A stretch of DNA of 59,528 nt, taken from the IMG/VR virus record IMGVR_UViG_3300003885_000003, positions 1 through 59,528 of that record. The stretch is one strand, 5' to 3'. The stretch comes from a virus. Its lineage: Duplodnaviria > Caudoviricetes. Both the position numbers and the translations under genes were made by a program. Positions 1 to 59,528 of the stretch are shown here, piece after piece. Numbering within the stretch: the first letter of the stretch is position 1; each line of letters starts with the position of its first letter. The notes under the pieces are model-generated. The model was not told where the DNA came from. It was given only the letters and a program-made list of their open reading frames with translations, and made no database searches.

Positions 1-91
1 ATATGGAAGCACATGGGTGGGGGGATCATGTATACTATAGTTAGATTTTGAGACATTAACCAATAGGAGCAAGTAAAATGAATGAACCAAT
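1..91. repeat. Terminal direct repeat / assembly overlap, copy 1
   Basis: Positions 1-91 are identical to 59438-59528, indicating a circular or circularly permuted complete genome. Confidence 0.95.
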
Positions 92-344
92 CGCAACAAA
101 AACAAACGAACCGCAGGATACCACTCATTACCTAATCAACGCAGACGATCTATCTGAAAAAAGCCATCAGAAAAAGACATTGAGTATTTTTTTAAGGAAC
201 GACAATACCAAAATGTATCTGGGAGGAACCACTTACCAGTACAGCATCTGGGCAGTTCGCACTGTAAATGGTATTGAGATTTGGCATATACCATTCGATT
301 TTTCGGGCCGTTGGGTAAATGCAAAAAAGCGGAGTTGGAATTAA
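78..344 (+). CDS. Hypothetical protein (cassette 1)
   Basis: SD AGGAG at 65-69, TATACT box at 31-36, terminator downstream. Confidence 0.7.
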   Translation: MNEPIATKTNEPQDTTHYLINADDLSEKSHQKKTLSIFLRNDNTKMYLGGTTYQYSIWAVRTVNGIEIWHIPFDFSGRWVNAKKRSWN

Positions 345-360
345 AACGAGATTGTTTTCT

Positions 361-396
361 AAATCCCCGGCTGACCCCCTCAGCCGGGGATTTTTG
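361..396 (+). terminator. Intrinsic terminator of the CCCCGGCTGA/TCAGCCGGGG family
   Basis: aaatccccggctga-ccccc-tcagccggggattttt hairpin with U tract; homologous hairpins at 3301 and 41736. Confidence 0.85.
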
Positions 397-399
397 CGT

Positions 400-966
400 T
401 TACCCTACCACGTTAACATCGACTGACTTACTGTTTTGGCCTGGTACATACGTATACCCCGGCAAGCCGCTAACGGCCGCATACTGCCACAGCTTGTAGC
501 TCGTCCAGGGACGGGGAATCAGCGGCGCAGCAATATCCCAATTCGCCACCCACAACGGATGAAGGTCAGCAAACGCAGGATCGTACCATTTTATTTCGCC
601 TTCCCACGTACCGACATTCGTATAGATGCCTATGTTTTCTCGTGTCAGATAAAAATATTGATCAACGAAATCGCGAACCATCGGCCAGGTGGGGATGCCA
701 AGCTCAGACGTTTCCACATCTAGCCAGTCACCAAGCCGCCCTGGGGTGCGAGTGTCTACGAAGTTCTTGGCCTGAGCCGCATGATTAACGTCGGGGTAGA
801 GGAAATGGTAGCTGCCATGTGAGGTATATTCTTGCACTTGTGGCAGCCACTGGCTGTAGGTTGTATCATTTGCCAAGCCGATTGTTGCTCGCAAAACGAA
901 CCCGCGCACTTTGCCGGCCGTTGTCATTTCTTTGAAGTCAATTGTGTCAGCGATGTATTTGCTCAT
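400..966 (-). CDS. GH25 muramidase (endolysin), C-terminal part lacking the first beta-strand
   Basis: IDF...RAT.G, GSYHF, WLDVE (D-x-E), GIYT, LWVANW, LWQY and VDVN motifs; the N-terminal D-x-S-x-WQ motif is absent here but ends ORF 3338..4738; ATG at 966 follows TGGTATACT. Confidence 0.85.
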   Translation of the reverse strand: MSKYIADTIDFKEMTTAGKVRGFVLRATIGLANDTTYSQWLPQVQEYTSHGSYHFLYPDVNHAAQAKNFVDTRTPGRLGDWLDVETSELGIPTWPMVRDFVDQYFYLTRENIGIYTNVGTWEGEIKWYDPAFADLHPLWVANWDIAAPLIPRPWTSYKLWQYAAVSGLPGYTYVPGQNSKSVDVNVVG

Positions 967-1003
967 GAGAGTAGTATACCAGATTTCCAACTTAACATAA
1001 AAG

Positions 1004-1069
1004 TGTATCCTACTTTACAGTAAAGGTGTAAAGTAGTTTATAGAGATGGGGGATAGGATCGTTTATACT
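1004..1069 (+). promoter_or_regulatory. Tandem TGTA-N8-TACA boxes plus TATACT -10 (cassette 2 promoter)
   Basis: tgtatcctactttaca 1004-1019, tgtaaagtagtttata 1027-1042, TATACT 1064-1069; same layout at 34796 and 42604. Confidence 0.75.
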
Positions 1070-1106
1070 GTAGTTAGTTAGCAATTAGGTTAACTGAATC
1101 GGAGAA

Positions 1107-1328
1107 ATGGAAATGACAAAAGTAACATTAGAAGAAAGCGGCTACGAAATCGAAATCACAAAAGAAATGATAAATGAAATGGCGCAATATGGTGATACAC
1201 CAAGCGATTGGGGTACAGAGGTAGAAAATTGCGTATGGGTGAGCGTAGATTACGCAAAAGGCGACCCACACTGGGACATCCCGGAGGGGTATCCAGAATA
1301 TCTTCCACTCTGGGAAGAACGTATTTAA
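1107..1328 (+). CDS. Small acidic hypothetical protein
   Basis: GGAG SD; first gene after the cassette promoter. Confidence 0.7.
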   Translation: MEMTKVTLEESGYEIEITKEMINEMAQYGDTPSDWGTEVENCVWVSVDYAKGDPHWDIPEGYPEYLPLWEERI

Positions 1329-1371
1329 TTTATTCTCTCCCTTTTGAAGATTTATTTGAAATTGTGTACCT

Positions 1372-2049
1372 ATGAGTAAATTTGCAAAGGTATGGAATTC
1401 GTCCGCGTCACTAGACGAATTCCTAGAAAAGTATCCCAAAGAAATCAAGCGCAGCAGCGCATATTCAATAGCATCCCGACTAAGAAAACAGGGAGAAGAA
1501 TTAAAATACTTCAATCCTAGATACAGAGAACGGGAGCATGAAAAGAAAGATGCATTCATATATCTCTGGAATTCGTGTGCATCACTAGATGAATTCCTGG
1601 AAAAGTACCCAGGAAATATTAGGAATGACAGCGCACGCTCAAGAGCCTCTTTGCTCAGGAGAGAGGGGCACGAGTTACAATATTGGCGCGATGCGGACAA
1701 TCTACCAATTGCAAAGCTGCGCGATTGGTACACGGCAGCCGAAGCAAGAGAGATGTTTGGCTGGACATCGCGAGCGATTGTTAGCCAAACGGCGAGCCGC
1801 GAAAAGTGGACAAGCGGCAAGATCGGAGGATCGAAATTATATTGGCGTATAGACGTTGATGATTATTGGTTTGCCCGCCAGCGCCGAGAGTTGGCAAAAC
1901 GGGTAGACTGGCTAAATCCAGGTAGCACCCTAATCAGACATGATGATTGGGACATGGATTGCCCAAAGTGTGGGGCATTCGCCATCGGACACTACGGAAA
2001 TAATTGGGTTTGCGTGCGAGGGCACGCAGAAAATAAAGATAATGAATAA
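1372..2049 (+). CDS. Multi-domain DNA-binding protein (duplicated HTH-like repeat, excisionase-like HTH, Zn ribbon)
   Basis: Two copies of WNSxASLDEFLEKYP...AS.LR..G.EL; WYTAAEAREMFG HTH; CPKC...C..GH. Confidence 0.65.
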   Translation: MSKFAKVWNSSASLDEFLEKYPKEIKRSSAYSIASRLRKQGEELKYFNPRYREREHEKKDAFIYLWNSCASLDEFLEKYPGNIRNDSARSRASLLRREGHELQYWRDADNLPIAKLRDWYTAAEAREMFGWTSRAIVSQTASREKWTSGKIGGSKLYWRIDVDDYWFARQRRELAKRVDWLNPGSTLIRHDDWDMDCPKCGAFAIGHYGNNWVCVRGHAENKDNE

Positions 2050-2061
2050 TGGAGAAAGATT

Positions 2062-2262
2062 ATGAATGATAAGATTTTACCATCTTTGCCCATATTTCCC
2101 CGCAATCATCAGGAAGTGCAATTTGCACTCCTTCATCCCCACGCGCAACTTACAGCGTATGCTGTTCCAGCATACGATAATTGGGACGGAGGTATACAGG
2201 ATATGCAGATGTGTGCCTATAGTTTTCAGTTGGGTGCATGGAGCGAATGGGAACCGGTATAA
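2062..2262 (+). CDS. Hypothetical protein
   Basis: GGAG SD; in operon. Confidence 0.6.
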   Translation: MNDKILPSLPIFPRNHQEVQFALLHPHAQLTAYAVPAYDNWDGGIQDMQMCAYSFQLGAWSEWEPV

Positions 2263-2274
2263 GCGGGAAAAGGG

Positions 2275-2680
2275 CGCTGCCAAATTAGCAGCCAAGCCGG
2301 GGGCATTGTACCCGGCAAAGGAAATAAAATGTATTTTTCATGGAGATTTTCAGGGGTATTGTTAGAAAAAAGCGGCCGATTTGTCTATACGCAAGTTGCA
2401 GAGACACCGCCAATAGGCACATTGTGCGAGTTCGTTGATGGGGGACTAGCAATGGCCCCCATCAAGGGGACGCCGTCACAGTACGATTGCGACATGGGGC
2501 GAAACGGACTGCGAGGCCGCGCACACGGAACGCAAATGAAGAGCGGGGGGGCATTTAAGTTTATGGGGGAGAGAAAGGGTGAATTTTGGTTCCGCGATGA
2601 GGAAGGCAGAGTTCCGAATTACTGGCTCAAAGATACGCTGCCAAATTAGCAGCCAAGCCGGGGGCATTGTACCCGGCAAA
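2275..2680 (+). repeat. 45-bp perfect direct repeat (2275-2319 and 2636-2680) flanking one gene
   Basis: cgctgccaaattagcagccaagccgggggcattgtacccggcaaa occurs twice. Confidence 0.9.
2329..2649 (+). CDS. Hypothetical protein
   Basis: AAGGA SD; bounded by the 45-bp repeats. Confidence 0.55.
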   Translation: MYFSWRFSGVLLEKSGRFVYTQVAETPPIGTLCEFVDGGLAMAPIKGTPSQYDCDMGRNGLRGRAHGTQMKSGGAFKFMGERKGEFWFRDEEGRVPNYWLKDTLPN

Positions 2681-2691
2681 ATGATATTGAC

Positions 2692-3075
2692 ATGACTAAT
2701 TACTACAGTTGGAAAGTTGACGAGGACACAGTTATTGAGGATTTCGATTGGGCAATAGAAGCTGCCGAGGGTATCGCAAAATCGCTGGCGGGAGCGCAAA
2801 ATTCGCCAGAAGGCGGCCATGACAAGGAACGATGGCTGAACATGGCAAAAGACATATATGATGATCTCTATGACAGCCTAAGCTGGCGGGCAGACTTCAC
2901 AGCTTCAGATGTGTTCCCTGTGATTTGCGAAGCATTCGCAGAGACGTGCAGAGCGTTGGGCATAACCCCTATACCAGATTTCGCTAAGTTAAATCTGAAA
3001 ACAGAGTACATCCCGACTTACGAACCGGGAATGTCATTTGCACAGATAGCGAGAGGAGAGGGTCGTGATTTTTAA
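2692..3075 (+). CDS. Hypothetical protein
   Basis: 127-aa ORF in operon. Confidence 0.7.
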   Translation: MTNYYSWKVDEDTVIEDFDWAIEAAEGIAKSLAGAQNSPEGGHDKERWLNMAKDIYDDLYDSLSWRADFTASDVFPVICEAFAETCRALGITPIPDFAKLNLKTEYIPTYEPGMSFAQIARGEGRDF

Positions 3076-3107
3076 CAATAAAATAAAATACATTAGGGGG
3101 TGTTAAA

Positions 3108-3278
3108 ATGATTGTTTTTCAGGTGTATTTAATTGGTGTCGCTCTGTTTTTTGTCATTGCATACCGCATGAAACTAAGTGACGAAAAACCGCTGCGTAGT
3201 GCATTGTTTTTTGCAATACTATGGCCGGTGATGGCCCCGGCATGGGGGTTTTTAATGGTAGTGGAGTGGGCAACGTGA
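3108..3278 (+). CDS. Small membrane protein (56 aa, not in ORF track)
   Basis: MIVFQVYLIGVALFFVIAYRM...ALFFAILWPVMAPAWGFLMVVEWAT; G-rich SD upstream; terminator follows. Confidence 0.6.
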   Translation: MIVFQVYLIGVALFFVIAYRMKLSDEKPLRSALFFAILWPVMAPAWGFLMVVEWAT

Positions 3279-3300
3279 TACCAGCATAGTGCAGTTTAAT

Positions 3301-3334
3301 GACCCCGGCTGACACACTCAGCCGGGGCTTTTTT
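3301..3334 (+). terminator. Intrinsic terminator ending cassette 2
   Basis: ccccggctga-cacac-tcagccgggg followed by cttttt. Confidence 0.85.
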
Positions 3335-3337
3335 GCG

Positions 3338-4738
3338 TCATACTTTCCGCGCTTGCCAGTATGACAAATCAACCACTTTATCACCCGCCTGTAACCCGCC
3401 ATCCGGCTCCGTAAACCACTGCACATCAGACCAAATTGGCCTAACAGTATAATAAACACGACGCGGCAAATAACCGTTGATTGTTTCTGCTGCCTGTGAA
3501 GCGAATTGAATGCCGTCTACAGTAGACCAGAATTCTGACTGGACTGGCGTAAATCCATCAGCAAATATAGCGGCTTGTAATGCCGCATTCGGATTGAGGC
3601 TGATTGTTTGTAATTCTACAGATTCATTCCATAGTGCCTGCTGCCAGCTTTCGTCCGGGGGTGGCGGGTCGGTCGGGTAGGGGTAGTTGCGTGATAAGTC
3701 AGCAACTGCGTTCATGTGAGGCTGCGCTAACTCAAAATACTTCCACAATGTGCCAGGCCCACCACTGGTAAAAATTACACTACCTTTTACACGGCCGTCC
3801 CGATATGCGGCCGTCGTTGTTGCGTTGTCTAGCCAGTATTTTAGCACAGCTAGATACCGGTCGATGTCACCATTAAGCGCCTCAGGATGCCGCCAGCCGC
3901 CTTGGGGGTCGAGCCATCCCGACCAGTCAGGCGAAGCGTCGCGCACTACACCTGATTCACCAAATATCCAATCAGGACGCACTCCTGCTGCGGCAAACGA
4001 TTTATCCATTGTTTCCCAACGGCCAGAGTAAAAAGACCACTCGCCAGGCATAACAACATCAGGTTCACTTCGGTCTCGCACGTTGTCTCGTGTAGCCGCC
4101 TGCACATCTAATTCTAGTTGCATTACATATAATTCGTCTGGCGTTTCATGAAAACTAGCACGGGGCGCATTATGATGATAATTATGTGGACTATATTTAG
4201 TACTAGGCGGCATTAAGCCAGTATGATTCCGAACTGGTATATACGGATGATAGCCTAGCAGTGCATCATACATTACGGCCGCCTGAGCTACATCAAGCGG
4301 AATGTCGTTGCCGACGGCCGTCTCTGCGAGAATCATACGAATGTGGGCCAGTTCAGGTTCCTTTCGGTACTCCTCGTACCATACTTTTGCCATTGCTGTA
4401 TGGAGTGAGACCCACCGGATTCGCTCGCTGGCATCCTGGCTGTTGGAAAAAGTCTCGTTGTATTCCTGGATGTAATCGACGTACTGAGCCTCACGCCGGA
4501 ACGTGCCATCGACGAAATTGTTCAGCCAGTCGCGTGCGGGCTGTTCAAAGTCAGCACCAAACGGCGGCAGTGGTTGGTCACCTACCCACCGATACCAGGT
4601 TTTGATCCCTGGGTTCGCCTGCTTTGCTTCACGGCATCGCTCAACACCGAATAGAAACTTCACCACTGCACCCGCGGGCAGCTTCGCCACCGCTTTCGGC
4701 CAATCTTGCGGGCTGTTCTGGATATGAAAACCAATCAT
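3338..4738 (-). CDS. Modular endolysin N-part: glycoside hydrolase-like TIM barrel, Pro linker, accessory domain and first strand of GH25
   Basis: YNE, GYHPY and FGESG motifs typical of clan GH-A; PYPTDPPPP linker; ends VVDLSYWQARKV. Confidence 0.7.
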   Translation of the reverse strand: MIGFHIQNSPQDWPKAVAKLPAGAVVKFLFGVERCREAKQANPGIKTWYRWVGDQPLPPFGADFEQPARDWLNNFVDGTFRREAQYVDYIQEYNETFSNSQDASERIRWVSLHTAMAKVWYEEYRKEPELAHIRMILAETAVGNDIPLDVAQAAVMYDALLGYHPYIPVRNHTGLMPPSTKYSPHNYHHNAPRASFHETPDELYVMQLELDVQAATRDNVRDRSEPDVVMPGEWSFYSGRWETMDKSFAAAGVRPDWIFGESGVVRDASPDWSGWLDPQGGWRHPEALNGDIDRYLAVLKYWLDNATTTAAYRDGRVKGSVIFTSGGPGTLWKYFELAQPHMNAVADLSRNYPYPTDPPPPDESWQQALWNESVELQTISLNPNAALQAAIFADGFTPVQSEFWSTVDGIQFASQAAETINGYLPRRVYYTVRPIWSDVQWFTEPDGGLQAGDKVVDLSYWQARKV

Positions 4739-4785
4739 TATTTTAATCCTCTCTAATATGTAAACCAACAGATAGCTAGAATTAT

Positions 4786-5121
4786 TTAACAGCTAAAACG
4801 GTTTGCTAAGTGAACTTCGTTTACCCACTTTTCCAATTCACATGTCCACTCACCATCATGAAATCTGATGATGTCGCCGCTTACTTCTTTGTATACATTG
4901 CATGCTACACCGTATTTGTTACGTAATGTAACATTTAACGATTGGTAATAATGCTGTACACAATCAACCATCTTTTTCTCATCCATCCAGAATACAGCCA
5001 TTTCACCACGTTCGTTAGAGCTGATATGTTGTTCACATGCTCCAACTTTCAGTACTTCCCGCGCATTTCGCGGTACATGTTTTTTTCGTGCAATCTGCCT
5101 GCACTTTTTTTGCTCAGACAT
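4786..5121 (-). CDS. Hypothetical protein
   Basis: GGAGG SD; in late operon. Confidence 0.7.
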   Translation of the reverse strand: MSEQKKCRQIARKKHVPRNAREVLKVGACEQHISSNERGEMAVFWMDEKKMVDCVQHYYQSLNVTLRNKYGVACNVYKEVSGDIIRFHDGEWTCELEKWVNEVHLANRFSC

Positions 5122-5130
5122 AATAACCTC

Positions 5131-6306
5131 CTACCGGTTATTGCTATCTGTTGGTTTCAGTTTTGTAAAAATCTTGCCCATTTCAGTTATCGGCCCTGAG
5201 CCGTTTCCCTCACTCAAATCGGCAAATCGTTCGTCTCCAGCGTACATTGCCCACCGGTTTACGGCCGTAAATCCGTCTGTCCCGTCGTAAATTTGCTGTA
5301 AGCAGTCGGCACTTGCTGCGTCGTTTTTGCCGCAGGGCGATTTTGAATTGCGAGTGAAGCCAATCTCTGTTAGCCATAGTTGCTGGTCACGGCAGTACGG
5401 CCGTTCATTGCATAGGTCCAAAAACTGTTCATACTCATCTACGTAGCGGCTCACTCGCTCACGATCAAGGTTGCCCACGCCAATTTTGCCATTCAGATCG
5501 AACGCTGGGTAAACGTGGAATCCAATGCCGACCACTTCAGGAGCAAGTATACCATATGCAGCAACGAACTGGTCGAGCCATTTGGAGCCTGTAAATGAAT
5601 TGTGCGCGTTGCTGTTGCCTAGAATGACACGATAATCAATGCCTGCGTATTTCTCTGCTATTTGCTCACGATACCATACGGCGGCATCCTCTGGCGCAGT
5701 GCCGCATTGCCCAAAACTGCGCCAGACCTCACATTCATTGAATACTAGCACATAGTTACCTGGCGCACACAGCGCCTCCTCAAACTGTGCCCTGGTTGGT
5801 GTTGTTGGATGTTTGTCCGGACGAAGCTGAATGATATGTTCGTAGTCTGGCAACTCGCAAGCGTAGTTGTCCCCGTTTGCACCCCAAACGTACTGCCACG
5901 TGCTGCCCAAATCGTTACGTCTGAAATCCACCTGAGAACGGCCGCCAGGCACAAAGCCGAACGCCGCCCCCCTCCGTGCTGTGCTTTGTGGCCCTCTGGT
6001 CGGTGTGGGCGCCGGCGTGTTCGTAGGTCGCAGCGTAGGCGTAGGCTGTGGCGTGTTTGTGGCAACGGCCGTAGGCAGTGGGGTCGATGTAACATCCGGG
6101 GGACAATCGGCAAACGTAACGACCTGTACGCCGTCCTCAGAGTATGTGATCGTAGTGTCTGATTTACATTCAGCGCTGACCGGATTGTAGGCCGTTACGC
6201 TGTTGATATGATTGGTGGATGGCTGTGGCTCATCATTTTCTGAGCGACAACCAACCACGACAAATAACAGCACAGCAAAAAAGACAATTGCATACCTACG
6301 CTTCAT
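5131..6306 (-). CDS. Lipoprotein with Thr/Pro linker and GH-A (GH128-like) glycoside hydrolase domain
   Basis: Signal peptide ending VVVGC; PT-rich linker; VFNE acid/base and LWLTEIG nucleophile motifs; GFHVYP. Confidence 0.75.
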   Translation of the reverse strand: MKRRYAIVFFAVLLFVVVGCRSENDEPQPSTNHINSVTAYNPVSAECKSDTTITYSEDGVQVVTFADCPPDVTSTPLPTAVATNTPQPTPTLRPTNTPAPTPTRGPQSTARRGAAFGFVPGGRSQVDFRRNDLGSTWQYVWGANGDNYACELPDYEHIIQLRPDKHPTTPTRAQFEEALCAPGNYVLVFNECEVWRSFGQCGTAPEDAAVWYREQIAEKYAGIDYRVILGNSNAHNSFTGSKWLDQFVAAYGILAPEVVGIGFHVYPAFDLNGKIGVGNLDRERVSRYVDEYEQFLDLCNERPYCRDQQLWLTEIGFTRNSKSPCGKNDAASADCLQQIYDGTDGFTAVNRWAMYAGDERFADLSEGNGSGPITEMGKIFTKLKPTDSNNR

Positions 6307-6496
6307 CAGCAGGCTTTGCAATTAGCGTGAAGGCAAAAGGTATCATTCCTTCATCATTGAAGCTGCCAAGCTCCAAGACGCGGACAAATGAACCTTGAAA
6401 CATGGTTTTCTCTGCCCATCCCTCAATTGCCTTCGCCACATCTTCTCTGGTTAGTTCTAAGTTTGCTTGCGCTCGTTTTAGACTTTCTGCCATCAT
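6296..6496 (-). CDS. Hypothetical protein
   Basis: Overlaps neighbours at both ends; GGAG SD. Confidence 0.6.
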   Translation of the reverse strand: MMAESLKRAQANLELTREDVAKAIEGWAEKTMFQGSFVRVLELGSFNDEGMIPFAFTLIAKPADEA

Positions 6497-6795
6497 TCAA
6501 TCTCCTTTGAAACTATTACGGCCGCTTTGCCATCTGCCGTTCGTGGTGCTGCCATCGGGGTCACTCGCTGCCGTGCAAACCACGCCGAAATAATAGGAAT
6601 AGCCATTGCCACCAGCGGCACGATTATCGTCACAAAATTTTCAATACTACTGATTTGCTCTTGGTTCAGGTTCAGCCAGCCGAGCGCAACAGCCATTATT
6701 ATACCGGTAATTATACCGGCAATGACAGCCGTCGTCATCACTGGCTCACGTGTAAGTTTTAATTTCATTTTTTCTGTTCGTGTTAGTTCTTCCAT
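6493..6795 (-). CDS. Holin-like two-TM membrane protein
   Basis: EPV...two hydrophobic helices...WFARQRVTP, a pattern seen in actinophage-type holins; lies upstream of the lysins. Confidence 0.65.
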   Translation of the reverse strand: MEELTRTEKMKLKLTREPVMTTAVIAGIITGIIMAVALGWLNLNQEQISSIENFVTIIVPLVAMAIPIISAWFARQRVTPMAAPRTADGKAAVIVSKEIE

Positions 6796-6803
6796 CGTTT
6801 CTC

Positions 6804-7166
6804 CTATACCAAATAACCAAAAACGTCTATCACGGCCGTACATGCGGCCGTTGTGCCTGTGTTCACTGTGATTTGAAAAGTAGCTGCTGCTACTTGCTCT
6901 GTGAATTTTGTGTTGTTGCCATCAAGGACTATGTAATCTGTGCCAAGTGTGGTCAAACTGGACAGATCAACAGTCTGCTTCCAGTTCGTAAAATCGTAGT
7001 CCGTGCCACCGGCCATACTCGCAGAGGGGTCACGGATGACCACATGTGTGATATACGCTACTTTCGCAATTGGCACAGTGTACAGCGTCGTCGATGCGGC
7101 CGTTTTCATATCTACGGCCGGGGTGCTACTCAGTAGCGTTATCGCGTTTTCTCTCAGGTCAGCCAT
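6804..7166 (-). CDS. Putative virion structural protein
   Basis: TTLYTVP beta-rich motif; in late operon. Confidence 0.6.
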   Translation of the reverse strand: MADLRENAITLLSSTPAVDMKTAASTTLYTVPIAKVAYITHVVIRDPSASMAGGTDYDFTNWKQTVDLSSLTTLGTDYIVLDGNNTKFTEQVAAATFQITVNTGTTAACTAVIDVFGYLV

Positions 7167-7402
7167 ACTATTTCTCCATTGTGCGTCACTACATCTCCAT
7201 TGTTTACTAGCGCCATATCAAGGCCGTGAACACGCAGCAGGTTATTACCATCGAATATGAGCAGATCGTTGGTATCTGTCGTCCAGTGAGGTTCACCCTC
7301 AACGGCCGTTAAAATCGTACCTTTTGCAGCAATATTTGACGATAGCCCACTCTTGAATTGTATCTGAAAATCGGTGTCATACAGTTTATTGGTCATCGGC
7401 AT
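7154..7402 (-). CDS. Short tail-fibre-like protein (hyaluronidase/Mtd N-terminal-like)
   Basis: IQFKSG...EGEPHWTTDTNDLLIFDG motif. Confidence 0.6.
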   Translation of the reverse strand: MPMTNKLYDTDFQIQFKSGLSSNIAAKGTILTAVEGEPHWTTDTNDLLIFDGNNLLRVHGLDMALVNNGDVVTHNGEIVWLT

Positions 7403-7950
7403 ATCAACCAGGATATTTCAGCTTTCGCTCTGTGCCGATTATTCATAGCAATCAAGTCTACCTTTTCCTGCTGATTTAATTTAGAATTCAAAGCGCCGGT
7501 TTTTGAACCCATGCTGACATTGAATTGATCTATCAGTTCGATGTCATAATCGCTTGTGGGTGACGACGATAATGGGAAAAAGAACGAATAGAGCCGAGCG
7601 CCAATCACAACGGGAACAGGCCGTTCATCGTGGGGTGGGAACGGATCGTCATCCCCATCGCTGAGTGGGTTGGATTCGCTTGGAGATGGTATAACAAGCC
7701 ACACGTCCTCAGCTTTCTTTTTTAGTCTATTGTCAAGACTATTCAAAAATTGCTTCTCGTACTGATTCAAGTGGTCTGGTTCAGGAAACAAGTCACCCGA
7801 CTTCAATTCAAGTAAGTTTTTGCGCTGGTCAAGAATGCTTATCGAATATGACACAACCTTGTTTTCTCCAACTGACAATGTATATACGGTATCGCCAATC
7901 GCGTCTGGTATCGCCGTTTCAAAGCCTGGTGGGAATGGTTCATTTGCCAT
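7393..7950 (-). CDS. Hypothetical protein with an internal domain duplication
   Basis: Two copies of PFPP..E..P..IG...Y...DQ...K.G.L...LNQ.EK...KAE..WL; AGGAAGG SD before MANEP. Confidence 0.65.
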   Translation of the reverse strand: MANEPFPPGFETAIPDAIGDTVYTLSVGENKVVSYSISILDQRKNLLELKSGDLFPEPDHLNQYEKQFLNSLDNRLKKKAEDVWLVIPSPSESNPLSDGDDDPFPPHDERPVPVVIGARLYSFFFPLSSSPTSDYDIELIDQFNVSMGSKTGALNSKLNQQEKVDLIAMNNRHRAKAEISWLICR

Positions 7951-7969
7951 AATTACCCTTCCTATTATA

Positions 7970-8845
7970 TCAATTTGAGCCGGCATTGAACGCCGGGGAA
8001 TCTAGTTGCAAATTAAAGTTTTTGTTTGCCGGATCAACGAGTAGAGGATTTACAATAATGCTACCCGCTCCCAAAGCCGGCGCATTATCTAATAAATACA
8101 AGCAGGAATATGTTATATTAGTTGTCAAGTACCCCTCTGCTCCCCAATCCAAATTACTACCTCGTTGAACATCTATAATTGTATTTTTGATGTTCAATAT
8201 TCCTTGTCCCGTAATAAACAGTTTATCCAATTTCTCTGCTGAATTGTCGAGTAGCGAAAAAACACACCCTAGTATATTAAAAACCGAAGCTGGCCCTGCA
8301 TATATCTCAAAAATCGCCGCATCTGTCACCCCAGATCGTCCAATAATGTCATAAAACAAACAGTTATTCCAAGTATTAGTCATGGTTTTGTTTGACCAAT
8401 TAGAGACAGTCGAAAATAGTGACATTCTTATTCCGGTGGTTAATCTAATCTTGGTAAAAATGCAATTATTAAAAACAAGAGTTCCGACAGAAGCGTTTCC
8501 AGTAGTTACTGAGAATAACGACCCGCTAAGAACTGCATTTTGAAAAGTTATGTTACTAAAGTTCATTATCAGTCCACTGTTACCCATCGCATATAAAACC
8601 GTGTTTGACGCGGCGTCAAACACGGCCCCGCTCGCATTGGGTTTTTCACCTTGTATCGTTAAAGACTTTGTAAATGTCTGATTCGCAAACGTATATGCTG
8701 CCGTGCTGTTCTGGCAAATAATCGTATCACCACTAGCGGCTGAGGTATGCGCTTTTGCAATCGTTAACCAGGGTAAACTACTGCTACCATCACCCGGTGC
8801 CGAATCGTTGCCGGTGTCAGCATTCAAGTAATAAGTCGGCATCAA
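7970..8845 (-). CDS. Right-handed beta-helix (pectin lyase-like) tail spike / depolymerase
   Basis: YYLNADTGND...PWLTIAKA...SGDTI N-terminus; Asn-rich rungs; NPLLVDPANKNFNLQLDSPA C-terminus. Confidence 0.75.
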   Translation of the reverse strand: MMPTYYLNADTGNDSAPGDGSSSLPWLTIAKAHTSAASGDTIICQNSTAAYTFANQTFTKSLTIQGEKPNASGAVFDAASNTVLYAMGNSGLIMNFSNITFQNAVLSGSLFSVTTGNASVGTLVFNNCIFTKIRLTTGIRMSLFSTVSNWSNKTMTNTWNNCLFYDIIGRSGVTDAAIFEIYAGPASVFNILGCVFSLLDNSAEKLDKLFITGQGILNIKNTIIDVQRGSNLDWGAEGYLTTNITYSCLYLLDNAPALGAGSIIVNPLLVDPANKNFNLQLDSPAFNAGSN

Positions 8846-9927
8846 TAAGTACCTCCAAATATCTTTACAGGCGGAGGAAACGCACCCATCGAACGCTTGT
8901 ACCCCTGCACATCTGGCCGGCCATTCAGTCCAACCGATACGCTATTGCCGCTCAATACCCTGATCTCCTCAGTGCTACTAAACGGCGTATGCTGTAAGTC
9001 GCCACTCTCCATCGTAAAGTCATACAGAATCGTGTGCCATGCCCCATCCATGTAAATTTCAAATGTAGGTGGGGAACTGTTCACGACACGGATTGCACGT
9101 TCCACATTGCGGTCATTGCTGCCAATCCGACAGTTAGCGATGTCTTTATTGCTGATGTAAGTCAGGCCGTATCCGGCCGTTGAGCTATCTTTTTCATAGC
9201 CCATGTCTACCCCAGACCTTATGCCGTAATTTATCGGCGATTCGTACCATGCAGAATCAGCAAGGATGAATACGTAATAGCGTTTTGTATCACTTGAAAA
9301 TCCGATGGCATCGGCCGTCGGTGTGGTCGCTAACAGATTGTCACGAGTATCAATCGTGACTTCTAGTCCACCAAGTGTTTCAATTTTAGCATACAGCACA
9401 TTCTTCGTTGCACCATCTAAATCACCATTCCAACCCGCACCATACGCTGTATCAGAAATCATTGCCGCTTGATACTGCGTTACGGCCGTCTCTGGTACGC
9501 TACTGTCCGCAATATTGTCGGTATGTAAAGCCAGATTAAACGCATCACCTGCGACTGGTTGCGGGTCATAGACTGCCTTTGTCATGTAGCCAGCCAGTGT
9601 ATTGGCGCTGAAAGTGTCTGTATCTGCGGCAGCAGCAACGAACGTTTCCCAATCGGTGGCGCTGCCCTGATCCACGCCACTATAAAATGTCTGATTATCA
9701 GGCAGTCGGAAATGATACCTCGCTGCCTGTGTAGCAGCGTCAGGCACTTGCAATGTCAGGCTGAACGTGCCATCGCTATCGCTCACGGCCGTACTGATTT
9801 GATGCTGGTTTATAAATGAGCCACCGGAGAATAAAAACGCGGTCAGCAACGTGGCGCGAACGTTCGTGCCATCTGGGAAATCACTATCCGGGTCTTGCTG
9901 CACTCCTGTGATTATTATCGTTGTCAT
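8842..9927 (-). CDS. Tail fibre / tail-associated protein
   Basis: MTKAVYDP and DTAYGAGWNGD...TKN motifs; N-terminal ~100 aa paralogous to the upstream gene. Confidence 0.65.
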   Translation of the reverse strand: MTTIIITGVQQDPDSDFPDGTNVRATLLTAFLFSGGSFINQHQISTAVSDSDGTFSLTLQVPDAATQAARYHFRLPDNQTFYSGVDQGSATDWETFVAAAADTDTFSANTLAGYMTKAVYDPQPVAGDAFNLALHTDNIADSSVPETAVTQYQAAMISDTAYGAGWNGDLDGATKNVLYAKIETLGGLEVTIDTRDNLLATTPTADAIGFSSDTKRYYVFILADSAWYESPINYGIRSGVDMGYEKDSSTAGYGLTYISNKDIANCRIGSNDRNVERAIRVVNSSPPTFEIYMDGAWHTILYDFTMESGDLQHTPFSSTEEIRVLSGNSVSVGLNGRPDVQGYKRSMGAFPPPVKIFGGTY

Positions 9928-10232
9928 GCTACTGCCGCTGCGACGAACGTCTCCCAGACTGTCGAACTGGCCTGATTTACGTCGTCATAAAAAGATTGGT
10001 TGTCCGGCAACCGGAAATGATACCGTGCCGATACACTAGCATCGTCTGGTACTTGCAGCGTAAGGCTAAATGTGCCGTCACCATTATCGACGGCCGTACT
10101 GATTTGATGCTGGTTTATTAATGACCCACCTGAAAACATGAACGCAGTTTGTAACGTAGCACGAATCTTTGTACTGTCTGGGAACGTGCTGTCTGGGTCT
10201 TGCTGCACTCCTGTAATTGTGATTGTTGTCAT
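9924..10232 (-). CDS. Stand-alone paralog of the N-terminal attachment domain of the adjacent fibre
   Basis: MTTITITGVQQDPDS...WETFVAAA closely matches the N-terminus of 8842..9927. Confidence 0.7.
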   Translation of the reverse strand: MTTITITGVQQDPDSTFPDSTKIRATLQTAFMFSGGSLINQHQISTAVDNGDGTFSLTLQVPDDASVSARYHFRLPDNQSFYDDVNQASSTVWETFVAAAVA

Positions 10233-10648
10233 TCGTTCGGCCTCCAATCCGGCCGTGAATCGTGTTTATTGATTTGATCTATTAATTTGTCAATGCCGGT
10301 CAGCAGACGGTCTACACGTTGGCGAAGTTTTGCATTGACGACCTCCAACTCACCGGCTCTTTCCACATAGACTTTTGCGTCATGTTCTAAGCTGCTCACC
10401 CTGCCACGCAGTTTTGAGTTGACCGTTTTAACACTAGAAATCTGTACTTGTAATTCATGGTTACGCTGTTCCAATACATCCAGCCTCTTTTGCATATCGT
10501 CCAATAGGGCCATCGCAGTCTCCGTTAGTTTTGCAGCCATATCTACACGCCGTTTATCACGGCCGATAAGCCAAGCTGCGGCCGTTGCTAATGCTGTAAT
10601 CACAAATATAGCTATTGGCACGATGCTTAAAATAGTGTCTAAATCCAA
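10229..10648 (-). CDS. Membrane-anchored coiled-coil protein (possible lysis accessory)
   Basis: N-terminal TM followed by heptad repeats. Confidence 0.65.
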   Translation of the reverse strand: MDLDTILSIVPIAIFVITALATAAAWLIGRDKRRVDMAAKLTETAMALLDDMQKRLDVLEQRNHELQVQISSVKTVNSKLRGRVSSLEHDAKVYVERAGELEVVNAKLRQRVDRLLTGIDKLIDQINKHDSRPDWRPNE

Positions 10649-10694
10649 TACTCACCCGTTACTTTGTTTAATTGTCATCTTACTGTCTGCCATC

Positions 10695-11468
10695 TTACGG
10701 AGTAGCGGTGCTAGTTGGCACGGCCGTATCCGTCGCTGTAGGTATCAATGTCGGCGTAGTCGTTAATGTAGGCGTGTTACTCGGTTCAGGCGTGGCCGTA
10801 ACAACCACAGTAATCACTACTGGCGTATTTGTTGGTGTGTTAGTCGGCGTTGCTGTAGGCAGTGGTGTGGACGTGACCGTAGGCGTAGCTGTCCAGGCTG
10901 CCGCAGTCGCTGTCTGAATTACGGCCGTTAACGTCGCTGCTATGTCCGGTGTACTCGTCGGCATCGGTGTGCTGGTCATCGTCGGCGTTGGTGTCCATGT
11001 TGCACAGTTACACGACGTTGCCGTGGGCAGCGGCGTGTTTGTATTTGTCGCTGTGGGCAATGGGGTCGATGTCCAGGCTGCTGCTGTTGCCGTTTGTGCA
11101 ATGGCCGTTATCGTTGCCAGATAGTCCGGTGTGTTCGTCGGGGTGGGTGTAGCTGTACTTGTCGGCGTTGCACTTGGAGTAATACTCGGTGTCACTGTCC
11201 ACGTCGGATAGGGCGTATACGTCGGCAACGGCGTATAGGTCGGCAAGGGGGTCTGCGTCGGAACGGCCGTTGCCGTTATTGTTGGTGGCGTTATCGGTGT
11301 GCTAGTCGGTGGAAGAGGTGGGCCAGCTATATCGCTGGTAATTATTGGCAGGTAAGCACGGCCGTCCTGCTGGGCAGCTAGTCGCGATACGGCAAACGCA
11401 GCAGCAAGCCACAACAATGCACCGACAACTACTGCAATCAATAATGCCCGCAATCCGCCGTTAGTCAT
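10695..11468 (-). CDS. Secreted or membrane Thr/Pro-rich mucin-like protein
   Basis: Signal or TM segment, YLPII motif, long TPT repeats. Confidence 0.7.
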   Translation of the reverse strand: MTNGGLRALLIAVVVGALLWLAAAFAVSRLAAQQDGRAYLPIITSDIAGPPLPPTSTPITPPTITATAVPTQTPLPTYTPLPTYTPYPTWTVTPSITPSATPTSTATPTPTNTPDYLATITAIAQTATAAAWTSTPLPTATNTNTPLPTATSCNCATWTPTPTMTSTPMPTSTPDIAATLTAVIQTATAAAWTATPTVTSTPLPTATPTNTPTNTPVVITVVVTATPEPSNTPTLTTTPTLIPTATDTAVPTSTATP

Positions 11469-11730
11469 TTCCTAAATCAACCTCGCTGTTTACTTTTGCT
11501 CGCGCTGCCAGTCGTGCAATTTCAGCATCGCGCTCTTCCTCACTGAATAACACCTGAGTGCGTACACGAGATCGCACTCCACGCACAAAATAAGTTGCTT
11601 TTTCTAAATTCGTCGCTGTATTTGGATCAACATCATCCGGTAGATATGCCTCTGCGATACGCACCATTAGCGCCTGACTAACAGTACCCCCTGTGAGTGC
11701 CTCAATAATTGCAATCGCTCTTTGTATCAT
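11461..11730 (-). CDS. Hypothetical protein (possible fibre chaperone)
   Basis: Coupled to the preceding fibre gene. Confidence 0.6.
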   Translation of the reverse strand: MIQRAIAIIEALTGGTVSQALMVRIAEAYLPDDVDPNTATNLEKATYFVRGVRSRVRTQVLFSEEERDAEIARLAARAKVNSEVDLGND

Positions 11731-12692
11731 GTTATTGCTGTATCCGTTCCTGCATCGTTTATGAAATGCAAACTACCGCTAACATTTAACCATAGTATAC
11801 CAAAACCGCTTGGGGGAGTGCCTGGCGTAGAAGATTCTCCCATCATAATATTGCCAGACGCTGCCCCTAACGAATTTGAGCCAACAACAAGACCATCACC
11901 AATACGTGCATCCGCTGTTGTTAAAATATGTGTCAGCGTCAAAACACCCCCAGAACTGGATTTCAACGGCTTACTAGTCGATCCTGGCGCTGATGAAAAT
12001 TCACTTTCTTGGAAATATCGCGCATCATGAATATGCAACGAACCCGCGTCGCTACCATCCGTCAGTGTAGTTAGTTCAGCACCGGTTCCAGTAGTATCGT
12101 GGCTCAAAATTGTGTGAGTTGCTACGACGTGATCATGTAGTGAATCAGCATTGCTACCATCTGTCAATGTAGTTAGTTCAGCACCGGTTCCAGTAGTATC
12201 GTGGCTCAAAATTGTGTGAGTTTTCGCATGATGTTGATCTGTCGTCACACCTGTAACTGAGTTATGTGCCCGTGTTACTAAATCCGCTAAATCACTGCCC
12301 GTTTTATTCACGTTGGCCCATGCGAGATTACCAGAATGATCGCTGGCACTATCAAACGGATGCAAACGAGTATGGTGTGCCCCCGGAATGGCCCTATGCG
12401 TCGCAATTTCACTCGCTACCTCGCTGTCACGCGCTATTGCTGCCGGAATATCCCCTTCAACCAACGGCCATGTATGATGTGCCCCGCCGTCGACTACATG
12501 AGCGGAAATATCTACGCCATCCACAGTACCATCAATCGTAATATTGCCACCAGTAATTACAATACCCCCGCTGCTAATTTCTACATTTGCACCAGTGACT
12601 ACAATTTTACGACCCGATGGTAAGGAAATGTCAGCATCGCGTCTGAAAAACCAGCTCGATAATGCCTGAATGATGTTGAACGGTGTGTCCAT
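11727..12692 (-). CDS. His-rich tail fibre protein
   Basis: GTVDGVDISAH, AHH/HxH motifs; duplicated HTILSHDTTGTGAELTTLTDGS (DNA repeat ~12052-12120 and 12153-12222). Confidence 0.7.
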   Translation of the reverse strand: MDTPFNIIQALSSWFFRRDADISLPSGRKIVVTGANVEISSGGIVITGGNITIDGTVDGVDISAHVVDGGAHHTWPLVEGDIPAAIARDSEVASEIATHRAIPGAHHTRLHPFDSASDHSGNLAWANVNKTGSDLADLVTRAHNSVTGVTTDQHHAKTHTILSHDTTGTGAELTTLTDGSNADSLHDHVVATHTILSHDTTGTGAELTTLTDGSDAGSLHIHDARYFQESEFSSAPGSTSKPLKSSSGGVLTLTHILTTADARIGDGLVVGSNSLGAASGNIMMGESSTPGTPPSGFGILWLNVSGSLHFINDAGTDTAIT

Positions 12693-12699
12693 TTTAGAA

Positions 12700-13812
12700 T
12701 TATACCACAACAATATTACGGAGCGGGTTTACGTCTGAGCTTTTTATTTGCAAATGATAGGGAGCCGTGAATATTGATTGCTCTATGTACTGCGGTTGAC
12801 GGCCGTAACCACTAGTATAAATCAGTCTGTCTGGTCGTGTATTCCAATGCAGCAGTTCACGGCCTGCCTCATCAAATATTCGGTCGCCAAAATCTGCCGG
12901 GTTGCGCTGATAAGTCAGGTATTTATTTGCTGCAAGCGTATTAAAATTACTATCAAATGTTTCTGCCTGTTTGTAAATTAGCTGCCTGTTTTCGTAGACC
13001 CCAGCAACCCAGCGATTATTTGCTGCGCCCCCTCTATCTGCAAGATCACGAATGACATTCCAAGCAGGTCGATCACCATTATAATATTGCTCTGCCTGTG
13101 TGGTATTTGCATCAATATTTATTGCACTTGTATTTATTACACTGTTGGGGTCTGCTGCTAAAATGGCAGAAATGATTGCACTAAGATTCGCTGTACTACT
13201 GCTAATAGTCTGTGAATAATTCCACCACATCATCATATGTGCATACCCGGCACAGCGGATACTCAACGATGGAGGAGCGCCACTGCTGGAGGTCATCACT
13301 TCGTCAATTGAAATCCTGCTCATTTCAGTAAGTGCGGTATTGGCCTCAATGTTTGCAGCAGTGGTTGTAATCTGTCCCCCGCTAATCGTTGCCTGTTTTA
13401 TGCCATAGCTATCTTGACTAGCGGTGTCATTGAGCGTAATTGTTGTCTGAGCGCCAACTGTTGGTGGATTTGTCGAAGTATCTAACGCAGAGTAAACGTA
13501 GTAAATTCGGTTAGCCATAGGTTTAATTGATTTGCTGCGTGACATTCCACCTTCTTGCAGCGTTAGCGACTGAACATACCCATTCCAGATCACCTGACCG
13601 CTTGGCGAACGCCAGACAATATCACGAATCAAACCAGCCCGAAACCACGAACGCAAATAATCCGTATCACCACGTAACACAAATTTACATGTATCGAAAC
13701 CGTATGAGGCGCTAACAATATGCGATTCGTTCTCAGTTTGCAATCGCTCATTGAACGAGTCGATGCTTTGCCTGATAACTGGTGCTAATGCGGTGATACT
13801 AATTTGCTGCAT
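12700..13812 (-). CDS. Baseplate hub / Tal-like minor tail protein
   Basis: Position after the distal tail gene; IWNGYV and SQDSYGIK motifs. Confidence 0.65.
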   Translation of the reverse strand: MQQISITALAPVIRQSIDSFNERLQTENESHIVSASYGFDTCKFVLRGDTDYLRSWFRAGLIRDIVWRSPSGQVIWNGYVQSLTLQEGGMSRSKSIKPMANRIYYVYSALDTSTNPPTVGAQTTITLNDTASQDSYGIKQATISGGQITTTAANIEANTALTEMSRISIDEVMTSSSGAPPSLSIRCAGYAHMMMWWNYSQTISSSTANLSAIISAILAADPNSVINTSAINIDANTTQAEQYYNGDRPAWNVIRDLADRGGAANNRWVAGVYENRQLIYKQAETFDSNFNTLAANKYLTYQRNPADFGDRIFDEAGRELLHWNTRPDRLIYTSGYGRQPQYIEQSIFTAPYHLQIKSSDVNPLRNIVVV

Positions 13813-16800
13813 TAGTTTGCTCCTCTACCAGTTAGCCAGCGGTCAGTAGCGCCAACGGTGATTGAGTGAAGCGCTTCCGGCTTACTTATCCAAATGCTGC
13901 CACCTGCCGTTGACGTGCTTGCAGTGAGTATCCAAATACGCTGCTGCTGCTGTGTCATTAACGCAGCAGCACCATTGGAATCGACACGATATGATGATTT
14001 GAAAAGACCAGTCGCCGTTTTTTCGGCGACTGCTTTAATGAGTAGCTTGGGCAATGTCACGCTGTCGATTGTCATTCGTGAGCCGTTGCTAATAGCGCTG
14101 GTAGTTGTGTTAGCGGTGTCTTTCACATCAACATACATCAGATTAGTTGGCAACAAAAACAGGTCATACGCGTAAAAATCAGCATCTGCTGCGCTTGATG
14201 TGATTTGCAAAACGATGCTGGTCTCATCTCCTAATTCGTCGCTGGTAAATAGTGATGAAACAGGCAGAGACACCGGTTCCTCGAACTCTATTAGTTCATG
14301 ATCGGTTGTGCTAGTAGTTGCTTGAATGTCGGTGAGCGAACTAATGCCACCTGAACCAGATACAATCTTTAGCCTGACTGATACTTCCCCGGCACTTCCA
14401 CCTGTCTGTTTGCCACGTAAAAATGCACGAAAAGTACCATAATAATCACGTGCAACGGTAGTCGCTAAAGTCAACTTGACGCGGTCTATAAGATTGTTCA
14501 AGCCCGCACCGGCTGAGGCGACGCTTGCATCGAAAAAGGCAGCGCGTCCTGTCGGGGCACTCAAATTATCAGCGATACTCGTTGCGCTATCAGTATCATC
14601 TGTTACCGACACGGTAACGCCGTCTGGTTGCTGCTCATCTGCAAAATTAAGATAGGCGCGAAACGTCGTATGATTTGTGACTGGCATAATGCCCGCCAGC
14701 ACACGATTAGCATATAGCTGTGGATTGCTGCCGCCCGGCCCGCCGTTGTCACCACGCGACCGCAATTTCATCTGTACAATGCTGTCCAGTGTACCGGCTG
14801 TTTGTGCTGCTGCAATTTCGGCATACGGCGTTACGGCCGTGTAAATGTCGCGTGTTTGTTGTATCGGATTGGTAAATGTACCGGTCAATGCTGATACCCT
14901 GGCGCGAACCCAATATGCGGTAATGGCATTTATTGCTGTTGTGGTCCAATCACTTGGAATTTCCCATGTGACGGAATTCATGCCAACTAGTGAAAATTGA
15001 GACGTGCTGTCTTGTGTCGTAATCGTTGTCCATGCCCCATTGTAATATTCCCAAATAATTGTATAGCTCGTTGTCGAGCTGGCCCCTGTAGACAAATCAA
15101 AAACAAGTGAATTAAATGGGCCAGTGTCGCTCAATGCAGTATTTATACCAAAATAAACAGCATCATTCAATGCGGCCGTTGCCGGAAATAACGTCAATGG
15201 AAACGAGCCAGGATACAAATTAGCAAAAACACCGCCATCGTCGTTTTTGATGTGCGTAAGTTGTGCCTCATTGTGTTTATTTGCCACAAATACAGGATTT
15301 GTACTGCTGGCTTCCTGCCCCACATTGAACGATGTGGTTGTCAGGCTCAATATTTGCCCATTATCAGCCACATATTTATTCGCTGACGTGCAAAGAATAT
15401 CTTCAACATAGCCACCTGGTAACGTGCTGTCTACTGTCCAATTATTGCCCTGGTCTGATGATTTTAGAATATTGCCATTATCACCAGCATAAAACACACC
15501 AGAGCAATAACGCAGTGATCGTACATCATTTGTTGGTGTGGTATCAGCTACCTCCCATGATGTCCCAGAATCTTCAGATGAGATAATTTGCCCGTCATCC
15601 CCACCGAAAATAACACTAGACACCTCAGCCAATGCACGAACATTGCCAGCCGGAAATGTACTATTTACTTCCCACGTTGCGCCGACTCCAAGCGGAGCGG
15701 CATACTCAATAATAAGCGTTGCTGCATTACCAGGAGATTTATCATAGGTATCTGCGTCACGATCACGGCCTGAAACTGAAAACTCAATAATAATTACAAT
15801 GTCATTGCCAGAAGCAAAGCCAGCACGATTAATAACTTCCTGAATTGGCGCTGAAATGTCCACCGTATCATAGGAAAGTCCACTCTTCCACGTTTCGACA
15901 CCAGACCATGTAGCAACGGCCGGTGTCTTTGTCCTATCAGTAATGTTGTTTGCAGTGCTGGTAAATGTTGGTGCGTCGTCAATATCTTCACAGTAAATCA
16001 ATGCTGTCCCTGACGTGCCGCTATCGGTGTCCTCTGCTATAAATCTGATTTTTGCGCTGTCGATTGTGCTGCCCTGTGCAATCGTTACTCCCTGAAAACG
16101 CAGACCGATTTTACGAGAGGTTTTATTAAACATGTCCAGGTCATTACTGGTCAAATCCATTGTGCCGCTTGTTTCCTCTGCGTCGTCTGTTGAGGTAGCT
16201 ATTTGAACACTGAATTCAGTAGTCGTGAGTGGGGATGCCGTGCGTAAAATTTCACCAGTGCCACCTGCGTATATTCTACCAGATGCCACTTGAAGCAAAC
16301 TATACACCTGTCCCGATGGTAAAGTATCGTCTATACCCCATGTGTTAGTCTCATCCTTTTTGTAAATCTGGCTGGTATCAGCAGCATATATTTCGCCACT
16401 GGTCGCTTCTAATAATTCGTAAACCTGTCCTGCTGGGCCAGTCGTTTCAACCGACCATGTGCCACCACTGGTCAATTTTAGAATACGGCCGTTTTCGCCA
16501 AATAGAATATCACCATTAGCCAATAGAGTTGCGCCGGTCACATTGCCGGAAACTATAACCGGGGCTGTTGTTTTAACAGCCCAAGTATCCAGGCTCAAAT
16601 CGTAAAACAGAATTTCACTAGCACCTCCAGCATAAATATCACCATTAGCAAGCTCGACAAAACAGAAAATATAACCTGTTGGCAGTGTTGTTTCTACACC
16701 CCAACTTGTCGCGAAATCCCATACTTGTTGAGCGCTGATGGCAACACTTTTCTGTACCGTACCAGGCACAGCCCCCAGCCATGCCGGTTGCCGATTTATT

Positions 16801-17306
16801 TGCACCACAAAAGGTAACAATTTTTGATTGCGAAGTGGAGCTTCATCAAACCACGTGTTTGGCTTAATGATGTTTCCTTGACTAATAAGTGCATATCCTG
16901 TATTTGTTTCACCGTCTAACTTTCTGGTAATATACACAGGACTATTGTTGAAACGGTTCAGCCAGTATCGCGGCGCACGATATAACAGCAGTTCTTCAAG
17001 CTGATCAATGCGCCGGATCATGTCGTCTGTATTTGAGAATTCAAGCACGAATCGGAAGCTTTCAATCACATTATCAAACACTGCATAACGTAAAACTTGT
17101 CCATCCGCGATAGCACTGTTTCCGTATGACCCGCCCCCTTTGAACGTAGAAGATCGGCCTGTCCATCCGTCAGAGAGCAATTTGAACCCAGGGGATGCCA
17201 TAAAATCGACACTCAGATCACCATCGGTTACAGTGAAAACCGAATTACCAACCGGCCCGATTGGCTTTTCTAAACCAAAATAACTATCCCAATAATTTGT
17301 TGTCAT
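13812..17306 (-). CDS. Large distal-tail / tail-tip protein with beta-propeller and carbohydrate-binding-like inserts
   Basis: Repeated GxIYAG...W blades; SSDQGNNW Asp-box; DDAEE...GLRFQGVTIAQGSTI domain. Confidence 0.65.
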   Translation of the reverse strand: MTTNYWDSYFGLEKPIGPVGNSVFTVTDGDLSVDFMASPGFKLLSDGWTGRSSTFKGGGSYGNSAIADGQVLRYAVFDNVIESFRFVLEFSNTDDMIRRIDQLEELLLYRAPRYWLNRFNNSPVYITRKLDGETNTGYALISQGNIIKPNTWFDEAPLRNQKLLPFVVQINRQPAWLGAVPGTVQKSVAISAQQVWDFATSWGVETTLPTGYIFCFVELANGDIYAGGASEILFYDLSLDTWAVKTTAPVIVSGNVTGATLLANGDILFGENGRILKLTSGGTWSVETTGPAGQVYELLEATSGEIYAADTSQIYKKDETNTWGIDDTLPSGQVYSLLQVASGRIYAGGTGEILRTASPLTTTEFSVQIATSTDDAEETSGTMDLTSNDLDMFNKTSRKIGLRFQGVTIAQGSTIDSAKIRFIAEDTDSGTSGTALIYCEDIDDAPTFTSTANNITDRTKTPAVATWSGVETWKSGLSYDTVDISAPIQEVINRAGFASGNDIVIIIEFSVSGRDRDADTYDKSPGNAATLIIEYAAPLGVGATWEVNSTFPAGNVRALAEVSSVIFGGDDGQIISSEDSGTSWEVADTTPTNDVRSLRYCSGVFYAGDNGNILKSSDQGNNWTVDSTLPGGYVEDILCTSANKYVADNGQILSLTTTSFNVGQEASSTNPVFVANKHNEAQLTHIKNDDGGVFANLYPGSFPLTLFPATAALNDAVYFGINTALSDTGPFNSLVFDLSTGASSTTSYTIIWEYYNGAWTTITTQDSTSQFSLVGMNSVTWEIPSDWTTTAINAITAYWVRARVSALTGTFTNPIQQTRDIYTAVTPYAEIAAAQTAGTLDSIVQMKLRSRGDNGGPGGSNPQLYANRVLAGIMPVTNHTTFRAYLNFADEQQPDGVTVSVTDDTDSATSIADNLSAPTGRAAFFDASVASAGAGLNNLIDRVKLTLATTVARDYYGTFRAFLRGKQTGGSAGEVSVRLKIVSGSGGISSLTDIQATTSTTDHELIEFEEPVSLPVSSLFTSDELGDETSIVLQITSSAADADFYAYDLFLLPTNLMYVDVKDTANTTTSAISNGSRMTIDSVTLPKLLIKAVAEKTATGLFKSSYRVDSNGAAALMTQQQQRIWILTASTSTAGGSIWISKPEALHSITVGATDRWLTGRGAN

Positions 17307-17307
17307 T

Positions 17308-17766
17308 TTATGTTGCGTCTGTCGTTACGGCCGTCCTGTAGCCATTGCTATCTATCGTTGCTACAATGCGGTTTTTTGCATCTGCTAAATCTCTGGCCGT
17401 CCACCCGCCTACGCCTGCGCTTGTTTTACCAAGAAGCGCAGCAGAGAACAGTGTCATTAATGTCAATCCTGTTTCCGAATTGTCAAAAACAGCATTGAAT
17501 GGAGACAATTCACGCGGCGTAATAGCGAAAAGAGCAATAACGTCATCAGTATCACCGCTCACGTAGAATTTTATAAATCCCTCGAATGCATCGGTCATCG
17601 TCGCCACATAACCGTAATGGCCGTTGTTGCCAACCTCAGTAATGCCGGTTGTTAACGCGCTGCCACTGGTGGCGAACGATGTGTCTAATAGCTGTCCATA
17701 CACCGTCTGCCCTGGCACAGAATCAAATGCAAAATGTACTGTATAGCTCACGGCGTCACCTCCCAC
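17308..17766 (-). CDS. Putative virion protein
   Basis: RDLADAKNRIVATIDSNGYRTAV motif; in tail operon. Confidence 0.6.
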   Translation of the reverse strand: MGGDAVSYTVHFAFDSVPGQTVYGQLLDTSFATSGSALTTGITEVGNNGHYGYVATMTDAFEGFIKFYVSGDTDDVIALFAITPRELSPFNAVFDNSETGLTLMTLFSAALLGKTSAGVGGWTARDLADAKNRIVATIDSNGYRTAVTTDAT

Positions 17767-18233
17767 GCGCTGCCATTCCAGACATAACCGGCAGCATTCA
17801 ACTCGCTAGTCACCAACGCGGCATTCACAGTTTCTGGCACAGCATCGCCCGTTTCAGCCGCTATCACATCCAGCCATGTTTGTCCCCGCGCCAACAACGT
17901 CTGATTAGCCGCTGACTTCGTGCCGGTCGCCATATCTGTATAATCTTCAATCGCGCCAAAGTCATCCCGCGCCGCGTTTAGGCGTTCTATATTGCCACTC
18001 TGTAGAATTTCAGAAAAAGCTTCAAAAAACGCACCGTTGCGGTACAGCTTCGCTAATTCAGTCGCGTCCGCTCCACCTGCAATTGCCTCAGTCCGAAATT
18101 GTGTGTAATAGGCATACGGCACAAAAGAAACAGATTGCTGTATACCGATTACCAGTTGTCCGGCACTAAAGATTTTCCAGTCAGTATCCTGTGCTGCGGA
18201 TGCCCGCCAGATTGCATATACAATAATGCTCAT
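17748..18233 (-). CDS. Hypothetical protein
   Basis: Coupled in the tail operon. Confidence 0.6.
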   Translation of the reverse strand: MSIIVYAIWRASAAQDTDWKIFSAGQLVIGIQQSVSFVPYAYYTQFRTEAIAGGADATELAKLYRNGAFFEAFSEILQSGNIERLNAARDDFGAIEDYTDMATGTKSAANQTLLARGQTWLDVIAAETGDAVPETVNAALVTSELNAAGYVWNGSAWEVTP

Positions 18234-18754
18234 AGAGACCTCCGCACAAAAACAAAGTTGTCGAATGTTCCGGCCGTTGGCGCTGAACCGGTCACCAAAT
18301 CTATAACAACATACGGCATGTCCTCAATAGCCAAATCATGGTATCGAGAAGAATTCAAGTTTCCACCATATGCTATCGTTGGAGTCTGTACACTTGGCGC
18401 ACCAATGCCATAATATGACGCTATACTAACAGGAACAACAAATCTGCCAACAATACCGCCTAGTGTGGACGTTGAAAAAACAGTTGCATTATCATTACTA
18501 ATAATATTCATTGTAATTGCCTGATCATGTGCAACATCTATCTGAAACTTGAATGATAGTGTTTTGTATCCCGCTGTTGATAGCGGAATAAAAATCCGTG
18601 ACGTTGTATTATACGTGCTGCCGTTTGTACTGCCGATCAAATACGATCTAAAATCAGTGAAATAAATATCACCTACAGTAACCGTCGCGGCATTTACATC
18701 TGCCGCTACAATTCGGTCAATTTTGTATCCGCGTCTACCCGAGGCTGTTGGCAT
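18230..18754 (-). CDS. Hypothetical / virion protein
   Basis: Coupled to the tape measure stop. Confidence 0.6.
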   Translation of the reverse strand: MPTASGRRGYKIDRIVAADVNAATVTVGDIYFTDFRSYLIGSTNGSTYNTTSRIFIPLSTAGYKTLSFKFQIDVAHDQAITMNIISNDNATVFSTSTLGGIVGRFVVPVSIASYYGIGAPSVQTPTIAYGGNLNSSRYHDLAIEDMPYVVIDLVTGSAPTAGTFDNFVFVRRSL

Positions 18755-21700
18755 TAGATCAAACTCCTTAAAACTTCAACGACTTTGAACGTAAATTCAT
18801 CCTCGGTCATTTGGTTATTTATTTCTGTATTAAATGTGATACCGCCCATGTTGACATTGGTCGTCAGTCCCCCGGCCGCTACTGCTCCACCAACACCGCC
18901 GCCACCCCCCTCGCCACCAGGAGGCGCAATAACAGCGCCAATCGTTGCCATCGCCGCACGAATGCCGTCAACCCATGCCAATCCGAAATCATACCCGGCA
19001 TCATACGCCTGGGGGACAACTTCACGCATTACAGCAATAATTTTAGCTAAAATGTCACGTATGCCACCGGGGACAGTAGTCGTCGCGAACTCCTCCATAC
19101 GTGCCAACATAACATCTACTAAATCAAAAAGACTAACAATCTCATCAATAATTGTTTTTGCCGCTTCGCCTAGCAACAAAATATCATTTGCTATCTGTAC
19201 AGCAACAACAACAACCCCAGCAACATCAGCACTAATTGTAAATAAAGATACCAGTTTGTCTAAAACAAACATAAAATCAGCAACAAAAACCTCTATAGAC
19301 GTTGCCAAGTTATCCATTGCTTCGTATTCGCTGAGCGCAACAATCGCGTCAATTGCCGGGGTAATTACATCAAATAGACCTCTAAGATCGGAGGCTACTT
19401 TACCAGCCCATTCTAACGACCCTTGGCTTGCTACCTGTGCCAGGATCAACGCCTCAATTATTTTATCTAGTGCAATCAGTAAATCGGCTTTGAACGCCTC
19501 CGCAGCAGTTTCTAACCCGGAAGTCGTTACATAGCTGCTTAATGCAATTATGCCATCTATTGCTATTTGTATCATCTCAAAAATAGATGACACAGAAGTG
19601 GCAATCTTGCCGGCCCATTCTATCGACCCCTGGCTAATCACTTGAGCCAAGATTAATGCATCAATTATGTAATTCAGAGCATATAGCAAATCAATCTTAA
19701 ACGCCTCAGCCGATACCTTCAATCCTGAAATTATGACATATTCACCAAGCGCAATCAACCCGTCAACGGCCGGCTGAATTAATGCAACAATGGCCGTTAC
19801 TGATTCGGCAATCTTCCCTGCCCATTCGACCGATCCTTGACTTGCTACATTAGCCAAAATAAGCGCATCAATAATATTGTTCAACGCTTCTATTAAATCA
19901 CTAGAAAACGCTTCGGCAGATTCTTTTAATCCAACCACTGCTACATAATCAGCCATTGCAATCAAAGCAACAATTGCATCTTCGATTATCCCCAATAATG
20001 CCCCTGCCGCACTTGCGAATATTTCTGCATGTTCCAACGCATCGACTGAAATTAGCTGTGCTGCTTCAGACATTTTGCTTACTAGTAATTCCAACTGAGC
20101 AACAAGGATAATCAGTTTGCCAGAAACATCAGGAATTTCCACACCATCCAACACTTTGAACGCCTCAATAGCAGCTAATACAGAATCGGAAACGTCCATA
20201 ACTGCCTGAGCAAATTCTGCCGCCATTGCTGTTGCATAACCAGCAGAATTAGCGTCGATGTTATTCATTGCTGTAGCAAAGACATTTACAAATGCTTCCA
20301 GGAAGTTGCCGAATTTCACAATTGAGACGTGCATACTGTTCCAATCAGTTTCAGAGACAAAACCCATCACCATCTGAATACCGATTATTGCCGGGGCAAT
20401 AGCTGCTGACACTGCCTGTAATGCGTTGGCAAATTTGATTGTTGCCTCTGCCTCTACTGTATCAGCCATATCTGCGATAGCACTGGTCACGTATTTAGTT
20501 CCTTGTCCAATGCCCTCGGCCACGCCTTCACCGATTGATTCGCCCAACGGAATCATTACACGAGCGGGAGAAGTTGCACCAAACGCCTCTTTGAATGCTC
20601 GCAACACCCCCGCAGCCAAACTTTTCACTGCCTCTAATAGTTTGCCACCAACTGCTATAGCATTTTTCAACCCCACCACAAGGCCATTAGCGATTGAATC
20701 AGCTAACGACTTCCAATCATATTCAGCAAACCATAGAACAAAAGCACGGCCCCAATCATCCAATGTAGAAACAACATCTTCAGCAAATTCAGCCAAACCT
20801 TCTTTTATACCATCCCTAACTGGTGGATAAGTATCTTCCCATGAAAATTCTTCAAACCAGTTTACAAATGCCGCACCCCATTTATCCAGTGTTGTTTTAA
20901 CATCAATGATAAATTCAGCCAAAGCAGTCAGAACTTTTTTAGTAACGGTATATCCAAGCTCCTCCCATTTGATCCCATCTCTCCATGAAAAAAACGCGTT
21001 GCGCCATCCCTCCAATGTCGTTTTTACATCTGCAATAAATTTACTTAATGCCGTAATCACGGCATCTTTTATATCAGCACCAATTTTCGTAGCTGCTGGT
21101 TGAATAATTCCCCATAATTTCACTAGGCCATTTTGTACGCCTGTTATTAGTGCATTCAAAATCGTTAAGCCAAGAGCTTTCCAATCAACACTCTTAAACC
21201 AGTCTGATATGGCTTTCCAAAATGTGACCAAATAAGGTTTTATTATCGTCCATAAATTGCCGACAAATTCGACAATTGCATTCCATCCTGTTTGCCATGC
21301 CTCTGATATTTTGGTGGTAAACCCCTCAAAGTCGCCTTGAAATAGCAGCTTAAACGCATCAAAGGCGGTTCTTATCGCAGACCAAATATTAGCTACAAAA
21401 TCACGAATACCAGCAAAATCCGTTTCCCATGCCTTACGTAATGTGGCGACTACTAAAACCGCAGCAGCAAATGCCGCAATAACAGGAGCAATGGCTGAAA
21501 TTAATGTTACAAGAGCGCCGATCACAACGGCCCCAATAATACCAGCGACAATAATCAAAATATCTTTCAATTCTACATTCTGAGCAATCCAATCTATTAT
21601 CGGTTCAGAAAACGCAATGACAACATCTTTTATCTCGATAATTTTTTCAATCAGTCCAGGTAAAACATCATCTTTGAAATCAATAATTGTATTCAACAAT

Positions 21701-22953
21701 TCTTGCGGAATAAACTCGCTAATTGCCGCAATGAACGCGTCTAATGGTGTCATGCCCTCCTCAAGCCCCGTTGTAAATGTATTTATTGCACTGGAAATTG
21801 TTTCTATTACATTTTGAACAATCGGGAAAACAGTATCAAAAACCACCTGAACTTTAGGCATAATATCATTAGCAATACCTAACAGCGCATCACCAAGAGG
21901 CTCTAACGCCAGCAGTGCATTGCGTTTTACGCCTTCCCACATTGACGGCCAGTTATCATATTGTTGATTAAGCGCTTCAGTTGCTCCACTCATGTCCTCA
22001 AGACTGGTTACGGCACTACTCAGTCCTTCAGTAAATGACACACCCAAATCCTCGGCCATTGTACCGAAGATGGCAACTTGCGCTTTGCTGCGTTCAATTG
22101 GGTCTTCAATGCTATTTAGGCCGTCAATAATATTGGGAAAATAATCAGACCATGCCTCATCACCTGCGACAACAAAGCCTGCAATATCATCAAATGACAA
22201 TCCTATTTGATCAAAAGCCGCTTTCGTATCATCGCTCCCTTCTGAGAGAATGATCCCCATTTCTTTCACAGCATCGGCAATTTTATCTGTGCCTAAAACC
22301 CCTGTCTCGGCTCCACTCTGCATAATACTGTAAAATTCATCAGCAGAAAAACCAGCATCACCAAATAAGTTTCCATATTCTGAAATGGAATCAACAAAAT
22401 CACCACTGGCGTTTAATCCGTTTTGCATACCTGACGCAATGAAATCCATTGCTTCTTCACCAGTCAAGCCAAATTCGGCCATCAGGTTTTTAGCAGCCAT
22501 AATCGATTCGTTGACTTCAAGACCAAACGCATCACGTAAAGCAAACGCGTCCTCAGCAATGCCTTGCAATGCCTCATCGGGCATATCGCCTAAATTCTGC
22601 GTAATCGTCGTGATTGCCAGTCCAATATCATCGAACGATTCGCCAAAATTATTGGCGAAGATGCCCTTCATCACACCTTCAAAACCGATGGCCTCTTCTT
22701 TGGCAATGCCCATCTGCGCAGCCATCATATCAACGGCCGTATCAATATCAGATGAGACACTGACAACGGCGACGGCCGCGCCAATAGCGGCTGTACCAAT
22801 AGCTAAAATACCAGTAGCAGCAAGGGCAAGTCCACCGGTAACAACGCTCGCTGCTGTTGTCCCCAATCCATCAATAGACTTGCTGATACCGACAATGTTT
22901 CCACTAGCATTATCAACACTTTCAACGACAATTTCGACTGTTTTGGAAGCCAT
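18754..22953 (-). CDS. Tail tape measure protein
   Basis: 1399 aa, Ala/Gly-rich helical; DKIADAVKE and VAIFGTMAEDLG motifs; Trp/Phe-spaced repeats. Confidence 0.95.
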   Translation of the reverse strand: MASKTVEIVVESVDNASGNIVGISKSIDGLGTTAASVVTGGLALAATGILAIGTAAIGAAVAVVSVSSDIDTAVDMMAAQMGIAKEEAIGFEGVMKGIFANNFGESFDDIGLAITTITQNLGDMPDEALQGIAEDAFALRDAFGLEVNESIMAAKNLMAEFGLTGEEAMDFIASGMQNGLNASGDFVDSISEYGNLFGDAGFSADEFYSIMQSGAETGVLGTDKIADAVKEMGIILSEGSDDTKAAFDQIGLSFDDIAGFVVAGDEAWSDYFPNIIDGLNSIEDPIERSKAQVAIFGTMAEDLGVSFTEGLSSAVTSLEDMSGATEALNQQYDNWPSMWEGVKRNALLALEPLGDALLGIANDIMPKVQVVFDTVFPIVQNVIETISSAINTFTTGLEEGMTPLDAFIAAISEFIPQELLNTIIDFKDDVLPGLIEKIIEIKDVVIAFSEPIIDWIAQNVELKDILIIVAGIIGAVVIGALVTLISAIAPVIAAFAAAVLVVATLRKAWETDFAGIRDFVANIWSAIRTAFDAFKLLFQGDFEGFTTKISEAWQTGWNAIVEFVGNLWTIIKPYLVTFWKAISDWFKSVDWKALGLTILNALITGVQNGLVKLWGIIQPAATKIGADIKDAVITALSKFIADVKTTLEGWRNAFFSWRDGIKWEELGYTVTKKVLTALAEFIIDVKTTLDKWGAAFVNWFEEFSWEDTYPPVRDGIKEGLAEFAEDVVSTLDDWGRAFVLWFAEYDWKSLADSIANGLVVGLKNAIAVGGKLLEAVKSLAAGVLRAFKEAFGATSPARVMIPLGESIGEGVAEGIGQGTKYVTSAIADMADTVEAEATIKFANALQAVSAAIAPAIIGIQMVMGFVSETDWNSMHVSIVKFGNFLEAFVNVFATAMNNIDANSAGYATAMAAEFAQAVMDVSDSVLAAIEAFKVLDGVEIPDVSGKLIILVAQLELLVSKMSEAAQLISVDALEHAEIFASAAGALLGIIEDAIVALIAMADYVAVVGLKESAEAFSSDLIEALNNIIDALILANVASQGSVEWAGKIAESVTAIVALIQPAVDGLIALGEYVIISGLKVSAEAFKIDLLYALNYIIDALILAQVISQGSIEWAGKIATSVSSIFEMIQIAIDGIIALSSYVTTSGLETAAEAFKADLLIALDKIIEALILAQVASQGSLEWAGKVASDLRGLFDVITPAIDAIVALSEYEAMDNLATSIEVFVADFMFVLDKLVSLFTISADVAGVVVVAVQIANDILLLGEAAKTIIDEIVSLFDLVDVMLARMEEFATTTVPGGIRDILAKIIAVMREVVPQAYDAGYDFGLAWVDGIRAAMATIGAVIAPPGGEGGGGGVGGAVAAGGLTTNVNMGGITFNTEINNQMTEDEFTFKVVEVLRSLI

Positions 22954-22971
22954 AAAATAAAAAAGCCAGAC

Positions 22972-23489
22972 TTATGCGCCTGGCTTTGACCGTTCCTTAA
23001 ATTCTCTCATTCGCGCTTCTACATCCATGATAGACAAAACCGCTTGAATGTCTCTAAAATCCTGTGCTTTTAATTCTGACGGCGTACAATGGAATACATG
23101 TCGCATCAAAATATAACTCTGGTATTCAATTGGAGGAGAGCCAATTACGCCATCATGGAATAAAAACTGCTCCAGTGACGGCGCTATACGTTTTTTTGCT
23201 CTGCCAATGCCTGTTGAAGATACTCAGAAATCGCTCTGAATAAATTGAAAGTGTGCCTGAGGGGGATCGCTTTTGTGCCCCCTTCAATATATGTATTCAG
23301 AAAGTTAAAGATGGGCTTCGGATCGCCATCACCGGCGCTTTCTTGAATAGCCATAATATCTTCAAGCATTCCCCAAGTCGTTTCCATTAGCACAAATTCA
23401 TACGGCGACGAGCCATTATCATCACGCGCAAATGTGATATGCACCTGGTCATCTGGCAATTCCTCAAATCTAAAAGTTGTGTCTGCCAT
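22972..23489 (-). CDS. Tail assembly chaperone (short form 23184..23489) and its -1 frameshift extension
   Basis: Slippery A AAA AAC at QKN before TAG; the -1 frame stays open to TAA at 22972 (RIAPSLEQFLF...FHCTPSEL...); lies between tail tube and tape measure. Confidence 0.8.
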
Positions 23490-23914
23490 TACGCCACATT
23501 CGCTCTGGTCAATGCGCCATTACCAACAAACGGCACAGCCAACTGCAAGGCAGCGGCCGTACTAGCATCACCCGGATATACAATTTGTGTAAAATAGGCG
23601 TTGCCTGAAAGTGCCTCATCCCCTGAGTTGTTACCCGCAACGCTAATTACAAGAGCGCTATTTGTCCCCCCTTCAAACGCAGAGACACACTCAGCATATG
23701 CCTCAGTCGCAGTTTCAGAATAATAAATATTCAGCGTTCCTGACCATCGCCGCTTGCCAACAAGAGCAAAGGCAAAATCGCCATCAGCAGTATAGTGCTG
23801 GCTGTTTTCAATGTCTACAGTTAGCGACGCAGACATTGTAGACCCTGCAATCGCTTGCCCACCCACTGAAACATACAACGCTTTTCCATTAATTATTGTC
23901 GCTGATTGTGCCAT
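23489..23914 (-). CDS. Major tail tube protein
   Basis: GKRRWSGTL, SGNAYFT and FVGNGAL pattern; position. Confidence 0.8.
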   Translation of the reverse strand: MAQSATIINGKALYVSVGGQAIAGSTMSASLTVDIENSQHYTADGDFAFALVGKRRWSGTLNIYYSETATEAYAECVSAFEGGTNSALVISVAGNNSGDEALSGNAYFTQIVYPGDASTAAALQLAVPFVGNGALTRANVA

Positions 23915-24158
23915 CGTCTTTCACCTCATTTGTTTTTACTGTTTTACGCCGTTTTGATTTCACCAATTCAGCCACTTGTTCACGTGGTAAAATCAATGTT
24001 AAGCCGTCTTTTGCCAATAACTTTTTGGCGATGTCATCAGGTAAATAAATATTTTCACCCACCTGATATAACCTGTTTTCCACTCCTAAACGAGCGGCCG
24101 TGCTTTCACGAAGTATAAGTGGCATATCAACAATGTATTTTTTCAGTTCTTCGCTCAT
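23889..24158 (-). CDS. Hypothetical protein
   Basis: YQVGENIYLPDDIAKKLL; coupled in operon. Confidence 0.6.
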   Translation of the reverse strand: MSEELKKYIVDMPLILRESTAARLGVENRLYQVGENIYLPDDIAKKLLAKDGLTLILPREQVAELVKSKRRKTVKTNEVKDDGTISDNN

Positions 24159-24490
24159 GGTAAGTTGAATACTCCAATTGTGACGCTGGCCGTTGCCGAC
24201 CACGTAATATCAATATTGCCATCGGCAGCGTTATAAAGGCTTTTTGCAAATGGGCCGGCCATTTGTTCACCAGTTGTTGCTGCCACGCTAACAACCGTAT
24301 CAGCAATTGCATGGCTCTGTACCGTACCGGCCGTTGTGATTGTGCAAGTTATCACCCCACCTGATGTATTTTTAATATGTATAAATGTACGGCCGTCGTT
24401 GACGAACTCTTGACTAGCCGCAGCAGCAGCATATGAACTTGCTACATTTACACCGTTAAAATCGATTGTATATGTTGTTAGTAGTGCCAT
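24155..24490 (-). CDS. Virion structural protein
   Basis: FVNDGRTFIHIKN...AGPF motif. Confidence 0.65.
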   Translation of the reverse strand: MALLTTYTIDFNGVNVASSYAAAAASQEFVNDGRTFIHIKNTSGGVITCTITTAGTVQSHAIADTVVSVAATTGEQMAGPFAKSLYNAADGNIDITWSATASVTIGVFNLP

Positions 24491-24496
24491 AGTTTT

Positions 24497-25000
24497 CTAC
24501 CTATCATAAATCTGCATTATTTGAATATGAAACAATCGCGTCCAGAATGGTTCTTCGTTCCAATAGTCATGGTCAGCAAACGTTTCAATGTGCGTATGTT
24601 CTCCACCTGAGCTTGTGCCAATTTCCCATATAGTTCGAGCAGATTTGCTTGAATACCGTTCGCGAGCCACCAAATTGTTAATTGCTCTACGCCAGCCACG
24701 TTCTAGTAATTCGGCATCTGCCGCAGCTTGAGACGGCCGTCTATGCTCACCGCGAGATAGATATAAAAGCCACTCCATTGTCCATCGGTCATAGCCTCTT
24801 ACGCCACGATTGCCGATGTCACCAAGTTGCTCGTTAATGCCTTTTACCTGGCTGACAATCATCACCGGCAAATTAGTCATGTCTACGTTGGCATAGTCAT
24901 CGGGGTAAATGTACACAGCCTGTAATGTTGTTGTGCCATTCGACAAGCCGGCTAAAATAGTTTTAGCTACATCCAACGTATCAGAAACGCTACTCATCAA
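24497..25000 (-). CDS. Tail terminator / neck protein
   Basis: Position; VYIYPDD...LPVM. Confidence 0.55.
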   Translation of the reverse strand: MMSSVSDTLDVAKTILAGLSNGTTTLQAVYIYPDDYANVDMTNLPVMIVSQVKGINEQLGDIGNRGVRGYDRWTMEWLLYLSRGEHRRPSQAAADAELLERGWRRAINNLVARERYSSKSARTIWEIGTSSGGEHTHIETFADHDYWNEEPFWTRLFHIQIMQIYDR

Positions 25001-25418
25001 ACAGCTCTACATATCGCTCACTAATCGCCTCAGTCAAAACCGGAATGCGTTCTTGTTCTATCACTTCATCAGCACGCCACCAGAACGGAATGTGCATCCA
25101 TGCCTGTCGATTATGTTTTGCGCCTACTTTCGGACCAACAACATAAACAGGATAAAAGCGGCCTTTCTGTCGTGCATTGTTTCCAATTACCCACGTTCCC
25201 GGCCTAATACGGCGGTCGTACCAACTTCTTCGTAGCGTCCCGGTGCGTTTGTAATTAGAAACTCGTGCAGGATAAGGTTTACGCTTCATGTAGCCAGTCG
25301 TATTTCCTGCCCATTTTCGCATTACATTATCTGTTTCACGCGGATGCGCTGACCCCATTCGCCGTAATGCTCGTTGCAAATCCTCATCGCGAATGATTAT
25401 TGAAACAGTTTCAGCCAT
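24990..25418 (-). CDS. Neck / virion morphogenesis protein (HK97 gp10-like)
   Basis: YKRTGTLRRSW...GNNA...YPVYVVG. Confidence 0.7.
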   Translation of the reverse strand: MAETVSIIIRDEDLQRALRRMGSAHPRETDNVMRKWAGNTTGYMKRKPYPARVSNYKRTGTLRRSWYDRRIRPGTWVIGNNARQKGRFYPVYVVGPKVGAKHNRQAWMHIPFWWRADEVIEQERIPVLTEAISERYVELFDE

Positions 25419-25843
25419 TATTCAGGGTCCCAATCTTTGACTTTATGACCAAATGCCTTGCGCTGGAAAAGCGGTGTAACAGTCGTGCCTGCAAAATCCA
25501 GGTCTTTCGTTGCGATGTCGGCCGTTGCTACCTCGTCACCATAGCCATACCGCTCACGCCATTCGGTCGCCTGTTTTGCATACCCCTTCGACGCATCCGA
25601 TCTCGTAAACGAACCCGACAAAACGCTAAACGATGTTTTTGGTTGCCATGCCGCTACTAGCGCTTCAAATCCACCAGCAACAGCCCGCTGCCAAGTTCCT
25701 TCGTAGGTAATGAGTGCATCAAGCTCAGCGTCAGAGAAATTGTTATTGTTTGGTTTTGGCCCCTGGCTTTCTGTTGTATCCTGAAGCCAAAAACGAACTT
25801 TGTCTCTATCTGTAGCTAGATCATCGTCATATGAAAATGCCAT
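25418..25843 (-). CDS. Head-tail adaptor
   Basis: MAFSY...DRDKVRFWLQDT...FSDAELD. Confidence 0.7.
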   Translation of the reverse strand: MAFSYDDDLATDRDKVRFWLQDTTESQGPKPNNNNFSDAELDALITYEGTWQRAVAGGFEALVAAWQPKTSFSVLSGSFTRSDASKGYAKQATEWRERYGYGDEVATADIATKDLDFAGTTVTPLFQRKAFGHKVKDWDPE

Positions 25844-26233
25844 TTAGCCACCAATAATAAACCACACGTCTGCGCTGTCTGAATTATTTGCCTGCGCGAT
25901 AGTAACTTTTACGCTGTCACCAATGACCGGAGCAATATACGTTGCCGCAATTGCCGCTCCTGCATTATCAGATACCGCATGTTGCACATTGAACCAGCCA
26001 TCAGTATTAGCATTCGTTAGCGTAAGCAACGTCAGAGCCGGAACGCTTGTACCAGAGGTTGCAATGGTTACGTCGGTTGTTGCCGGAGGAGTGTCATTAT
26101 ATCGTACATAGATACTGTGAATTACTCCGTTGATCGGAATTGATGTTGTGCTATTTGCCGTTGCTATACCGGCTCCCCCAGCAGCAACGCCACTGTTGAA
26201 CGGCCCGGCCAGTGAAATCGAAAGCGGCATCAT
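25844..26233 (-). CDS. Putative virion protein
   Basis: Beta-rich; in head operon. Confidence 0.55.
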   Translation of the reverse strand: MMPLSISLAGPFNSGVAAGGAGIATANSTTSIPINGVIHSIYVRYNDTPPATTDVTIATSGTSVPALTLLTLTNANTDGWFNVQHAVSDNAGAAIAATYIAPVIGDSVKVTIAQANNSDSADVWFIIGG

Positions 26234-26538
26234 TGATTCTCCAACATTTTACGCAAGGCTGGCTTTCTGAGAACTTCATATTCAGCTATGCCTGCGTCTT
26301 TTGCACGCTGCCGTAATTCATTGATCTTCATACCAGAATAATCAGTAACAACAACAACAACCGTATCCTCTACAGTAACCAGCAAATCGCCGGCACTAGT
26401 CGTGATTAACATCGGATGGTTTTCAGCTTCTATCTCAAAGCCATTGGGGACAATGCGGTATTCGTATTTCACAAACTCGCGTCCGGCAAATGCCGTTACC
26501 ACGCTGAAACGGAAATCGTTAGGGACTTTTGCTTCCAT
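26230..26538 (-). CDS. Protein with C-terminal Rho-N-like helix-extension-helix
   Basis: MKINELRQRAKDAGIAEYEVLRKPAL. Confidence 0.65.
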   Translation of the reverse strand: MEAKVPNDFRFSVVTAFAGREFVKYEYRIVPNGFEIEAENHPMLITTSAGDLLVTVEDTVVVVVTDYSGMKINELRQRAKDAGIAEYEVLRKPALRKMLENQ

Positions 26539-27083
26539 TATGCGACTGCCGCACTGAACGGCGTGGCCTCAGAGCCACCGCCTGACTGCGTAAATGCCTG
26601 GCAAGACCAGAATCCTGCAATGTAATCTATACACCGAATATACCCACCGACGATACCGCCGGTAGTCGCTGCGCCGGCAAATGTCATGGTATCGTCACCG
26701 GCATCCGCTCGCCAGATTTTCGATGTGCCATCCACATCGGTATCTTGCTGAATATTGAGCGAGCCGTCCATTACATCAGTCGCATTCGCAACCTGAATAA
26801 TGTTGGCATTACTCGTTGCTGCCACTGCAATAACAATATGATAGATGTGACCTGTCCCAGTTGCAGCCGGCAACGTTATCGCCACGCCAGCGGCGCGAGA
26901 CATAGACACCACTTTCCCGGCATGGGTCGCGGCCGTTAACGTCAACGTTGCCGTTGTTTCATCGACTGCTGCATTTGCCGACACATCAGCGGCTGAATTC
27001 AGTTCAGCCGCCGTTGCAGTTACGGCCGTGCTGCCAAGTTGAAGCGATGTGATGTCCAGAGTATCAAGATTGGTTGTTCCCAT
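26538..27083 (-). CDS. Head fibre / decoration-like protein
   Basis: VTATAAELN, ITLPAATGTG and EATPFSA motifs. Confidence 0.65.
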   Translation of the reverse strand: MGTTNLDTLDITSLQLGSTAVTATAAELNSAADVSANAAVDETTATLTLTAATHAGKVVSMSRAAGVAITLPAATGTGHIYHIVIAVAATSNANIIQVANATDVMDGSLNIQQDTDVDGTSKIWRADAGDDTMTFAGAATTGGIVGGYIRCIDYIAGFWSCQAFTQSGGGSEATPFSAAVA

Positions 27084-27094
27084 CTGTCACACTC

Positions 27095-27991
27095 CTACGT
27101 GTTGCCGAGGTAAGCTGATAACGGATCGCCGTAACCGACTACATAGCGGCCATGATACTGCCAGTACCAACGGCCACCATCGGGTTGTTTGTTATCAAAC
27201 CAGGGTTCATTATTCAACTGCGGGCGTTTGCGAATCGCTACATAAAGTGGCTTAATTGACTGTGTTTCGTCAATCAACACCCACGCGGTTGTATCAAACT
27301 GTGGCACAGTAAAATAGTTCACTCCGGTATACGGGTTAATGTCACGATTAGCAGTGCCAGATTTCTCTGGATTACCAGTGATATTAGCTGCAACGCTGTT
27401 CAACGACGGATGACACACTATCAAACTTGGATTAAGTTCATAGTAATTTTCCTGGTCGTCTTTGAACTGTCGCATAGCAACCCAAACGGTATCAAAATTA
27501 GTCGCTGTCAATGCCAACGCACCGAGGTTGTCCTGTGCAGTCGTGTTTTTGGCATCTGGATAAAGGTGTGAATTGTTAAAAAACGTAGTTGCTGTGCTGA
27601 TACCTGTACCATAAGTTGCTGTATCCCCAGCGTTCAGCACCGTAAAGGTGCGGCTGTTGATGTGCCGCTGAAACGCCGGGATAACATTACGAAAACGTGT
27701 CAACAAAGAACCAGTCTGGTCGTCATCTATCGAGTTTTGAGACAAGCTCAGTGTCAGATAAAAATCAGTTGGGTCAACAGTTTTGCCACGTTCAACCATT
27801 GTATCGACCGCTTTGGGGTCTTCGGTCGGGATAGGCATCCCGCCTAAATCAACAAACGTAGTTGACGAGGCAGTAAGGTCAATTTCTGTCGCCACTCGAC
27901 GGTATGGCATATCGTCACGCACACGTCCAGCCAAAACGCCGGTTCGTGCCGCTACTTCTAAATGTTTCGGTAAATTTCCTCTGATAGCCAT
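27095..27991 (-). CDS. Major capsid protein (Mu gpT-like)
   Basis: IDDDQTG, FFNNSH, M..FKDD, TAWVLID...KPL, GRYVVGYG. Confidence 0.85.
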   Translation of the reverse strand: MAIRGNLPKHLEVAARTGVLAGRVRDDMPYRRVATEIDLTASSTTFVDLGGMPIPTEDPKAVDTMVERGKTVDPTDFYLTLSLSQNSIDDDQTGSLLTRFRNVIPAFQRHINSRTFTVLNAGDTATYGTGISTATTFFNNSHLYPDAKNTTAQDNLGALALTATNFDTVWVAMRQFKDDQENYYELNPSLIVCHPSLNSVAANITGNPEKSGTANRDINPYTGVNYFTVPQFDTTAWVLIDETQSIKPLYVAIRKRPQLNNEPWFDNKQPDGGRWYWQYHGRYVVGYGDPLSAYLGNT

Positions 27992-27994
27992 AAT

Positions 27995-28450
27995 TTATGC
28001 TCCTGTACAAATCTGCGGACTGATTAGCTGCACATACTGAAAGCCGTCTTTAACGCGATGCAATTTACCGACCTGCGGATTGTCTCCGGCAGTTGCCGAC
28101 AATGTGCCACTATCTGACATATACATAGTGTCACCCACATCAGCGTCAGTAAAAACGGCGCCAGGGAAACCAAGAATGGTGGGCCATACATACACACTGA
28201 TTTTGTTGTCAGTTTCAGTATCGGCCGTGGCCACGGATGCGGGTTCTTCAGCGATGCCCACGAAAATGTCAGTCGCAACAACTGTTGTTGCGTCAACAAA
28301 ACCACGTATATACACAGTGTCAGCTGATTGATCAATAATCATCGGCTGACCTTTGTAAATGGTTTGCACAGCCGAATTATCGAGCACCCAAATTTCAGTA
28401 GTCGCTTCACCCGCAACTTTCACATAGGCATTAGTTGTTAAATCAGCCAT
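27995..28450 (-). CDS. Capsid decoration / cement protein
   Basis: IYKG...FVGIAEE...DVGDTMYMSD; between protease and capsid genes. Confidence 0.7.
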   Translation of the reverse strand: MADLTTNAYVKVAGEATTEIWVLDNSAVQTIYKGQPMIIDQSADTVYIRGFVDATTVVATDIFVGIAEEPASVATADTETDNKISVYVWPTILGFPGAVFTDADVGDTMYMSDSGTLSATAGDNPQVGKLHRVKDGFQYVQLISPQICTGA

Positions 28451-29825
28451 TTTTCTTCACCTCATAATCAGTCAAATTGTAATCAGACGCTGCGCCTAAT
28501 TCAGCTGCATCAAAAAATGCCTTAGCGGAATTACCCGCAGCCAGCGCAGCCTTTAGAGAATCTTGCGCATAATCAGGTACTTCTTTTGCGCCTTGTAACT
28601 GACGGCCGTGCCCTAATTCGCGGAATTCAATCACACCACTTGCCTGAATGTCACCAAGAATCTGCGTGGCAAATCCCAACTGAGCTGGATTAAGTGTTAA
28701 AAGCCACGTTTTCAGATCGTCTGGTTTTACTGGCAATCCTCGCGGGATGTCAGATGTGCCGGCTGTGACCTGCTGCGTAAATTCGCTAATCGTAGCCTCA
28801 CGGCGAATGCTGGCGATCATCTGCGACGCTTCTGTACTGGCCCGTTCGCGCATGATGTCGTACTGGTCAAGCATCGCTTGCTTGAATTCTTTGACCACCT
28901 CATCTCCTGCGTCTTGCATTTCCAGGAAATGGAGTACATCAAATGCCGGGGTATCTGGCTCTGCTGGTTTTTCGATCACGGCCGTTTTCACTGCGCTTTC
29001 AAGCGCACCCTTGACCTGACCAGCAACCAATTCGGCCAAATCGTCTTTAGTTATATTCATTGTTAGTACCTCATCACTTTCATTAGGTTCTTCCTCTATC
29101 GCCTGAACCGGTTCATTTTCAGCCGCTATCATTTCAAAATGTTTAATGCCATCAGCCAATTCAATCGCTGTAAAAAGCGGAATGCCTTTTTCGTCAACCG
29201 TTGCCGGCCAATTTGTAAGGCTACCACCTACGATCACTTTGTTTACCAGATCGACATTTGGAGAGAAGTTGGCCTGGATTTTGTCTTTAATCAGGCCAAC
29301 GCCTAGTTTTGTCCACTCTGCAACAATACTGAGTACTGCCACTGATTCGCCGTTGCTATCGGTGACTTCCCCTTGCTCGGCGCCCACGATCCACCCGGCA
29401 GCATCTGCGCGGTCATGATTGCGGGCGTCAATGGGCAAGCCCGGCATATTTTTGGTTTTGTATTCCTGAATACGCGCAAGTGTATTTACAAGAAATACCG
29501 GCAAATCTTTAGCGGCAAAAGACACTTCGCGACCAATCCGGTCAGCAAATGTACCAACCGCAAAACCAGGGAATGGTTTACCAGGTGTTAGGCCATCTAA
29601 ATCAAAAAACAAAAAATCTTTGTGCATAGGCATCTCAGCCTCCATCATTCTCTTTACGGCCGTGTTCGCGAATCGGAATGCCAGTCCTTCGCAATCATCA
29701 CCACTGCGATCATTGCAGCTTTTGAACGTTGCGTTAAATGTTTTAACGAATGCACTCCGCTGGGCAGCAGACATTCGTTTAATGCGGGCGGGCAATGATT
29801 TATCGTCTATTCCAGAATACGGCAT
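28443..29825 (-). CDS. ChaB-like domain fused to Mu-type prohead protease / scaffold
   Basis: MPY...LP...AFVKTFN...AFRFANTAVK; PIDARNH...AAGWI...EWT..G...FSP...LTNWPA; helical C-terminus. Confidence 0.85.
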   Translation of the reverse strand: MPYSGIDDKSLPARIKRMSAAQRSAFVKTFNATFKSCNDRSGDDCEGLAFRFANTAVKRMMEAEMPMHKDFLFFDLDGLTPGKPFPGFAVGTFADRIGREVSFAAKDLPVFLVNTLARIQEYKTKNMPGLPIDARNHDRADAAGWIVGAEQGEVTDSNGESVAVLSIVAEWTKLGVGLIKDKIQANFSPNVDLVNKVIVGGSLTNWPATVDEKGIPLFTAIELADGIKHFEMIAAENEPVQAIEEEPNESDEVLTMNITKDDLAELVAGQVKGALESAVKTAVIEKPAEPDTPAFDVLHFLEMQDAGDEVVKEFKQAMLDQYDIMRERASTEASQMIASIRREATISEFTQQVTAGTSDIPRGLPVKPDDLKTWLLTLNPAQLGFATQILGDIQASGVIEFRELGHGRQLQGAKEVPDYAQDSLKAALAAGNSAKAFFDAAELGAASDYNLTDYEVKKNG

Positions 29826-29841
29826 AATATTTTCAGGCAAC

Positions 29842-29880
29842 AAAAAAGAGGCGCATTTTCCGAAGGAAATGCGCCTCTAG
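29842..29880 (-). terminator. Terminator in the leader of the head operon
   Basis: agaggcgcatttcc-ttcg-gaaaatgcgcctct followed by T run on the minus strand, downstream of TTGACA-17-TAATAT. Confidence 0.75.
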
Positions 29881-29958
29881 TTTTTTCAACTCTAAGCTAT
29901 TATATTTATATTATGTTATTTAGGTCTTTTTGTCAAGCAAAATAAATCAATACAATAC

Positions 29959-30014
29959 AAAAGCGCCCGGCATCTGGAGGACAAGCCGAGCTCTTTCAGG
30001 TAAGGAGACCAACA
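29959..30014 (-). ncRNA. Candidate anti-SD sRNA, copy C (3' UTR-like)
   Basis: gttggtctcctta followed by hairpin and U tract; homologous to copies at 32725 and 34683. Confidence 0.4.
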
Positions 30015-30016
30015 TT

Positions 30017-30916
30017 TCATTCTGGATTATTAACACCATTATATGGTGTACCAATCAACTTTATTTTCTTCATTTTCATCGCAGTAGTTGGCTTTACATA
30101 TGATAATGGTAAATCTGTCATCCACTTATTCCACGCATAAGCAGAAACGCGCGCAAATGCAACCGTTTTATATCTTACGAATTCGCCCGTATTACGACCA
30201 ACACTCATCTTTATAAAACTTTTATGTAACGCAAGTCTAGGGTCTTTTCCAGACAATTCGTTTAACTGAGCTACAGACTGCCAAAAATCCAATGCACGAC
30301 TCGGTTGGTATTTATATGTTATCATTGCAATAGACATAATACCCTTTGATTCTATTTTGCTACGAATCATTGAATCACACGGGGAAATAGCGTTTCTAAT
30401 AGCAGTAAATTCATCCAAGTACTTATATACAAATTGTATTGTATCTTCATGTGATACAATTGGCTTGCTTGCACTTGTTGGAAAACCTGCTTGAATATAC
30501 ATTGCTGCTGCTGACAATTTATTAGTAAGTCCCTTTGTCAACCCTATTTTTTCAGGGATACCATAGGCCGTTAAGCTGTCAGAATATGTTCGACTTTTGC
30601 CAATGTCATAATGGGCATATAGTGTTTTAACTTCATCTTCACTTATTACATAATGTTTTACAATTGGATTCTGTTTTAATGTGACTCCCGATTCCCGAAC
30701 TGATAAAAGCGTATGCTGCCCATTGACTAAAATACGTTTATTATTTAGCACAGCAAATGCAATCGTATTTGATGGGTTCCACGCACCATTACGCATTTCA
30801 TTTGCGTAGTGCAAAATACGCTGTTTGTTAATTGGTCGATTGCTGGCAAAGTTTTCGTCTATCCACATCGCAGCTTTCGCGGGAGTAATATTTTCTATTG
30901 TTGCAACTGTATTCAT
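30017..30916 (-). CDS. ParB/DGQHR-like phage protein
   Basis: ITP..A......NRP......YA.EM..G.W.....I.F......NGQHTL. Confidence 0.7.
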   Translation of the reverse strand: MNTVATIENITPAKAAMWIDENFASNRPINKQRILHYANEMRNGAWNPSNTIAFAVLNNKRILVNGQHTLLSVRESGVTLKQNPIVKHYVISEDEVKTLYAHYDIGKSRTYSDSLTAYGIPEKIGLTKGLTNKLSAAAMYIQAGFPTSASKPIVSHEDTIQFVYKYLDEFTAIRNAISPCDSMIRSKIESKGIMSIAMITYKYQPSRALDFWQSVAQLNELSGKDPRLALHKSFIKMSVGRNTGEFVRYKTVAFARVSAYAWNKWMTDLPLSYVKPTTAMKMKKIKLIGTPYNGVNNPE

Positions 30917-31063
30917 CGTTTAATCTCCATGTTATTTTATGCAAAAAACGCACGTTTTTTTGTTGCATATTTACAACAAAAAAACACGTTATATGAAAAA
31001 TCTATTGACAAGTTTTGCAAGAAGATTAAAATGACACTAGTCAAGTACATTTTATTTCCCTTA

Positions 31064-31095
31064 CAAAGGCTCGCTCAATTAAGCGAGCCTTTTCT
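31064..31095 (+). terminator. Intrinsic terminator
   Basis: aaaggctcgct-caatta-agcgagcctttt. Confidence 0.75.
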
Positions 31096-31412
31096 TGTTA
31101 TTTCATAATATATACGACAACTTCTTATCCGTCAATCAAAAATACGTAACTAAACTTACCCCAACCTCTCTAATCGCACACCGTGATTTACCCGCAGCCA
31201 CCACACCCCGTCTATCGCCATAACCTGAATCATCATGGACCATCAGTGCCATGATTCTGCGGTGCAATTTTGCCGAACGGCCGTTGGTAGGCAATCATAA
31301 TTTATGATTTCTTCAACAAATTCAATAAGCGGTTCAACAAGTTCAAGAATTACATCCAATTCTGCAAAAAACGCTTCTTCCTTACTCGATGCCAAATAGT
31401 TTTCAAACATAG

Positions 31413-31685
31413 TTACCTCAACTTTTCCAGAATATTCATAACGCCCCTTGCCCATTCGTTCATATCAAATGTAAACTCCCGCGACCATTTCTCTATATCA
31501 AATATGTTTATATCGGAGTCAGTAACGGCCGGCGCTTGCAATAAGCCGCGTCGTTGCAGTTCTTCACGAATAATCATAGCCGCCTGCATTCGCGGTTCAC
31601 GCCGTTCAATTTGGGACAATTTGACCAGCCCGCGCCGCTCATCATCTTGTAGTTTTATAAAAATTCTCATTTTTTCACCATCCAA
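31413..31685 (-). CDS. Small DNA-binding protein (ribbon-helix-helix-like)
   Basis: RIFIKL...L..LS..ERR.PR.QAA.IIREEL. Confidence 0.55.
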   Translation of the reverse strand: MDGEKMRIFIKLQDDERRGLVKLSQIERREPRMQAAMIIREELQRRGLLQAPAVTDSDINIFDIEKWSREFTFDMNEWARGVMNILEKLR

Positions 31686-31832
31686 CTGTCACAACACCGT
31701 TCTTATAGTATCAGTACATCCGTTCTGCTTCGCATCGAAATGTTTTGATGAACCGCTGTACTCGCCACTGCTGCTTATGTGTTTTTGCGTGCATACGGCC
31801 GTATCAATGCTTCTGATGATTGAGCGATAATC

Positions 31833-32075
31833 TTAATCGCCTTCATATGCAATAATTGCACGAATAATCAGTTCAGCAACTTCTCTGTTACTTTCATCAA
31901 GAGGAACAAAAAACGCCTGGCCATCGTTATCACCAACTGATAAAGCATCAAAAACAAACATATCGGGACAGACTTCTTTTACCTTCCGTTCGTGTTCTGT
32001 CGCAGGTATCGCCTCATACTTTGCTGTTCTCGAAGCAATCGCTGCTTTTTTTAACCGTGCTAAAGTCCAGTTCAT
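31833..32075 (-). CDS. Hypothetical protein
   Basis: AAGGT SD. Confidence 0.55.
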   Translation of the reverse strand: MNWTLARLKKAAIASRTAKYEAIPATEHERKVKEVCPDMFVFDALSVGDNDGQAFFVPLDESNREVAELIIRAIIAYEGD

Positions 32076-32316
32076 TTCATCTACCTTAGCGTCCTCAAAA
32101 CGGCGGCGCTTCAGTGCCAGCTATTACGTGTGTCAGATTTATAAACGCATCATCGAATGATGTGCCATACGCATAATGTTGCCCTGCTGAAATGCTCCAT
32201 CCATCAGCCCGCCGGGAAATGTTGAATGTATCATAGCCTAATTCACCAATCGTCTGCTCCATAATTTATTGAGCTTTTCGTCGATGGGACGGGGTTATGT
32301 TTTTCATGTTAAAACC

Positions 32317-32577
32317 CTATTTGTTAAACGTAATATTAAAAATACCGATCACATCATCTTCCACATTATGCCGCTGTGCATATAACGCTAAACGAATCGC
32401 AGTGTCTTTCAGCCAATAATCAGTATTTTCATACTCACTCAACAAATCAGTTGAATAACCCCATCGTGCCTCAAGTTGCAATATGCGGAGAGCAACCACC
32501 GACGGAGGTAAATGCCATAGCTCATACGCAATTGCAGCTATCATTGTGTACGAGCTTTTTGTAACTGAAGTCGTCAT
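32317..32577 (-). CDS. Hypothetical protein behind a structured leader
   Basis: ATG of MTTSVTKS follows a terminator-like leader. Confidence 0.55.
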   Translation of the reverse strand: MTTSVTKSSYTMIAAIAYELWHLPPSVVALRILQLEARWGYSTDLLSEYENTDYWLKDTAIRLALYAQRHNVEDDVIGIFNITFNK

Positions 32578-32589
32578 AGTTTCTACTTC

Positions 32590-32700
32590 CAAAATACAAA
32601 ACGCCGCTTTGTCGTGGTAGTGGCTCCAGTGAAAAGCCATTGACAAAAGCGGCGTAGGTCTAATTGTATCACCGTAAGCCATCGCTACCACACGATATAC
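32590..32700 (-). promoter_or_regulatory. Attenuator-like structured leader
   Basis: TATAAT at 32705-32710 (minus); terminator stem acgccgct..gtc/gac..agcggcgtttt with a competing 5' pairing segment. Confidence 0.55.
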
Positions 32701-32724
32701 GAAAATTATACTGCAAATTTATAC

Positions 32725-32786
32725 AAAAAGAAAGCGACTGGCACAGGATAACCAATCGCTTTCTATAAGGAGACCAACAAGTCACA
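32725..32786 (-). ncRNA. Candidate anti-SD sRNA, copy A
   Basis: TGnTATACT at 32792-32800 (minus); gtgtgacttgttggtctccttata, then gaaagcga/tcgctttc hairpin and U tract; no ORF. Confidence 0.55.
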
Positions 32787-32840
32787 CCTATAGTATAACA
32801 TAAAAAGTGAGGACGGCCGTTTGTCAACAACGCGATATAT

Positions 32841-33539
32841 TCAATAGAGCTTTAACGGATTGATTTCACATGTCTGTAAAAACAAGTTACCCGTCCCTCC
32901 AAATTCTTTATGTCCACCACGCAAATCGCACTTTGATTCTATTTTACCAATAGTAGGTACAATAACCAGGTCTATACCCTTCACCTGGATATTTTCATCA
33001 CAGACTTCATCGATCACAAACATGCTGTCAGGAAACGGAAATGTTCTGTTTTTTATAGAATCAATAATGACATTCTGTGCAGCCATTCCTTTATTGCTAG
33101 TAGTCATGCTATTTCTAATAGAATGCGCTATTAAAATATCTTGCGGTATACGTGCCCAAACACACCCATTCAATTTGTCAGGAGGAACCAAATACCCACC
33201 AGAAGTCCGTACCTTTTGTGTACCCACAAACTGATATACAGCAACTTTTCTATACTTACCTGTTCTTATCGCTATTACAGCATTACTCGGTGAAAACGAA
33301 TATATGTGTTTTGCCACAAAGCAAACATGAGCAATCAAATCGCTTTTATGCTTTTGAATACCATAGTCAATCAATCCAATACACGGGTCTGCTTGCCCAC
33401 GTAGCCACAATGATATGCACTCAGTATCCCCACAAGTTATCCCATAGGCTGATTTTCGTTTACGGCAAATTGGGCATAGGCTCGTTTTTTCAACATAATG
33501 CACAGCCTCAGCTACCCCGTAATGATCTCTATATCTCAT
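32841..33539 (-). CDS. Zn-finger plus PD-(D/E)xK-like nuclease
   Basis: CPIC...C...C; QVKGIDLV...KIESKCD...TGNLFLQ; coupled to the MTase. Confidence 0.6.
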   Translation of the reverse strand: MRYRDHYGVAEAVHYVEKTSLCPICRKRKSAYGITCGDTECISLWLRGQADPCIGLIDYGIQKHKSDLIAHVCFVAKHIYSFSPSNAVIAIRTGKYRKVAVYQFVGTQKVRTSGGYLVPPDKLNGCVWARIPQDILIAHSIRNSMTTSNKGMAAQNVIIDSIKNRTFPFPDSMFVIDEVCDENIQVKGIDLVIVPTIGKIESKCDLRGGHKEFGGTGNLFLQTCEINPLKLY

Positions 33540-34557
33540 TGCCCCAAATATCCCATCCCTCCGCAGCTTTTCTTGCAAACAATTCTATGCGTTTTCCATA
33601 TGTATAAAGATCATCAATAATTTCTCTAAATTCTTTTGGTTTTTCAGAATGAGTTCTTGATTTTTGAATACTGATAACGCTATCGTAAAGCTTGGAATTG
33701 TCCGGCAAACAACTTCCACGAGTACAGACCAGTAAAAATTCATGCCGAACACTGTTATAATGCCCAAAGTTATGACCGACTTTATCCCACACAAATGAGG
33801 TCTTGTACTTAAATCCCCACGCCTCAATAATCGGAATACATTCAACTAATAGAGGCGATGTGACCCATAAAAACAAAACGGCATCGTTTTCCACTATTGC
33901 CTTTACTGGCAACTCGCACAATTCTTTTATACTCATATCAGAATAATGCCGATTGACACGGCCGTAATTATCGTTTTCAGTTATCACCCCACTATCCCCA
34001 TAACGCCAGGGCGGGTCGGCATAAACGATACGATACTTATCATCAGGTAATTGTGGCGCGTTTTTTCGTTCTGCTACAAGGGCCTCTCGCTTATATTGAT
34101 GTGCAAGTCTACCAAAAACAGAATTTGTTATTGCTGTACTTTCTGTTTCTATTTCGTCTAAGGCATCTACAAAAACATCTTGTGGTATTAGTGCCAACTC
34201 CTGCCACCGCCGCGCCTGGCGTTCATGTATGCCATTGTCAGTTATGGTCTGAGTGTATTCGCTTGGGCTAGAATCGGACAGGCTGTCCGATTCTAGTTTT
34301 GTATATCTATTGCCATGTCCCCGCTCCAACTCGCGCAGCATCTCCCCTATCGCACGCTGCGTCAGTAGCTCACGGCGCTTAATACGATTGTACTCAGATA
34401 CAGCAACATTAGCAGCTTTAGCTATTTCACCCAACGCCTTTAGCTGCTTCTGTATAATGGTAACATCCCCCATTGTTTGCGCTTCTACAAGACGTAAATC
34501 AATCTCATCTAATTGACGGTCTATTGCACTTATTGTTTGTATTTGATTGTTGGTCAT
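33529..34557 (-). CDS. MT-A70 family N6-adenine DNA methyltransferase
   Basis: YADPPW, VLFLWVT, WGFKYKT, HEFLLV..RG, HSEKP, RIELFAR, GWDIWGNE. Confidence 0.92.
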   Translation of the reverse strand: MTNNQIQTISAIDRQLDEIDLRLVEAQTMGDVTIIQKQLKALGEIAKAANVAVSEYNRIKRRELLTQRAIGEMLRELERGHGNRYTKLESDSLSDSSPSEYTQTITDNGIHERQARRWQELALIPQDVFVDALDEIETESTAITNSVFGRLAHQYKREALVAERKNAPQLPDDKYRIVYADPPWRYGDSGVITENDNYGRVNRHYSDMSIKELCELPVKAIVENDAVLFLWVTSPLLVECIPIIEAWGFKYKTSFVWDKVGHNFGHYNSVRHEFLLVCTRGSCLPDNSKLYDSVISIQKSRTHSEKPKEFREIIDDLYTYGKRIELFARKAAEGWDIWGNEI

Positions 34558-34682
34558 TAGTGAATTCTCCTTAGCTTGTCCTCAGCGCAACGGATGGAGT
34601 GTGGCAACCTGCTAAGGAATAGGCGTTCAACTAGGTTATAAAGCTAGTCTAGCCACACTGAAAAGTATACCACATAGTTGTT

Positions 34683-34751
34683 AAAGCGAAAGCGACCAGT
34701 CCAAGAGTGGGAACCGGCCGCTTTCTATAAGGAGGTCAACAAGTCACACAT
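34683..34751 (-). ncRNA. Candidate anti-SD sRNA, copy B
   Basis: TGcTATAAT at 34757-34765 (minus); gtgtgacttgttgacctccttata followed by gaaagcg/cgctttc hairpin. Confidence 0.55.
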
Positions 34752-34795
34752 CATAGATTATAGCATACTTTCGCTATTTTCACTTAATATAAAAG

Positions 34796-34861
34796 TGTAT
34801 AGCAGTTAACACAAAAAGTGTAGCGTCGTTGATAAAGATTGGACTATAAATCGTTTATACT
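34796..34861 (+). promoter_or_regulatory. Tandem TGTA-N8-TACA-like boxes plus TATACT (cassette 4 promoter)
   Basis: tgtatagcagttaaca 34796-34811, tgtagcgtcgttgata 34819-34834, TATACT 34856-34861. Confidence 0.7.
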
Positions 34862-35048
34862 ATAGTTAGATAGGAACCCGGCTTAAGAGTATGGCAACTG
34901 GAACGAGAAACCCGGTAAAAATAAATGAAATCGTTGGAGATGCAAACAAGCAATTAAGTGGAATTGCAAGCAGATAAAGAGAGCAACGAACAAAAAGAAG
35001 TTGCCCCAACTGAACTTCCACTTAATTGAAAGGATATTTAATTTAGCA

Positions 35049-35204
35049 ATGAAAACACACTACTTGAACGAATGGCAGAAAAAAGCATTAACAATTTACT
35101 ACGACAAATATGGTGAATCAGCAACAGTTGATGCCATAAAATCATTTGAACAGACTGGGAAACTCGGTAAAGCAATGCTTAAATTCGCACCAAAGGATAT
35201 TTAA
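35049..35204 (+). CDS. Small hypothetical protein
   Basis: AAGGA SD within a 24-bp junction repeat. Confidence 0.55.
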   Translation: MKTHYLNEWQKKALTIYYDKYGESATVDAIKSFEQTGKLGKAMLKFAPKDI

Positions 35205-35211
35205 TTTAGCA

Positions 35212-35412
35212 ATGATTAACATACACACAAATGACCTGGAAATTGAAATGGTAGTCTACAACGAATGGACAGGCAAAAACACGCTAACGGCGTGGGAATG
35301 GGGACTACACAACGGGAAAATGTTCAAGCGATGGTTTGCCAGATATGAAGGCGAAAATTGGGCACACATGCTGTTTAATCAACCGCAGATCGTGAAATTA
35401 GCTAGTGGATGA
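35212..35412 (+). CDS. Small hypothetical protein
   Basis: Same 24-bp junction repeat precedes the ATG. Confidence 0.55.
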   Translation: MINIHTNDLEIEMVVYNEWTGKNTLTAWEWGLHNGKMFKRWFARYEGENWAHMLFNQPQIVKLASG

Positions 35413-35467
35413 TGCGAAACGGCCGTAACCGGCCGTCATGGGGATTGGCAACCCCATCTGATGAGCA
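35401..35467 (+). ncRNA. Type II hammerhead ribozyme
   Basis: TGC-GAAA-[CGGCCG taac CGGCCG]-TC-[ATGGGG attggcaa CCCCAT]-CTGATGA-GCA: complete core, GUC cleavage triplet and three stems. Confidence 0.9.
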
Positions 35468-35577
35468 GCTAAAGTAAATCAAATCAAAGATTTTTAGAGA
35501 CGATGAAAAGCCAGCGATGGCCACGGCTTAATCTTAGCGACCTGAGCAAGTCAAAAAACTGCTTAAAGGATTTTATA

Positions 35578-35760
35578 ATGTACAAATATACAAAAGTTTA
35601 CAAACACGGCGATCTATACGATGTACCAATGACAGCCGATGAAATTAAGGAATATTTCCAGGATTTGCCTGACCCGGAAGCAGCAATAAACTGGCTTCAT
35701 AAGACGGGGGAGTATAACCTAACATTTGTTTTAATAATTGCAACGGAGATAAAAGAGTGA
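35578..35760 (+). CDS. Small hypothetical protein
   Basis: AAGGA SD before MYKYTK. Confidence 0.55.
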   Translation: MYKYTKVYKHGDLYDVPMTADEIKEYFQDLPDPEAAINWLHKTGEYNLTFVLIIATEIKE

Positions 35761-36014
35761 TATTTGAAACGAGCTCAATAAAAGAAATCATGGAACGAGT
35801 GCATAAAGGCGCAAAAAGATGGCCAACCATTAGGGTGACAAAAGCCGGCAGTAATCCAGGATTTTGCAGAGAGTACTACCGGGGAGTGGAGACGGGGACG
35901 CTTTATTGCCTACAAGAAGATAATGGGCAGGGAAAGGATAAAACCCCATACATTTGCACTCAAGATGGAGAGCCAAGCCACAAAATCGACGCTATTCTGC
36001 AAGTGCAGGTATAG
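35757..36014 (+). CDS. Hypothetical protein
   Basis: GTGA overlap with the previous gene. Confidence 0.6.
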   Translation: MIFETSSIKEIMERVHKGAKRWPTIRVTKAGSNPGFCREYYRGVETGTLYCLQEDNGQGKDKTPYICTQDGEPSHKIDAILQVQV

Positions 36015-36042
36015 CCAGCCAATAAATGGAGGTAACAGCAAA

Positions 36043-36447
36043 ATGAAACGGAGACAGCCGATACAGGTAACGGTTGAAACGATTATAAAGGCTCATGATT
36101 GCACGGCCGTTTTTCGCGATGCAATCCACAATCACGACGAGTTTATGATAAAAATATGCAGTGATGGGTTTATGCCGCTAGTGATTGAAGTCACCACTAA
36201 CGGAGAAATTTCGATAGCTCATTACTACACCCAAAACGGCGACGCAATGCGCGATCCAGAAATAACCCTGAACCCGCGAACGTGGAAAGGAACCAGCTTT
36301 ACACAGGACAGTTTAGGGATTTATCAGGAAGTTGGACAAGGTTGCTACAATCCAGGACTCGAAGATTTTTTGAGATCGTGGAGCAAAAACTTGAGAATGC
36401 AGGGGTTTTGCAACAAAGACAGAAATGCCGAGATAGTGACCGCGTAA
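36043..36447 (+). CDS. DUF1249/DUF6908-like protein
   Basis: ISIAHYYTQNGDAMRDPEI...FL.SW.KNL..QGF; GGAGG SD. Confidence 0.7.
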   Translation: MKRRQPIQVTVETIIKAHDCTAVFRDAIHNHDEFMIKICSDGFMPLVIEVTTNGEISIAHYYTQNGDAMRDPEITLNPRTWKGTSFTQDSLGIYQEVGQGCYNPGLEDFLRSWSKNLRMQGFCNKDRNAEIVTA

Positions 36448-36510
36448 AAACAAAGGCCCGTGTTAGCTGCGAACTAACACGGGCAAATAACCAAAAAAGG
36501 TAGGGCTTTT

Positions 36511-36945
36511 TCATTTCAGTGCATCCCCATATCCATCCGCTTGCTCAGGTGTTAATCGCTTCGATAACCGAAGCAAGACCACTCCATTCTGATAATGATA
36601 TTCAGTTAACGCCGGCAACGCTTCAATTAATGCTGCCAGGTATTCACGGCGATTTGTTGCATCACCTTCACTAGCAAACACCTCAATCGAACCCCCGTCT
36701 ATCGTATCAAATTCATCAATATATTGTACTTCCAACCGCGTATCACGGAAATTTATTTTGCTGGTGTACCCGCCAGGCCGTCCTAGCAATTCATTCGGAT
36801 CACTCACTGCTGTAAATTCCAATGATTCGCCAATAGGTAATCCGTCCTTGCTGAGTGCCAAAAGCACATCATTAGCGGTTTGCGGCTCAGGCTGACAAGC
36901 TGTCAACAATAACACGAAAAACAAAATTGTAATTTTAGCAATCAT
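36511..36945 (-). CDS. Lipoprotein
   Basis: LLTAC lipobox; DPNELLGRPGGYTSK...GGSIEVF. Confidence 0.8.
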   Translation of the reverse strand: MIAKITILFFVLLLTACQPEPQTANDVLLALSKDGLPIGESLEFTAVSDPNELLGRPGGYTSKINFRDTRLEVQYIDEFDTIDGGSIEVFASEGDATNRREYLAALIEALPALTEYHYQNGVVLLRLSKRLTPEQADGYGDALK

Positions 36946-37148
36946 TTCACAATCCTTCGCCGTTCCTGCCGTGTAAAAAACAAACGGCCGTCATCTGAAA
37001 GTGCGTGCATCTGCTGAAGCTGTCGCTGCGCTAATAACCCCACCTCATGCGCCTGTTGCATTATTACATACCAATGAGCGGCCGTTTGTTGTTCCTGCTC
37101 AGACGGTTCAGATATAAATACACGATACTGCGGTGATGGTTCAGTCAC
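36942..37148 (-). CDS. Hypothetical protein
   Basis: Coupled to the lipoprotein gene. Confidence 0.5.
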   Translation of the reverse strand: MTEPSPQYRVFISEPSEQEQQTAAHWYVIMQQAHEVGLLAQRQLQQMHALSDDGRLFFTRQERRRIVK

Positions 37149-37274
37149 TAGATTTTATAATTCTTCTGGTTCAAAACGGCTGCGCTTTAACCATGCACCC
37201 TTGTTCGTTGCAATGCGTCGTTTAATTTCTTTTTTTGAAAGTTTCTTTTTTGTTGTTTTCTTTTTTGCCATGAT

Positions 37275-38378
37275 TTAACCATCTTCTTCTTTTGTTCCTA
37301 TACCACCAGTAAAAATTTCTTCAATATTATCTAAATCAAATATAGCAATTTCGCCTCGTGCCCGTGCAATTGCGAGCGCTTCTTCTCTATCAGAAACTAC
37401 CTGAGAAACATCAAGCCAAATATTATCATCTTCCTCATTATACCACGTTCCTATTGCATATGTGTCATTTTGCAAGTTGAAATAAACCTGATTCTTATTC
37501 ATGAATTTACGCATTTTTTCTTTATCTAATACAGACCCTTTAATGATACCTGAAGGAACAACCCCTCCAATTGCATAGTTTTGTGAACCAATGAAATTAC
37601 GGCCGCTCATCCCATGCGTAGACCCACCAAATTCATCAAATGCGTTTTGTACTGTACTAAATCGCAACGGTTGTCCTGATAGAACTGCATTGTTATCCTG
37701 CTGACCGACAGGTTTGCCATAATATCGCTTTTCACATTTACAATTAGCCCTGCATTCTGACTTTTCCCCTGGCTCAGGCAATGTACCGATTGGCACACGC
37801 CCAACGCCCGCATATCCAATGCAATCATCACAATGTTCAGCAGGATTGAGGAACCTTTGTTCTTCAACAAATCCAGCCGCTTTTTTTGCCTCAATGCGAC
37901 CGCGCCAGAACTGCTTATTACTAGACGTAACGTACATTTTTGCCCTTGCTTGGATTTGGGCAAGCGATAATTTCTCATCAGCAATATCCAACGCAAAACC
38001 GTCTAATGAACCATATTGCATCCAGCGCAAATCGGAACCTAACCGGCCCCAATCGCGCTGGGTCATCGCTTCACGGCCACCCCGACCGATAATGTACTGT
38101 CTACGATGCACTTCTTTTATCTCTTGACGCATCTTGCCTTGCCATTGTGCAACAGTTAAATTGCCGTTGTCTAATCGCTCTCCAAGTCGCCGAACATTAT
38201 CATAATAACCATCCACCAATTTATCTAGTTCATTCTGTATTTTAGCAGGGGAAACTGTACGGCCGTTACTGTTCCAAATATACTCGCTGCGGCTCATCGA
38301 ATAGCGGACACCTCCGCGATTGCGCGCGAAATAATACATAAACTCAGTGATAACGGCCGTCTGCTGGTCTGTAATCAT
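37275..38378 (-). CDS. Head morphogenesis / minor capsid protein with C-terminal extension
   Basis: Follows portal; HCDDC...PG..SEC.ANCKC motif. Confidence 0.75.
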   Translation of the reverse strand: MITDQQTAVITEFMYYFARNRGGVRYSMSRSEYIWNSNGRTVSPAKIQNELDKLVDGYYDNVRRLGERLDNGNLTVAQWQGKMRQEIKEVHRRQYIIGRGGREAMTQRDWGRLGSDLRWMQYGSLDGFALDIADEKLSLAQIQARAKMYVTSSNKQFWRGRIEAKKAAGFVEEQRFLNPAEHCDDCIGYAGVGRVPIGTLPEPGEKSECRANCKCEKRYYGKPVGQQDNNAVLSGQPLRFSTVQNAFDEFGGSTHGMSGRNFIGSQNYAIGGVVPSGIIKGSVLDKEKMRKFMNKNQVYFNLQNDTYAIGTWYNEEDDNIWLDVSQVVSDREEALAIARARGEIAIFDLDNIEEIFTGGIGTKEEDG

Positions 38379-39844
38379 TCTACTAATTCAGCATCAAAAA
38401 ACTTGTCGAGATTTAAGCCGTTTTTCTCAGAGAACCGCTTGAGACTGCGAGAAATGCGATCTAACTCATCCGGATCATCTAAGTCAAGCAAATCCTCATC
38501 TGTTGTACGTGTCGGCTGATTTTTACCTAGCGCGATGGGCACAGCAAATTCGCTATCTGTATCATTTTCGTCATCGTCGGAAACAACTTCATCTTTTTCA
38601 TCAACGGCCGTATCCGACTTATCAATCTCTGTTATTTCGATTTCTGGCAAAAAGTCACTCTTACGTCTGAATGCTGCAAAATCTTCCTCAGTAAACGACA
38701 TTATGCTACTCATTCCCTGTGCAAATTGTGCTAGTTGCGACAAGTCAATTGTCTGTTCAACCGGTGTCGCTCTCATTACCGGCGATTTGGACCAAGACTT
38801 AAACTGCGGATTATGGCGTTTGATCTGCGCCCAAAGCTGCGTTCCTGTTTGCGCAGCATATCCACTCATCATAGCGTTGAAGCCGCTCAAAAACATGCTT
38901 GAGCTAGATTGCATTGCAGCATTACTACCAGTATCGGCCGTTGCCGAAAGTGCTATCCATTGCATCATAAGGATTTGCAATTTTACAATGCTGTAATATT
39001 TGATTGCATCAAGAACTGACCCTGCGGCGGCAAATGTCGAATCAATTATTTCAGCAGTGATATGTGCCGGCAACGATAGATAGCTACCTTCCTGAGCTGC
39101 CAATAATGCGCGAGCAGCCTGCCGAATATTTGCTTTATCCTCAGTATCAAGATCACGTTCTGATTGAAATTTGACATACCCGGCCGTATGCTCTAAGCCA
39201 ATACCCAAGATCAATTCCAAATTATACTGAAATGATTCCGGTCGCCAGAACGCTTCTAGTGGTGATAATCCTTCCGGTGATGTTGGATCGCCAAATGTAA
39301 TATGTAGGCTCTCGTCGCGGGGCAGAATTATTTCATCATTGGGTGGGTCAAGCTGCACAAAACCCTTCACCTCACCGGTAGAATCATCCATGTCCCAACG
39401 CACAAACGACGAATAATCACGCCAAGCCAACTTTGAAAAACCAATTAAACCATCATCGCGTCTAAATGGTACAACTTCCCACCAGCCCCAGCCGTGTCCA
39501 GTGACTTTATAAATTGTATCAATATATTTACGTTGTCCACCCTCAATATCATCCCACAGTGAATTTAGATATTCCCTGCCAACTTTTTCTGCCTCAGTAA
39601 GATTTTCCCACGGCAATTCCCAATAAAAACCCACTTTTGCCCCGCTAGTTTGCCAAACAAATCGAGCCTGTGCCATCTGAGGATCACGTCGCCAAATAGG
39701 TTTATAATGCGTTTCATAAACACCAGGCCAATATAAATCTGGCTGGTCTGCCTGCATAATCTGGCCGTAATACGCCTCTATACCAGTTGTCCCCTTCTCT
39801 CGATTACGGCCGTTTTTACGATGTGCTGCTAGTTGATTTACCAT
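38375..39844 (-). CDS. Portal protein (Mu gp29/DUF935-like)
   Basis: Follows TerL; GWGWWEVV, SPEGLSPL, GSNA motifs. Confidence 0.85.
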   Translation of the reverse strand: MVNQLAAHRKNGRNREKGTTGIEAYYGQIMQADQPDLYWPGVYETHYKPIWRRDPQMAQARFVWQTSGAKVGFYWELPWENLTEAEKVGREYLNSLWDDIEGGQRKYIDTIYKVTGHGWGWWEVVPFRRDDGLIGFSKLAWRDYSSFVRWDMDDSTGEVKGFVQLDPPNDEIILPRDESLHITFGDPTSPEGLSPLEAFWRPESFQYNLELILGIGLEHTAGYVKFQSERDLDTEDKANIRQAARALLAAQEGSYLSLPAHITAEIIDSTFAAAGSVLDAIKYYSIVKLQILMMQWIALSATADTGSNAAMQSSSSMFLSGFNAMMSGYAAQTGTQLWAQIKRHNPQFKSWSKSPVMRATPVEQTIDLSQLAQFAQGMSSIMSFTEEDFAAFRRKSDFLPEIEITEIDKSDTAVDEKDEVVSDDDENDTDSEFAVPIALGKNQPTRTTDEDLLDLDDPDELDRISRSLKRFSEKNGLNLDKFFDAELVE

Positions 39845-40010
39845 GATCACCATCCATATCATCTATACTGTTAAAAATTCGGAAACGGCCGTTGCTTAAA
39901 TCCGAATCAGTTGTGTCCTCGCGTCTTTGCCACTCTTCAGCCAAGTCCCACATTGTATCTAAATCAACCGAACTGCTGCTGTCTGTATCCGGGTAAATAT
40001 ATATTTTCAT
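39816..40010 (-). CDS. Small acidic protein between TerL and portal
   Basis: GGAGG SD before MKIYIYP; ATGA overlap with TerL. Confidence 0.45.
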   Translation of the reverse strand: MKIYIYPDTDSSSSVDLDTMWDLAEEWQRREDTTDSDLSNGRFRIFNSIDDMDGDHGKSTSSTS

Positions 40011-41293
40011 GCTATCCTCCGCTTGCCACCACTGCCCCAGCGTGATGAAATTTGCTGTTCTTGCTGCAATTCGTCCATTCCCCCCCAACCCCCGCTATGA
40101 GCAATTCCTTGCCATGCAATAGCTAATGCCATTACCGTATCATCGTGCATTCCTGATGGCGCACTATAACTATACCCCGACGCAATCTTCTTAGCTTCGT
40201 ATGCTGATAATTCGTTTATGGTCGTATCGTCTGGCAATATGCTGATTTCCTGATGTTCAAAAGCAGACTGCAATAATTGAATAATCGGCGCCTTTGTTGC
40301 ACTACTGGTATGAAATGGAACGATCAGCATGTCTCGCTGTCGCAGATGATCGATAACTGGCTGACCAATACTGTTATCCTCAATTATCATGGATTTTAGA
40401 TTGAAACGACCGTATACTGCATGAAGCCGATCTTCTAGTGCAGTGTAGCCAATGCGCCGAAACCTGTCCTTGTATACCTCGCTCCGGGTTGCAACATCAA
40501 ATACAGATACTACTGTATAATCAGCGGCATCGGCCACATCAACACCAGCAATATATTGTTTAGCTCCATCAGCCGCATCTAGCCAGGCCGACGTTGCACA
40601 TTCAGTTATATTGCGAAATACCATGCCCTCACCGCTTACAATTCTGGCAAGATATTCTTGATTAAACAGCCATGTGGGAACCTCCCGTTTTACTTCGTCA
40701 ATGGCTGAATTCTCAATATACTGATTGTCATAGGACGTTGCATGAAGTTGCAGCCAATTATCGCGATCTGCTGCGCCACGCCATAACTGAGCCGCCCAAT
40801 TGTTGCCTTTCGGTACACCGGAAAATGCCGCCCATCCGCTAAAATCCAACAATGTCGCCTGAATGTATTCCTGCCAGACAATCTCTTGCATTAGACTGAA
40901 TTCATCTAATACAACTCCGCGAATGCCTTCTCCCGCCAATGACGATGGATTATCGGCCGTTCGGAACCAAATTTCACCTAAGCCAGGTAGACGAATTTCA
41001 AAGCGACTACGATTTATATGTTCTCGCTCCACCAAGCCCAACGCACGAATAACCTTCCTAGCAATCGTTGTTACTTCACGCCAGGCACGTTTCATTGATG
41101 CGCTGCGCCATGAAATACCTGTCCACCAGTAAAGACCAGGTTGTAACTGCATATGATAAAATATGCGCTGCACCATACCATCAGTTTTCCCATATCGCCG
41201 GCCAGCAAAGATCACGACGCTGCCAGGGTATTCTATCATCTGCCGCTGTGTTGTAGAATGCGGGGCCTTTAGTGCTATATCAATTGTTATCAT
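40007..41293 (-). CDS. terL: Terminase large subunit
   Basis: GRRYGKT Walker A, VVLDE Walker B, GVPKG, GVDVA...DYT, HDDTVMALA. Confidence 0.95.
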   Translation of the reverse strand: MITIDIALKAPHSTTQRQMIEYPGSVVIFAGRRYGKTDGMVQRIFYHMQLQPGLYWWTGISWRSASMKRAWREVTTIARKVIRALGLVEREHINRSRFEIRLPGLGEIWFRTADNPSSLAGEGIRGVVLDEFSLMQEIVWQEYIQATLLDFSGWAAFSGVPKGNNWAAQLWRGAADRDNWLQLHATSYDNQYIENSAIDEVKREVPTWLFNQEYLARIVSGEGMVFRNITECATSAWLDAADGAKQYIAGVDVADAADYTVVSVFDVATRSEVYKDRFRRIGYTALEDRLHAVYGRFNLKSMIIEDNSIGQPVIDHLRQRDMLIVPFHTSSATKAPIIQLLQSAFEHQEISILPDDTTINELSAYEAKKIASGYSYSAPSGMHDDTVMALAIAWQGIAHSGGWGGMDELQQEQQISSRWGSGGKRRIA

Positions 41294-41639
41294 CTGATTG
41301 CCAAATGAAACGGATGTTTAATGGTTCGCCGTCTTTGCCTGTATGCTCTTGCTTAATGCGTAGCCCCCAACCGCGTTCTTTTGCCTCTGCCATATTATTT
41401 AATATGTAAAATAACGCCGTTAGCTCACCATCTTCAATGGCGCGATTAAACAACACACTCTCCGCCTCATCCACAACACTATGCCGCCGATCACTAAGTG
41501 CCTGTTGTGCAGTTGGGTAACTAGCAATCCATTGGTACACGGCCGTCCTACTGCGCCCATACGCACGAGCAACAGCAGAAATATTTCCTTCAGCCTCTTC
41601 TATTTTTTTAATTAGTTCGCTCGCTGATGGTTTCGCCAT
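41280..41639 (-). CDS. terS: Terminase small subunit (HTH)
   Basis: GNISAVARAYGRSRTAVYQW HTH; EHTGKDGEPL C-terminus; directly upstream of TerL. Confidence 0.85.
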   Translation of the reverse strand: MAKPSASELIKKIEEAEGNISAVARAYGRSRTAVYQWIASYPTAQQALSDRRHSVVDEAESVLFNRAIEDGELTALFYILNNMAEAKERGWGLRIKQEHTGKDGEPLNIRFIWQSDDNN

Positions 41640-41735
41640 TTTTTATGATGCTTTTTATACTGTAAGGTTGCCATTATGTTTATCTAGTTCGACATATAAC
41701 CATTATACCACGTGTAGTCAAATAGCGGAGAACGC

Positions 41736-41770
41736 AAAAAAGCCCCGGCTGATGGGGTCAGCCGGGGCTA
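41736..41770 (-). terminator. Terminator ending cassette 3
   Basis: agccccggctga-ccccа-like loop-tcagccggggct followed by T run on the minus strand; same family as 361 and 3301. Confidence 0.8.
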
Positions 41771-41930
41771 GTGAATAAGTTATTCATACGTAATAAGCAA
41801 CTCTATCCATAGCAGAAAGAGCTCGTCGCTTTCACCCCCATCAAAATTCTCTCGATAATATTCACGCAAGACACTGACAAAATTTCTTTCAGTGTCTTCT
41901 GTTATTTCTGGTATTTCTGGCATCTTCATT

Positions 41931-42143
41931 TTAATATAACTCTGCAACTTTCGCCTTAAATTCATCGCGACCAATGTTTTTGCCATGCCGATAAGCCGCC
42001 ATAATTAGCTCGTCAATAAAATCAGGGTTTGCCGTTTCAAACACCTGCGCCTGAGCTTCCATAACACTCGTAGCATCTTCAAGTATCGCTAAAACTTCGT
42101 TGGTATTTTTCACCATTAAATCTAAACGTTCTTTGTTTGTCAT
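41931..42143 (-). CDS. Hypothetical protein (cassette 3)
   Basis: AAGGA SD. Confidence 0.6.
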   Translation of the reverse strand: MTNKERLDLMVKNTNEVLAILEDATSVMEAQAQVFETANPDFIDELIMAAYRHGKNIGRDEFKAKVAELY

Positions 42144-42155
42144 TTCTATTTCCTT

Positions 42156-42416
42156 TTAATGCACGTAATCTGTCTTGCCGTTATAAGCTACAATGTCACC
42201 AGTTTCAAAATCTACAACTTCATCACCGATTACAAAGTTTTCTTTGGGATAAGTTGCTCTGAATGCACGAAGCGTTCCGCGAGTTTGAATGCCTTCTTCA
42301 AACGTTCCACCCTTGATTACCTGATAAATGTTGTGCCCTGCGAGGGTTTGCGTGTATCCGTTTCTTTTGATTGTTATCCCTATTATTACGTTCATCTTAG
42401 CCTCCATAGTTGGCAT
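42156..42416 (-). CDS. Hypothetical protein (cassette 3)
   Basis: GGAGG SD before MNVII. Confidence 0.6.
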   Translation of the reverse strand: MPTMEAKMNVIIGITIKRNGYTQTLAGHNIYQVIKGGTFEEGIQTRGTLRAFRATYPKENFVIGDEVVDFETGDIVAYNGKTDYVH

Positions 42417-42597
42417 ACGTTACATCGAACATCGAGGTTTGCTGTAACTCGCATAATTTATCGAAGGATACAACTTTGTTTTCTGTATGTTTCCCGCAAT
42501 TGATCATCTGAATTACATAAAACTGACTGCTTTGGTCAGCTGCTTTTTTATCACACTCTGTAATTGCTTGTTTTCGTGTCAGTTTTGTTTTGCTCAT
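42397..42597 (-). CDS. Hypothetical protein, probably leaderless
   Basis: ATG 6 nt after TATACT. Confidence 0.55.
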   Translation of the reverse strand: MSKTKLTRKQAITECDKKAADQSSQFYVIQMINCGKHTENKVVSFDKLCELQQTSMFDVTYANYGG

Positions 42598-42603
42598 ATC
42601 TAT

Positions 42604-42669
42604 AGTATAAATGATCCCATGACCAACTTCTATAAAGTAGGACACACCTTTACTGTAAAATAGGATACA
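42604..42669 (-). promoter_or_regulatory. Tandem TGTA-N8-TACA boxes plus TATACT (cassette 3 promoter)
   Basis: Boxes at 42654-42669 and 42631-42646, TATACT at 42604-42609; reverse complement nearly identical to 991-1029. Confidence 0.75.
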
Positions 42670-42690
42670 CTTTTATGTGAAGTGACTAGC

Positions 42691-42891
42691 TCACTTGTTC
42701 CGTACCACAGCTAGACGATGAGTACGGCCGACGCGGAAATGGACATAGCGACGGCCGTCTATAGTCTCATCACAAACGATAAACCGGTTGCCGGTCTCAC
42801 CGTAGAACTGCCAGCCGGGGGGAGCATTGAATTCATCTACTGTAGCGCGAAGAAGCATCTTTCGGGTCCCGGTGGGGCAGATTAGGGTCAT
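42691..42891 (-). CDS. Hypothetical protein
   Basis: Follows the replication gene. Confidence 0.5.
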   Translation of the reverse strand: MTLICPTGTRKMLLRATVDEFNAPPGWQFYGETGNRFIVCDETIDGRRYVHFRVGRTHRLAVVRNK

Positions 42892-42916
42892 GATTTCTCG
42901 GTTCTTTCGTTTTCAG

Positions 42917-45103
42917 CTAGAATTTGATGGCTTCAGCCACCTCATCAAGCCTGAAACAAGCCTGCGGAGGGGTGTTTTTTGAAGTGGTGTCCCCGTTAAC
43001 AGGTATCTTTTTTTTCTTATCTGCTATCGGGGACAAATCGCCATCTACACTGCTGATACTCGACAGGATTGCCAGTTTTTTACTGGCTACAATCTCGTTG
43101 TCGCCGGCGCGTGGGCCAATTCCTTTAATGCGATACTGTTCACCGGCCGCATCAAGCGCCTTGATCATATCAATAACTGATAAATCCTTTGGCTCAAAAT
43201 TGCCGGCTGGCAAATCCTCATCAAAAAACGCACGAACTGCCAATCGCATTTTATGCCAATCAACACCATAAATACCCCACGTCACTTCGTTTGAGGATTT
43301 ATCATTATCAGATTTGTCTGTCACTTCGTTACCTCCACGTTTACTTGTCTGATTGCCCCACGTGCCCAGGCCACGAAACGCCCGGTGACCCTTTGGCGTG
43401 TTCAATACCCACTCACCGACCAGATTAAACAGTTCAGCCATATCTGCCGGAATAGGCGTTCCTTCCTCATCTACAGCATCATGTAGCACAACTGAACGGC
43501 CGTTGCCGATGTTGGAAATGGCATAGCTCAGGTGGGGGTCATTGCGTTGTCGCTGTTTTTTGAGTTTGCCAGTTAAGCGTTTTGCGTCCGCATTATCAAG
43601 AATGCAAAACGTCATCAGATTGCTGAACTGATAAGTATTGTTGCACGCCGCGATGATCTTCTCACAGTATTGTAAAACACGCTGCCGGCGGCAATGCTCA
43701 CACGGCGGCACATAAATACCGCGTGACATAAACCCGCGCCAATTGTCCCACGGCTGACGCATTATGCGGGATACATTGTAATCAATGTTTTTTGTACACC
43801 AGTGATTTGAGCACGTCTTAATCGTTTCGTTAGGAGGATATTCACCACTAAAATACTCTGCGGTTGGCTCTACTGTGAATAGATCAGTAGCTAACACATC
43901 CCCGGACAAGCGCTTCGCAGTGTAATCTGCCATCAGTTTGAAATCAAGATCAAGATCAACGGCCGTATCTGTTGACCTTGAAACGGCCGTGCCCAACGTG
44001 CCGGGCGGCGCAAATGTGGCCGGCACGTTGTCGGCAACAGCCCCAATCGGCCGATGTCCTGGTGGAGGGGTTGCAGGATGCTCTGACCCGCGCATCACGC
44101 CATCATGCCATGCGCGGGTCATGCTGGCCTCTCCATACTCCGCCACATAGCCATTGTCAATGCAGGCATCAATAATGGCCTGCGGCATCTCGGCAGATAC
44201 ATCATCAGTCCACCCAGCGACAATGAGACTGCCAAATCGTGCAGCCGCCATGTATAGCGGCTTGTGTCGCGATTCCGTTGTAGCTGCCAGGTCAGCGGCG
44301 ATACTGGCTATTGTAGCATTGAGATATTCGGCGGCATCTCCAACAAATGGCACAGCATTTTTAGCGGCCGTTTCTAGGCGTAGGCGAAGAGCATCCTGAG
44401 CTTCTATATACGGCCGTAAAATCACACGATTGAATACATTAAACTTGCAGGGAGTATCCCATGTGCCGACGGGGTGAATATTGGCGCCGATCTTATTGAA
44501 CAGCAGAGATACGGTGGACGTCGGCGCAGCGTCAGTTGTGGCTTTGTAGTGCCACTGAAACGCCTTGATACAGTCCTGTAACAATTGCGGGTTGTTGTCA
44601 AACGCTGGTGTTTTCTTCAACCACAAAACCGGATGGCCTTTTTCGGCCCCGGACAGGCTCGATGAGGACTCAATAAATAATGATCCATGTTGCCCGAAAA
44701 ACGGGTCACTAAACCATCTGTCAATCACGCCAGGCTTTTTGCTGTCATCGTCCAGGGTCAGGATAATGCAATTTGCACGGCCGTCTACGTAAGCGTTTTC
44801 AAATTGTCGCGGGGATGCCGCGTTACGTTTCGGATGGTCTAGCGGGAACTGGCGGGGCCAGCGCTGCACGTATGATTGAGAGTAAGTGCAGCCATCGGCC
44901 ACCAGAGCCACAAATGAATCTATATCATGGCGTTCAGTCGTGTAAGCCAGGTTGTCGCCGGTTGCCTGTTTGTAGCCTGTGTTCCGTCGCACAGCCAGAA
45001 TCACAGTATGGTCTGCGTCCGGGGATGCGTAGTTTACGATTTCTGGCGGTGGAAATTGTGTACCGTCGAAAGTGGTCACGATAGGTTTGTTTGTATTATT
45101 CAT
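42917..45103 (-). CDS. Putative replication protein (primase-polymerase-like N-terminus, PriCT-like helical region, Zn finger)
   Basis: LTLDDD...ESSS......KGH; SRH..LY.AA...G...; CSNHWC and CEHC; largest early gene. Confidence 0.5.
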   Translation of the reverse strand: MNNTNKPIVTTFDGTQFPPPEIVNYASPDADHTVILAVRRNTGYKQATGDNLAYTTERHDIDSFVALVADGCTYSQSYVQRWPRQFPLDHPKRNAASPRQFENAYVDGRANCIILTLDDDSKKPGVIDRWFSDPFFGQHGSLFIESSSSLSGAEKGHPVLWLKKTPAFDNNPQLLQDCIKAFQWHYKATTDAAPTSTVSLLFNKIGANIHPVGTWDTPCKFNVFNRVILRPYIEAQDALRLRLETAAKNAVPFVGDAAEYLNATIASIAADLAATTESRHKPLYMAAARFGSLIVAGWTDDVSAEMPQAIIDACIDNGYVAEYGEASMTRAWHDGVMRGSEHPATPPPGHRPIGAVADNVPATFAPPGTLGTAVSRSTDTAVDLDLDFKLMADYTAKRLSGDVLATDLFTVEPTAEYFSGEYPPNETIKTCSNHWCTKNIDYNVSRIMRQPWDNWRGFMSRGIYVPPCEHCRRQRVLQYCEKIIAACNNTYQFSNLMTFCILDNADAKRLTGKLKKQRQRNDPHLSYAISNIGNGRSVVLHDAVDEEGTPIPADMAELFNLVGEWVLNTPKGHRAFRGLGTWGNQTSKRGGNEVTDKSDNDKSSNEVTWGIYGVDWHKMRLAVRAFFDEDLPAGNFEPKDLSVIDMIKALDAAGEQYRIKGIGPRAGDNEIVASKKLAILSSISSVDGDLSPIADKKKKIPVNGDTTSKNTPPQACFRLDEVAEAIKF

Positions 45104-45292
45104 TGCTTTGCTCCTAGATGGCTGTTGGCTCTCTTGTCCCACTTCCTGGCGTGTTCCATGCTGTTGCTCAGGTAATCAAGCGGGGGCTTTGGTACACAGT
45201 CACGGCGCAGCAGCCTACACCGCAATTCGTAGCTGATGGCATCGCGCAGGAAGTCACGGCGATTATTATTGTACACACGATACACGATACTG

Positions 45293-45538
45293 TTATTCAT
45301 TTGGCGAAAACCTTGTAGCTGTGGCGGTTTCTAGGCTAACTGTATGTCCCGTTTTTGCAACGTGTTTTCTGATTTCACGCTGTCCACGTCGTCTATCGGT
45401 ATGGTCCGAAAATATCCAGTAGCACTGTAGGCACATAGCGTAGTAGCTGGTTATGCCAAGTCGAGTAGACTTTACTTTGTTCATGTTTTGTCCCAATGGC
45501 TGGCTGGCTGGTAACAAAAAACACCTGTACCTTAGCAT
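45293..45538 (-). CDS. Small Zn-finger protein
   Basis: CLQC...HVAKTGHTV. Confidence 0.6.
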   Translation of the reverse strand: MLRYRCFLLPASQPLGQNMNKVKSTRLGITSYYAMCLQCYWIFSDHTDRRRGQREIRKHVAKTGHTVSLETATATRFSPNE

Positions 45539-45704
45539 GGCGGTTTTGCCGAACGAAGGTCTTATAACTCACTGGTTAGATGAGTGTCCAAAACCGACAT
45601 GCTAAGAAACAAGTGTTTCTACTGCTGCCCTCGTTCTTGTTTTATCCGCTCACCGGGAACCACCCGACAATCACAGTATAGCATAGCAAAACGAGATTTG
45701 CCAA
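45515..45704 (-). promoter_or_regulatory. Promoter and structured terminator leader upstream of the replication genes
   Basis: TTGGCA-18-TATACT; long stem cttagcatgtcggtttt/aaaaccgccatgctaag ending in T6. Confidence 0.6.
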
Positions 45705-46332
45705 CACCACGATGTTAGACACTAACAACCTTCAGCTTTTCAGCTATGCTTTCCATATATAGCACACAGGCATCATGGTCGCCTGAGTACAAGGTCGCAG
45801 AATCGGCGTTTTCATAATTAGCCACTACTTTATTCAGTTGTAGATAAATGCTTAACGCAAAATCCAAATTGATTAAATCTCCACCAATATCGTAAACCCA
45901 CATTTTATTGCTCCTCTGAATTATGCGTTGCGTTTGTAACCATCGCAGACATACCACTCAGGCTCACAGTTATCCCATGTCCCGTTGGGGCCATCCGGCC
46001 GTTTACAATACCACTCTAAAAAAGGACTTTTATCATTACCTGCTGCTGGTTCTTCATACCAATATGCACAATTGGCACAGCATCGCCGATTTAAGTACCG
46101 GTAGTTTGTCACGCCTTTTAGTTCTATCATTTCGCCTCGTTTTCTTGGGCAGTACGCTATAGCGTGTCTAACGCAGCTTGGATATATCGTTCCATCCAAT
46201 CTGCAATTTCTTTATTAGTTACGTTACCTGTAGGCAGCCACATAGACTTTGTGTTAATTGCTGTAGAATAAACGGTTACTACTGGCGGTGTTCGTTTTCC
46301 CGACTTGATTTTCACGCTAAAATTTAGCTCCA

Positions 46333-47181
46333 TCATATCTCCATTTTAGTCTGTCGCAGATGCACGTCTAAATCAGGCCGTGCATTATGCGACCTGTCAC
46401 ATATCCATAGTATCTCTGTGCGGCTTTCGCCCCGCAATTGCTTACTGGCTGACATTACAGTCTCAATCTCTATACGTTCCTGTGCTGACTGAGGCTCAAC
46501 ATCCTGCGCGTAGTTGCTCAGGATGTAGCTGCCTGTAGCATCGTCTAACGTCGTACAAAGAGCCGCCCAATCTGCGGCCGTGTAGCCGCTATAATGACCC
46601 TGTTGTGAGCCAGGGTAAGGCGGATCCAAGTAATGCAACGTTTGCGGCGAATCCCACCTCTCTATGAACTTCAGCGCGTCGATGTTGTCCACAAATACAC
46701 CGCGTAGCCGGTCTAGCTGTGCCGGCAGTCTGTGCAGCTTACGCTGCCATGTACTGGCGTGATTACGACTAACTTGGCCAAAACTCCATCCTGCATTAGC
46801 TTTATTTGCAAATGATTGATTGAGGTTCACAAACACGGCCCATGCAATCTCCATATCCGAATAGTCACCAGGCGCTTTCCATATTTCACAAGCCAGCCGG
46901 TGTTCTTCCTGAGCGTACAATGTAAGGTCGAGTCGTCGTTCAAGTTCGGCCGGCTGGTCACGGGCCACACGGTAAAACGTAGTGATAACGCCGTTGTTGT
47001 CGTTAATGGCCTCGCGGTAGTAATGTGACGACCGGCGCACAGGGCGCGGCTTAGCAAACAGCAACGCTGCGCCACCTGCGAAGGGTTCGCTGTATACCGT
47101 GTGTGGTATACGATTAACCTGTTTCAGCAGGTGGCGCATTATGCTCTGTTTGCCGCCGTAATAACTGAGGAGTGGTTTCAT
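46333..47181 (-). CDS. Dam-like (D12 class) N6-adenine DNA methyltransferase
   Basis: YYGGK, YSEPFAGGAA, EAIND, YLDPPY, ILSNY, EILW. Confidence 0.92.
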   Translation of the reverse strand: MKPLLSYYGGKQSIMRHLLKQVNRIPHTVYSEPFAGGAALLFAKPRPVRRSSHYYREAINDNNGVITTFYRVARDQPAELERRLDLTLYAQEEHRLACEIWKAPGDYSDMEIAWAVFVNLNQSFANKANAGWSFGQVSRNHASTWQRKLHRLPAQLDRLRGVFVDNIDALKFIERWDSPQTLHYLDPPYPGSQQGHYSGYTAADWAALCTTLDDATGSYILSNYAQDVEPQSAQERIEIETVMSASKQLRGESRTEILWICDRSHNARPDLDVHLRQTKMEI

Positions 47182-47567
47182 AGCTCAGTTTCTGTGATCT
47201 CGCCGTCAGTCACGTCAATTACGCAGATATAATCCCCACCTTCCCACACAAGAAGCGCTTTAAGATGACCCGTGCTTTTCATGAGAGCCGGCAGTATAAC
47301 TTTCTGGTATGCTGTTCCGCTGCCCTCACCGGACAACGAGATTTTATAGACATACAACATTTTGGTTTCTATGTTTCCAGTTTCTTCTATTACACTCTCT
47401 CCAAATGATGTAGTAAAAATCATTTTCGTTTCATTATGATTTAATGCTACTTGATACTGCATACAAAACCCTTTGCGTTGCATATCGTCACTAAATTGCA
47501 ACGCAACAAGCGGCATTTTCAGCCTGTGCAGTGTTTTCGTGCGCCAGTTTGTTATGTTGTAGCTCAT
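47178..47567 (-). CDS. Hypothetical protein
   Basis: GEGSG...LVWEGGD...V.DG motif. Confidence 0.7.
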   Translation of the reverse strand: MSYNITNWRTKTLHRLKMPLVALQFSDDMQRKGFCMQYQVALNHNETKMIFTTSFGESVIEETGNIETKMLYVYKISLSGEGSGTAYQKVILPALMKSTGHLKALLVWEGGDYICVIDVTDGEITETEL

Positions 47568-47965
47568 AATAATGTTTTCGCTTTGAGGTGGCTTACCAGG
47601 TCGGCTATCCGGGTAACCATGTCGTTGATCAGGTCGTCTACCCTGTTGGCTATCAGGTCGGCAACCAGGTCGTCTACCCTGTTGGCTATCAGGTCGTCTA
47701 CCCTGTTGGCTATCAGGTCGGCAACCAGGTCGGCAGCCAGGTCGGATAGGTAGCCAACAGGGTCGTCTACCCGTTTTGCAGCCAAGTCGTATACCAGGTC
47801 GGCAACCAGGTTGTCTACCAGGTCAGATAGGTAGCAAACCTGGTCGTCTACCCGGTTGGCAGCCAAGTTGTCTACTAGGTCGTTTACACCAAATTGCAAC
47901 GCATCAAGTAAAGGTTCCAGTACGTGCAGTATTTTCGTGCGCCAGCGGGTTATGTTGTAGCTCAT
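47564..47965 (-). CDS. Tetrapeptide-repeat protein with N-terminus duplicated from the neighbour
   Basis: MSYNITRWRTK; VDDL/VADL/IANR repeats. Confidence 0.5.
   Translation of the reverse strand: MSYNITRWRTKILHVLEPLLDALQFGVNDLVDNLAANRVDDQVCYLSDLVDNLVADLVYDLAAKRVDDPVGYLSDLAADLVADLIANRVDDLIANRVDDLVADLIANRVDDLINDMVTRIADLVSHLKAKTLL
47595..47885. repeat. Degenerate 12-bp tandem repeat array
   Basis: caggtcgtctac, cctgttggctat and caggtcggcaac units. Confidence 0.85.
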
Positions 47966-48020
47966 AATTCACGCCCTTTAACGGCCGTTACCACGCGATA
48001 ACGGCCGTTTATGCTCCCGC

Positions 48021-48788
48021 TTAAAACGGCACTTCGTCAGCTTCGATTTCAATAGGCTGTGGATTGGAATCTTCTGGATATTCGCCGATGTCTGCACTAA
48101 CAACCAGATTCTTTAACTCGTTTTTCAGTTGCGCCAACTGTAAGATTTCTTTTCCTACAATCGGGTCACCTTGAATAAAGGTTGGCACAACCCATGTCCC
48201 CCGGCTATCTGACTGCGTAATAGTCGATACAAAGATTGATTTCCGTAATCCTGTACGCTGTGCCAATGCTGTCAGGGTACGCGCCGATTTCAAAGAAGTC
48301 GATTGCATCGTGAGAATTGCGGGTTCTTGCGTTTCAATGACCCACACAAGGAAGTTTCTTTGCCGCGTACATTGCGGTTTTTCTCCGTTAACAAACTGGC
48401 CCATTGGGCATGTGTTGCAGGGGCCAGGCAGTGGAGCGGTTGCATTTTCACCGTCAGGCATTGCGCCATTGTTTGATTTGCAAACCGGGCTGTTCTCGCT
48501 GTCAAACTTTTCAGGCCACATAACGCGAGTATCTAGCATATACATTAAGACTACAATATGTAAATCTTGTTCATATATATGCCCTGTGAGGGTGTTGACC
48601 CACAGGCCTGGGGTTACAGGCTGGTCGTTTATCTGCATTGGCCGATTTTGCGAACTCACACGTAATCGAGCCGGCATCCCCACATCACCGTCTTTCAAGT
48701 TTTCAACGCCTTCAGGCGTAAGGTCAAGACTGTTTAGAAGTGCTATTTCTTCTTCTGTCATACCGTCTACTACAATTAGATCGTTCAT
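48021..48788 (-). CDS. Phage single-stranded DNA-binding protein-like
   Basis: C.S.NG...C..CP..QF......C motif, TSLK, acidic DEVPF tail. Confidence 0.7.
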   Translation of the reverse strand: MNDLIVVDGMTEEEIALLNSLDLTPEGVENLKDGDVGMPARLRVSSQNRPMQINDQPVTPGLWVNTLTGHIYEQDLHIVVLMYMLDTRVMWPEKFDSENSPVCKSNNGAMPDGENATAPLPGPCNTCPMGQFVNGEKPQCTRQRNFLVWVIETQEPAILTMQSTSLKSARTLTALAQRTGLRKSIFVSTITQSDSRGTWVVPTFIQGDPIVGKEILQLAQLKNELKNLVVSADIGEYPEDSNPQPIEIEADEVPF

Positions 48789-49336
48789 TTTGTCTCCTTC
48801 AGACAATTTAACTTAGCTGCTGCTAAGTTCAGTTGGGCGACGTACATCATATTGCGCCGGCCAAACTCTTTTATCGTTGATTCGTAATGGGTCACCATTG
48901 CTTTCTGGCGGGCGATTTTATTCTCGGCCAGTTGAAAGTTTCGTGATAACTCAATATACAAATCATTCTCAATCAGTATCTTTTTCCCTGCTGCCTTACG
49001 CAGCGAATCGTTGCTGTACAGCGGTTTGCCTTTGTCGTTGATTTCACAAGCTGCCTCAAAAAACGCGGCATCTTCCATACCAGCTAATGTGGTTTTTATC
49101 GCCGATTGTGGCTCCTGCAAACCAAGCAATTCACTGACTGCCTGATTCAATTGGCTCCCAACATCTTTATACTGTTCATAAAGCTGTTTGGATTCAGACT
49201 CCAGCGTTTCAGTATCGGGCATTTGTGGACGAAGGGCAGCCTCCATTTTCGCGGCCCACTTTGCCATGCCGTCAATTCTCGTTTTTATCTGATTTATCTC
49301 TTGAGCCATAGATAGTTCTTCTGTTCGTACTGCCAT
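48785..49336 (-). CDS. Coiled-coil hypothetical protein
   Basis: GGAGG SD; GKPLYSND..RKA. Confidence 0.7.
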   Translation of the reverse strand: MAVRTEELSMAQEINQIKTRIDGMAKWAAKMEAALRPQMPDTETLESESKQLYEQYKDVGSQLNQAVSELLGLQEPQSAIKTTLAGMEDAAFFEAACEINDKGKPLYSNDSLRKAAGKKILIENDLYIELSRNFQLAENKIARQKAMVTHYESTIKEFGRRNMMYVAQLNLAAAKLNCLKETK

Positions 49337-49382
49337 ATTGTTACCTCCATGCCGGGGAAGTCACGCTTCCCCGGCAACTAAT

Positions 49383-49772
49383 TTATCGCAATTCACCGGC
49401 ATGTTCTGCACAACGTAGCATTGTTGTTTTGCTGTGCTTCCGGCAAATAACTAAATGAAAACGAGCTCGTTTACGGCAGCGTGTTAACACGCCGTTAATG
49501 CGGTCTTCTCGGTCGCAAACACGACGACCTGTGTATGGTTCGTCAGTGCTTACAGTGTGTCCTGTGCGCGGTTCGTCCAGGGGATCAGCGGAATCGGCTT
49601 CTTCCAGTGCGCTATCGGTTTGTGTGTATCGCTGCATAATGTGATCCATTATGCAGGTGTAGGCTGTTACCTTTTCGCTTGGAACCGTGTCCAAGCTAAT
49701 CCAAGTGTCAACCTCTATTAGTAAATCTGCATACGCTTTTTTGTAGTCCATTGTTGCCTCCGTTTCATTCAT
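49383..49772 (-). CDS. Hypothetical protein, first of the leftward operon
   Basis: ATG 6 nt after TGGTATACT; Cys/His-rich C-terminus. Confidence 0.55.
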   Translation of the reverse strand: MNETEATMDYKKAYADLLIEVDTWISLDTVPSEKVTAYTCIMDHIMQRYTQTDSALEEADSADPLDEPRTGHTVSTDEPYTGRRVCDREDRINGVLTRCRKRARFHLVICRKHSKTTMLRCAEHAGELR

Positions 49773-49778
49773 ATTAGA

Positions 49779-49869
49779 AGTATACCATTGATATTTTCTG
49801 TATGTGTTAAGCGGTTTACAGTGTAGGTGTAAAGTACTTAACACTTGTAAATGAATATTGATGTACACT
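49779..49869. promoter_or_regulatory. Divergent early control region with two TGTA-N8-TACA-like boxes
   Basis: Boxes 49805-49820 and 49828-49843; TATACT leftward (49779-49784) and TACACT rightward (49864-49869), each 20 nt from a box. Confidence 0.7.
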
Positions 49870-49897
49870 AAAAGCATATTGATTTTGGAGGTACGAT

Positions 49898-50218
49898 ATG
49901 GAAACAAAACGAGTGAAGATTGAAATAGACGAACTCCTATACGGTGAACTCGTACAGGAAGCCACCAGCACGGGAATTTCGCTACCTGCGGTGATTATTG
50001 CGCATTTGCTAGACTACAGGACAATAATGCGCGAATTCGCCGCACGGCTGATCCTGGCGAGTTATAGCACCAATAAGGAACGTGATATTTTATACGGATT
50101 TATTGAGCGTCTGGTAGATACAGGCAGTATCACTAATAAAGAACGTGATACTTTGCACAAATTTACTACACGTTTTATTACGGCCGGCGGCATTCTCAAC
50201 CAGGAGAAGGTAACGTGA
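49898..50218 (+). CDS. Ribbon-helix-helix-like regulator
   Basis: KRVKIEIDELLY..L..EA...G.SL..VI; GGAGG SD; first rightward gene. Confidence 0.65.
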   Translation: METKRVKIEIDELLYGELVQEATSTGISLPAVIIAHLLDYRTIMREFAARLILASYSTNKERDILYGFIERLVDTGSITNKERDTLHKFTTRFITAGGILNQEKVT

Positions 50219-50613
50219 CTAATGAATTAACTGACGAAATGTTGGCTAATATTCGCCAAAAATACCTTAACGTGGTTGAGACGCATCGGAGTGCCAATAC
50301 AACTGACGAACAGTACTGGCAAGGTCGCAAAGACGGCAACAGAGAAATTATGGCATTGTTGCCTAGCGTAACAACTGATTACAGCGCACTGAATAAATCG
50401 AGCTTGGGCTATCGTCCCCCCGTTGGTGAACTTTTCGACCGGTTTGTTGAAGATGCCGTGTATTTCATGGCAGCAACTGTGTACGAGTTAAAAACGGGAA
50501 GGTTGGATATGCGAACTAAAACGGGATTGCGCGATACTGTTGAATTGTATGATCGGCTTGCCGCTGATGGGGTCGTCCCCGTGATTGACGACCATTGTTT
50601 ATTTGACCAATGA
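50215..50613 (+). CDS. Hypothetical protein
   Basis: Coupled; AGGAG SD. Confidence 0.65.
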   Translation: MTNELTDEMLANIRQKYLNVVETHRSANTTDEQYWQGRKDGNREIMALLPSVTTDYSALNKSSLGYRPPVGELFDRFVEDAVYFMAATVYELKTGRLDMRTKTGLRDTVELYDRLAADGVVPVIDDHCLFDQ

Positions 50614-51008
50614 CCGGCTTACCCACGAACGCATCCGACGACGTGAAGAAGCTCAACCCTGGTCTATACGGCCCATCGCGAACTGCTGTGCCGGCTGCAA
50701 CCAGCACGTTGGAGGACAAAATGGCGCTGATGTTAGATGCCCTGGGGTTTTCGTATCAGCGTGAATACAAGTTTCACAAAGACAGAAAATAGCGCTTCGA
50801 CTTCGCGATACCGAATGGCAAAATTGCCATAGAGTGCGAGGGGGGCGTGTGGACAAATGGCCGGCACACCCGCGGTTACGGTTTTATCGCTGACTGTGAC
50901 AAATACAATGAAGCGATCTTTGCCGGCTGGCGAGTGTTCAGGTTCACGGCCGATCACATACGTAACGGCCGTGCCTGGGAGATGCTTAGGAGATTACGCT
51001 ATGATTGA
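50610..51008 (+). pseudogene. Vsr/DUF559-like endonuclease interrupted by an in-frame TAG
   Basis: REYKFHKDRK*RFDFA...IAIECEGGVW..GRHTRG.GF..DC.KYN.A...GWRVFRFT; TAG at 50790 sits where the family has Trp. Confidence 0.8.
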
Positions 51009-51020
51009 GGAGAAATATAG

Positions 51021-51272
51021 ATGATTATCGATAATTTATTAGTGTTAGATATAGCCAACACATTTTTGGATATTAAAATATTGTTGTCTAGTAAATACAG
51101 CGTTGGCAGATCGGATGGACAACCGCTGTCTTTGTCCGATCAATTGATGATAGATAATATTTTTACAAATGCCGACAAAATAACCGATCAGCTAATCAAC
51201 GATATAACGAAGCAAAATAAAGATAAGTTGGTGGCATCCGTTTTGTTATGGGTAAGTAAAGATTTGCAATGA
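51021..51272 (+). CDS. Hypothetical protein
   Basis: AGGAG SD. Confidence 0.55.
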   Translation: MIIDNLLVLDIANTFLDIKILLSSKYSVGRSDGQPLSLSDQLMIDNIFTNADKITDQLINDITKQNKDKLVASVLLWVSKDLQ

Positions 51273-51985
51273 ACCTCATACTACTCGATTTATTCTGTGG
51301 TGCTGGTGGCGGCTCAGTCGGCTTTCATCACGCTGGCTTTGATGTAGTTGGGGTAGACATCAATATGCAAAAACGCTATCCGTATGATTTCCTGCAAATG
51401 GACGCGCTTGATGCACTGCGGAAACTGATAGCCGGTGACGGTCTGTTATTCGGCAGCAGGTGCATCTACCTGAGCGACATTGCTGTTATCGCGGCATCGC
51501 CGCCGTGTCAGGTGTACAGCGTTACGGCTTCTCTGAGCAATGGCAACCATCCTGATTTGGTGGCTATTACTCGTGATGCACTAATAGGGACTGGCAAACC
51601 ATATGTTATCGAGAATGTGCCTGGATCGCCGTTGATAAATCCGCTAATGTTATGTGGTACGATGTTTGGCTTGCGCGTTATTCGCCATAGGTTATTTGAA
51701 TGCAACCCATCAATTTGGTTTCCCCCGGCAATTTGCAACCACTGGGGTACTGCCTCATCGTCTGGTCGAGGCAAAAAACCAACAAACGTGCCTGGCTATG
51801 TGCCTGGCACACTGATAAATTACGATTTCATTACTGTAGCAGGGAGTGACTATATTGTGGCTGACGGCCGTATTGCAATGGGTATTGACTGGATGACAAA
51901 AAAAGAACTGTCGCAGGCGATCCCACCCGCATACACTGAATTTATCGGTAAGCACTTAATACGTGTATTATTTAGCGAGGTATAA
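51269..51985 (+). CDS. C5-cytosine DNA methyltransferase (compact phage type)
   Basis: LDLFCGAGG, ASPPCQ, IENV, RHRLFE, QAIPPAY. Confidence 0.9.
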   Translation: MNLILLDLFCGAGGGSVGFHHAGFDVVGVDINMQKRYPYDFLQMDALDALRKLIAGDGLLFGSRCIYLSDIAVIAASPPCQVYSVTASLSNGNHPDLVAITRDALIGTGKPYVIENVPGSPLINPLMLCGTMFGLRVIRHRLFECNPSIWFPPAICNHWGTASSSGRGKKPTNVPGYVPGTLINYDFITVAGSDYIVADGRIAMGIDWMTKKELSQAIPPAYTEFIGKHLIRVLFSEV

Positions 51986-51990
51986 ATAAA

Positions 51991-52248
51991 ATGCTACAGT
52001 ACAAAATCAAGATCGAGTTTCTTAATGAGGAATTGATTGTAAAAAGTTTGCATATAGCAATGGTAGAAGAGATAGCTGTGCATTTCATCGAGGAATTGTG
52101 CCGAGAGAACGATTTACCAGTACGACATCATTACATCCGCAAACTGGTAGGAGAGAGAGATGGTGTCAGTATCAAATTATTGTCTAATACTGAAATAATG
52201 GAAATGGCAAACGCCCCCCGGCTTCCGTTCAATTGGGACACAATTTAA
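51991..52248 (+). CDS. Hypothetical protein
   Basis: GAGG SD. Confidence 0.55.
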   Translation: MLQYKIKIEFLNEELIVKSLHIAMVEEIAVHFIEELCRENDLPVRHHYIRKLVGERDGVSIKLLSNTEIMEMANAPRLPFNWDTI

Positions 52249-52271
52249 CACTGTACGGTATCGAGGTATAA

Positions 52272-52658
52272 ATGAAACGTAAAACATCCTCCCTAACCTC
52301 TCGCCAAATCGATGAGCTTTGTCGGCAAGCCCGCGCCACTCGCAGTCGGCTGCCTAGTTTCCTGCGCGAATCCCTCGCCTTTGTGTCCCCTGCGGATCGC
52401 TCATGTGTGTTGTCTAATGATGTTCGCAAACGCCCCGCAAAGATCATCAAACGCGGTGTGTGGGGCAACCCTGGTAAGATGCGATCTGATTTGTGGAAAG
52501 TGAAGATGAGTGTAATCGTATGTACTTTTACTGATTTTATGAGTGGAAAATACGCTACAGCAACCGCTGCGGCTGTAGCAATCGGCTATCGCAGAGCCGA
52601 TAACTTAACTAAAAAATGGGATGCGCTGGGGCTGGACTGGCGCAGCAGAAAACTTTAA
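52272..52658 (+). CDS. Basic hypothetical protein, possible HTH
   Basis: GAGG SD; ATAAAVAIGY. Confidence 0.55.
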   Translation: MKRKTSSLTSRQIDELCRQARATRSRLPSFLRESLAFVSPADRSCVLSNDVRKRPAKIIKRGVWGNPGKMRSDLWKVKMSVIVCTFTDFMSGKYATATAAAVAIGYRRADNLTKKWDALGLDWRSRKL

Positions 52659-52694
52659 GGTTTGTATTTTGCAAAGTGTGGTAAAATACCAGAC

Positions 52695-52931
52695 ATGACA
52701 AACACAAGAAACCAGCAACTCATGATTGAAATGGTGAATTGGATAGCTGAATATTTGTTGGAGCACGGCTATCCACCCGCTGCCCCGGACATTGCAGCCG
52801 GCATGGAAAAGAGCTTGACAACTGTATACGCGCTGCGGCGCGAAGCAAGAGCATTGAAAATGTTGGATTATGACACGGCCGTTTCCAGGTCATATCAAGT
52901 GCCAGGTGTATTTTTGGTGGATAAACGATAA
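52695..52931 (+). CDS. LexA-type N-terminal winged-helix regulator without peptidase domain
   Basis: I..YL.EHGYPP...DIA.GM..S..TV........L..L......SRS. Confidence 0.75.
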   Translation: MTNTRNQQLMIEMVNWIAEYLLEHGYPPAAPDIAAGMEKSLTTVYALRREARALKMLDYDTAVSRSYQVPGVFLVDKR

Positions 52932-53146
52932 TGTGGATTTCACTCAATCGCACAATCGCACACTACACAGAAGGCGAGAAAAATTCACGTGGCGCATATG
53001 TGTGTTTGTGTGGTTTTGATACATTGCCTAAATTTTGCGAGACGGACAGTTCGGCCAGGCATTGCAAAAATTGTGAGCGGTCACTCGCTAATATGCAGAA
53101 TCAAGTTGGTGACTTCAGCCGGCTAAAAACGAGATGGGGATTATAA
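52931..53146 (+). CDS. Small Zn-binding protein
   Basis: AH...CLCG...CKNC. Confidence 0.6.
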   Translation: MWISLNRTIAHYTEGEKNSRGAYVCLCGFDTLPKFCETDSSARHCKNCERSLANMQNQVGDFSRLKTRWGL

Positions 53147-53147
53147 A

Positions 53148-53474
53148 GTGATATTTGAAACATTACACGAATCAGCTCAGCGAGGCGAGTTAATTTTAAT
53201 TGACGGTGGTTTTTGCCATTGGCATTTACGCCGTGACCAACAACTAACTATCCGCGAAATAATCAGCATACGGCCGGGCGCTGGGTCTGAGATGTTAGCG
53301 TTTTTAATAGCTGTGCCTGGCGCAACATCTATTTTTGCAAAATGTCCTGCTGATCTGCCTGCAAATGATTGGTATGCTAATCGTGGGTTTCTCTGTGAGG
53401 GAATTCAGACAACACGAACCGGGCGGCAACTGAAATTATGGCGACTACCAATTCCAGGAGGTGATGCACGATGA
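53148..53474 (+). CDS. GNAT-like acyltransferase
   Basis: LTIREI...RPGAGSEML..L (motif A) and AN.WY..RGF (motif B). Confidence 0.7.
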   Translation: MIFETLHESAQRGELILIDGGFCHWHLRRDQQLTIREIISIRPGAGSEMLAFLIAVPGATSIFAKCPADLPANDWYANRGFLCEGIQTTRTGRQLKLWRLPIPGGDAR

Positions 53475-54208
53475 AAAAACACCAGCACCAGATAGCAAAT
53501 AAACGGGTATCTGCTACTGGTATGCTATCTGGTGCTGGCATAGATTTGATTTACTGTGCGTCTGGTAACAAACGTTTTGCGAAAATCGCAATTGATGCCG
53601 GATTTTTGTATGGTGCTCAATTACCTGGCACTGTTTATCATCCGATTTATTTTGCTGATCAAAACTGGAAAAAACCAAATCGGCAGAAATATATGGACGC
53701 ATTAGAAAAGCATAGACCATTTATGGCAACAGTTTTAGATTTTGAGCGAATAGACCAATTATCAGAAGTTTTGTCGTGGGCTGAGGAAGCGGCTCGATTT
53801 GTTGAGGTCGTAATGATTATACCAAAATGTTTTGGTTGTATTGTAAAATTGCCGCATATCATTGGAAACAAACCAATCAGATTGGCGTACTCTGTTCCTA
53901 CGCGCTACGGTGGCACATCCGTGCCCGTTTGGGAATTCTGGAATAGACCCGTACATCTCCTCGGCGGCAGTCCACAGAAACAAATGAGATTACGACCTTA
54001 CTTTGATGTAAGGTCTGTTGATGGGAATATGATGCAAAAAGCGGCCGTGACTTGGTGCGGATTCTGGCAACCAGGCACGGCTAGATATGCGTCAAATAGA
54101 TGGTGGCCGACACTAAAAGAATCTGGGAGTCATGTAGTCACGGATGCACCATACGAAGCATTTAGTCGTTCGTGTGAAAGTATTATGCAGGCATGGTTGA
54201 CATTATAA
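53471..54208 (+). CDS. TGT/DpdA-like TIM-barrel protein (DUF6610-like)
   Basis: FADQ, VLD, IIPK, RPVHLLGGSP and RSVDGN resemble the guanine-transglycosylase HxLG...SxD motifs. Confidence 0.6.
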   Translation: MKKHQHQIANKRVSATGMLSGAGIDLIYCASGNKRFAKIAIDAGFLYGAQLPGTVYHPIYFADQNWKKPNRQKYMDALEKHRPFMATVLDFERIDQLSEVLSWAEEAARFVEVVMIIPKCFGCIVKLPHIIGNKPIRLAYSVPTRYGGTSVPVWEFWNRPVHLLGGSPQKQMRLRPYFDVRSVDGNMMQKAAVTWCGFWQPGTARYASNRWWPTLKESGSHVVTDAPYEAFSRSCESIMQAWLTL

Positions 54209-54312
54209 AACGGCCGTATCTCTTTTCAGGAGACACGGCCACAATCGGGTCGTTGTCGTGTTAGCGGGAGTGCAACACAACTATAGCGACAACGACCTAC
54301 AGGAATTATAGC

Positions 54313-54717
54313 ATGAAAGTAATACATGTGGTTGCCGGCGTTATTGTCGTTGCTATCCTCGTCATATTGCTTGTATCAACGGTCATCGGAAAACCTCTGG
54401 CCGATGCTCAGGCCGCAATAATGCTGCAAGAGCATACACCACTAGAATTACAATTGGCTATACGCCAGAGCCGGCAGCAGGGGAGTGGTGTAAACTGGGC
54501 GCTTATGCTGCTGCTTATCGGCATCGTTACCATAATGGCATACCTTGCTATTGGCGACCGCACAACTAAGCTGCTGCGCGCCTGGAAATCATCACGCAGA
54601 CCACACACGCCGCACCAACCACCAATGATTGAGACGGCGCATATTCAGGAACTACCAATTGCCCCAGCCGCGCCGCGACAACTGCCAGCGACAACGGAAT
54701 GGACAGACCAATCATAA
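54313..54717 (+). CDS. Two-TM membrane protein with Pro-rich tail
   Basis: Two hydrophobic helices; first gene of the membrane module. Confidence 0.7.
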   Translation: MKVIHVVAGVIVVAILVILLVSTVIGKPLADAQAAIMLQEHTPLELQLAIRQSRQQGSGVNWALMLLLIGIVTIMAYLAIGDRTTKLLRAWKSSRRPHTPHQPPMIETAHIQELPIAPAAPRQLPATTEWTDQS

Positions 54718-54718
54718 A

Positions 54719-56245
54719 ATGAAGTATATTCTACTCCTTACTCTGATTTTAGCTTCATGCAGCGCCGCGACTACTGGCAGTCCATCCGAACTGCGCCAGC
54801 AGGCAGCGCAAATTGAAAATGCAACTGCGCAGGCGGCGACTTACGCGCAGGCGGCAGAGTTGGAGCGCCAGCAGAGTACCCGCGGCGCGGCAACGGTAGC
54901 GGCGATGCAAATCACCATTGAGGCGGCTAATGTCGCTCTGGCAATGCAACGTGACGCGGCGACGGCAACGGCCGTATCCGCACGTCGTGAGAGTGTAGCA
55001 ACAATGGAAGCGGCTCAGGCTCAGGCAACAGCCACGGCCGTTGCCAAAGTGACTGATGACGCACAGAATGAACTTCTATTTTTGCAAGGACTGGAATACG
55101 ACCGGCAACGGCTACAGCAGGAAATTGTACGCGGGTACGCATGGGCGGCCGTGCAAATTCTGGCGGTAACGGCCGTTGTTGGAGCAATCATGCTGATGAT
55201 TCTTACCATCGCTCGACGGCCACAAAATGACCAGGCTGCCCCGCAGTCAGTACAAATTCACGGCCTAACGCTCATCCAGGATACAAGCCGGCAAAGCCCG
55301 TTTGAACGGCTGGTAGCACCTAATTCAGCGCCCTGGGTGCGCGTGGGGCCAGCCCGGCCGGTTGTAAAGAATGCGCCACTAATGTTACCAGCGCCAGCAA
55401 TCACGCTGCCAGTATTACCTACTGGTCACGTATTGATTGCTGGTGAAACTGGTAGCGGCAAATCAACGGCAATGAAAGCTGTGTTGGCATCGCGGGAAAA
55501 CGTGACGGTTTTGGACCCACACGCTGCGCCGAGCGAGTGGTCTGGCGCACACGTTCTAGGTGGCGGCCGTAATTTCGATGCTATCAATGAACACATGAAT
55601 TACATGAGACGGGTCTTGTCTGAGCGATACGCTGCGCGGAACAATGGTCAACGTAGTTTCGATGCAATAACTGTTGCCACCGACGAGATGCCGGCAATTG
55701 TGTCTGCGTTAGGTCGTGGAATTGGAGATGCCTGGCGCGAGTGGTTGCGAGAAGGTCGCAAAGTGGGCTTATTTTTTGTAGTATCGACACAAAGCACACG
55801 GGTAAAAACACTTGGGATAAGAGGTGAGGGTGATTTACTCGAAAACTTCGCTGCTGTATTGGAGTTGGGCAAAGTCGCCCAGGGCAATCACCGCGATCTG
55901 ACGGCTAGACAAGATCGCCCGGCCGTGCTGACAACCATTAACGGTGTGCAGCCGGTTGTTATTCCGTATCACGATCATGATCATGAGCAACAACATCAGT
56001 CACTGTATACAGCGCCACCGGCTTTATTTGACGATCCTACCGTAACTGGCTTGGAAACTGCCAAAGGCAATATTACGGCTGAACAATTCAGAATAGCATC
56101 GCGATTACTTAGGCAAAAAACCCAGACAGGACGGCCGTCAGGCAACGCGATTCAGAGCGTGGTGTGGGGTTATTCAGGCGGCAATGCGTATTATTATTTG
56201 GAGCAAATAAAAAGAGAGATTGAAATCAATACCGAGGGCACATAA
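54719..56245 (+). CDS. Membrane-anchored FtsK/TraB/HerA-like P-loop ATPase
   Basis: ILASC lipobox, Ala/Gln coiled coil, TM, HVLIAGETGSGKST, VLDPH, VATDE, LREGRKVG...STQ, wHTH-like C-terminus. Confidence 0.85.
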   Translation: MKYILLLTLILASCSAATTGSPSELRQQAAQIENATAQAATYAQAAELERQQSTRGAATVAAMQITIEAANVALAMQRDAATATAVSARRESVATMEAAQAQATATAVAKVTDDAQNELLFLQGLEYDRQRLQQEIVRGYAWAAVQILAVTAVVGAIMLMILTIARRPQNDQAAPQSVQIHGLTLIQDTSRQSPFERLVAPNSAPWVRVGPARPVVKNAPLMLPAPAITLPVLPTGHVLIAGETGSGKSTAMKAVLASRENVTVLDPHAAPSEWSGAHVLGGGRNFDAINEHMNYMRRVLSERYAARNNGQRSFDAITVATDEMPAIVSALGRGIGDAWREWLREGRKVGLFFVVSTQSTRVKTLGIRGEGDLLENFAAVLELGKVAQGNHRDLTARQDRPAVLTTINGVQPVVIPYHDHDHEQQHQSLYTAPPALFDDPTVTGLETAKGNITAEQFRIASRLLRQKTQTGRPSGNAIQSVVWGYSGGNAYYYLEQIKREIEINTEGT

Positions 56246-56355
56246 ATGACACTTTTGGCGGTATTGGGTATCAGTACTAAATCAATACTACCAGAGAGGA
56301 ACTGCCAATACTAGCCTAAGTATTGGGTATTGATTCAGTATTGATTCAGTACTGG
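56226..56355. repeat. Cluster of GTATTG/CAATAC/AGTACT short repeats
   Basis: gtattgggtatcagtact, tcaatact, ccaatact, agtattgggtattgattcagtattgattcagtact. Confidence 0.75.
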
Positions 56356-56370
56356 CAAAAACAGGAATAA

Positions 56371-57015
56371 TTGAGCATGAAATTAACCGACAAACTGAAC
56401 GAATTAGAGGACAGCGCCATCGACGTTATTGGCGTTTTCGGCCCCTGGCTAGGCCCCCTGCCAAGCGCTTACCTGGTTGGCGCAGCAGCTATCAAATATC
56501 TTGGTTGGCCGCCTGTCATCGCCCTGGTTGCGGCCGTTGCCGTCGAATCAATTGGTGTATTGTCGGTTGTTTTGGCACTGCGTCTCTATGAGTGGAATGA
56601 GACAAAAAACAAAACTGATCCTACTGCGCCGTTGTGGTTGGCTGTGTCGCTGGTTGCATTTTATTTTGTGGTGACGATTGGTCTCACTGTGATGCTGGAT
56701 GTAATACCGGAATTGGCCCGATACGCGCCTGCTGTGTTCCCTTTATTGGCGGCCGTTGGTGCGGTAAACATCGCTATTAAAAACGGCCAGCGACGGCGTG
56801 AGGCTGAAAAGCTGGCTAAAAAATCTGAGCGATACAGCCAGCGAAACCAGCCAGCGAAACCAGCGAACCGAGCGAGCGAACCGGTGAGCAAATTCGCTTA
56901 TATTTGCTCATGCGGTCGAGAGTTTGACAGTCAGAACGCATTGAATGGTCATAAGCGAACGTGCAAAACATCAGCGAATGGTCAGCGAAAAGTCAGCGAA
57001 AAGTCAGCGAATTGA
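56371..57015 (+). CDS. Four-TM membrane protein (DUF2637/Spd-like) with C-terminal C2H2-like Zn finger
   Basis: Four TM helices; CSCGREF.SQNALNGH..C; CAGCGAA repeats in the 3' part. Confidence 0.7.
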   Translation: MSMKLTDKLNELEDSAIDVIGVFGPWLGPLPSAYLVGAAAIKYLGWPPVIALVAAVAVESIGVLSVVLALRLYEWNETKNKTDPTAPLWLAVSLVAFYFVVTIGLTVMLDVIPELARYAPAVFPLLAAVGAVNIAIKNGQRRREAEKLAKKSERYSQRNQPAKPANRASEPVSKFAYICSCGREFDSQNALNGHKRTCKTSANGQRKVSEKSAN

Positions 57016-57026
57016 GGATGATGCGA

Positions 57027-57277
57027 TGATTGACACTATCATGCAAACGGCCGTAACGTGGTCAGAATTAACGCGGTTACTTGTGGCTGCCGGGTGGGTT
57101 GTTTTCTGCATGTATTGCCTAATTGTTATTCGTGGTTTTTGGAATTCGTGGTTTGCGGCTAGTCCAGTCACTGCTGCGCTGCTAGGCTGGCCGCTGTTGG
57201 TGTTAGGCTGTGCGTTTTGGGGCATCATGGCTTTGGGCGGCGTGGCCGTAATTATTAACAGCGTATATTTTTATTAA
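57027..57277 (+). CDS. Small membrane protein
   Basis: Two TM helices; GAGG SD. Confidence 0.6.
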
Positions 57278-57290
57278 ATGGAGGTGGATA

Positions 57291-57473
57291 ATGAATGATG
57301 GCACAAAGGTCAGAATAACCCAACTCTCACTTATGGTCGGGATCATCTTAGCAGTGACTGGCTACATGCTCATGATCCAATACAACGGGTTGAGCCTAAT
57401 TGTACTGCCAGTCGGCACAGGGATGACATGGTTTGCGGTGGCAACGGCCGTATACCGTAGGTTAAAGCAATGA
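57291..57473 (+). CDS. Small two-TM protein
   Basis: GGAGG SD. Confidence 0.65.
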   Translation: MNDGTKVRITQLSLMVGIILAVTGYMLMIQYNGLSLIVLPVGTGMTWFAVATAVYRRLKQ

Positions 57474-57649
57474 ATGACAGCACAAAGGTAAAACTAAACC
57501 AATTAGCATTCCTAACCAGTATCTTCATAACTGCGACTGGTTGCAAGCTCGTAATCCAATACAATTACTTTGGCCTGCTTGTGCTGATAATTGGCATAGG
57601 GTTGCTATTTTTTGCGGTGACAATAGCCGCAAACTGCGAATTCAAATAG
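57470..57649 (+). CDS. Small two-TM protein, paralog of the previous gene (not in ORF track)
   Basis: MNDSTKVKLNQL...IQYN versus MNDGTKVRITQL...IQYN; ATGA overlap. Confidence 0.65.
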   Translation: MNDSTKVKLNQLAFLTSIFITATGCKLVIQYNYFGLLVLIIGIGLLFFAVTIAANCEFK

Positions 57650-57669
57650 TGATTAAAAAAAGGAGAATA

Positions 57670-57933
57670 ATGGACAACTATTTACTCGAAGACTTAGCAG
57701 AAGTTCGGCATGACATATGGTTGCGTGAACAAATAGCAGAAGTTCAGCATGACATATGGTCACATTGGATGAAATACATGTTTTCGCAAGGCGTAATGCA
57801 GGATGGTTCTTGGCTTATGCCAGAAGAAAAGGTCTTGCGTTGGAAGCGACAAATGAAAACCGCTTATTCTGATCTAACAGAAAATGAGCGCGAATCTGAT
57901 AGGGATCAAGCTGACAAGATTCTGGAAATTTAA
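57670..57933 (+). CDS. Conserved phage hypothetical protein
   Basis: AEVQHDIWSHWMKYMFS...RWKRQM.T.YSDL.E.E.ESDR; AGGAG SD. Confidence 0.75.
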   Translation: MDNYLLEDLAEVRHDIWLREQIAEVQHDIWSHWMKYMFSQGVMQDGSWLMPEEKVLRWKRQMKTAYSDLTENERESDRDQADKILEI

Positions 57934-58041
57934 TTATAATTGATGGTATACGGCCGTATACCGCAGATTCAAATAGTGAGTTGTCCAGTATTACTGGACA
58001 ACTCAGGAGAGTATAAAAATGGTAAAACGACAGTTAAAGCA

Positions 58042-58251
58042 ATGAAAAAACAAACGAAATACGAACGCCTTCTGACTGACTTAAGCCGGCTTGCTGGAAC
58101 AGAGATTACTGGTGGAACGCTGAACGTAACGTTGCCTGATGGTACAACACAAGTCTGTATTGATTATGCAGATGGCACGAGCCAATATTTTACTGGTCGC
58201 GATGCAGCCGCATTGCAAAAAATGGCAGACGAACATGAGAGAGGTAAATAA
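58042..58251 (+). CDS. Hypothetical protein
   Basis: MKKQTKYER; TAATG overlap with the next gene. Confidence 0.5.
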   Translation: MKKQTKYERLLTDLSRLAGTEITGGTLNVTLPDGTTQVCIDYADGTSQYFTGRDAAALQKMADEHERGK

Positions 58252-58427
58252 TGAAAAAAAGCGATACGAAAAAGTGGCACGACGAAATGAGTAGGCTTGG
58301 CTGGCAGCCAGTAATTGAGGACGGTGAGGTTATTCAGTATCGTCATCCAAAAACGTTAAACACCATCAATAAAAATGTGTTCAACACATGGATGGAAATG
58401 ATGATAAAGGGCATTGATAAATCATGA
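58251..58427 (+). CDS. Small protein, paralog of the next gene (not in ORF track)
   Basis: WH..M.R.GW..V...G.V.QY..P shared with 58424..58630. Confidence 0.6.
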   Translation: MKKSDTKKWHDEMSRLGWQPVIEDGEVIQYRHPKTLNTINKNVFNTWMEMMIKGIDKS

Positions 58428-58630
58428 CACACGACCGAGACACACAACAAGCATCGAGCTATGATAGATGGCATAATCAAATGATTAGAGCGGGGTGGGT
58501 ATCTGTTCAAGGTTTATACGGCAATGTTGTTCAGTATCAGTATCCCCGGCGGGGGGGGAAGCATATCGTGATAAAGTCGGCAGAGTTTGCGCCGTGGGTA
58601 GAGCTTGAGCAAACGCCGCCGCCGTTTTAG
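58424..58630 (+). CDS. Small hypothetical protein
   Basis: ATGA overlap. Confidence 0.6.
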   Translation: MTHDRDTQQASSYDRWHNQMIRAGWVSVQGLYGNVVQYQYPRRGGKHIVIKSAEFAPWVELEQTPPPF

Positions 58631-58638
58631 GAGAACTC

Positions 58639-59019
58639 ATGAATATAGAAGATTTGCATGATGGGCAGAAAAGTATAATTATCGTTTCTTTGATGGGCAG
58701 ATTGATTAAGGATTCACAAAATCCAAAATTGTATGGAATGCAGACATGGCAACCAATTTCCTACGATGAGCCAGGGGAAACGGTGAAAAAATTTCCTGTC
58801 CCTAATTTCTACAATCCGCAAAATATGCAATATGCGTGGCGCGTATTGAATTGGGTATGGGGATCACGTCTCGCAGAACAGTATTTGCAATGGCGATTAG
58901 AGAGAGATGAAACACCTGAGACCATGCCGCCGAACCTTGCAGTACAACTATGGCTCGATAAAATTTTAGAGCTTGCTAACGAAAATGGAATGATTGATTG
59001 GCGTAAGTTTGAGTGGTAG
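58639..59019 (+). CDS. Hypothetical protein
   Basis: AGGAG SD. Confidence 0.65.
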   Translation: MNIEDLHDGQKSIIIVSLMGRLIKDSQNPKLYGMQTWQPISYDEPGETVKKFPVPNFYNPQNMQYAWRVLNWVWGSRLAEQYLQWRLERDETPETMPPNLAVQLWLDKILELANENGMIDWRKFEW

Positions 59020-59043
59020 AGCCGGCCGTTTTAGGAGAATATT

Positions 59044-59226
59044 ATGGATGATTTTGAACCTGACGTGATTAGCAAAACATGGAAATGTTTCCGGGTAGAG
59101 AAGTTCAATAATGATTGTGTTGGATTTGGTCTTTGGATTATGCTTGGCATTCCATTTGAAAACACGTTACTCATGATTGGTTTTGATTTTATGATGCGCG
59201 GGTATCGGTTAGAAATTTTACGGTAG
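59044..59226 (+). CDS. Hypothetical protein
   Basis: AGGAG SD. Confidence 0.55.
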   Translation: MDDFEPDVISKTWKCFRVEKFNNDCVGFGLWIMLGIPFENTLLMIGFDFMMRGYRLEILR

Positions 59227-59261
59227 GGGGATAGGCCGCCGCCGTTTTAGAGAGGCAAACA

Positions 59262-59477
59262 ATGTTCAATGTTATTAGATTGTTTTTAGTTCGGCAGATA
59301 AGAGATTTAATATGGTGGTTTCGGATTTCCAAGAAAGAAATACCCGAAAGATTTTGGATGTTTTTGGCGTGGCTGCTGCCTAGAAAATTGGTGATGTGGG
59401 CTACCATTCGCCTGATTGCTAATGCAACACAGGATGAATATGGAAGCACATGGGTGGGGGGATCATGTATACTATAG
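59262..59477 (+). CDS. Hypothetical protein, possibly 3'-truncated
   Basis: GAGG SD; runs into the cassette-1 promoter. Confidence 0.55.
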   Translation: MFNVIRLFLVRQIRDLIWWFRISKKEIPERFWMFLAWLLPRKLVMWATIRLIANATQDEYGSTWVGGSCIL

Positions 59478-59528
59478 TTAGATTTTGAGACATTAACCAA
59501 TAGGAGCAAGTAAAATGAATGAACCAAT
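59438..59528. repeat. Terminal direct repeat / assembly overlap, copy 2
   Basis: Identical to positions 1-91. Confidence 0.95.

Follow-up and report, generated by a model that had tools for sequence, protein, structure and literature searches.

Genes-in-pieces enzymes of T4-type phages form a theme for which Friedrich et al. 2007 is reportedly cited. In phage genomes, a moron is a self-contained promoter-to-terminator unit. The T4-type cases named in the excerpted text of PMC2988022 are Aeh1 nrdA with mobE, T4 gene 39/60 with mobA, and gene 43A/43B of phages 25 and 44RR; for gene 43, the same excerpt has the gap perhaps occupied only after the split. An excerpt of PMC13729910 describes lysin genes of the lysK / Sb-1 lineage whose reading frame is broken by either a group I intron or an HNH gene, and one of PMC9671378 describes Gordonia phages with lysA split into separate genes.

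The window analyzed here is the whole 59,528-nucleotide stretch of a Caudoviricetes record, in which a lysin appears to be split within its GH25 domain. Here 'piece 1' and 'piece 2' refer to the upstream and downstream open reading frames (ORFs) of this lysin. The gap between them is 2,371 bp long and carries six ORFs in a plus-strand cassette that runs from promoter to terminator (Table 1). We favor, with a probability of roughly 0.55, a conserved genes-in-pieces lysin that is reassembled by strand complementation.

Table 1 Positions of the two lysin pieces, the cassette and the associated signals
Feature	Position	Strand	Remarks
Piece 1	3338..4738	minus	466 aa; ATG 4738, stop TGA 3340-3338
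Piece 1, N-terminal clan GH-A-like TIM-barrel glycosidase (predicted)	about residues 1-355		
Piece 1, middle domain	about residues 362-448		
Piece 1, linker and first GH25 strand	residues 449-466		D457 = nt 3368-3370
Hairpin	3337..3365	minus	inverted repeat 3337-3344 / 3358-3365; 9 pairs, 13-nt loop
Terminator T1	3303..3338	plus	stem 3303-3327, T6, GCGT
Cassette ORF, 56 aa	3108-3278	plus	small membrane protein, phrog_24541
Cassette ORF, 127 aa	2692-3075	plus	
Cassette ORF, 106 aa	2329-2649	plus	
Exact 45-nt direct repeats	2275-2319, 2636-2680	plus	flank ORF 2329-2649
Cassette ORF, 66 aa	2062-2262	plus	
Cassette ORF, 225 aa	1372-2049	plus	HTH-like leads only
Cassette ORF, 73 aa	1107-1328	plus	
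Promoter-like site TAGAGA-17-TATACT	1041-1069	plus	consensus match
Two-way promoter module (predicted)	990..1084	plus	inverted repeat TTTACA-N7-TGTAAA; rightward -10 TATACTGTAGTTAG at 1064-1077
Leftward extended -10 TGGTATACT	981-973	minus	6 nt, then ATG 966-964
Piece 2	400..966	minus	188 aa, begins MSKYIADTIDFKEM; GH25 strands 2-8, D83-x-E85
Terminator T2	365..396	plus	between piece 2 (minus) and converging plus ORF 78-344
Terminator T3	41733-41770	opposite to T1/T2	third copy of T1 element

A GH25 domain divided between two ORFs

As the initial annotation claimed, piece 1 ends within the first GH25 strand (..VVDLSYWQARKV, then the stop), and piece 2 is the rest of the domain. The N-terminal D-x-S-x-[WY]-Q strand of GH25 sits on the end of piece 1 as D457-L-S-Y-W-Q, with the last residues ..GDKVVDLSYWQARKV before TGA, and is absent from piece 2. 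The hairpin noted earlier at this stop is also present, and pairs S-Y codons with V-stop codons of piece 1; by a rough estimate, an inverted repeat near the junction would occur by chance a few times in 100.

Piece 2 matches Pfam Glyco_hydro_25 (PF01183) with E 1.2e-14 and 55.4 bits (cut-off 27); of the 180 profile positions it covers 8-179 and lacks just the first seven. It is the sole GH25 match in the genome, scoring 55.1 bits in the genome-wide scan. Modeled alone, it forms a GH25 barrel of seven strands (pLDDT 94.6) that aligns with residues 10-203 of 1JFX (178 aligned, Z 22.5, rmsd 1.7), with 4krt_B (Z 22.0), and with Cpl-1 starting at residue 11. By profile and fold, piece 2 is a member of GH25, with a predicted muramidase activity. 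D83 and E85 are invariant in all 65 GH25 sequences aligned. This alignment has 26 columns with at least 80% consensus. The fragment covers 23 of them, and the remaining ones are the start Met, the strand-1 D (56/65) and the strand-1 S (57/65). The nearer relatives of the N-domain have GH25 domains that are only 24-28% identical to piece 2. P0131 (200 aa), another listed match, also begins past strand 1, as judged by eye.

Piece 1 is the last gene of a long minus-strand virion and lysis operon, and sequence inspection finds the Shine-Dalgarno sequence GAGAGGA 8 nt 5′ of its ATG. A further glycosidase (5131-6321, PF11790) adjoins it in the genome. The N-domain has no Pfam family above its cut-off, and its best Foldseek matches are PslG, GH39, GH26, GH5 and GH1 structures (E 3e-8 to 1e-4, TM about 0.4). 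N94, E95 and E261 are invariant among 70 sequences. The N-domain may be a clan GH-A glycosidase, a TIM barrel in which N-E would sit on strand 4 and E on strand 7. When piece 1 is modeled alone, pLDDT is 87.7 overall and under 50 in the tail (449-466).

Among 78 homologues of piece 1, the D-x-S-x-[WYHF]-[QN] motif is found in 12, and 10 of these are full GH25 fusions. Many homologues, such as P0002, P0004, P0012 and P0016, are complete without any second domain; therefore, piece 1 does not need GH25. The motif falls within the last 10 residues only in the window protein and P0011. In L002, a case similar to the Gordonia split, the N-domain gene is followed by a separate M23 gene.

The same break in a second lineage

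The window protein breaks as ..DLSYWQARKV (stop) / MSKYIADTIDF. A second phage, known from its proteins alone, breaks as ..VDISQWQARQV (end of P0011) / MAFVCDTINW.. (start of P0080). P0011 shares 51% identity with piece 1 but has a different middle domain, and P0080 shares 57% with piece 2. Both proteins come from one Logan contig apiece, and because the longest contig listed for each is 38328, we infer that the contig is common. Another two fragments, P0229 and P0230, have the same starting point as piece 2. All 23 in-fragment conserved columns are kept in all four known fragments, and both N-terminal pieces retain the tail motif D-x-S-x-W-Q-A-R-x-V despite their different middle domains. A second, distant phage appears to keep the same GH25 division, which suggests that the two pieces probably reassemble to work. 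If a site-specific element struck the same loop twice, recently, the fragment conservation would tell little about function after the split.

A search for uninterrupted alleles, proposed in the initial annotation, found P0081, P0082, P0083, P0084 and P0089. These have 8-13 residues from WQ to D-T-I-D, so no residues were lost at the break. ..YVADTINF of P0083 matches YIADTIDF of the window, and in P0083 and P0081 the counterparts of ARKV and SKYIA are loop residues. Between them, the two ORFs thus encode the entire GH25 domain, and the join at a shared GC dinucleotide, once suggested to restore the frame, is not needed. A split intein was also rejected: the four residues past W-Q and the six before D-T-I-D all align with host loop residues. 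Pfam lists no intein families for piece 1 or piece 2.

The extended -10 reported 6 nt before the piece 2 ATG is where it was said to be, and no Shine-Dalgarno sequence precedes this ATG. TGGTATAMT has nine sites in the genome, all on the minus strand, when 1.05 are expected; none of 100 shuffles reached nine. An ATG lies exactly 6 nt past four of the nine, and TATAMT-N6-ATG occurs at five genome sites, again all minus (1.53 expected). Judged from these motifs, the start of piece 2 is likely leaderless, and of a type enriched in the genome.

These observations bear on the possibility that the locus is a relic, in which the cassette broke GH25, leaving piece 1 as a stand-alone glycosidase and piece 2 undecayed or slowly decaying with no role. 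Stand-alone N-domain proteins ending just before the tail do occur commonly in the set of 78 homologues, piece 2 lacks a Shine-Dalgarno signal, the second glycosidase lies next door, and the 225-aa cassette gene is unique to this phage, as fits a recent arrival. On the other hand, the break point is the same in a lineage only 51-57% identical, three fragment variants have a common start, frames are open and the 23 columns kept in all four fragments, and the promoter-plus-ATG arrangement is of the genome-enriched type. We consider a relic unlikely, and the disabled domain offered as an option by the initial annotation is possible but fits the conservation poorly.

A modeled complex of the two pieces

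When the two chains were co-folded in silico, as the initial annotation suggested, the complex model scored 0.88, and the best of three controls scored 0.00. In the calibration of the tool, 58 of 80 solved complexes and 2 of 110 mismatched pairs reached the mark, and at least 75% of contacts are common to the three runs. The modeled interface is formed by the tail (449-466) against residues 2-9, 18-26 and 182-188, with D457 beside Y53 and Q161. The partner has a pLDDT of 41-46 in the complex, its own fold being uncertain. The model shows the piece 1 tail placed as the missing strand, a prediction that speaks for likeness to the GH25 fold and not for binding. Because the pieces are halves of one known fold, the score may stem from likeness to solved GH25 structures, as a kind of fold memory.

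Piece 2 could instead work alone, as a GH25 enzyme without the first strand and its Asp, or with no catalytic role as a wall-binding or regulatory protein, with the piece 1 tail being vestigial. Some authors put GH25 catalysis mainly on the D-x-E pair, which would favor this course, as would the confident single-chain model with D83-x-E85 kept and the start of P0131 after strand 1. Yet the confident model is no proof of open-barrel stability, the strand-1 D and S are kept in most family members, and D-x-S-x-W-Q-A-R-x-V is kept in both N-terminal pieces, unlike the middle domains. We find it rather improbable that piece 2 acts without piece 1.

The antisense cassette

The plus-strand operon that the initial annotation saw in the gap is borne out, with its six ORFs, the promoter-like site and a terminator stem followed by a T run. 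The last base of T1 is the A of the piece 1 stop TGA. The promoter module is homologous to 42683-42596 (minus; 2 mismatches in 40 nt), and further homologues lie at 34782-34876 and 49745-49915. The cassette ends match a second cassette (42683-41733) and other promoter regions in the 59.5-kb genome. Contig depth between the 45-nt repeats is 6, versus about 11 on either side, which shows deletion between the repeats in the population. With a predicted promoter, a predicted terminator and boundary elements repeated in the genome, the cassette has the marks of a moron-like or PeSL-like unit.

None of the six cassette ORFs is assigned to a family, and for the 225-aa product a search of 5.8 billion proteins gave no homologue. 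Searches with all six (Pfam E up to 1, PHROGs 0.1, NCBIfam 0.1), which could miss remote homologues, returned no family of recombinases or nucleases. A mobE-type homing-endonuclease insertion was rejected, since these same searches gave no GIY-YIG, HNH, LAGLIDADG or similar family in any cassette ORF. The likeness to Aeh1 mobE drawn in the initial annotation thus holds for the outcome and fails for the agent, no such endonuclease having turned up in the gap.

Rejoining of the pieces at the nucleic-acid level, by intron splicing or by cassette excision or inversion late in infection, is very improbable. Group I introns are known in lysin genes (lysK; excerpt of PMC13729910), and the hairpin pairs the final codons of piece 1. 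Against it, an Rfam search of each strand of positions 1-6000, with E up to 1, gave no intron family, a search that a core split by large inserts could escape, and which returned only two weak sRNA matches, over terminators. The insert also reads antisense from a promoter of its own through six ORFs to a terminator. Excision of the cassette DNA, one of the earlier options, is further disfavored by the lack of a recombinase or nuclease family and of a useful flanking repeat, and no contig of the one run shows an empty junction. Since the residues flanking the gap are homologous to the loop of intact relatives, nothing needs removing at this level.

An assembly artefact with the lysin whole in the real genome is scarcely credible, for although this is a metagenome record whose contig graph breaks at the 45-nt repeat inside the cassette, and only there, the left and right junctions lie well inside single contigs (62-2304 and 2651-6000) of the one sequencing run with this DNA, which may be the source sample, at an even depth of about 11, and proteins ending and starting like the two pieces occur in independent data sets.

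Discussion

Among the options of the initial annotation, fragment complementation is favored by the common break point, the conserved columns, the start signal and the complex model. In the course we propose, the ancestor would have been a single protein of a clan GH-A-like glycosidase, a middle domain and a GH25 muramidase, as in the still uninterrupted P0081. The GH25 barrel would now reside in two genes, cut in a subfamily-specific loop just past the first strand. The first strand, with the conserved Asp of D-x-S-x-W-Q, would be the C-terminal tail of the 466-aa protein, and the remaining seven, D-x-E pair included, would form the 188-aa protein, made from its own extended -10 promoter on a leaderless mRNA. 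The antisense cassette in the gap (2.37 kb) would be put together from regulatory modules that recur in this genome, such that its terminator abuts the piece 1 stop and its two-way promoter supplies the piece 2 start. The disordered tail of piece 1 may then insert into piece 2 as the missing strand, closing the barrel, completing the active site and tethering GH25 to the other glycosidase.

A bolder and quite tentative extension is a natural split barrel, with a GH25 active site only when two separately transcribed proteins meet, serving as a two-input lysis gate, and with the gap as a landing pad for cassettes. If so, one protein would come from the late operon and the other from an operator-flanked leaderless promoter, and promoter-terminator cassettes of new genes would be swapped in and out of a permanent gap.

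Comparison with known systems

PlyC (PlyCA and PlyCB) and CTP1L (5a6s, with a secondary translation product) are likewise reported to be lytic enzymes of more than one polypeptide; whole domains associate there, whereas here two chains would share a single barrel with its active site. In the Gordonia excerpt, lysin activities are fused in some phages and in separate genes in others, but the cut is between domains rather than within one, so that the products are complete enzymes. The lysK / Sb-1 excerpt likewise has a lysin ORF annotated as two moieties, with RNA-level restoration or a nuclease involved there, and neither an intron nor a nuclease found here.

Like morons and PeSL cassettes (cf. 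PMC2839356 and PMC4122927), the insert is a promoter-to-terminator unit with recurring regulatory repeats, ORFan genes and deletion between repeats in the population. Unlike them, it is inside a catalytic domain and not between genes, and its two-way promoter would also start the downstream gene piece.

As in the T4-type genes-in-pieces, a gene contiguous in relatives is cut in a functionally critical region into two ORFs with their own stop and start, and reassembly of the products, expected there, is predicted here. The gap here may also have filled after the split, as for gene 43. The locus differs in that the gene encodes a lysin, an antisense regulatory cassette occupies the gap, no homing endonuclease was found, and one chain keeps a single beta strand. 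A split inside the GH25 domain with an antisense cassette is a variant on the known genes-in-pieces theme.

Two open reading frames sharing one GH25 domain

The two minus-strand ORFs that the initial annotation took for parts of one lysin were found as stated. Piece 1 (466 aa), with the Shine-Dalgarno sequence GAGAGGA 8 nt before its ATG, ends in ..VVDLSYWQARKV at a TGA stop, and piece 2 (188 aa) begins with MSKYIADTIDF. Piece 2 matches Pfam GH25 at E 1.2e-14 and 55.4 bits (cut-off 27 bits) over profile positions 8-179 of 180, and is the sole GH25 match in a Pfam scan of the whole genome. The insert between them, first described as a plus-strand operon with its own promoter and terminator, is 2,371 bp long and contains six ORFs on the plus strand, together with a promoter-like site and a strong terminator. 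The extended -10 element TGGTATACT, 6 nt before the ATG of piece 2, and the hairpin over the stop codon of piece 1 were likewise recovered.

Uninterrupted relatives, for which the initial annotation had proposed a search, exist as proteins. The closest are members of a GH25 subfamily in which W-Q and D-T-I-D are separated by an additional loop of 8-13 residues; P0081, P0082, P0083, P0084 and P0089 are examples, and P0081 (660 aa) carries an N-domain of the piece 1 family. In P0083 the sequence across the loop is ..WQSRYDSKIGGYVADTINF..., where Y-V-A-D-T-I-N-F matches Y-I-A-D-T-I-D-F of piece 2. Both A-R-K-V after W-Q in piece 1 and S-K-Y-I-A before D-T-I-D in piece 2 fall in the loop, so the two ORFs together contain a full GH25 domain. 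Joining them at a shared GC dinucleotide, as had been suggested, is thus unneeded and would drop loop residues. At the level of sequence, the comparison shows a GH25 domain divided after strand 1, without loss of coding sequence. We propose that the pieces would reassemble by strand complementation, and put the probability of a functional two-chain GH25 at roughly 0.55.

The window is a complete IMG/VR virus record of 59,528 bp with a terminal overlap of 91 nt, and the split lysin, together with other features of the genome, is located in the following table. The three methyltransferase-like genes hint at heavy anti-restriction modification.

Positions of the split lysin, its insert and other features of the genome
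Feature	Position	Strand	Remark
Piece 1	4738..3338	-	GH-A-like glycosidase, middle domain, first GH25 strand (by comparison)
Piece 2	966..400	-	GH25 strands 2-8
Insert	967-3337	+	between piece 2 and piece 1
Promoter-like site of insert	1041-1069	+
Terminator T1	3303-3327 + T run	+	full module 3303..3338
Terminator T2	365-396		copy of T1
Third terminator copy	41733-41770		inverted
Paralogous cassette	42683-41733	-	four small ORFs, directly upstream of terminase genes
TGGTATAMT sites	981, 5554, 11802, 12707, 34672, 37445, 41710, 49787, 53824	-	motif scan
TTTACA-N7-TGTAAA	1014-1032, 49815-49833, related sites		between divergent promoters
Exact 45-nt direct repeats	2275-2680		either side of ORF 2329-2649
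Minus-strand gene block	~34,557 down to 3,338	-	split lysin at block's end
Large terminase	41293-40007	-	assigned from reading of translation
Big virion-sized ORFs	within long minus-strand block	-	ORF sizes
Holin-like membrane ORF	6843-6493	-	in long minus-strand block
Secreted glycosidase	6321-5131	-	PF11790, E 5.5e-15; lipoprotein-like signal, Pro/Thr-rich linker; two genes upstream of lysin
DNA methyltransferase-like genes	33529-34557, 46333-47181, 51269-51985		MT-A70, D12 N6-adenine, C5-cytosine
Periodic repeat array	47595-47887	-	12-nt period, ~25 units, inside two adjoining paralogous ORFs (47178-47567, 47564-47965) that have in common an 82-nt repeat (80% identity)
Tandem duplication	9624-10228		~300 nt, 73% identity; virion-gene block

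The family of piece 1 and its tail

Piece 1 has 78 homologues at E <=0.001 among 8,000 candidates scored, forming a family without a Pfam name. N94, E95 and E261 are invariant in an alignment of 70 sequences, and the model of piece 1 (pLDDT 87.7) has its nearest folds among clan GH-A barrels (PslG, GH39, GH26, GH5 and GH1). By precomputed Pfam labels, the N-domain is followed by M23 in 20 homologues, Amidase_2 in 11, GH25 in 10, PF02057 alone in 1 and no labelled domain in 36, the last including the window's own protein. Many unlabelled homologues, such as P0002, P0004, P0012 and P0016, stop directly after the middle domain. In L002, a 52.8-kb IMG/VR phage, the region 9998-11634 encodes an N-domain lysin of 388 aa and, directly downstream as a gene of its own, an M23 peptidase of 137 aa, which is a domain-boundary split of fused forms found elsewhere. 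The mixed C-terminal domains, the stand-alone members and the separate M23 of L002 indicate that the family is modular.

In the homologue P0014, a middle domain like that of piece 1 leads into ..GIDVSHHQG.. and a complete GH25. The motif D-x-S-x-[WYHF]-[QN] occurs in 12 of the 78 homologues, namely the 10 GH25 fusions, the window's protein and P0011, and lies within the last 10 residues solely in the latter two. By this comparison, the tail of piece 1 is the first GH25 strand. Further N-terminal pieces with this tail were found neither elsewhere among the 78 homologues nor in 6 other matches of a further search (5 sequences; P0235 left out).

A probable second split copy

Piece 2 was used as query in a full HMMER search of 1.84 billion cluster representatives; 1,602 matches had E <=0.001, and the three at E <=1e-30 were the query, P0081 and P0080. 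P0080 (184 aa, 57% identical to piece 2) begins with MAFVCDTINW, at the start point of MSKYIADTIDF, while P0011 (416 aa, 51% identical to piece 1) ends in ..GVDISQWQARQV, at the point where piece 1 ends. For each there is a single Logan contig, 38,328 bp long in both cases, and from the equal length we infer that the contig is the same. The middle domain of P0011 is of another type, common to P0006 and P0009. Aligned in this way, the sequences show protein ends at the same point in a second, diverged lineage. Two further stand-alone fragments, P0229 (MTYVADTIDW..) and P0230 (MAFVCDTIDW..), are on contigs of ~1.68 kb.

Other collections were searched as well. Among GenBank phages, neither the DNA of 1-6500 nor piece 1 or piece 2 had a match. 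A search of GTDB genomes was also empty. Neither piece 1 as a single protein nor P0080 had a match in IMG/VR, where the piece 1 alignment reached five distant loci (L002-L006), none with the GH25 split, and the fragment alignment reached one (L007, 28%). The sole JGI metagenome locus, L008, was judged from its ORFs to be an unrelated, spurious match. Separately, P0131, a 200-aa GH25 relative of another lineage (~34% identical), starts with MSDDQDAIDWKK.., just past the first strand; splits at the end of the first GH25 strand may have more than one origin.

Constraint on the fragments

When piece 2 was aligned with 64 GH25 relatives (65 sequences), 26 columns reached a consensus of >=80%. All 23 of those lying within the fragments are kept in all four fragments, D83 and E85 included, and the other three are the start Met and the strand 1 D and S (56/65 and 57/65 sequences). 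The fragments differ mutually at 43-48% of positions. If the split is older than this divergence, the alignment implies purifying selection on a piece unable alone to close the barrel. That the split gene is a relic is the alternative we hold to be rather unlikely. In its favour, piece 1 without GH25 would pass for an ordinary member of its family; against it, the fragments have kept every consensus column available to them.

Structure models

Piece 2 modelled alone folds with pLDDT 94.6 into seven strands. Its alignment with Cellosyl (1JFX; Z 22.5, rmsd 1.7, 178 residues) covers chain residues 10-203, and that with Cpl-1 begins at residue 11. We take the N-terminal catalytic Asp to be residue 9 of Cellosyl and residue 10 of Cpl-1, in which case piece 2 begins immediately after the catalytic Asp. 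Activity or usefulness of piece 2 by itself, with which the confident lone model would agree, seems to us less probable still than a relic.

Modelled alone, piece 1 has pLDDT <50 over its final 18 residues. The co-folding that the initial annotation had proposed was run with piece 2 and its alignment plus residues 362-466 of piece 1, and scored 0.88 (best of 3 controls, 0.00), passing a mark that was reached in the calibration of the tool by 58 of 80 solved complexes and by 2 of 110 mismatched pairs. Contacts agree to at least 75% across three runs, with a partner pLDDT of at least 41. The modelled interface consists exactly of tail 449-466 against piece 2 residues 2-9, 18-26 and 182-188, the tail sitting between strand two and the last strand and D457 lying next to Y53 and Q161. 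Because the two pieces make up a single known fold, the model may owe its pass to GH25 structures already solved; it shows likeness, not binding.

The cassette in the gap

Both ends of the insert are repeated elsewhere in the genome. The right end is a terminator (hairpin, T6, GCGT) whose final base is the A of the piece 1 TGA. Duplication of the lysin's own terminator was rejected as its source, since T1 and T2 are members of a three-copy family. The left end is a promoter module from 990, which differs from 42683-42644 by 2 mismatches in 40 nt and also resembles 34782-34876 and 49745-49915. The paralogous cassette also extends from a promoter to a terminator and shares its end elements with the insert; its first ORF begins with ATGAGCAAA, 6 nt past the -10, as in piece 2. 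The promoter module may therefore have contributed the opening codons of piece 2, and the left junction is fixed only to within a few codons. As far as these repeats tell, the gap in this phage is shown to hold a cassette assembled from the genome's own regulatory repeats.

The six insert ORFs match no family above noise in Pfam, PHROGs or NCBIfam, and no homologue of the 225-aa ORF turned up among 5.8 billion proteins; leads in Atlas, those for the 225-aa ORF among them, are HTH-like only and all <0.9. GC skew flips sign across the insert, as expected for opposite-strand genes. The description that suits the cassette best is moron-like or PeSL-like.

Rejoining of the pieces at the DNA or RNA level appears very improbable. 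A contig joint from 1029 to 3303 is the paralogous cassette and not an excision product, and family and RNA-model searches of the insert found no nuclease, recombinase, intron RNA or intein. Reading the stop hairpin as a group I P1 helix fails, the only U-G pair placing the conserved S-Y-W-Q within the intron. A target-site duplication was also rejected; the junctions have just the 4-nt ATGA in common, and its recombination retains the stop.

Among public sequencing runs, one DNA run, which may come from the source sample, and no RNA run was listed with this stretch. An assembly artefact is highly improbable, as in that DNA run single assembled contigs span 62-2304 and 2651-6000 and both insert junctions fall inside contigs at an even depth of ~11. 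The rest of the probability belongs to some other explanation. Within the insert, depth in this run is 6 between the 45-nt repeats, ~11 on both flanks and 15.3 for the repeat, which suggests that about half of the population is without the 361-bp unit, via recombination between the repeats.

Two orders of events can be considered: a split followed by entry of the cassette into the existing gap, or a split caused by such a cassette. Later occupation of an existing gap after a split is discussed for gene 43 in a review (PMC2988022). The cassette genes are unique, against a split age implied by 51-57% identity, which favours the split-first order; our guess from the sequences is that the cassette came later.

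Start signals of piece 2

TGGTATAMT has 9 sites in the genome, confined to the minus strand (expected number 1.05; 0/100 shuffles reached 9). The site at 34672 is upstream of the long operon's first gene, that at 41710 upstream of the small-terminase gene and that at 49787 upstream of a regulatory-region gene. An ATG follows exactly 6 nt past the motif at 4 of the 9 (981, 12707, 41710 and 49787), and TATAMT-N6-ATG has 5 sites, again confined to the minus strand (expected number 1.53; 2/100 shuffles reached 5). With this enrichment, piece 2 would have the phage's own leaderless start type. Site 49787 and the insert both have a leftward start of this type, and both have the inverted repeat TTTACA-N7-TGTAAA, a putative operator of a phage regulator. 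By this motif argument, the start of piece 2 would be supplied by a two-way promoter module and piece 2 probably expressed as a leaderless mRNA; the sites suggest that this phage and its host make common use of such mRNAs.

Comparison with known systems

Among phage enzymes, working split forms are known from nucleotide metabolism and replication. If the two chains reassemble, this lysin would be a natural single-strand complementation in a glycosidase barrel, coupling two wall-degrading activities without a covalent link, and might be a means of timing lysis. It would also illustrate how repeated promoter and terminator modules can introduce a complete transcription unit into a gene and yet spare that gene. 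Routine annotation would label the 188-aa protein a lysozyme and leave the 466-aa protein as hypothetical, and their connection would vanish. The split site could be borrowed for engineered lysins.

A literature phrase search, covering text outside supplementary tables, returned no description of a lysin whose catalytic domain is split inside its barrel. The cases of interrupted endolysins that it gave are intron or HNH interruption, frameshift and domain-boundary splits in Gordonia phages, none like the present lysin. lysK, as described in PMC13729910, has an intron or HNH interruption, unlike this lysin. The cut in L002 falls between the N-domain and M23, and in the split lysA of Gordonia phages, as presented in PMC9671378, between domains, whereas here it falls within a domain. 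The genes-in-pieces enzymes of T4-type phages, as outlined in PMC2988022, usually have a homing endonuclease in the gap as their defining feature, which was not found in the cassette here, but they are alike in outcome.

What the first reader, a model, noticed from the sequence alone, without database searches (positions are those of the whole stretch)
1004..49869. Regulon of tandem TGTA-N8-TACA boxes with class II activator geometry
Seen: pairs of 16-bp imperfect palindromes (consensus TGTAAAGTACTTTACA) with 23-bp start-to-start spacing at 1004/1027, 34796/34819, 42631/42654 and 49805/49828. In the three cassettes the proximal box is exactly 21 nt from TATACT and no TTGACA-like -35 is present. 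At the divergent early switch both -10 boxes are 20 nt from a box. Established: GTA-N8-TAC-N22-TAN3T is the geometry of NtcA (CRP/FNR family) activated promoters. Inference: one activator, either a host CRP/FNR protein or a phage protein such as 1372..2049, switches on both early operons and the cassettes, possibly tying the lytic decision to host metabolic state.
Basis: partly seen in the sequence, partly recalled or inferred. Interest (0 to 1): 0.7.

Follow-up and report, generated by a model that had tools for sequence, protein, structure and literature searches.

The report
Shared regulator boxes on phage promoters
Five promoters of an uncultured 59-kb vent phage lack a normal -35 element and instead carry paired 16-bp dyad boxes at a fixed distance from the -10, a layout that an otherwise very different phage keeps too, so a host transcription factor probably switches these genes on.

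Summary
Four loci carry two 16-bp boxes 23 bp apart. The promoter-proximal box ends 21 nt (three cassettes) or 20 nt (both promoters of the divergent region) before a TATACT/TACACT -10, and no usable -35 is present. Tandem pairs never arose in 100 simulated genomes, and held-out boxes rank 2-22 of 118,844 positions.

An ATG lies exactly 6 nt after TATACT at cassette C and at the endolysin promoter. This leaderless layout fixes the start site and puts the proximal box at -41.5.

A second complete phage (G001) has the same box (15/16), the same 21-nt gap (only 5/21 identical), the same TATACT and the same first 11 transcribed bases (10/11). It also sits between a GH25 lysin gene and a small-gene cassette. 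The two phages share only 11 proteins, none a recognisable DNA-binding protein, and neither encodes a CRP/FNR domain.

Best reading (about 0.4): a host dimeric activator, probably of the CRP/FNR family, acts in class II fashion. A phage-encoded regulator, a host repressor and an intrinsic promoter element remain open. No transcript or binding data exist.

The parts
990..1076 (+). Cassette A promoter. Upstream block ACTTAACATAAAAG, distal box 1004-1019, 7-nt spacer, proximal box 1027-1042, 21-nt gap, TATACT 1064-1069, conserved start region GTAGTTAG. It drives 1107-3075 (five annotated ORFs, including the putative multi-HTH protein 1372-2049, plus a small hydrophobic ORF at about 3108-3276) up to terminator 3303-3327.
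966..978 (-). Divergent endolysin promoter A-. TGG-TATACT (978-973), then 6 nt, then ATG 966 of the GH25 endolysin 400-966 (leaderless layout). Box A1 lies 25 nt upstream, so its centre is about -45.5 and off the class II register.
34782..34868 (+). Cassette B promoter. Boxes 34796-34811 and 34819-34834, 21-nt gap, TATACT 34856-34861, ATAGTTAG. It drives small genes up to 36447 (the last is DUF6908) and the bidirectional terminator 36456-36484.
42597..42683 (-). Cassette C promoter on the minus strand. Distal box 42669-42654, proximal box 42646-42631, 21-nt gap, TATACT 42609-42604, 6 nt, ATG 42597 (leaderless). It drives four small genes (42597-41780) up to terminator 41769-41741, ahead of the terminase genes.
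49779..49869 (.). Divergent region D. TGG-TATACT (49784-49779, minus), 20 nt, box 49805-49820, 7 nt, box 49828-49843, 20 nt, TACACT 49864-49869 (plus). The leftward operon (from 49772) carries replication-type genes. The rightward operon (from 49898) starts with an RHH-like ORFan.
59462..59488 (+). Promoter-like site E (also at 25-51 in the 91-bp terminal redundancy). It has the same core (GGGATCATG-TATACT-ATAGTTAGAT) as cassettes A-C but no boxes. This shows that the core and the boxes are separable modules.
49898..50218 (+). First gene after D+, 106 aa. The N-terminus looks like a ribbon-helix-helix. It is the main phage-encoded candidate under the rival explanation.
   Evidence: By eye. Atlas structural neighbours are RHH_1 clusters at TM 0.44-0.62. 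AF2 pLDDT 68. Foldseek finds nothing significant (CopG 2cpg_B at E 3.4). No homologue in 5.8 billion proteins.

Best explanation
The boxes are binding sites for one dimeric transcription factor of the host, most likely a CRP/FNR-family protein.

Proposed mechanism:
- A dimer on the promoter-proximal box is centred at -41.5 in cassettes A, B and C, and at -40.5 for both promoters of region D.
- There it stands in for the missing -35 element and recruits the host sigma-A RNA polymerase to the TATACT -10 (class II activation).
- Transcription starts 7 nt after the -10.
- A second dimer 23 bp upstream, on nearly the same DNA face, probably binds cooperatively and raises occupancy.
- In region D the two near-symmetric boxes serve both divergent promoters.

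One host factor would thus gate the two long early/replication operons and three self-contained small-gene units (each a promoter, four to six ORFs and a terminator).

Shown: the sites, their geometry, the lack of a -35, the position of the start site from leaderless ATGs, and conservation in a second phage.
Inferred: that a protein binds, that it is host-encoded, that it belongs to the CRP/FNR family, and that it activates.
For: 1. Fixed geometry. The gap from box to -10 is 21, 21 and 21 nt in the cassettes and 20 and 20 nt in region D.

2. No -35 at these promoters (best 4/6), although the same genome has canonical TTGACA-N16/17 promoters at 29936(-) and 31005(+). The polymerase can therefore read a -35 where one is present.

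3. Start site. ATG lies exactly 6 nt after TATACT at C (42597) and at the endolysin promoter (966). The same layout follows TATAAT before G001's GH25 gene.

4. Phylogenetic footprint in G001, a complete 49,347-bp phage. Box 15/16, gap length identical but sequence 5/21, -10 6/6, first 11 transcribed bases 10/11, next 9 bases 2/9. The site again lies between a GH25 gene and a small-gene cassette, while the flanking proteins have diverged beyond detection.

5. No shared regulator. The two phages share 11 proteins only: head module, portal, DUF6610, a 108-aa protein that looks GNAT-like by eye, and a RyR-domain protein. Nothing else appeared with tblastn at E<=1e-3, phmmer at E<=10 or blastp at E<=20.

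6. Same host clade is likely. Both phages carry the palindrome ACGGCCGT about once per kb: 57 and 55 copies, against 0.6 expected for the window from base composition.

7. The box frame TGT-N10-ACA, the -41.5 centre and a TAN3T -10 match class II CRP-family promoters as described for NtcA (PMC3898017, passages). Predicted host NtcA sites on cyanophage promoters are a precedent (PMC3037559, passages).

8. Neither phage encodes HTH_Crp_2 or cNMP_binding in six frames, while the control genomes scored. A factor of this family would therefore have to be host-encoded.
Against: - There is no transcript, binding or host data. No RNA run holds the sequence.
- The host is unknown, so no host regulon or candidate protein could be examined.
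- The box-free site E has the same core promoter. The core may therefore fire without boxes, which would fit repression as well as activation.
- The distal box at about -64.5 is about 3 bp off the upstream activator positions recalled for E. coli CRP. 23-bp tandem sites are also typical of cooperative phage repressors (recalled).
- G001 has one box, not two.
- Small DNA-binding proteins can diverge beyond sequence detection, so a shared phage regulator is not excluded.
- A, B and C are paralogous copies (75-82% alike), so within this genome the constant 21-nt gap is partly inherited.
- In 8 other ACGGCCGT-rich viral records the box-plus-10 pattern was found in only 1, and weakly (G004). A widely exploited host regulon is therefore not evident.
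Confidence: 0.4

Rival explanations
1. A phage-encoded regulator binds the boxes. It might be the RHH-like product of 49898-50218, the first gene after D+, or another small ORFan. It would bind cooperatively as two dimers, or as four RHH dimers on four half-sites spaced 11-12 bp apart. It would either shut off or autoregulate the early units, or act as a phage-made middle-gene activator expressed from box-free promoters.
For: - The boxes sit in the divergent control region next to an RHH-like gene, and the first gene of an operon is the usual place for an autoregulator.
- 23-bp tandem spacing resembles cooperative operator pairs of phage repressors (recalled).
- Site E shows the same core promoter without boxes.
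- Box-free promoters exist that could express a regulator first: E, 32797(-), and the canonical promoters near 29.9-31.1 kb.
- More distant loci fetched through TerL (they share only that gene with the window) carry their own phage-specific repeat arrays in intergenic regions, for example L027, L032, L044 and L049.
Against: - No candidate regulator of this phage has any counterpart in G001, which keeps the box at 15/16.
- The RHH-like and the 129-aa proteins have no homologue in any database searched.
- The boxes end 20-21 nt before the -10 and barely touch the -35 position, which is unusual for a repressor.
- The promoters lack a -35 and, in A, B and C, a TGn motif, so they look too weak to need repression.
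- No lysogeny genes were found.
Confidence: 0.25
2. A host repressor, a global regulator or stress sensor, binds the boxes and holds the phage units silent until the host signal changes. Phages whose lytic promoters are held by host LexA work this way.
For: - The arguments for a host factor are the same as for the best explanation.
- In G001 the same box lies 14 nt before the TATAAT of the divergent GH25 gene. That puts its centre at about -34.5, a repressing position.
- Site E suggests that the core is active on its own.
Against: - The strict 20-21-nt register at 6 promoters in two phages points to a contact with polymerase rather than simple occlusion.
- Lack of a -35 makes unaided activity doubtful.
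- The box frame (TGT-N10-ACA) is not that of the LexA boxes I recall.
- A phage gains little from handing its whole early programme to a host repressor unless it can persist in the cell, and no persistence genes were seen.
Confidence: 0.12
3. No dedicated regulator binds. The boxes would be part of an extended intrinsic promoter: -35-like TTTACA/TTGATA hexamers, phased A/T tracts that bend DNA, or an UP-like element, possibly read by an alternative sigma. They would have been copied around the genome together with the promoter.
For: - Every half-site resembles a -35 hexamer (TTTACA, TTGATA, TTAACA).
- A/T tracts recur about every 11 bp.
- A, B and C are clearly duplicated copies with conserved bases outside the boxes as well.
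- All promoters of this phage use exactly TATACT, which hints at a special recognition mode.
Against: - Dyad symmetry is strongest where both directions are served: G001's box and D2 score almost the same read in either orientation.
- The -35-like hexamers sit 20-21 nt from the -10, outside the 16-18 nt range (recalled).
- Between this phage and G001 only the box, the -10 and the start region are kept, not the spacer.
- Tandem sites at 23 bp never arose in 100 simulated genomes.
Confidence: 0.13

Closest known systems
Canonical NtcA-activated (class II, CRP-family) promoters of cyanobacteria, and predicted NtcA promoters on T4-like cyanophages
   Same: - GTA-N8-TAC-type 16-bp dyad.
- Centre about -41.5.
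- About 22 nt to a TAN3T -10.
- No -35 (PMC3898017, passages).
- Phages borrowing the host factor for many genes (PMC3037559, passages).
   Different: - The host is almost certainly not a cyanobacterium.
- The sites come in tandem pairs 23 bp apart.
- The proximal boxes end in TATA/GATA rather than TACA.
- The whole early programme, not scattered genes, carries them.
- Binding is untested.
E. coli CRP/FNR class II and tandem-site (class III) promoters (recalled textbook knowledge)
   Same: - TGT-N10-ACA frame.
- -41.5 position replacing the -35.
- A second upstream site can add to activation.
   Different: - The half-site is TGTAA, not TGTGA or TTGAT.
- The upstream site is at about -64.5, not in register with the class I positions I recall (about -61.5, -71.5).
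- No cognate protein is known here.
Lambda-type operator pairs bound cooperatively by CI, with CI at OR2 activating PRM (recalled)
   Same: - 16-17-bp dyads with centre-to-centre spacing of 23-24 bp.
- Set between divergent promoters.
- The proximal dimer sits near -42 of one promoter and can activate it.
   Different: - No CI-like or Cro-like HTH protein, integrase or other lysogeny gene was detected.
- Both divergent promoters have the same symmetric relation to the boxes.
- The same sites recur at three distant units.
- A second phage has the same site but no shared regulator.
Ribbon-helix-helix autoregulators such as CopG, Arc and Mnt (recalled)
   Same: - A small RHH-like gene is the first gene next to the sites.
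- Four half-sites lie about one helical turn apart.
- The operator lies at the -35 side of the promoter.
   Different: - The RHH assignment is weak: no Pfam hit, Foldseek E 3.4.
- The protein is an ORFan absent from G001.

Membership tests
Class II CRP/FNR-family-dependent promoter | 16-bp dyad site of the TGT-N10-ACA frame | tested here: met
   TGT at positions 1-3 and A at positions 14 and 16 in 8 of 8 boxes. C at position 15 in 5 of 8. G001's box keeps the frame. The dyad is imperfect.
Class II CRP/FNR-family-dependent promoter | Site centred near -41.5 from the transcription start | tested here: met
   The gap is 21 nt (A, B, C, G001) or 20 nt (D+, D-). The start is inferred, not mapped: ATG lies 6 nt after the -10 at C and at two box-adjacent promoters.
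Class II CRP/FNR-family-dependent promoter | No functional -35, with a TAN3T -10 | tested here: met
   The best -35 candidate is 4/6 (A). The -10 is TATACT or TACACT.
Class II CRP/FNR-family-dependent promoter | A CRP/FNR-family protein binds the site and transcription depends on it | not testable with these tools
   The host is unknown. Neither phage encodes HTH_Crp_2 or cNMP_binding. No RNA data exist.
NtcA regulon specifically | Cyanobacterial host | tested here: not met
   HIP1 count is 0. The only holder is a hydrothermal vent metagenome. Capsid relatives are named Chloroflexi/Anaerolineales MAGs. This is indirect evidence, but nothing points to cyanobacteria except a weak Pam3_Gp34 Pfam hit.
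Phage CI/Cro-type genetic switch | Phage-encoded HTH repressor and lysogeny functions next to the operators | tested here: not met
   No HTH_3/CI/Cro, integrase, transposase or partition family among 104 ORFs, nor at E up to 5 for the 18 regulator candidates and other unassigned ORFs rescanned.
Phage CI/Cro-type genetic switch | Operators overlap the core promoter elements they repress | tested here: not met
   The boxes end 20-21 nt upstream of the -10 and overlap the -35 position by about 2 nt only.
RHH autoregulated operator | Adjacent gene encodes a ribbon-helix-helix protein | tested here: inconclusive
   By-eye motif. Atlas neighbours are RHH_1 clusters at TM 0.44-0.62. AF2 pLDDT 68. No Pfam hit at E up to 5. 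Foldseek E 3.4 to CopG.

The most novel reading that the evidence does not exclude
The entire early programme of this phage consists of -35-less promoters that cannot fire without one host metabolic-sensor protein of the CRP/FNR type. That programme comprises both long divergent operons and three small-gene units.

Infection by a phage with no lysogeny genes would then be gated by the physiological state of an uncultured vent bacterium. Unrelated phages of the same host would have kept the same 'password' box for one of their units. The tandem pair would let the phage outcompete host promoters for a scarce factor.
Probability: 0.3. Interest if true: 0.7.

Novelty: new variant of a known kind. 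Interest (0 to 1): 0.55.

Why it matters
If a host factor switches on these promoters, this phage ties the start of infection to a host signal without any lysogeny machinery. The box could then be used to find both the host and the host's own regulon in metagenomes.

It also gives a clean, testable case of regulatory-site conservation between phages whose neighbouring genes have diverged beyond recognition.

Borrowing a host CRP-family activator is already proposed for cyanophages, so the principle is not new. What is new is the tandem layout, the coverage of the whole early programme, and the setting in an uncultured vent lineage.

Tried and rejected
Relatives found through TerL.
- Many loci were retrieved, but the 11 loci inspected, including the eight best matches, share only the TerL gene with this phage.
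- No box scored above 16 in 485 kb of these loci.
- They are therefore useless for comparing the regulatory regions.
- In L014 and L015 the promoter ahead of the terminase genes is a canonical TTGACA-N17-TATTAT-N6-ATG without boxes. Orthology with cassette C could not be shown.

Other sequence searches.
- Box pattern in IMG/VR: 13 loci, all judged chance matches because none has a second box or a TATACT.
- Near-identity search of the phage collection: no match.
- Genome contigs: only TerL relatives below 30% identity, so no prophage relatives and no host.
- Full-text search for ACGGCCGT: 293 papers hold the string; the ten listed look like primers or unrelated sequence, and nothing useful was found.

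Expression and earlier notes.
- Sequencing runs: no RNA holder is listed, so start sites could not be mapped.

Candidate proteins.
- The RHH-like protein has no homologue. The 129-aa protein has one weak hit at E 2e-4.
- PDB sequence searches for 5 proteins found nothing usable.
- NCBIfam found nothing above its cut-offs.
- The AF2 model of 1372-2049 has pLDDT 36 and was not used.
- The Foldseek search with the RHH-like model has no hit at E <= 0.001.

Hypotheses rejected.
- A phage RNA polymerase reading the conserved TATACT-RTAG core: the only large unassigned ORF (741 aa, 42917-45142) has no Pfam hit and looks by eye like a primase-polymerase.
- parS or iteron roles for the boxes: rejected because of the fixed promoter register.
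- A possible third instance in G004 (box-like site, 22 nt, TGG-TATAAT, intergenic): too weak to count.

Full report
**What the window is.** The 59,528-base window is a complete phage genome of 59,437 bp plus a 91-bp exact terminal redundancy. Few of its roughly 104 ORFs match known families. Matches include:
- a terminase (TerL 40007-41293);
- a Mu-type portal and major head protein;
- a tape measure protein;
- a GH25 endolysin (400-966);
- three DNA methyltransferases;
- DUF6610 and DUF6908.

No integrase, transposase or partition gene was seen. The only sequencing run that holds the sequence is a hydrothermal vent metagenome. Capsid homologues at 62-77% identity occur in metagenomes, and two carry Chloroflexi or Anaerolineales MAG labels.

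All eight boxes are at the stated coordinates.
- The proximal box ends exactly 21 nt before TATACT in cassettes A (1064), B (34856) and C (42609, minus strand).
- Both -10 elements of the divergent region D lie 20 nt from a box.
- The -35 position holds TAGAGA, TAAAGA and TAGAAG, at best 4 of 6.

Single-site statistics are weak:
- strict TGTA-N8-TACA gives 2 matches against 1.2 expected;
- the invariant-column pattern gives 17 against 13.4.

The architecture is not chance:
- tandem pairs at 23 bp occur at 4 loci and in 0 of 100 simulated genomes;
- matrices trained on three loci rank the boxes of the fourth at 2-22 of 118,844 positions;
- the consensus with up to 3 mismatches gives 3 hits against 0.2 expected.

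The cassettes are related copies. A and C are 82% alike over 87 nt, A and B 75% over 61 nt, and the D core is 88% like A over 25 nt. The within-genome constancy is therefore partly inherited.

**Anatomy.** Each cassette is a self-contained unit with an upstream block, two boxes, the -10, a conserved start region (RTAGWT), four to six small ORFs and a strong terminator: 3303-3327, 36456-36484 and 41769-41741. Region D drives two long operons:
- leftward, a replication-type set including a 741-aa protein that looks like a primase-polymerase by eye;
- rightward, a set starting with an RHH-like ORFan.

Three TATACT promoters are followed after exactly 6 nt by the ATG of a long ORF: C at 42597, the endolysin at 966, and D- at 49772. 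The D- case also has an SD-preceded ATG 21 nt further on. The same TATTAT/TATAAT-N6-ATG layout occurs in L014, L015 and G001. This leaderless layout independently fixes the -10 assignment and the start site, and so puts the proximal box centre at -41.5 (A, B, C) or -40.5 (D).

The same genome also has canonical TTGACA-N16/17 promoters (29936 minus, 31005 plus), so the lack of a -35 at the box promoters is a real difference. Site E (59468, also at 31) has the same core but no boxes.

**The decisive comparison.** Loci found through TerL share only that gene with this phage. A search with the capsid protein found IMG/VR contig G001: 49,347 bp, direct terminal repeats, rated complete.

G001 has one box on its minus strand at 6818-6803. 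A 21-nt gap, TATACT and GTAGTTAATTA follow it. Compared with cassette A:

| Segment | Identical positions |
|---|---|
| Box | 15 of 16 |
| Gap (same length) | 5 of 21 |
| -10 | 6 of 6 |
| First 11 transcribed bases | 10 of 11 |
| Next 9 bases | 2 of 9 |

As in cassette A, the site lies between a GH25 gene, here within an 832-aa ORF, and a run of small genes. The flanking proteins give no hit to this phage.

The two phages share 11 proteins: head module, portal, DUF6610 at 61% identity, a 108-aa protein at 83%, and a RyR-domain protein. None is a recognisable DNA-binding protein. Neither phage encodes HTH_Crp_2 or cNMP_binding in any frame.

Both genomes carry the palindrome ACGGCCGT about once per kb: 57 and 55 copies, with 0.6 expected for the window. 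This suggests a common host clade. The exact module (box, 21 nt, TATACTRTAG) occurs nowhere else in IMG/VR: 2 loci, both of the G001 lineage.

**Reading.** A site kept at 15 of 16 positions and in exact register, while everything around it has decayed, and with no phage regulator in common, is most simply read by a slowly evolving host protein. Three features match class II promoters of the CRP/FNR family as described for NtcA (PMC3898017, passages):
- the TGT-N10-ACA frame;
- the -41.5 centre;
- the missing -35 with a TAN3T -10.

Host NtcA sites predicted on cyanophage promoters are a precedent (PMC3037559, passages). I put about 0.4 on a host CRP/FNR-type class II activator. NtcA itself is unlikely: the HIP1 count is 0, the source is a vent, and capsid relatives are labelled Chloroflexi.

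**What keeps the rivals alive.**
- No protein binding or transcript has been seen.
- Site E suggests that the core promoter can exist without boxes.
- 23-bp tandem dyads between divergent promoters, next to an RHH-like first gene, also fit a cooperative phage regulator. The RHH call itself is weak.
- In G001 the same box sits 14 nt before the -10 of the divergent GH25 gene, a repressing position. In this phage box A1 is 25 nt from the endolysin -10, off register.
- Among 8 other ACGGCCGT-rich viral records only one weak box-plus-10 match appeared (G004), so wide use of the factor by phages is not shown.
- Small regulators can diverge beyond sequence detection.

- 1372-2049 looks by eye like a multi-HTH protein with a zinc ribbon. 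Its Atlas neighbours are HTH_17 clusters at TM about 0.3, and its AF2 model is unusable.
- 52662-52931 has a weak LexA-type winged-helix hit at E 0.013.
- None of the candidates is CRP-like, and none occurs in G001.

**Verdict.** This is a real, well-defined promoter class with class II geometry, conserved across two phages. The binding factor is unidentified but more likely host than phage. It is a new variant of a known kind.

Noticed in passing
whole window (e.g. 35420/35430, 47982/48002); also G001 (L231-L233) and IMG/VR loci L236-L306: Highly iterated palindrome. ACGGCCGT occurs 57 times (0.6 expected from base composition) and its core CGGCCG 110 times (8.4 expected), in both coding and intergenic DNA. 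G001 has 55 copies. Several other IMG/VR contigs of 47-59% GC reach 1-3.7 copies per kb, and two of those records are classed as proviruses. It is a HIP1-like feature with a different sequence. It may mark a host clade or be linked to the phage's methyltransferases.
   Followed up: partly
window 29847-29936 (minus strand): A canonical promoter (TTGACA-N17-TAATAT at 29936-29908) is followed at once by a strong terminator (29878-29847) and then by the roughly 26-kb head-tail operon. The layout is like lambda PR'-tR' with Q antitermination. No Q-like gene was identified.
   Followed up: no
window 30917-31135: Low-GC island with a near-consensus promoter (31005-31032, plus strand) and a terminator (31065-31092) about 25-60 nt further on. 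A facing promoter-terminator pair lies on the minus strand (31135 and 30988-30951). These are possible small RNAs or an antisense pair next to the moron-like gene 30017-30916.
   Followed up: no
window 365-395, 3303-3333, 41737-41773: Three copies of one bidirectional terminator (CCCCGGCTGA-N5-TCAGCCGGGG) close the units of E/endolysin, cassette A and cassette C.
   Followed up: no
window 53148-54208 and G001 23553-24577: A 108-aa protein (GNAT-like by eye) and the adjacent DUF6610 protein are the best-conserved non-structural genes between the two phages: 83% and 61% identity, against 72% for the capsid. They may form a DNA-modification pair.
   Followed up: partly
window 47489-47968: Two adjacent paralogous ORFs (47178-47567 and 47564-47965) carry a 12-nt periodic repeat array (47577-47890), and an 82-nt repeat lies at both ends.
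   Followed up: no
window 2275-2319 and 2636-2680; 9624-10228: A 45-nt exact direct repeat lies inside cassette A. A 300-nt tandem duplication (73% identity) spans the junction of tail-region ORFs 8842-9927 and 9924-10247.
   Followed up: no
L027 2533-2756, L032 2531-2728, L044 9254-9428, L049 526-673: Phage contigs that share only TerL with the window carry phage-specific triple repeats in inverted arrays (GTAACGG, TAGACAG, GTATACNG) around a spacer of about 70 nt in one intergenic region. They look like individual regulatory or origin sites.
   Followed up: no
window 42917-45142 (minus): A 741-aa ORF with no Pfam or PHROG hit. By eye it has DxD and sxH-like motifs of primase-polymerases. It is probably the replicase of the leftward operon.
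   Followed up: no
window 32797 (minus), 34669 (minus), 45680 (minus): Further intergenic TATACT promoters without boxes, each with a TGn extended -10. 32797 shares the TATACTATAGG start region. Exactly TATACT is used at almost every likely promoter of this phage.
   Followed up: partly

Follow-up and report, generated by a model that had tools for sequence, protein, structure and literature searches.

An octameric palindrome abundant in a clade of filamentous Chloroflexota and in a tailed phage suggests a host-imposed imprint on phage DNA

Introduction

Why should a tailed phage carry dozens of perfect copies of one 8-letter palindrome, scattered through its genome? The phage in question is IMG/VR record IMGVR_UViG_3300003885_000003, and the window analysed here is the whole 59.5-kb record. 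A first-pass annotation of its letters had likened the palindrome, ACGGCCGT, to cyanobacterial HIP1, a long-unexplained palindrome, and had attributed it to a likely Chloroflexota host with a methylation-coupled, nucleoid-protein-binding or recombination system. Here, we ask where the motif comes from and what kind of process could have written it into phage DNA.

Results

An exact search found 57 copies of ACGGCCGT (958 copies per Mb), the first starting at 3791 and the last ending at 57957; the first-pass annotation had counted at least 55, and 17/17 of the coordinates it listed match. The motif is the top-ranking 8-mer of the genome, the runners-up being its own shifted versions. The earlier expectation of one copy or fewer agrees with dinucleotide-preserving shuffles (n = 100; mean 0.70, sd 0.82, maximum 3), and Markov models predict 0.62 (order 0), 1.49 (order 2) or 3.45 (order 3) copies. 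One-mismatch copies, also remarked on earlier, number 55, with the mismatch at an outermost position in 46 and at an inner position in 9. The CGGCCG core occurs 110 times against 21.5 expected, an approximately 5-fold enrichment, and carries an A and/or T flank in 103 of the 110 cases, while beyond ACGGCCGT conservation stops after one flanking base. Six other 6-mer palindromes are wholly avoided by the phage. Since the spacing of the copies is Poisson (variance/mean 1.0-1.3; KS p = 0.72), a site-specific function is not indicated.

Frames were assigned from a crude ORF set (n = 109), which placed 52 of the 57 copies inside ORFs. The commonest reading is T-A-V, with 28 copies at 4314-4321, 5261-5268, 6065-6072, 7302-7309, 9482-9489, 9785-9792, 10090-10097, 10720-10727, 10921-10928, 11263-11270, 14833-14840, 17327-17334, 22733-22740 (the sole copy within the 4.2-kb ORF 18754-22953), 27022-27029, 28978-28985, 29656-29663, 31795-31802, 36103-36110, 38353-38360, 38604-38611 (within a portal-like gene), 41539-41546, 43959-43966, 43983-43990, 52875-52882, 54968-54975, 55034-55041, 55169-55176 and 57047-57054. 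The x-G-R-x reading accounts for 19, at 3791-3798 (DGRV, frame 1), 6832-6839 (YGRD), 11358-11365 (DGRA), 12799-12806 (YGRQ), 16485-16492 (NGRI), 24389-24396 (DGRT), 28602-28609 (HGRQ), 31277-31284 (NGRS), 32813-32820 (NGRP), 33958-33965 (YGRV, within the MT-A70 methylase gene), 36984-36991 (DGRL), 38259-38266 (NGRT), 39806-39813 (NGRN), 39885-39892 (NGRF), 42751-42758 (DGRR), 43496-43503 (NGRS), 44777-44784 (DGRA), 51864-51871 (DGRI, within the C5 methylase gene) and 57950-57957 (YGRI). R-P is encoded by 5 copies, at 5397-5404 (ERPY, frame 2), 24733-24740 (RRPS), 44410-44417 (LRPY), 56131-56138 (GRPS) and 57444-57451 (IRPL).

The pressure acts on DNA rather than protein, as had been proposed from the letters alone. 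Shuffling synonymous codons (n = 200) left 2.48 +/- 1.32 copies (maximum 6) and shuffling codon order (n = 200) left 1.06 +/- 0.98, compared with 54 coding copies observed, a figure in which overlapping ORFs are counted twice. The tripeptide TAV occurs 33 times versus 9.1 expected, and 30 of the 33 are written as ACGGCCGTN. In xAC-GGC-CGN, the purely synonymous last position is T in 19/19 cases, against a background of 31.5% (p = 3e-10). The enrichment thus persists after codon and dipeptide correction and extends to all three frames. Composition, codon usage and dipeptide usage were rejected as sources of an artefact, since the dinucleotide, Markov, synonymous-codon and codon-order controls do not reproduce the enrichment; picked-up host DNA was likewise rejected, the copies lying in capsid-module, portal, terminase-region and tail genes with homologues in motif-free phages. 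With these controls applied nothing speaks for either reading, and we regard both as practically negligible.

The remaining five copies are intergenic, and all five fall in predicted hairpin stems, in line with the first-pass description. One (35419-35426) lies in a stem of a type II hammerhead ribozyme (35412-35474, plus strand; RF02276, 48.3 bits against a gathering score of 37). The copies at 47981-47988 and 48001-48008 form the two arms of a 13-pair hairpin (-23.2 kcal/mol, z -3.3), that at 50965-50972 pairs with an upstream near-copy some 20 nt away (-20.2 kcal/mol, z -2.7), and that at 54210-54217 pairs with a near-copy in a terminator-like hairpin (z -4.2). Some intergenic copies may therefore have a local role.

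The first 60 nt of the window recur at 59437 (terminal repeat 59437-59528, plus strand), and the phage genome is therefore complete; the database classes the record as having direct terminal repeats, despite which its CheckV completeness is 44%. Annotation is absent for most of the small ORFs. Neither an integrase nor a resolvase nor an rve transposase was detected in the phage, and the 121 host genomes described below held no prophage copy of it (just 2 weak capsid matches). The phage appears to be non-integrating, a lifestyle reading built on these absences.

A motif-cluster scan led to five Chloroflexota genomes with 8,294-15,492 copies of ACGGCCGT each, the reversed control word occurring 50-209 times, which bears out the proposed Chloroflexota host. 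The host clade consists of filamentous Chloroflexota, and the host order is the one that holds Ardenticatenaceae-labelled MAGs and Ca. Leptovillus (Promineifilales in the NCBI taxonomy). At least 500 copies per Mb were found in 58 of 121 sampled genomes of this order (median about 1,520 and maximum about 2,200 copies per Mb in these motif-rich genomes) and in just 2 of 251 genomes of a phylum-wide Chloroflexota sample. In four order members (G269, G271, G288 and G324) another palindrome, TGCCGGCA, takes its place at 931-1,806 copies per Mb, with few copies of ACGGCCGT. Among dense loci with titles, 18/19 belong to Chloroflexota, so that the motif is usable as the host-assignment signature it had been suggested to be. 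No CRISPR-spacer or prophage link tying the phage to a particular host was found.

Host and phage share the fine structure of the motif. In the host samples and in the phage alike, the frame ranking is TAV > xGRx > RP, one-off variants lie nearly all at outer positions, inner one-off words are depleted, and A/T is preferred as the next flanking base. The phage set is less mature than that of the hosts, at half their density: full octamers make up 52% of CGGCCG cores in the phage versus 61-84% in hosts, and the host samples hold 1,600-2,380 copies per Mb. A point against the imprint is the G+C content, 45.7% in the phage and 53-58% in the host samples.

Relatives were sought with the Mu gpT-like major capsid protein (27095-27991, minus strand). 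At 69-72% capsid identity, relatives have 819-1,194 copies of ACGGCCGT per Mb, and at 54-64% they have none, indicating that the phage acquired the motif rather than inheriting it. None of the sites is common to the phage and its motif-rich relatives (0/9 and 0/4 aligned, 0/13 in total, over just 5.4 and 4.1 kb of divergent alignment). Six more motif-dense IMG/VR contigs have essentially no homology to the phage. The motif has thus built up independently, both in lineages of sister phages and in viral contigs unrelated to them.

Discussion

Taken as a whole, the best explanation, which we hold to be reasonably probable, is that the clade hosting the phage has ACGGCCGT as its highly iterated palindrome and that the phage genome has partly ameliorated towards it. 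That the host imposed the motif on the phage is very likely; that it did so by a ratchet of biased repair or gene conversion, and not through selection on the phage, is an even call reached by exclusion. The imprinting process would be directional, genome-wide and position-independent, working at the DNA level in host cells, converting near-cognate words into the octamer and acting in trans on any DNA replicating there, resident phage included. The CGGCCG core would be fixed first and the A/T flanks later, within the limits of protein constraint; in non-coding DNA the palindrome would then serve as ready-made hairpin stem material. Our searches identified no enzyme or binding protein able to drive this process, and we found no published report of a HIP-like host palindrome imprinted on phage DNA.

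Density-dependent selection on the phage would yield the same patterns as an imprint, if host machinery treated ACGGCCGT-dense DNA as self or handled it better and motif-accumulating phages consequently replicated better. A site-attenuated (Chi-like) nuclease, a recombination or repair factor and a nucleoid protein are candidates for such machinery, and the nucleoid-protein binding or recombination suggested in the first-pass annotation may be involved. The excess of TAV, for which amino-acid sequences were altered to make copies, the convergence of unrelated viral lineages on the motif, and the enrichment of CGGCCG in a phage that otherwise strongly avoids palindromes are all in keeping with selection, as are reports that HIP1 is maintained by selection in cyanobacteria (Xu et al. 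2018, PMC5861425) and raises transformation and recombination efficiency (bioRxiv 10.1101/2024.09.10.611283; PMC13756078). However, no candidate reader protein was found, random spacing and the lack of conserved sites between sister phages fit selection on number only, and the agreement of host with phage in both frame ranking and one-off spectrum points most simply to one shared process. We therefore consider selection rather unlikely. Drive by DNA uptake, in which host competence machinery favours the octamer and biased uptake with recombination accumulates copies, as proposed for DUS/USS and lately for HIP1 (PMC13756078), is very unlikely. The copy density is of the order typical of uptake sequences, and pairs of copies form intergenic hairpins; yet an apparently non-integrating phage, with little access to uptake and homologous replacement, has half the host density. 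Being complete, with none of these integration enzymes detected and no prophage copy found among the 121 host genomes, the phage fits poorly with chromosome-scale functions or uptake-driven accumulation.

In methylation-coupled maintenance, a host orphan methyltransferase would mark the core (CGGCCG or GGCC), and sites would be made and kept by methyl-directed repair, in phage DNA too. Orphan methylases for CGATCG and GATC are reported to accompany HIP1 (PMC4390886), the C5 methylase of one motif-rich genome (G003) aligns over its full length with M.HaeIII (site GGCC), and N4/N6-family methylases occur in 5/5 of the richest genomes, some of them bearing SPPY, a motif typical of N4-cytosine enzymes. 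Many Chloroflexota and the sister phages also avoid the ACGGCCGT site, as they might a common restriction target. Nevertheless, the C5-methylase family PF00145 was found in just 28/58 motif-rich and 19/63 motif-poor genomes within the order (Fisher p = 0.06) and was missing from G001, G002 and G004, three of the five richest examined, and Vsr was found in 0/5 motif-rich genomes, MAG incompleteness weakening every such absence. The five richest genomes share no N4/N6 methylase orthologue, D12-class methylases are near-universal in the order (105/121) regardless of motif state, and a methylase adjoining NurA occurs only sporadically. The classical ratchet model of C5 methylase plus Vsr was tested and found unsupported. 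The phage itself encodes a D12-class N6-adenine-type methyltransferase (46333-47181, minus strand; DPPY), an MT-A70 family methyltransferase (33529-34557, minus strand; DPPW) and a small C5 cytosine methyltransferase (51269-51985, plus strand; FCGAGG, SPPCQ). The last had been put forward as the motif's partner, and it does not travel with the motif among relatives: it is independent of the motif because one complete relative rich in the motif lacks it and a motif-free relative encodes it at 64% identity. The earlier proposal of a C5 methyltransferase coupled to the core is thus unsupported by co-occurrence, Vsr or the distribution of the phage enzyme, and we judge methylation-coupled maintenance improbable, although there may be a cognate N4-cytosine methylase.

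The motif and the putative ratchet have parallels among known systems. In E. coli, Dcm/Vsr very-short-patch repair turns near-cognate words into CCWGG by repair bias, the same kind of mechanism as proposed for ACGGCCGT; it differs in its Vsr, which was found in none of five motif-rich genomes, and here a C5 methylase is not required. In Neisseriaceae and Pasteurellaceae, the DUS/USS are short words that are over-represented across the genome and tolerated in coding frames. They likewise form intergenic hairpins from paired copies (see also PMC1939737), but are non-palindromic and competence-dependent, and uptake-driven drive would find little to act on in a phage that does not integrate. REP and MITE-like repetitive extragenic palindromes are also palindromic, repeated and hairpin-forming, but are longer, imperfect and extragenic, whereas 52 of the 57 ACGGCCGT copies lie inside ORFs.

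The closest likeness is to HIP1 (GCGATCGC), as the first-pass annotation had recognised. Both are octameric palindromes at hundreds to thousands of copies per Mb (300-2,700 for HIP1 in cyanobacteria), and deviations at central positions are disfavoured in both (PMC4390886 for HIP1). Both occur in coding and non-coding DNA and in all frames, and both are clade-wide with exceptions and replaced variants. HIP1 differs in its phylum and its CGATCG core; for ACGGCCGT no cognate orphan methylase was found, C5 methylases being absent from half of the motif-rich genomes. ACGGCCGT is moreover documented on a phage, and the accessible excerpts of the literature naming both HIP1 and cyanophages describe no palindrome imprint on phage. 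A few cyanobacteria carry replacement HIPs, for example GGGATCCC, TCGATCGA and other palindromes (Elhai 2015, Table 2), and here too some lineages of the clade have lost the main palindrome and carry another at comparable density, which in this case, TGCCGGCA, is the exact reversed reading of ACGGCCGT with a GCCGGC core.

Enrichment of a palindromic octamer in a complete phage genome

The palindrome ACGGCCGT, built on a CGGCCG core, occurs 57 times in the phage (958 per Mb), compared with 0.70 ± 0.82 copies expected from dinucleotide shuffles and 3.45 from an order-3 Markov model, an excess of 81-fold and 16.5-fold, respectively. It is the most common 8-mer in the genome, and the next ranks are taken by its own shifted versions. 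The first-pass annotation had described a highly iterated palindrome (HIP) under a pressure acting on DNA rather than protein, and the counts bear this out. The controls that the first-pass annotation had set as decisive leave the signal in place: 54 copies were observed against 2.48 ± 1.32 in synonymous-codon shuffles that keep both the proteins and the codon usage, and against 1.06 in codon-order shuffles. The motif is not limited to one frame either: 52 of the 57 copies lie in ORFs, where they are read as TAV (28), xGRx (19) or RP (5), and the other five are intergenic. At the purely synonymous position of xAC-GGC-CGN, T was found in 19 of 19 cases vs a background of 31.5%. TAV is over-represented 3.6-fold and 30 of the 33 TAV tripeptides are spelled ACGGCCGTN; therefore, the pressure has altered proteins.

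The core alone is 5-fold enriched, with 110 copies of CGGCCG, 103 of which have at least one A/T flank. A further 55 sites differ from the octamer by a single mismatch, with the outermost base alone altered in 46. Copies are spaced along the phage as in a Poisson process (variance/mean 1.0-1.3; KS p = 0.72) and their flanks carry no consensus past ±1. All five intergenic copies sit in hairpin stems, which we read as an already available palindrome being used opportunistically. Six other 6-mer palindromes are missing altogether, namely CTGCAG (22 expected), CGTACG (14), CCATGG (13), CGATCG (12.7), AGATCT (12) and CCCGGG (7), which probably reflects restriction by host systems.

The window is the entire record, and its gene content is that of a tailed phage, including a Mu gpT-like major capsid gene (27095-27991), a portal-like gene, a terminase and a GH25 lysozyme gene, at 45.7% G+C. 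Since the record belongs to the direct-terminal-repeat class and its initial 60 bases recur at 59437, we consider the phage genome complete. No integrase, resolvase or rve transposase was detectable in the phage, no tRNA genes were found in the window, and a megablast search of GenBank phages with 9 kb of it (37000-46000) gave no match. Three DNA methyltransferase genes of differing classes, an MT-A70 type (33529-34557), a D12 N6-adenine type (46333-47181) and a C5 cytosine type with motifs I and IV present (51269-51985), suggest a heavy outlay against restriction. An intergenic type II hammerhead ribozyme (35412-35474; 48.3 bits) has one stem made up of a motif copy and a near-copy. Two large ORFs, 42917-45142 (741 aa) and 13812-17306 (1,164 aa), matched neither Pfam nor PHROG families at the thresholds applied.

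A motif-rich order of Chloroflexota

A scan of prokaryotes, with each species represented by one genome, looked for three ACGGCCGT copies lying within 30-nt gaps; it returned dense Chloroflexota loci together with sparse chance matches in high-G+C actinomycetes. Dense loci made up 31 of the 120 from the scan, and 18 of the 19 that carry titles are from Chloroflexota, labelled Ardenticatenaceae, Ca. Leptovillus affinis, Ca. Promineifilaceae, or simply Anaerolineae, Chloroflexia or Chloroflexota MAGs. Five Chloroflexota whole genomes hold 8,294-15,492 copies each vs 50-209 of the reversed control word, a density of 1,700-2,100 per Mb. A Chloroflexota host, as had been proposed for this phage, is supported by the whole-genome counts. 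The sole dense titled locus outside the phylum (L043) comes from a Bacillota-labelled MAG and has eight copies in 8 kb, the motif being its top 8-mer; it could represent a mislabelled bin or a second motif-bearing lineage.

Ca. Leptovillus belongs to Promineifilales according to NCBI taxonomy, and within this order, which also takes in the Ardenticatenaceae-labelled MAGs, 58 of 121 genomes carry at least 500 copies per Mb. HIP-level density was reached by 2 of 251 genomes in a phylum-wide sample. The taxonomic spread of the motif-rich state is narrow. Five genomes in these tallies are flagged as unpublished (G178, G043, G150 and G232 in the phylum sample, G285 in the order); all are motif-poor and affect the denominators alone. 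Using NurA identity to the copy in G001, one of the five richest genomes, as a rough phylogenetic ruler, we found 42 of 46 genomes at 55% or above to be motif-rich vs 13 of 61 below it, so that the state is largely clade-coherent, with exceptions. Many other Chloroflexota (for example G077, G065, G104, G116 and G222) hold 0-5 copies vs 20-650 of the control word; elsewhere in the phylum the octamer is strongly avoided, as a widespread restriction target would be.

Four genomes of the order (G269, G271, G288 and G324) have nearly no ACGGCCGT and instead carry TGCCGGCA, the same word read in reverse and itself a palindrome, at 931-1,806 per Mb. In two 9.2-kb loci (L219 and L220) it is the top 8-mer, with 16 and 20 copies in several frames. 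This represents a HIP switch inside one order.

One locus in G001 (L013) has tandem 21-nt repeats at ~2760-2840 and ~5810-5970, with one motif copy apiece. The stretch has 44% G+C within a genome of 54% and holds three motif clusters; we considered it as phage-related and ruled this out, the 21-nt tandem repeat being unrelated to the phage.

The phage carries an apparently immature version of the host pattern

We compared the phage with 340 kb sampled over four host genomes. The frame ranking TAV > xGRx > RP is common to hosts and phage, one-off variants on either side fall mostly at the outer positions, and the next-flank preference AACGGCCGTT is shared by the phage and three hosts. Inner one-off words are depleted on both sides, with observed/expected ratios of 0.17-0.78 in the hosts. 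Motif density in the phage is half that of the hosts, complete octamers account for 52% of its CGGCCG cores vs 61-84% in hosts, and CGGCCGT without the outer A shows a 2-4-fold excess. The phage imprint looks immature.

Searching IMG/VR with one protein at a time, first the capsid and then the terminase, returned no relatives; an alignment-based search was needed and yielded 32 related loci. In the four closest (69-72% capsid identity) the motif reaches 819-1,194 copies per Mb, and those at 54-64% identity carry none. When the latter were pooled with one relative at 48%, CGGCCG was found three times vs 29-46 expected, and the same pool also avoids other G+C-rich palindromes. None of the sites aligned between the window and its motif-rich relatives is shared (0/9 and 0/4, together 0/13, in very divergent alignments). 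The motif is a gain within the phage lineage. Six further viral contigs, essentially without homology to the phage, are also motif-dense, and two of the further viral contigs carry the alternative palindrome.

Metagenomes hold numerous capsid homologues, and two named ones are from Chloroflexi and Anaerolineales MAGs. A capsid query for prophages in the 121 genomes of the order gave two weak matches (38% and 28% identity), both in motif-poor genomes. One third of the phage (23001-43000) had no spacer-like match in these genomes, where we found 26-45-nt matches on motif-bearing stretches and weak matches in one genome (G361).

No methylase or NurA nuclease found to track the motif

The first-pass annotation had also proposed coupling of the octamer to a C5 methyltransferase specific for CGGCCG or GGCC, and this the data do not support. 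The C5 methylase family PF00145 was found in two of the five richest genomes, and across the order in 28 of 58 motif-rich vs 19 of 63 motif-poor genomes (p = 0.06), while Vsr was found in none of five motif-rich genomes. The phage C5 methylase is missing from G371, a complete and motif-rich relative with 88 CGGCCG sites, and is present at 64% identity in G374, a motif-free relative with three such sites in 38 kb. One leftover pointer may hint at a methylation link, as judged by alignment: the C5 methylase of G003, a motif-rich genome, aligns end to end with M.HaeIII.

Methylases of the N4/N6 families are present in all five richest genomes, with no orthologue common to them. A conserved methylase of ~670 aa seen in all five rich genomes was set aside as a candidate; its DPPY motif is of the adenine type, and it also lies beside NurA in a motif-poor genome (G262). 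D12-class methylases, present in 105 of the 121 genomes, are not discriminating. No methylase family or orthologue tracking the motif was found among the genomes of the order, which are incomplete MAGs; given this incompleteness and a specificity that cannot be read from sequence, an N4-cytosine enzyme is possible. The main text of the Nanomotif preprint mentions neither the motif nor Chloroflexota; methylation motifs from MAGs of this kind may be listed in its supplements.

In several genomes of the order, at loci L147, L131, L207, L208, L237 and L238, the gene for a conserved nuclease with a NurA domain is adjacent to, or overlaps, different N4/N6 methylase genes. Their products are of two kinds, one of ~670 aa with a DPPY motif and one of ~330 aa with SPPY, and this arrangement shows no link to motif state. 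A HIP module made up of NurA and an adjacent N4/N6 methylase was rejected because NurA occurs in 108 of 121 genomes whatever their motif state and the adjacency is sporadic. NurA in the order turned out to be housekeeping, with sporadic neighbours.

Mechanism and significance

How the phage came by the motif is best explained by a directional process that acts in trans inside host cells and would imprint phage DNA, most likely biased repair or conversion. The main rival is density-dependent selection on the phage itself. Two roles that could be ascribed to HIPs on chromosomes, in chromosome architecture or through accumulation by uptake and replacement, fit this phage poorly, since it has no detectable integrase, resolvase or rve transposase and no prophage copy was found in the 121 host genomes. 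Whatever generates HIPs appears to work on all DNA that the cell contains, and seems to need neither chromosome context nor, here, a C5 methylase. We tentatively propose, as an idea that may well prove wrong, that Promineifilales evolved a HIP system independently, in which a sequence-directed, trans-acting repair or gene-conversion generator works without C5 methylase or Vsr, rewrites any resident DNA including that of a non-integrating phage, and has a specificity module that can be swapped within the order from ACGGCCGT to TGCCGGCA. If true, the phage imprint would be the first natural experiment to split 'any intracellular DNA' from the chromosome-architecture and DNA-uptake explanations of HIPs.

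What HIP1 does and how it arose have been debated for some three decades, and all knowledge of it comes from one phylum (PMC4390886, PMC5861425 and PMC13756078). Our searches of openly available article texts found work on HIPs in cyanobacteria alone. A second, unrelated clade showing the phenomenon with a different word and internal switches makes comparative tests possible; for example, it can be asked which gene families co-vary with the HIP state in both phyla, or differ between ACGGCCGT and TGCCGGCA lineages. The HIP mechanism is constrained by the presence of the imprint both in a complete phage that apparently does not integrate and in viral contigs unrelated to it. Octamer density also provides a sharp, alignment-free marker by which phages and other mobile elements can be linked to these filamentous Chloroflexota of activated sludge, and by which foreign DNA can be recognised in the genomes of the latter.

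Comparison with known repeat systems

Several classes of iterated words differ from the one described here. DNA uptake sequences are non-palindromic words preferred by the competence machinery during uptake, whereas ACGGCCGT is a palindrome. Chi-like hotspots are orientation-dependent, strand-skewed words; ACGGCCGT is identical on both strands, and a perfect palindrome cannot be strand-skewed. REP and MITE elements are extragenic, imperfect, 20-40 nt long and have conserved flanks, unlike a motif with 52 of 57 copies in ORFs and no consensus past ±1. HIP1 proper is GCGATCGC in cyanobacteria, whereas the word here is ACGGCCGT in Chloroflexota; orphan methyltransferases for the HIP1 core (DmtC, DmtA) co-occur with it, and among the incomplete MAGs examined here no methylase family or orthologue was found to track the present motif. 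HIP1 sites are also kept between related genomes above background and show a periodicity of 10-90 kb. In the broad sense, a HIP is a perfect short palindrome present at hundreds to thousands per Mb with an observed/expected ratio far above 10, and both the phage and its hosts show such abundance. Likewise, copies occur in all frames, coding and non-coding, beyond what peptide and codon usage account for, one-offs are disfavoured at the central positions, and the spread is at clade level, with lineage exceptions and replacement palindromes. Indeed, the host densities fall inside the 300-2,700 per Mb that PMC4390886 gives for HIP1.
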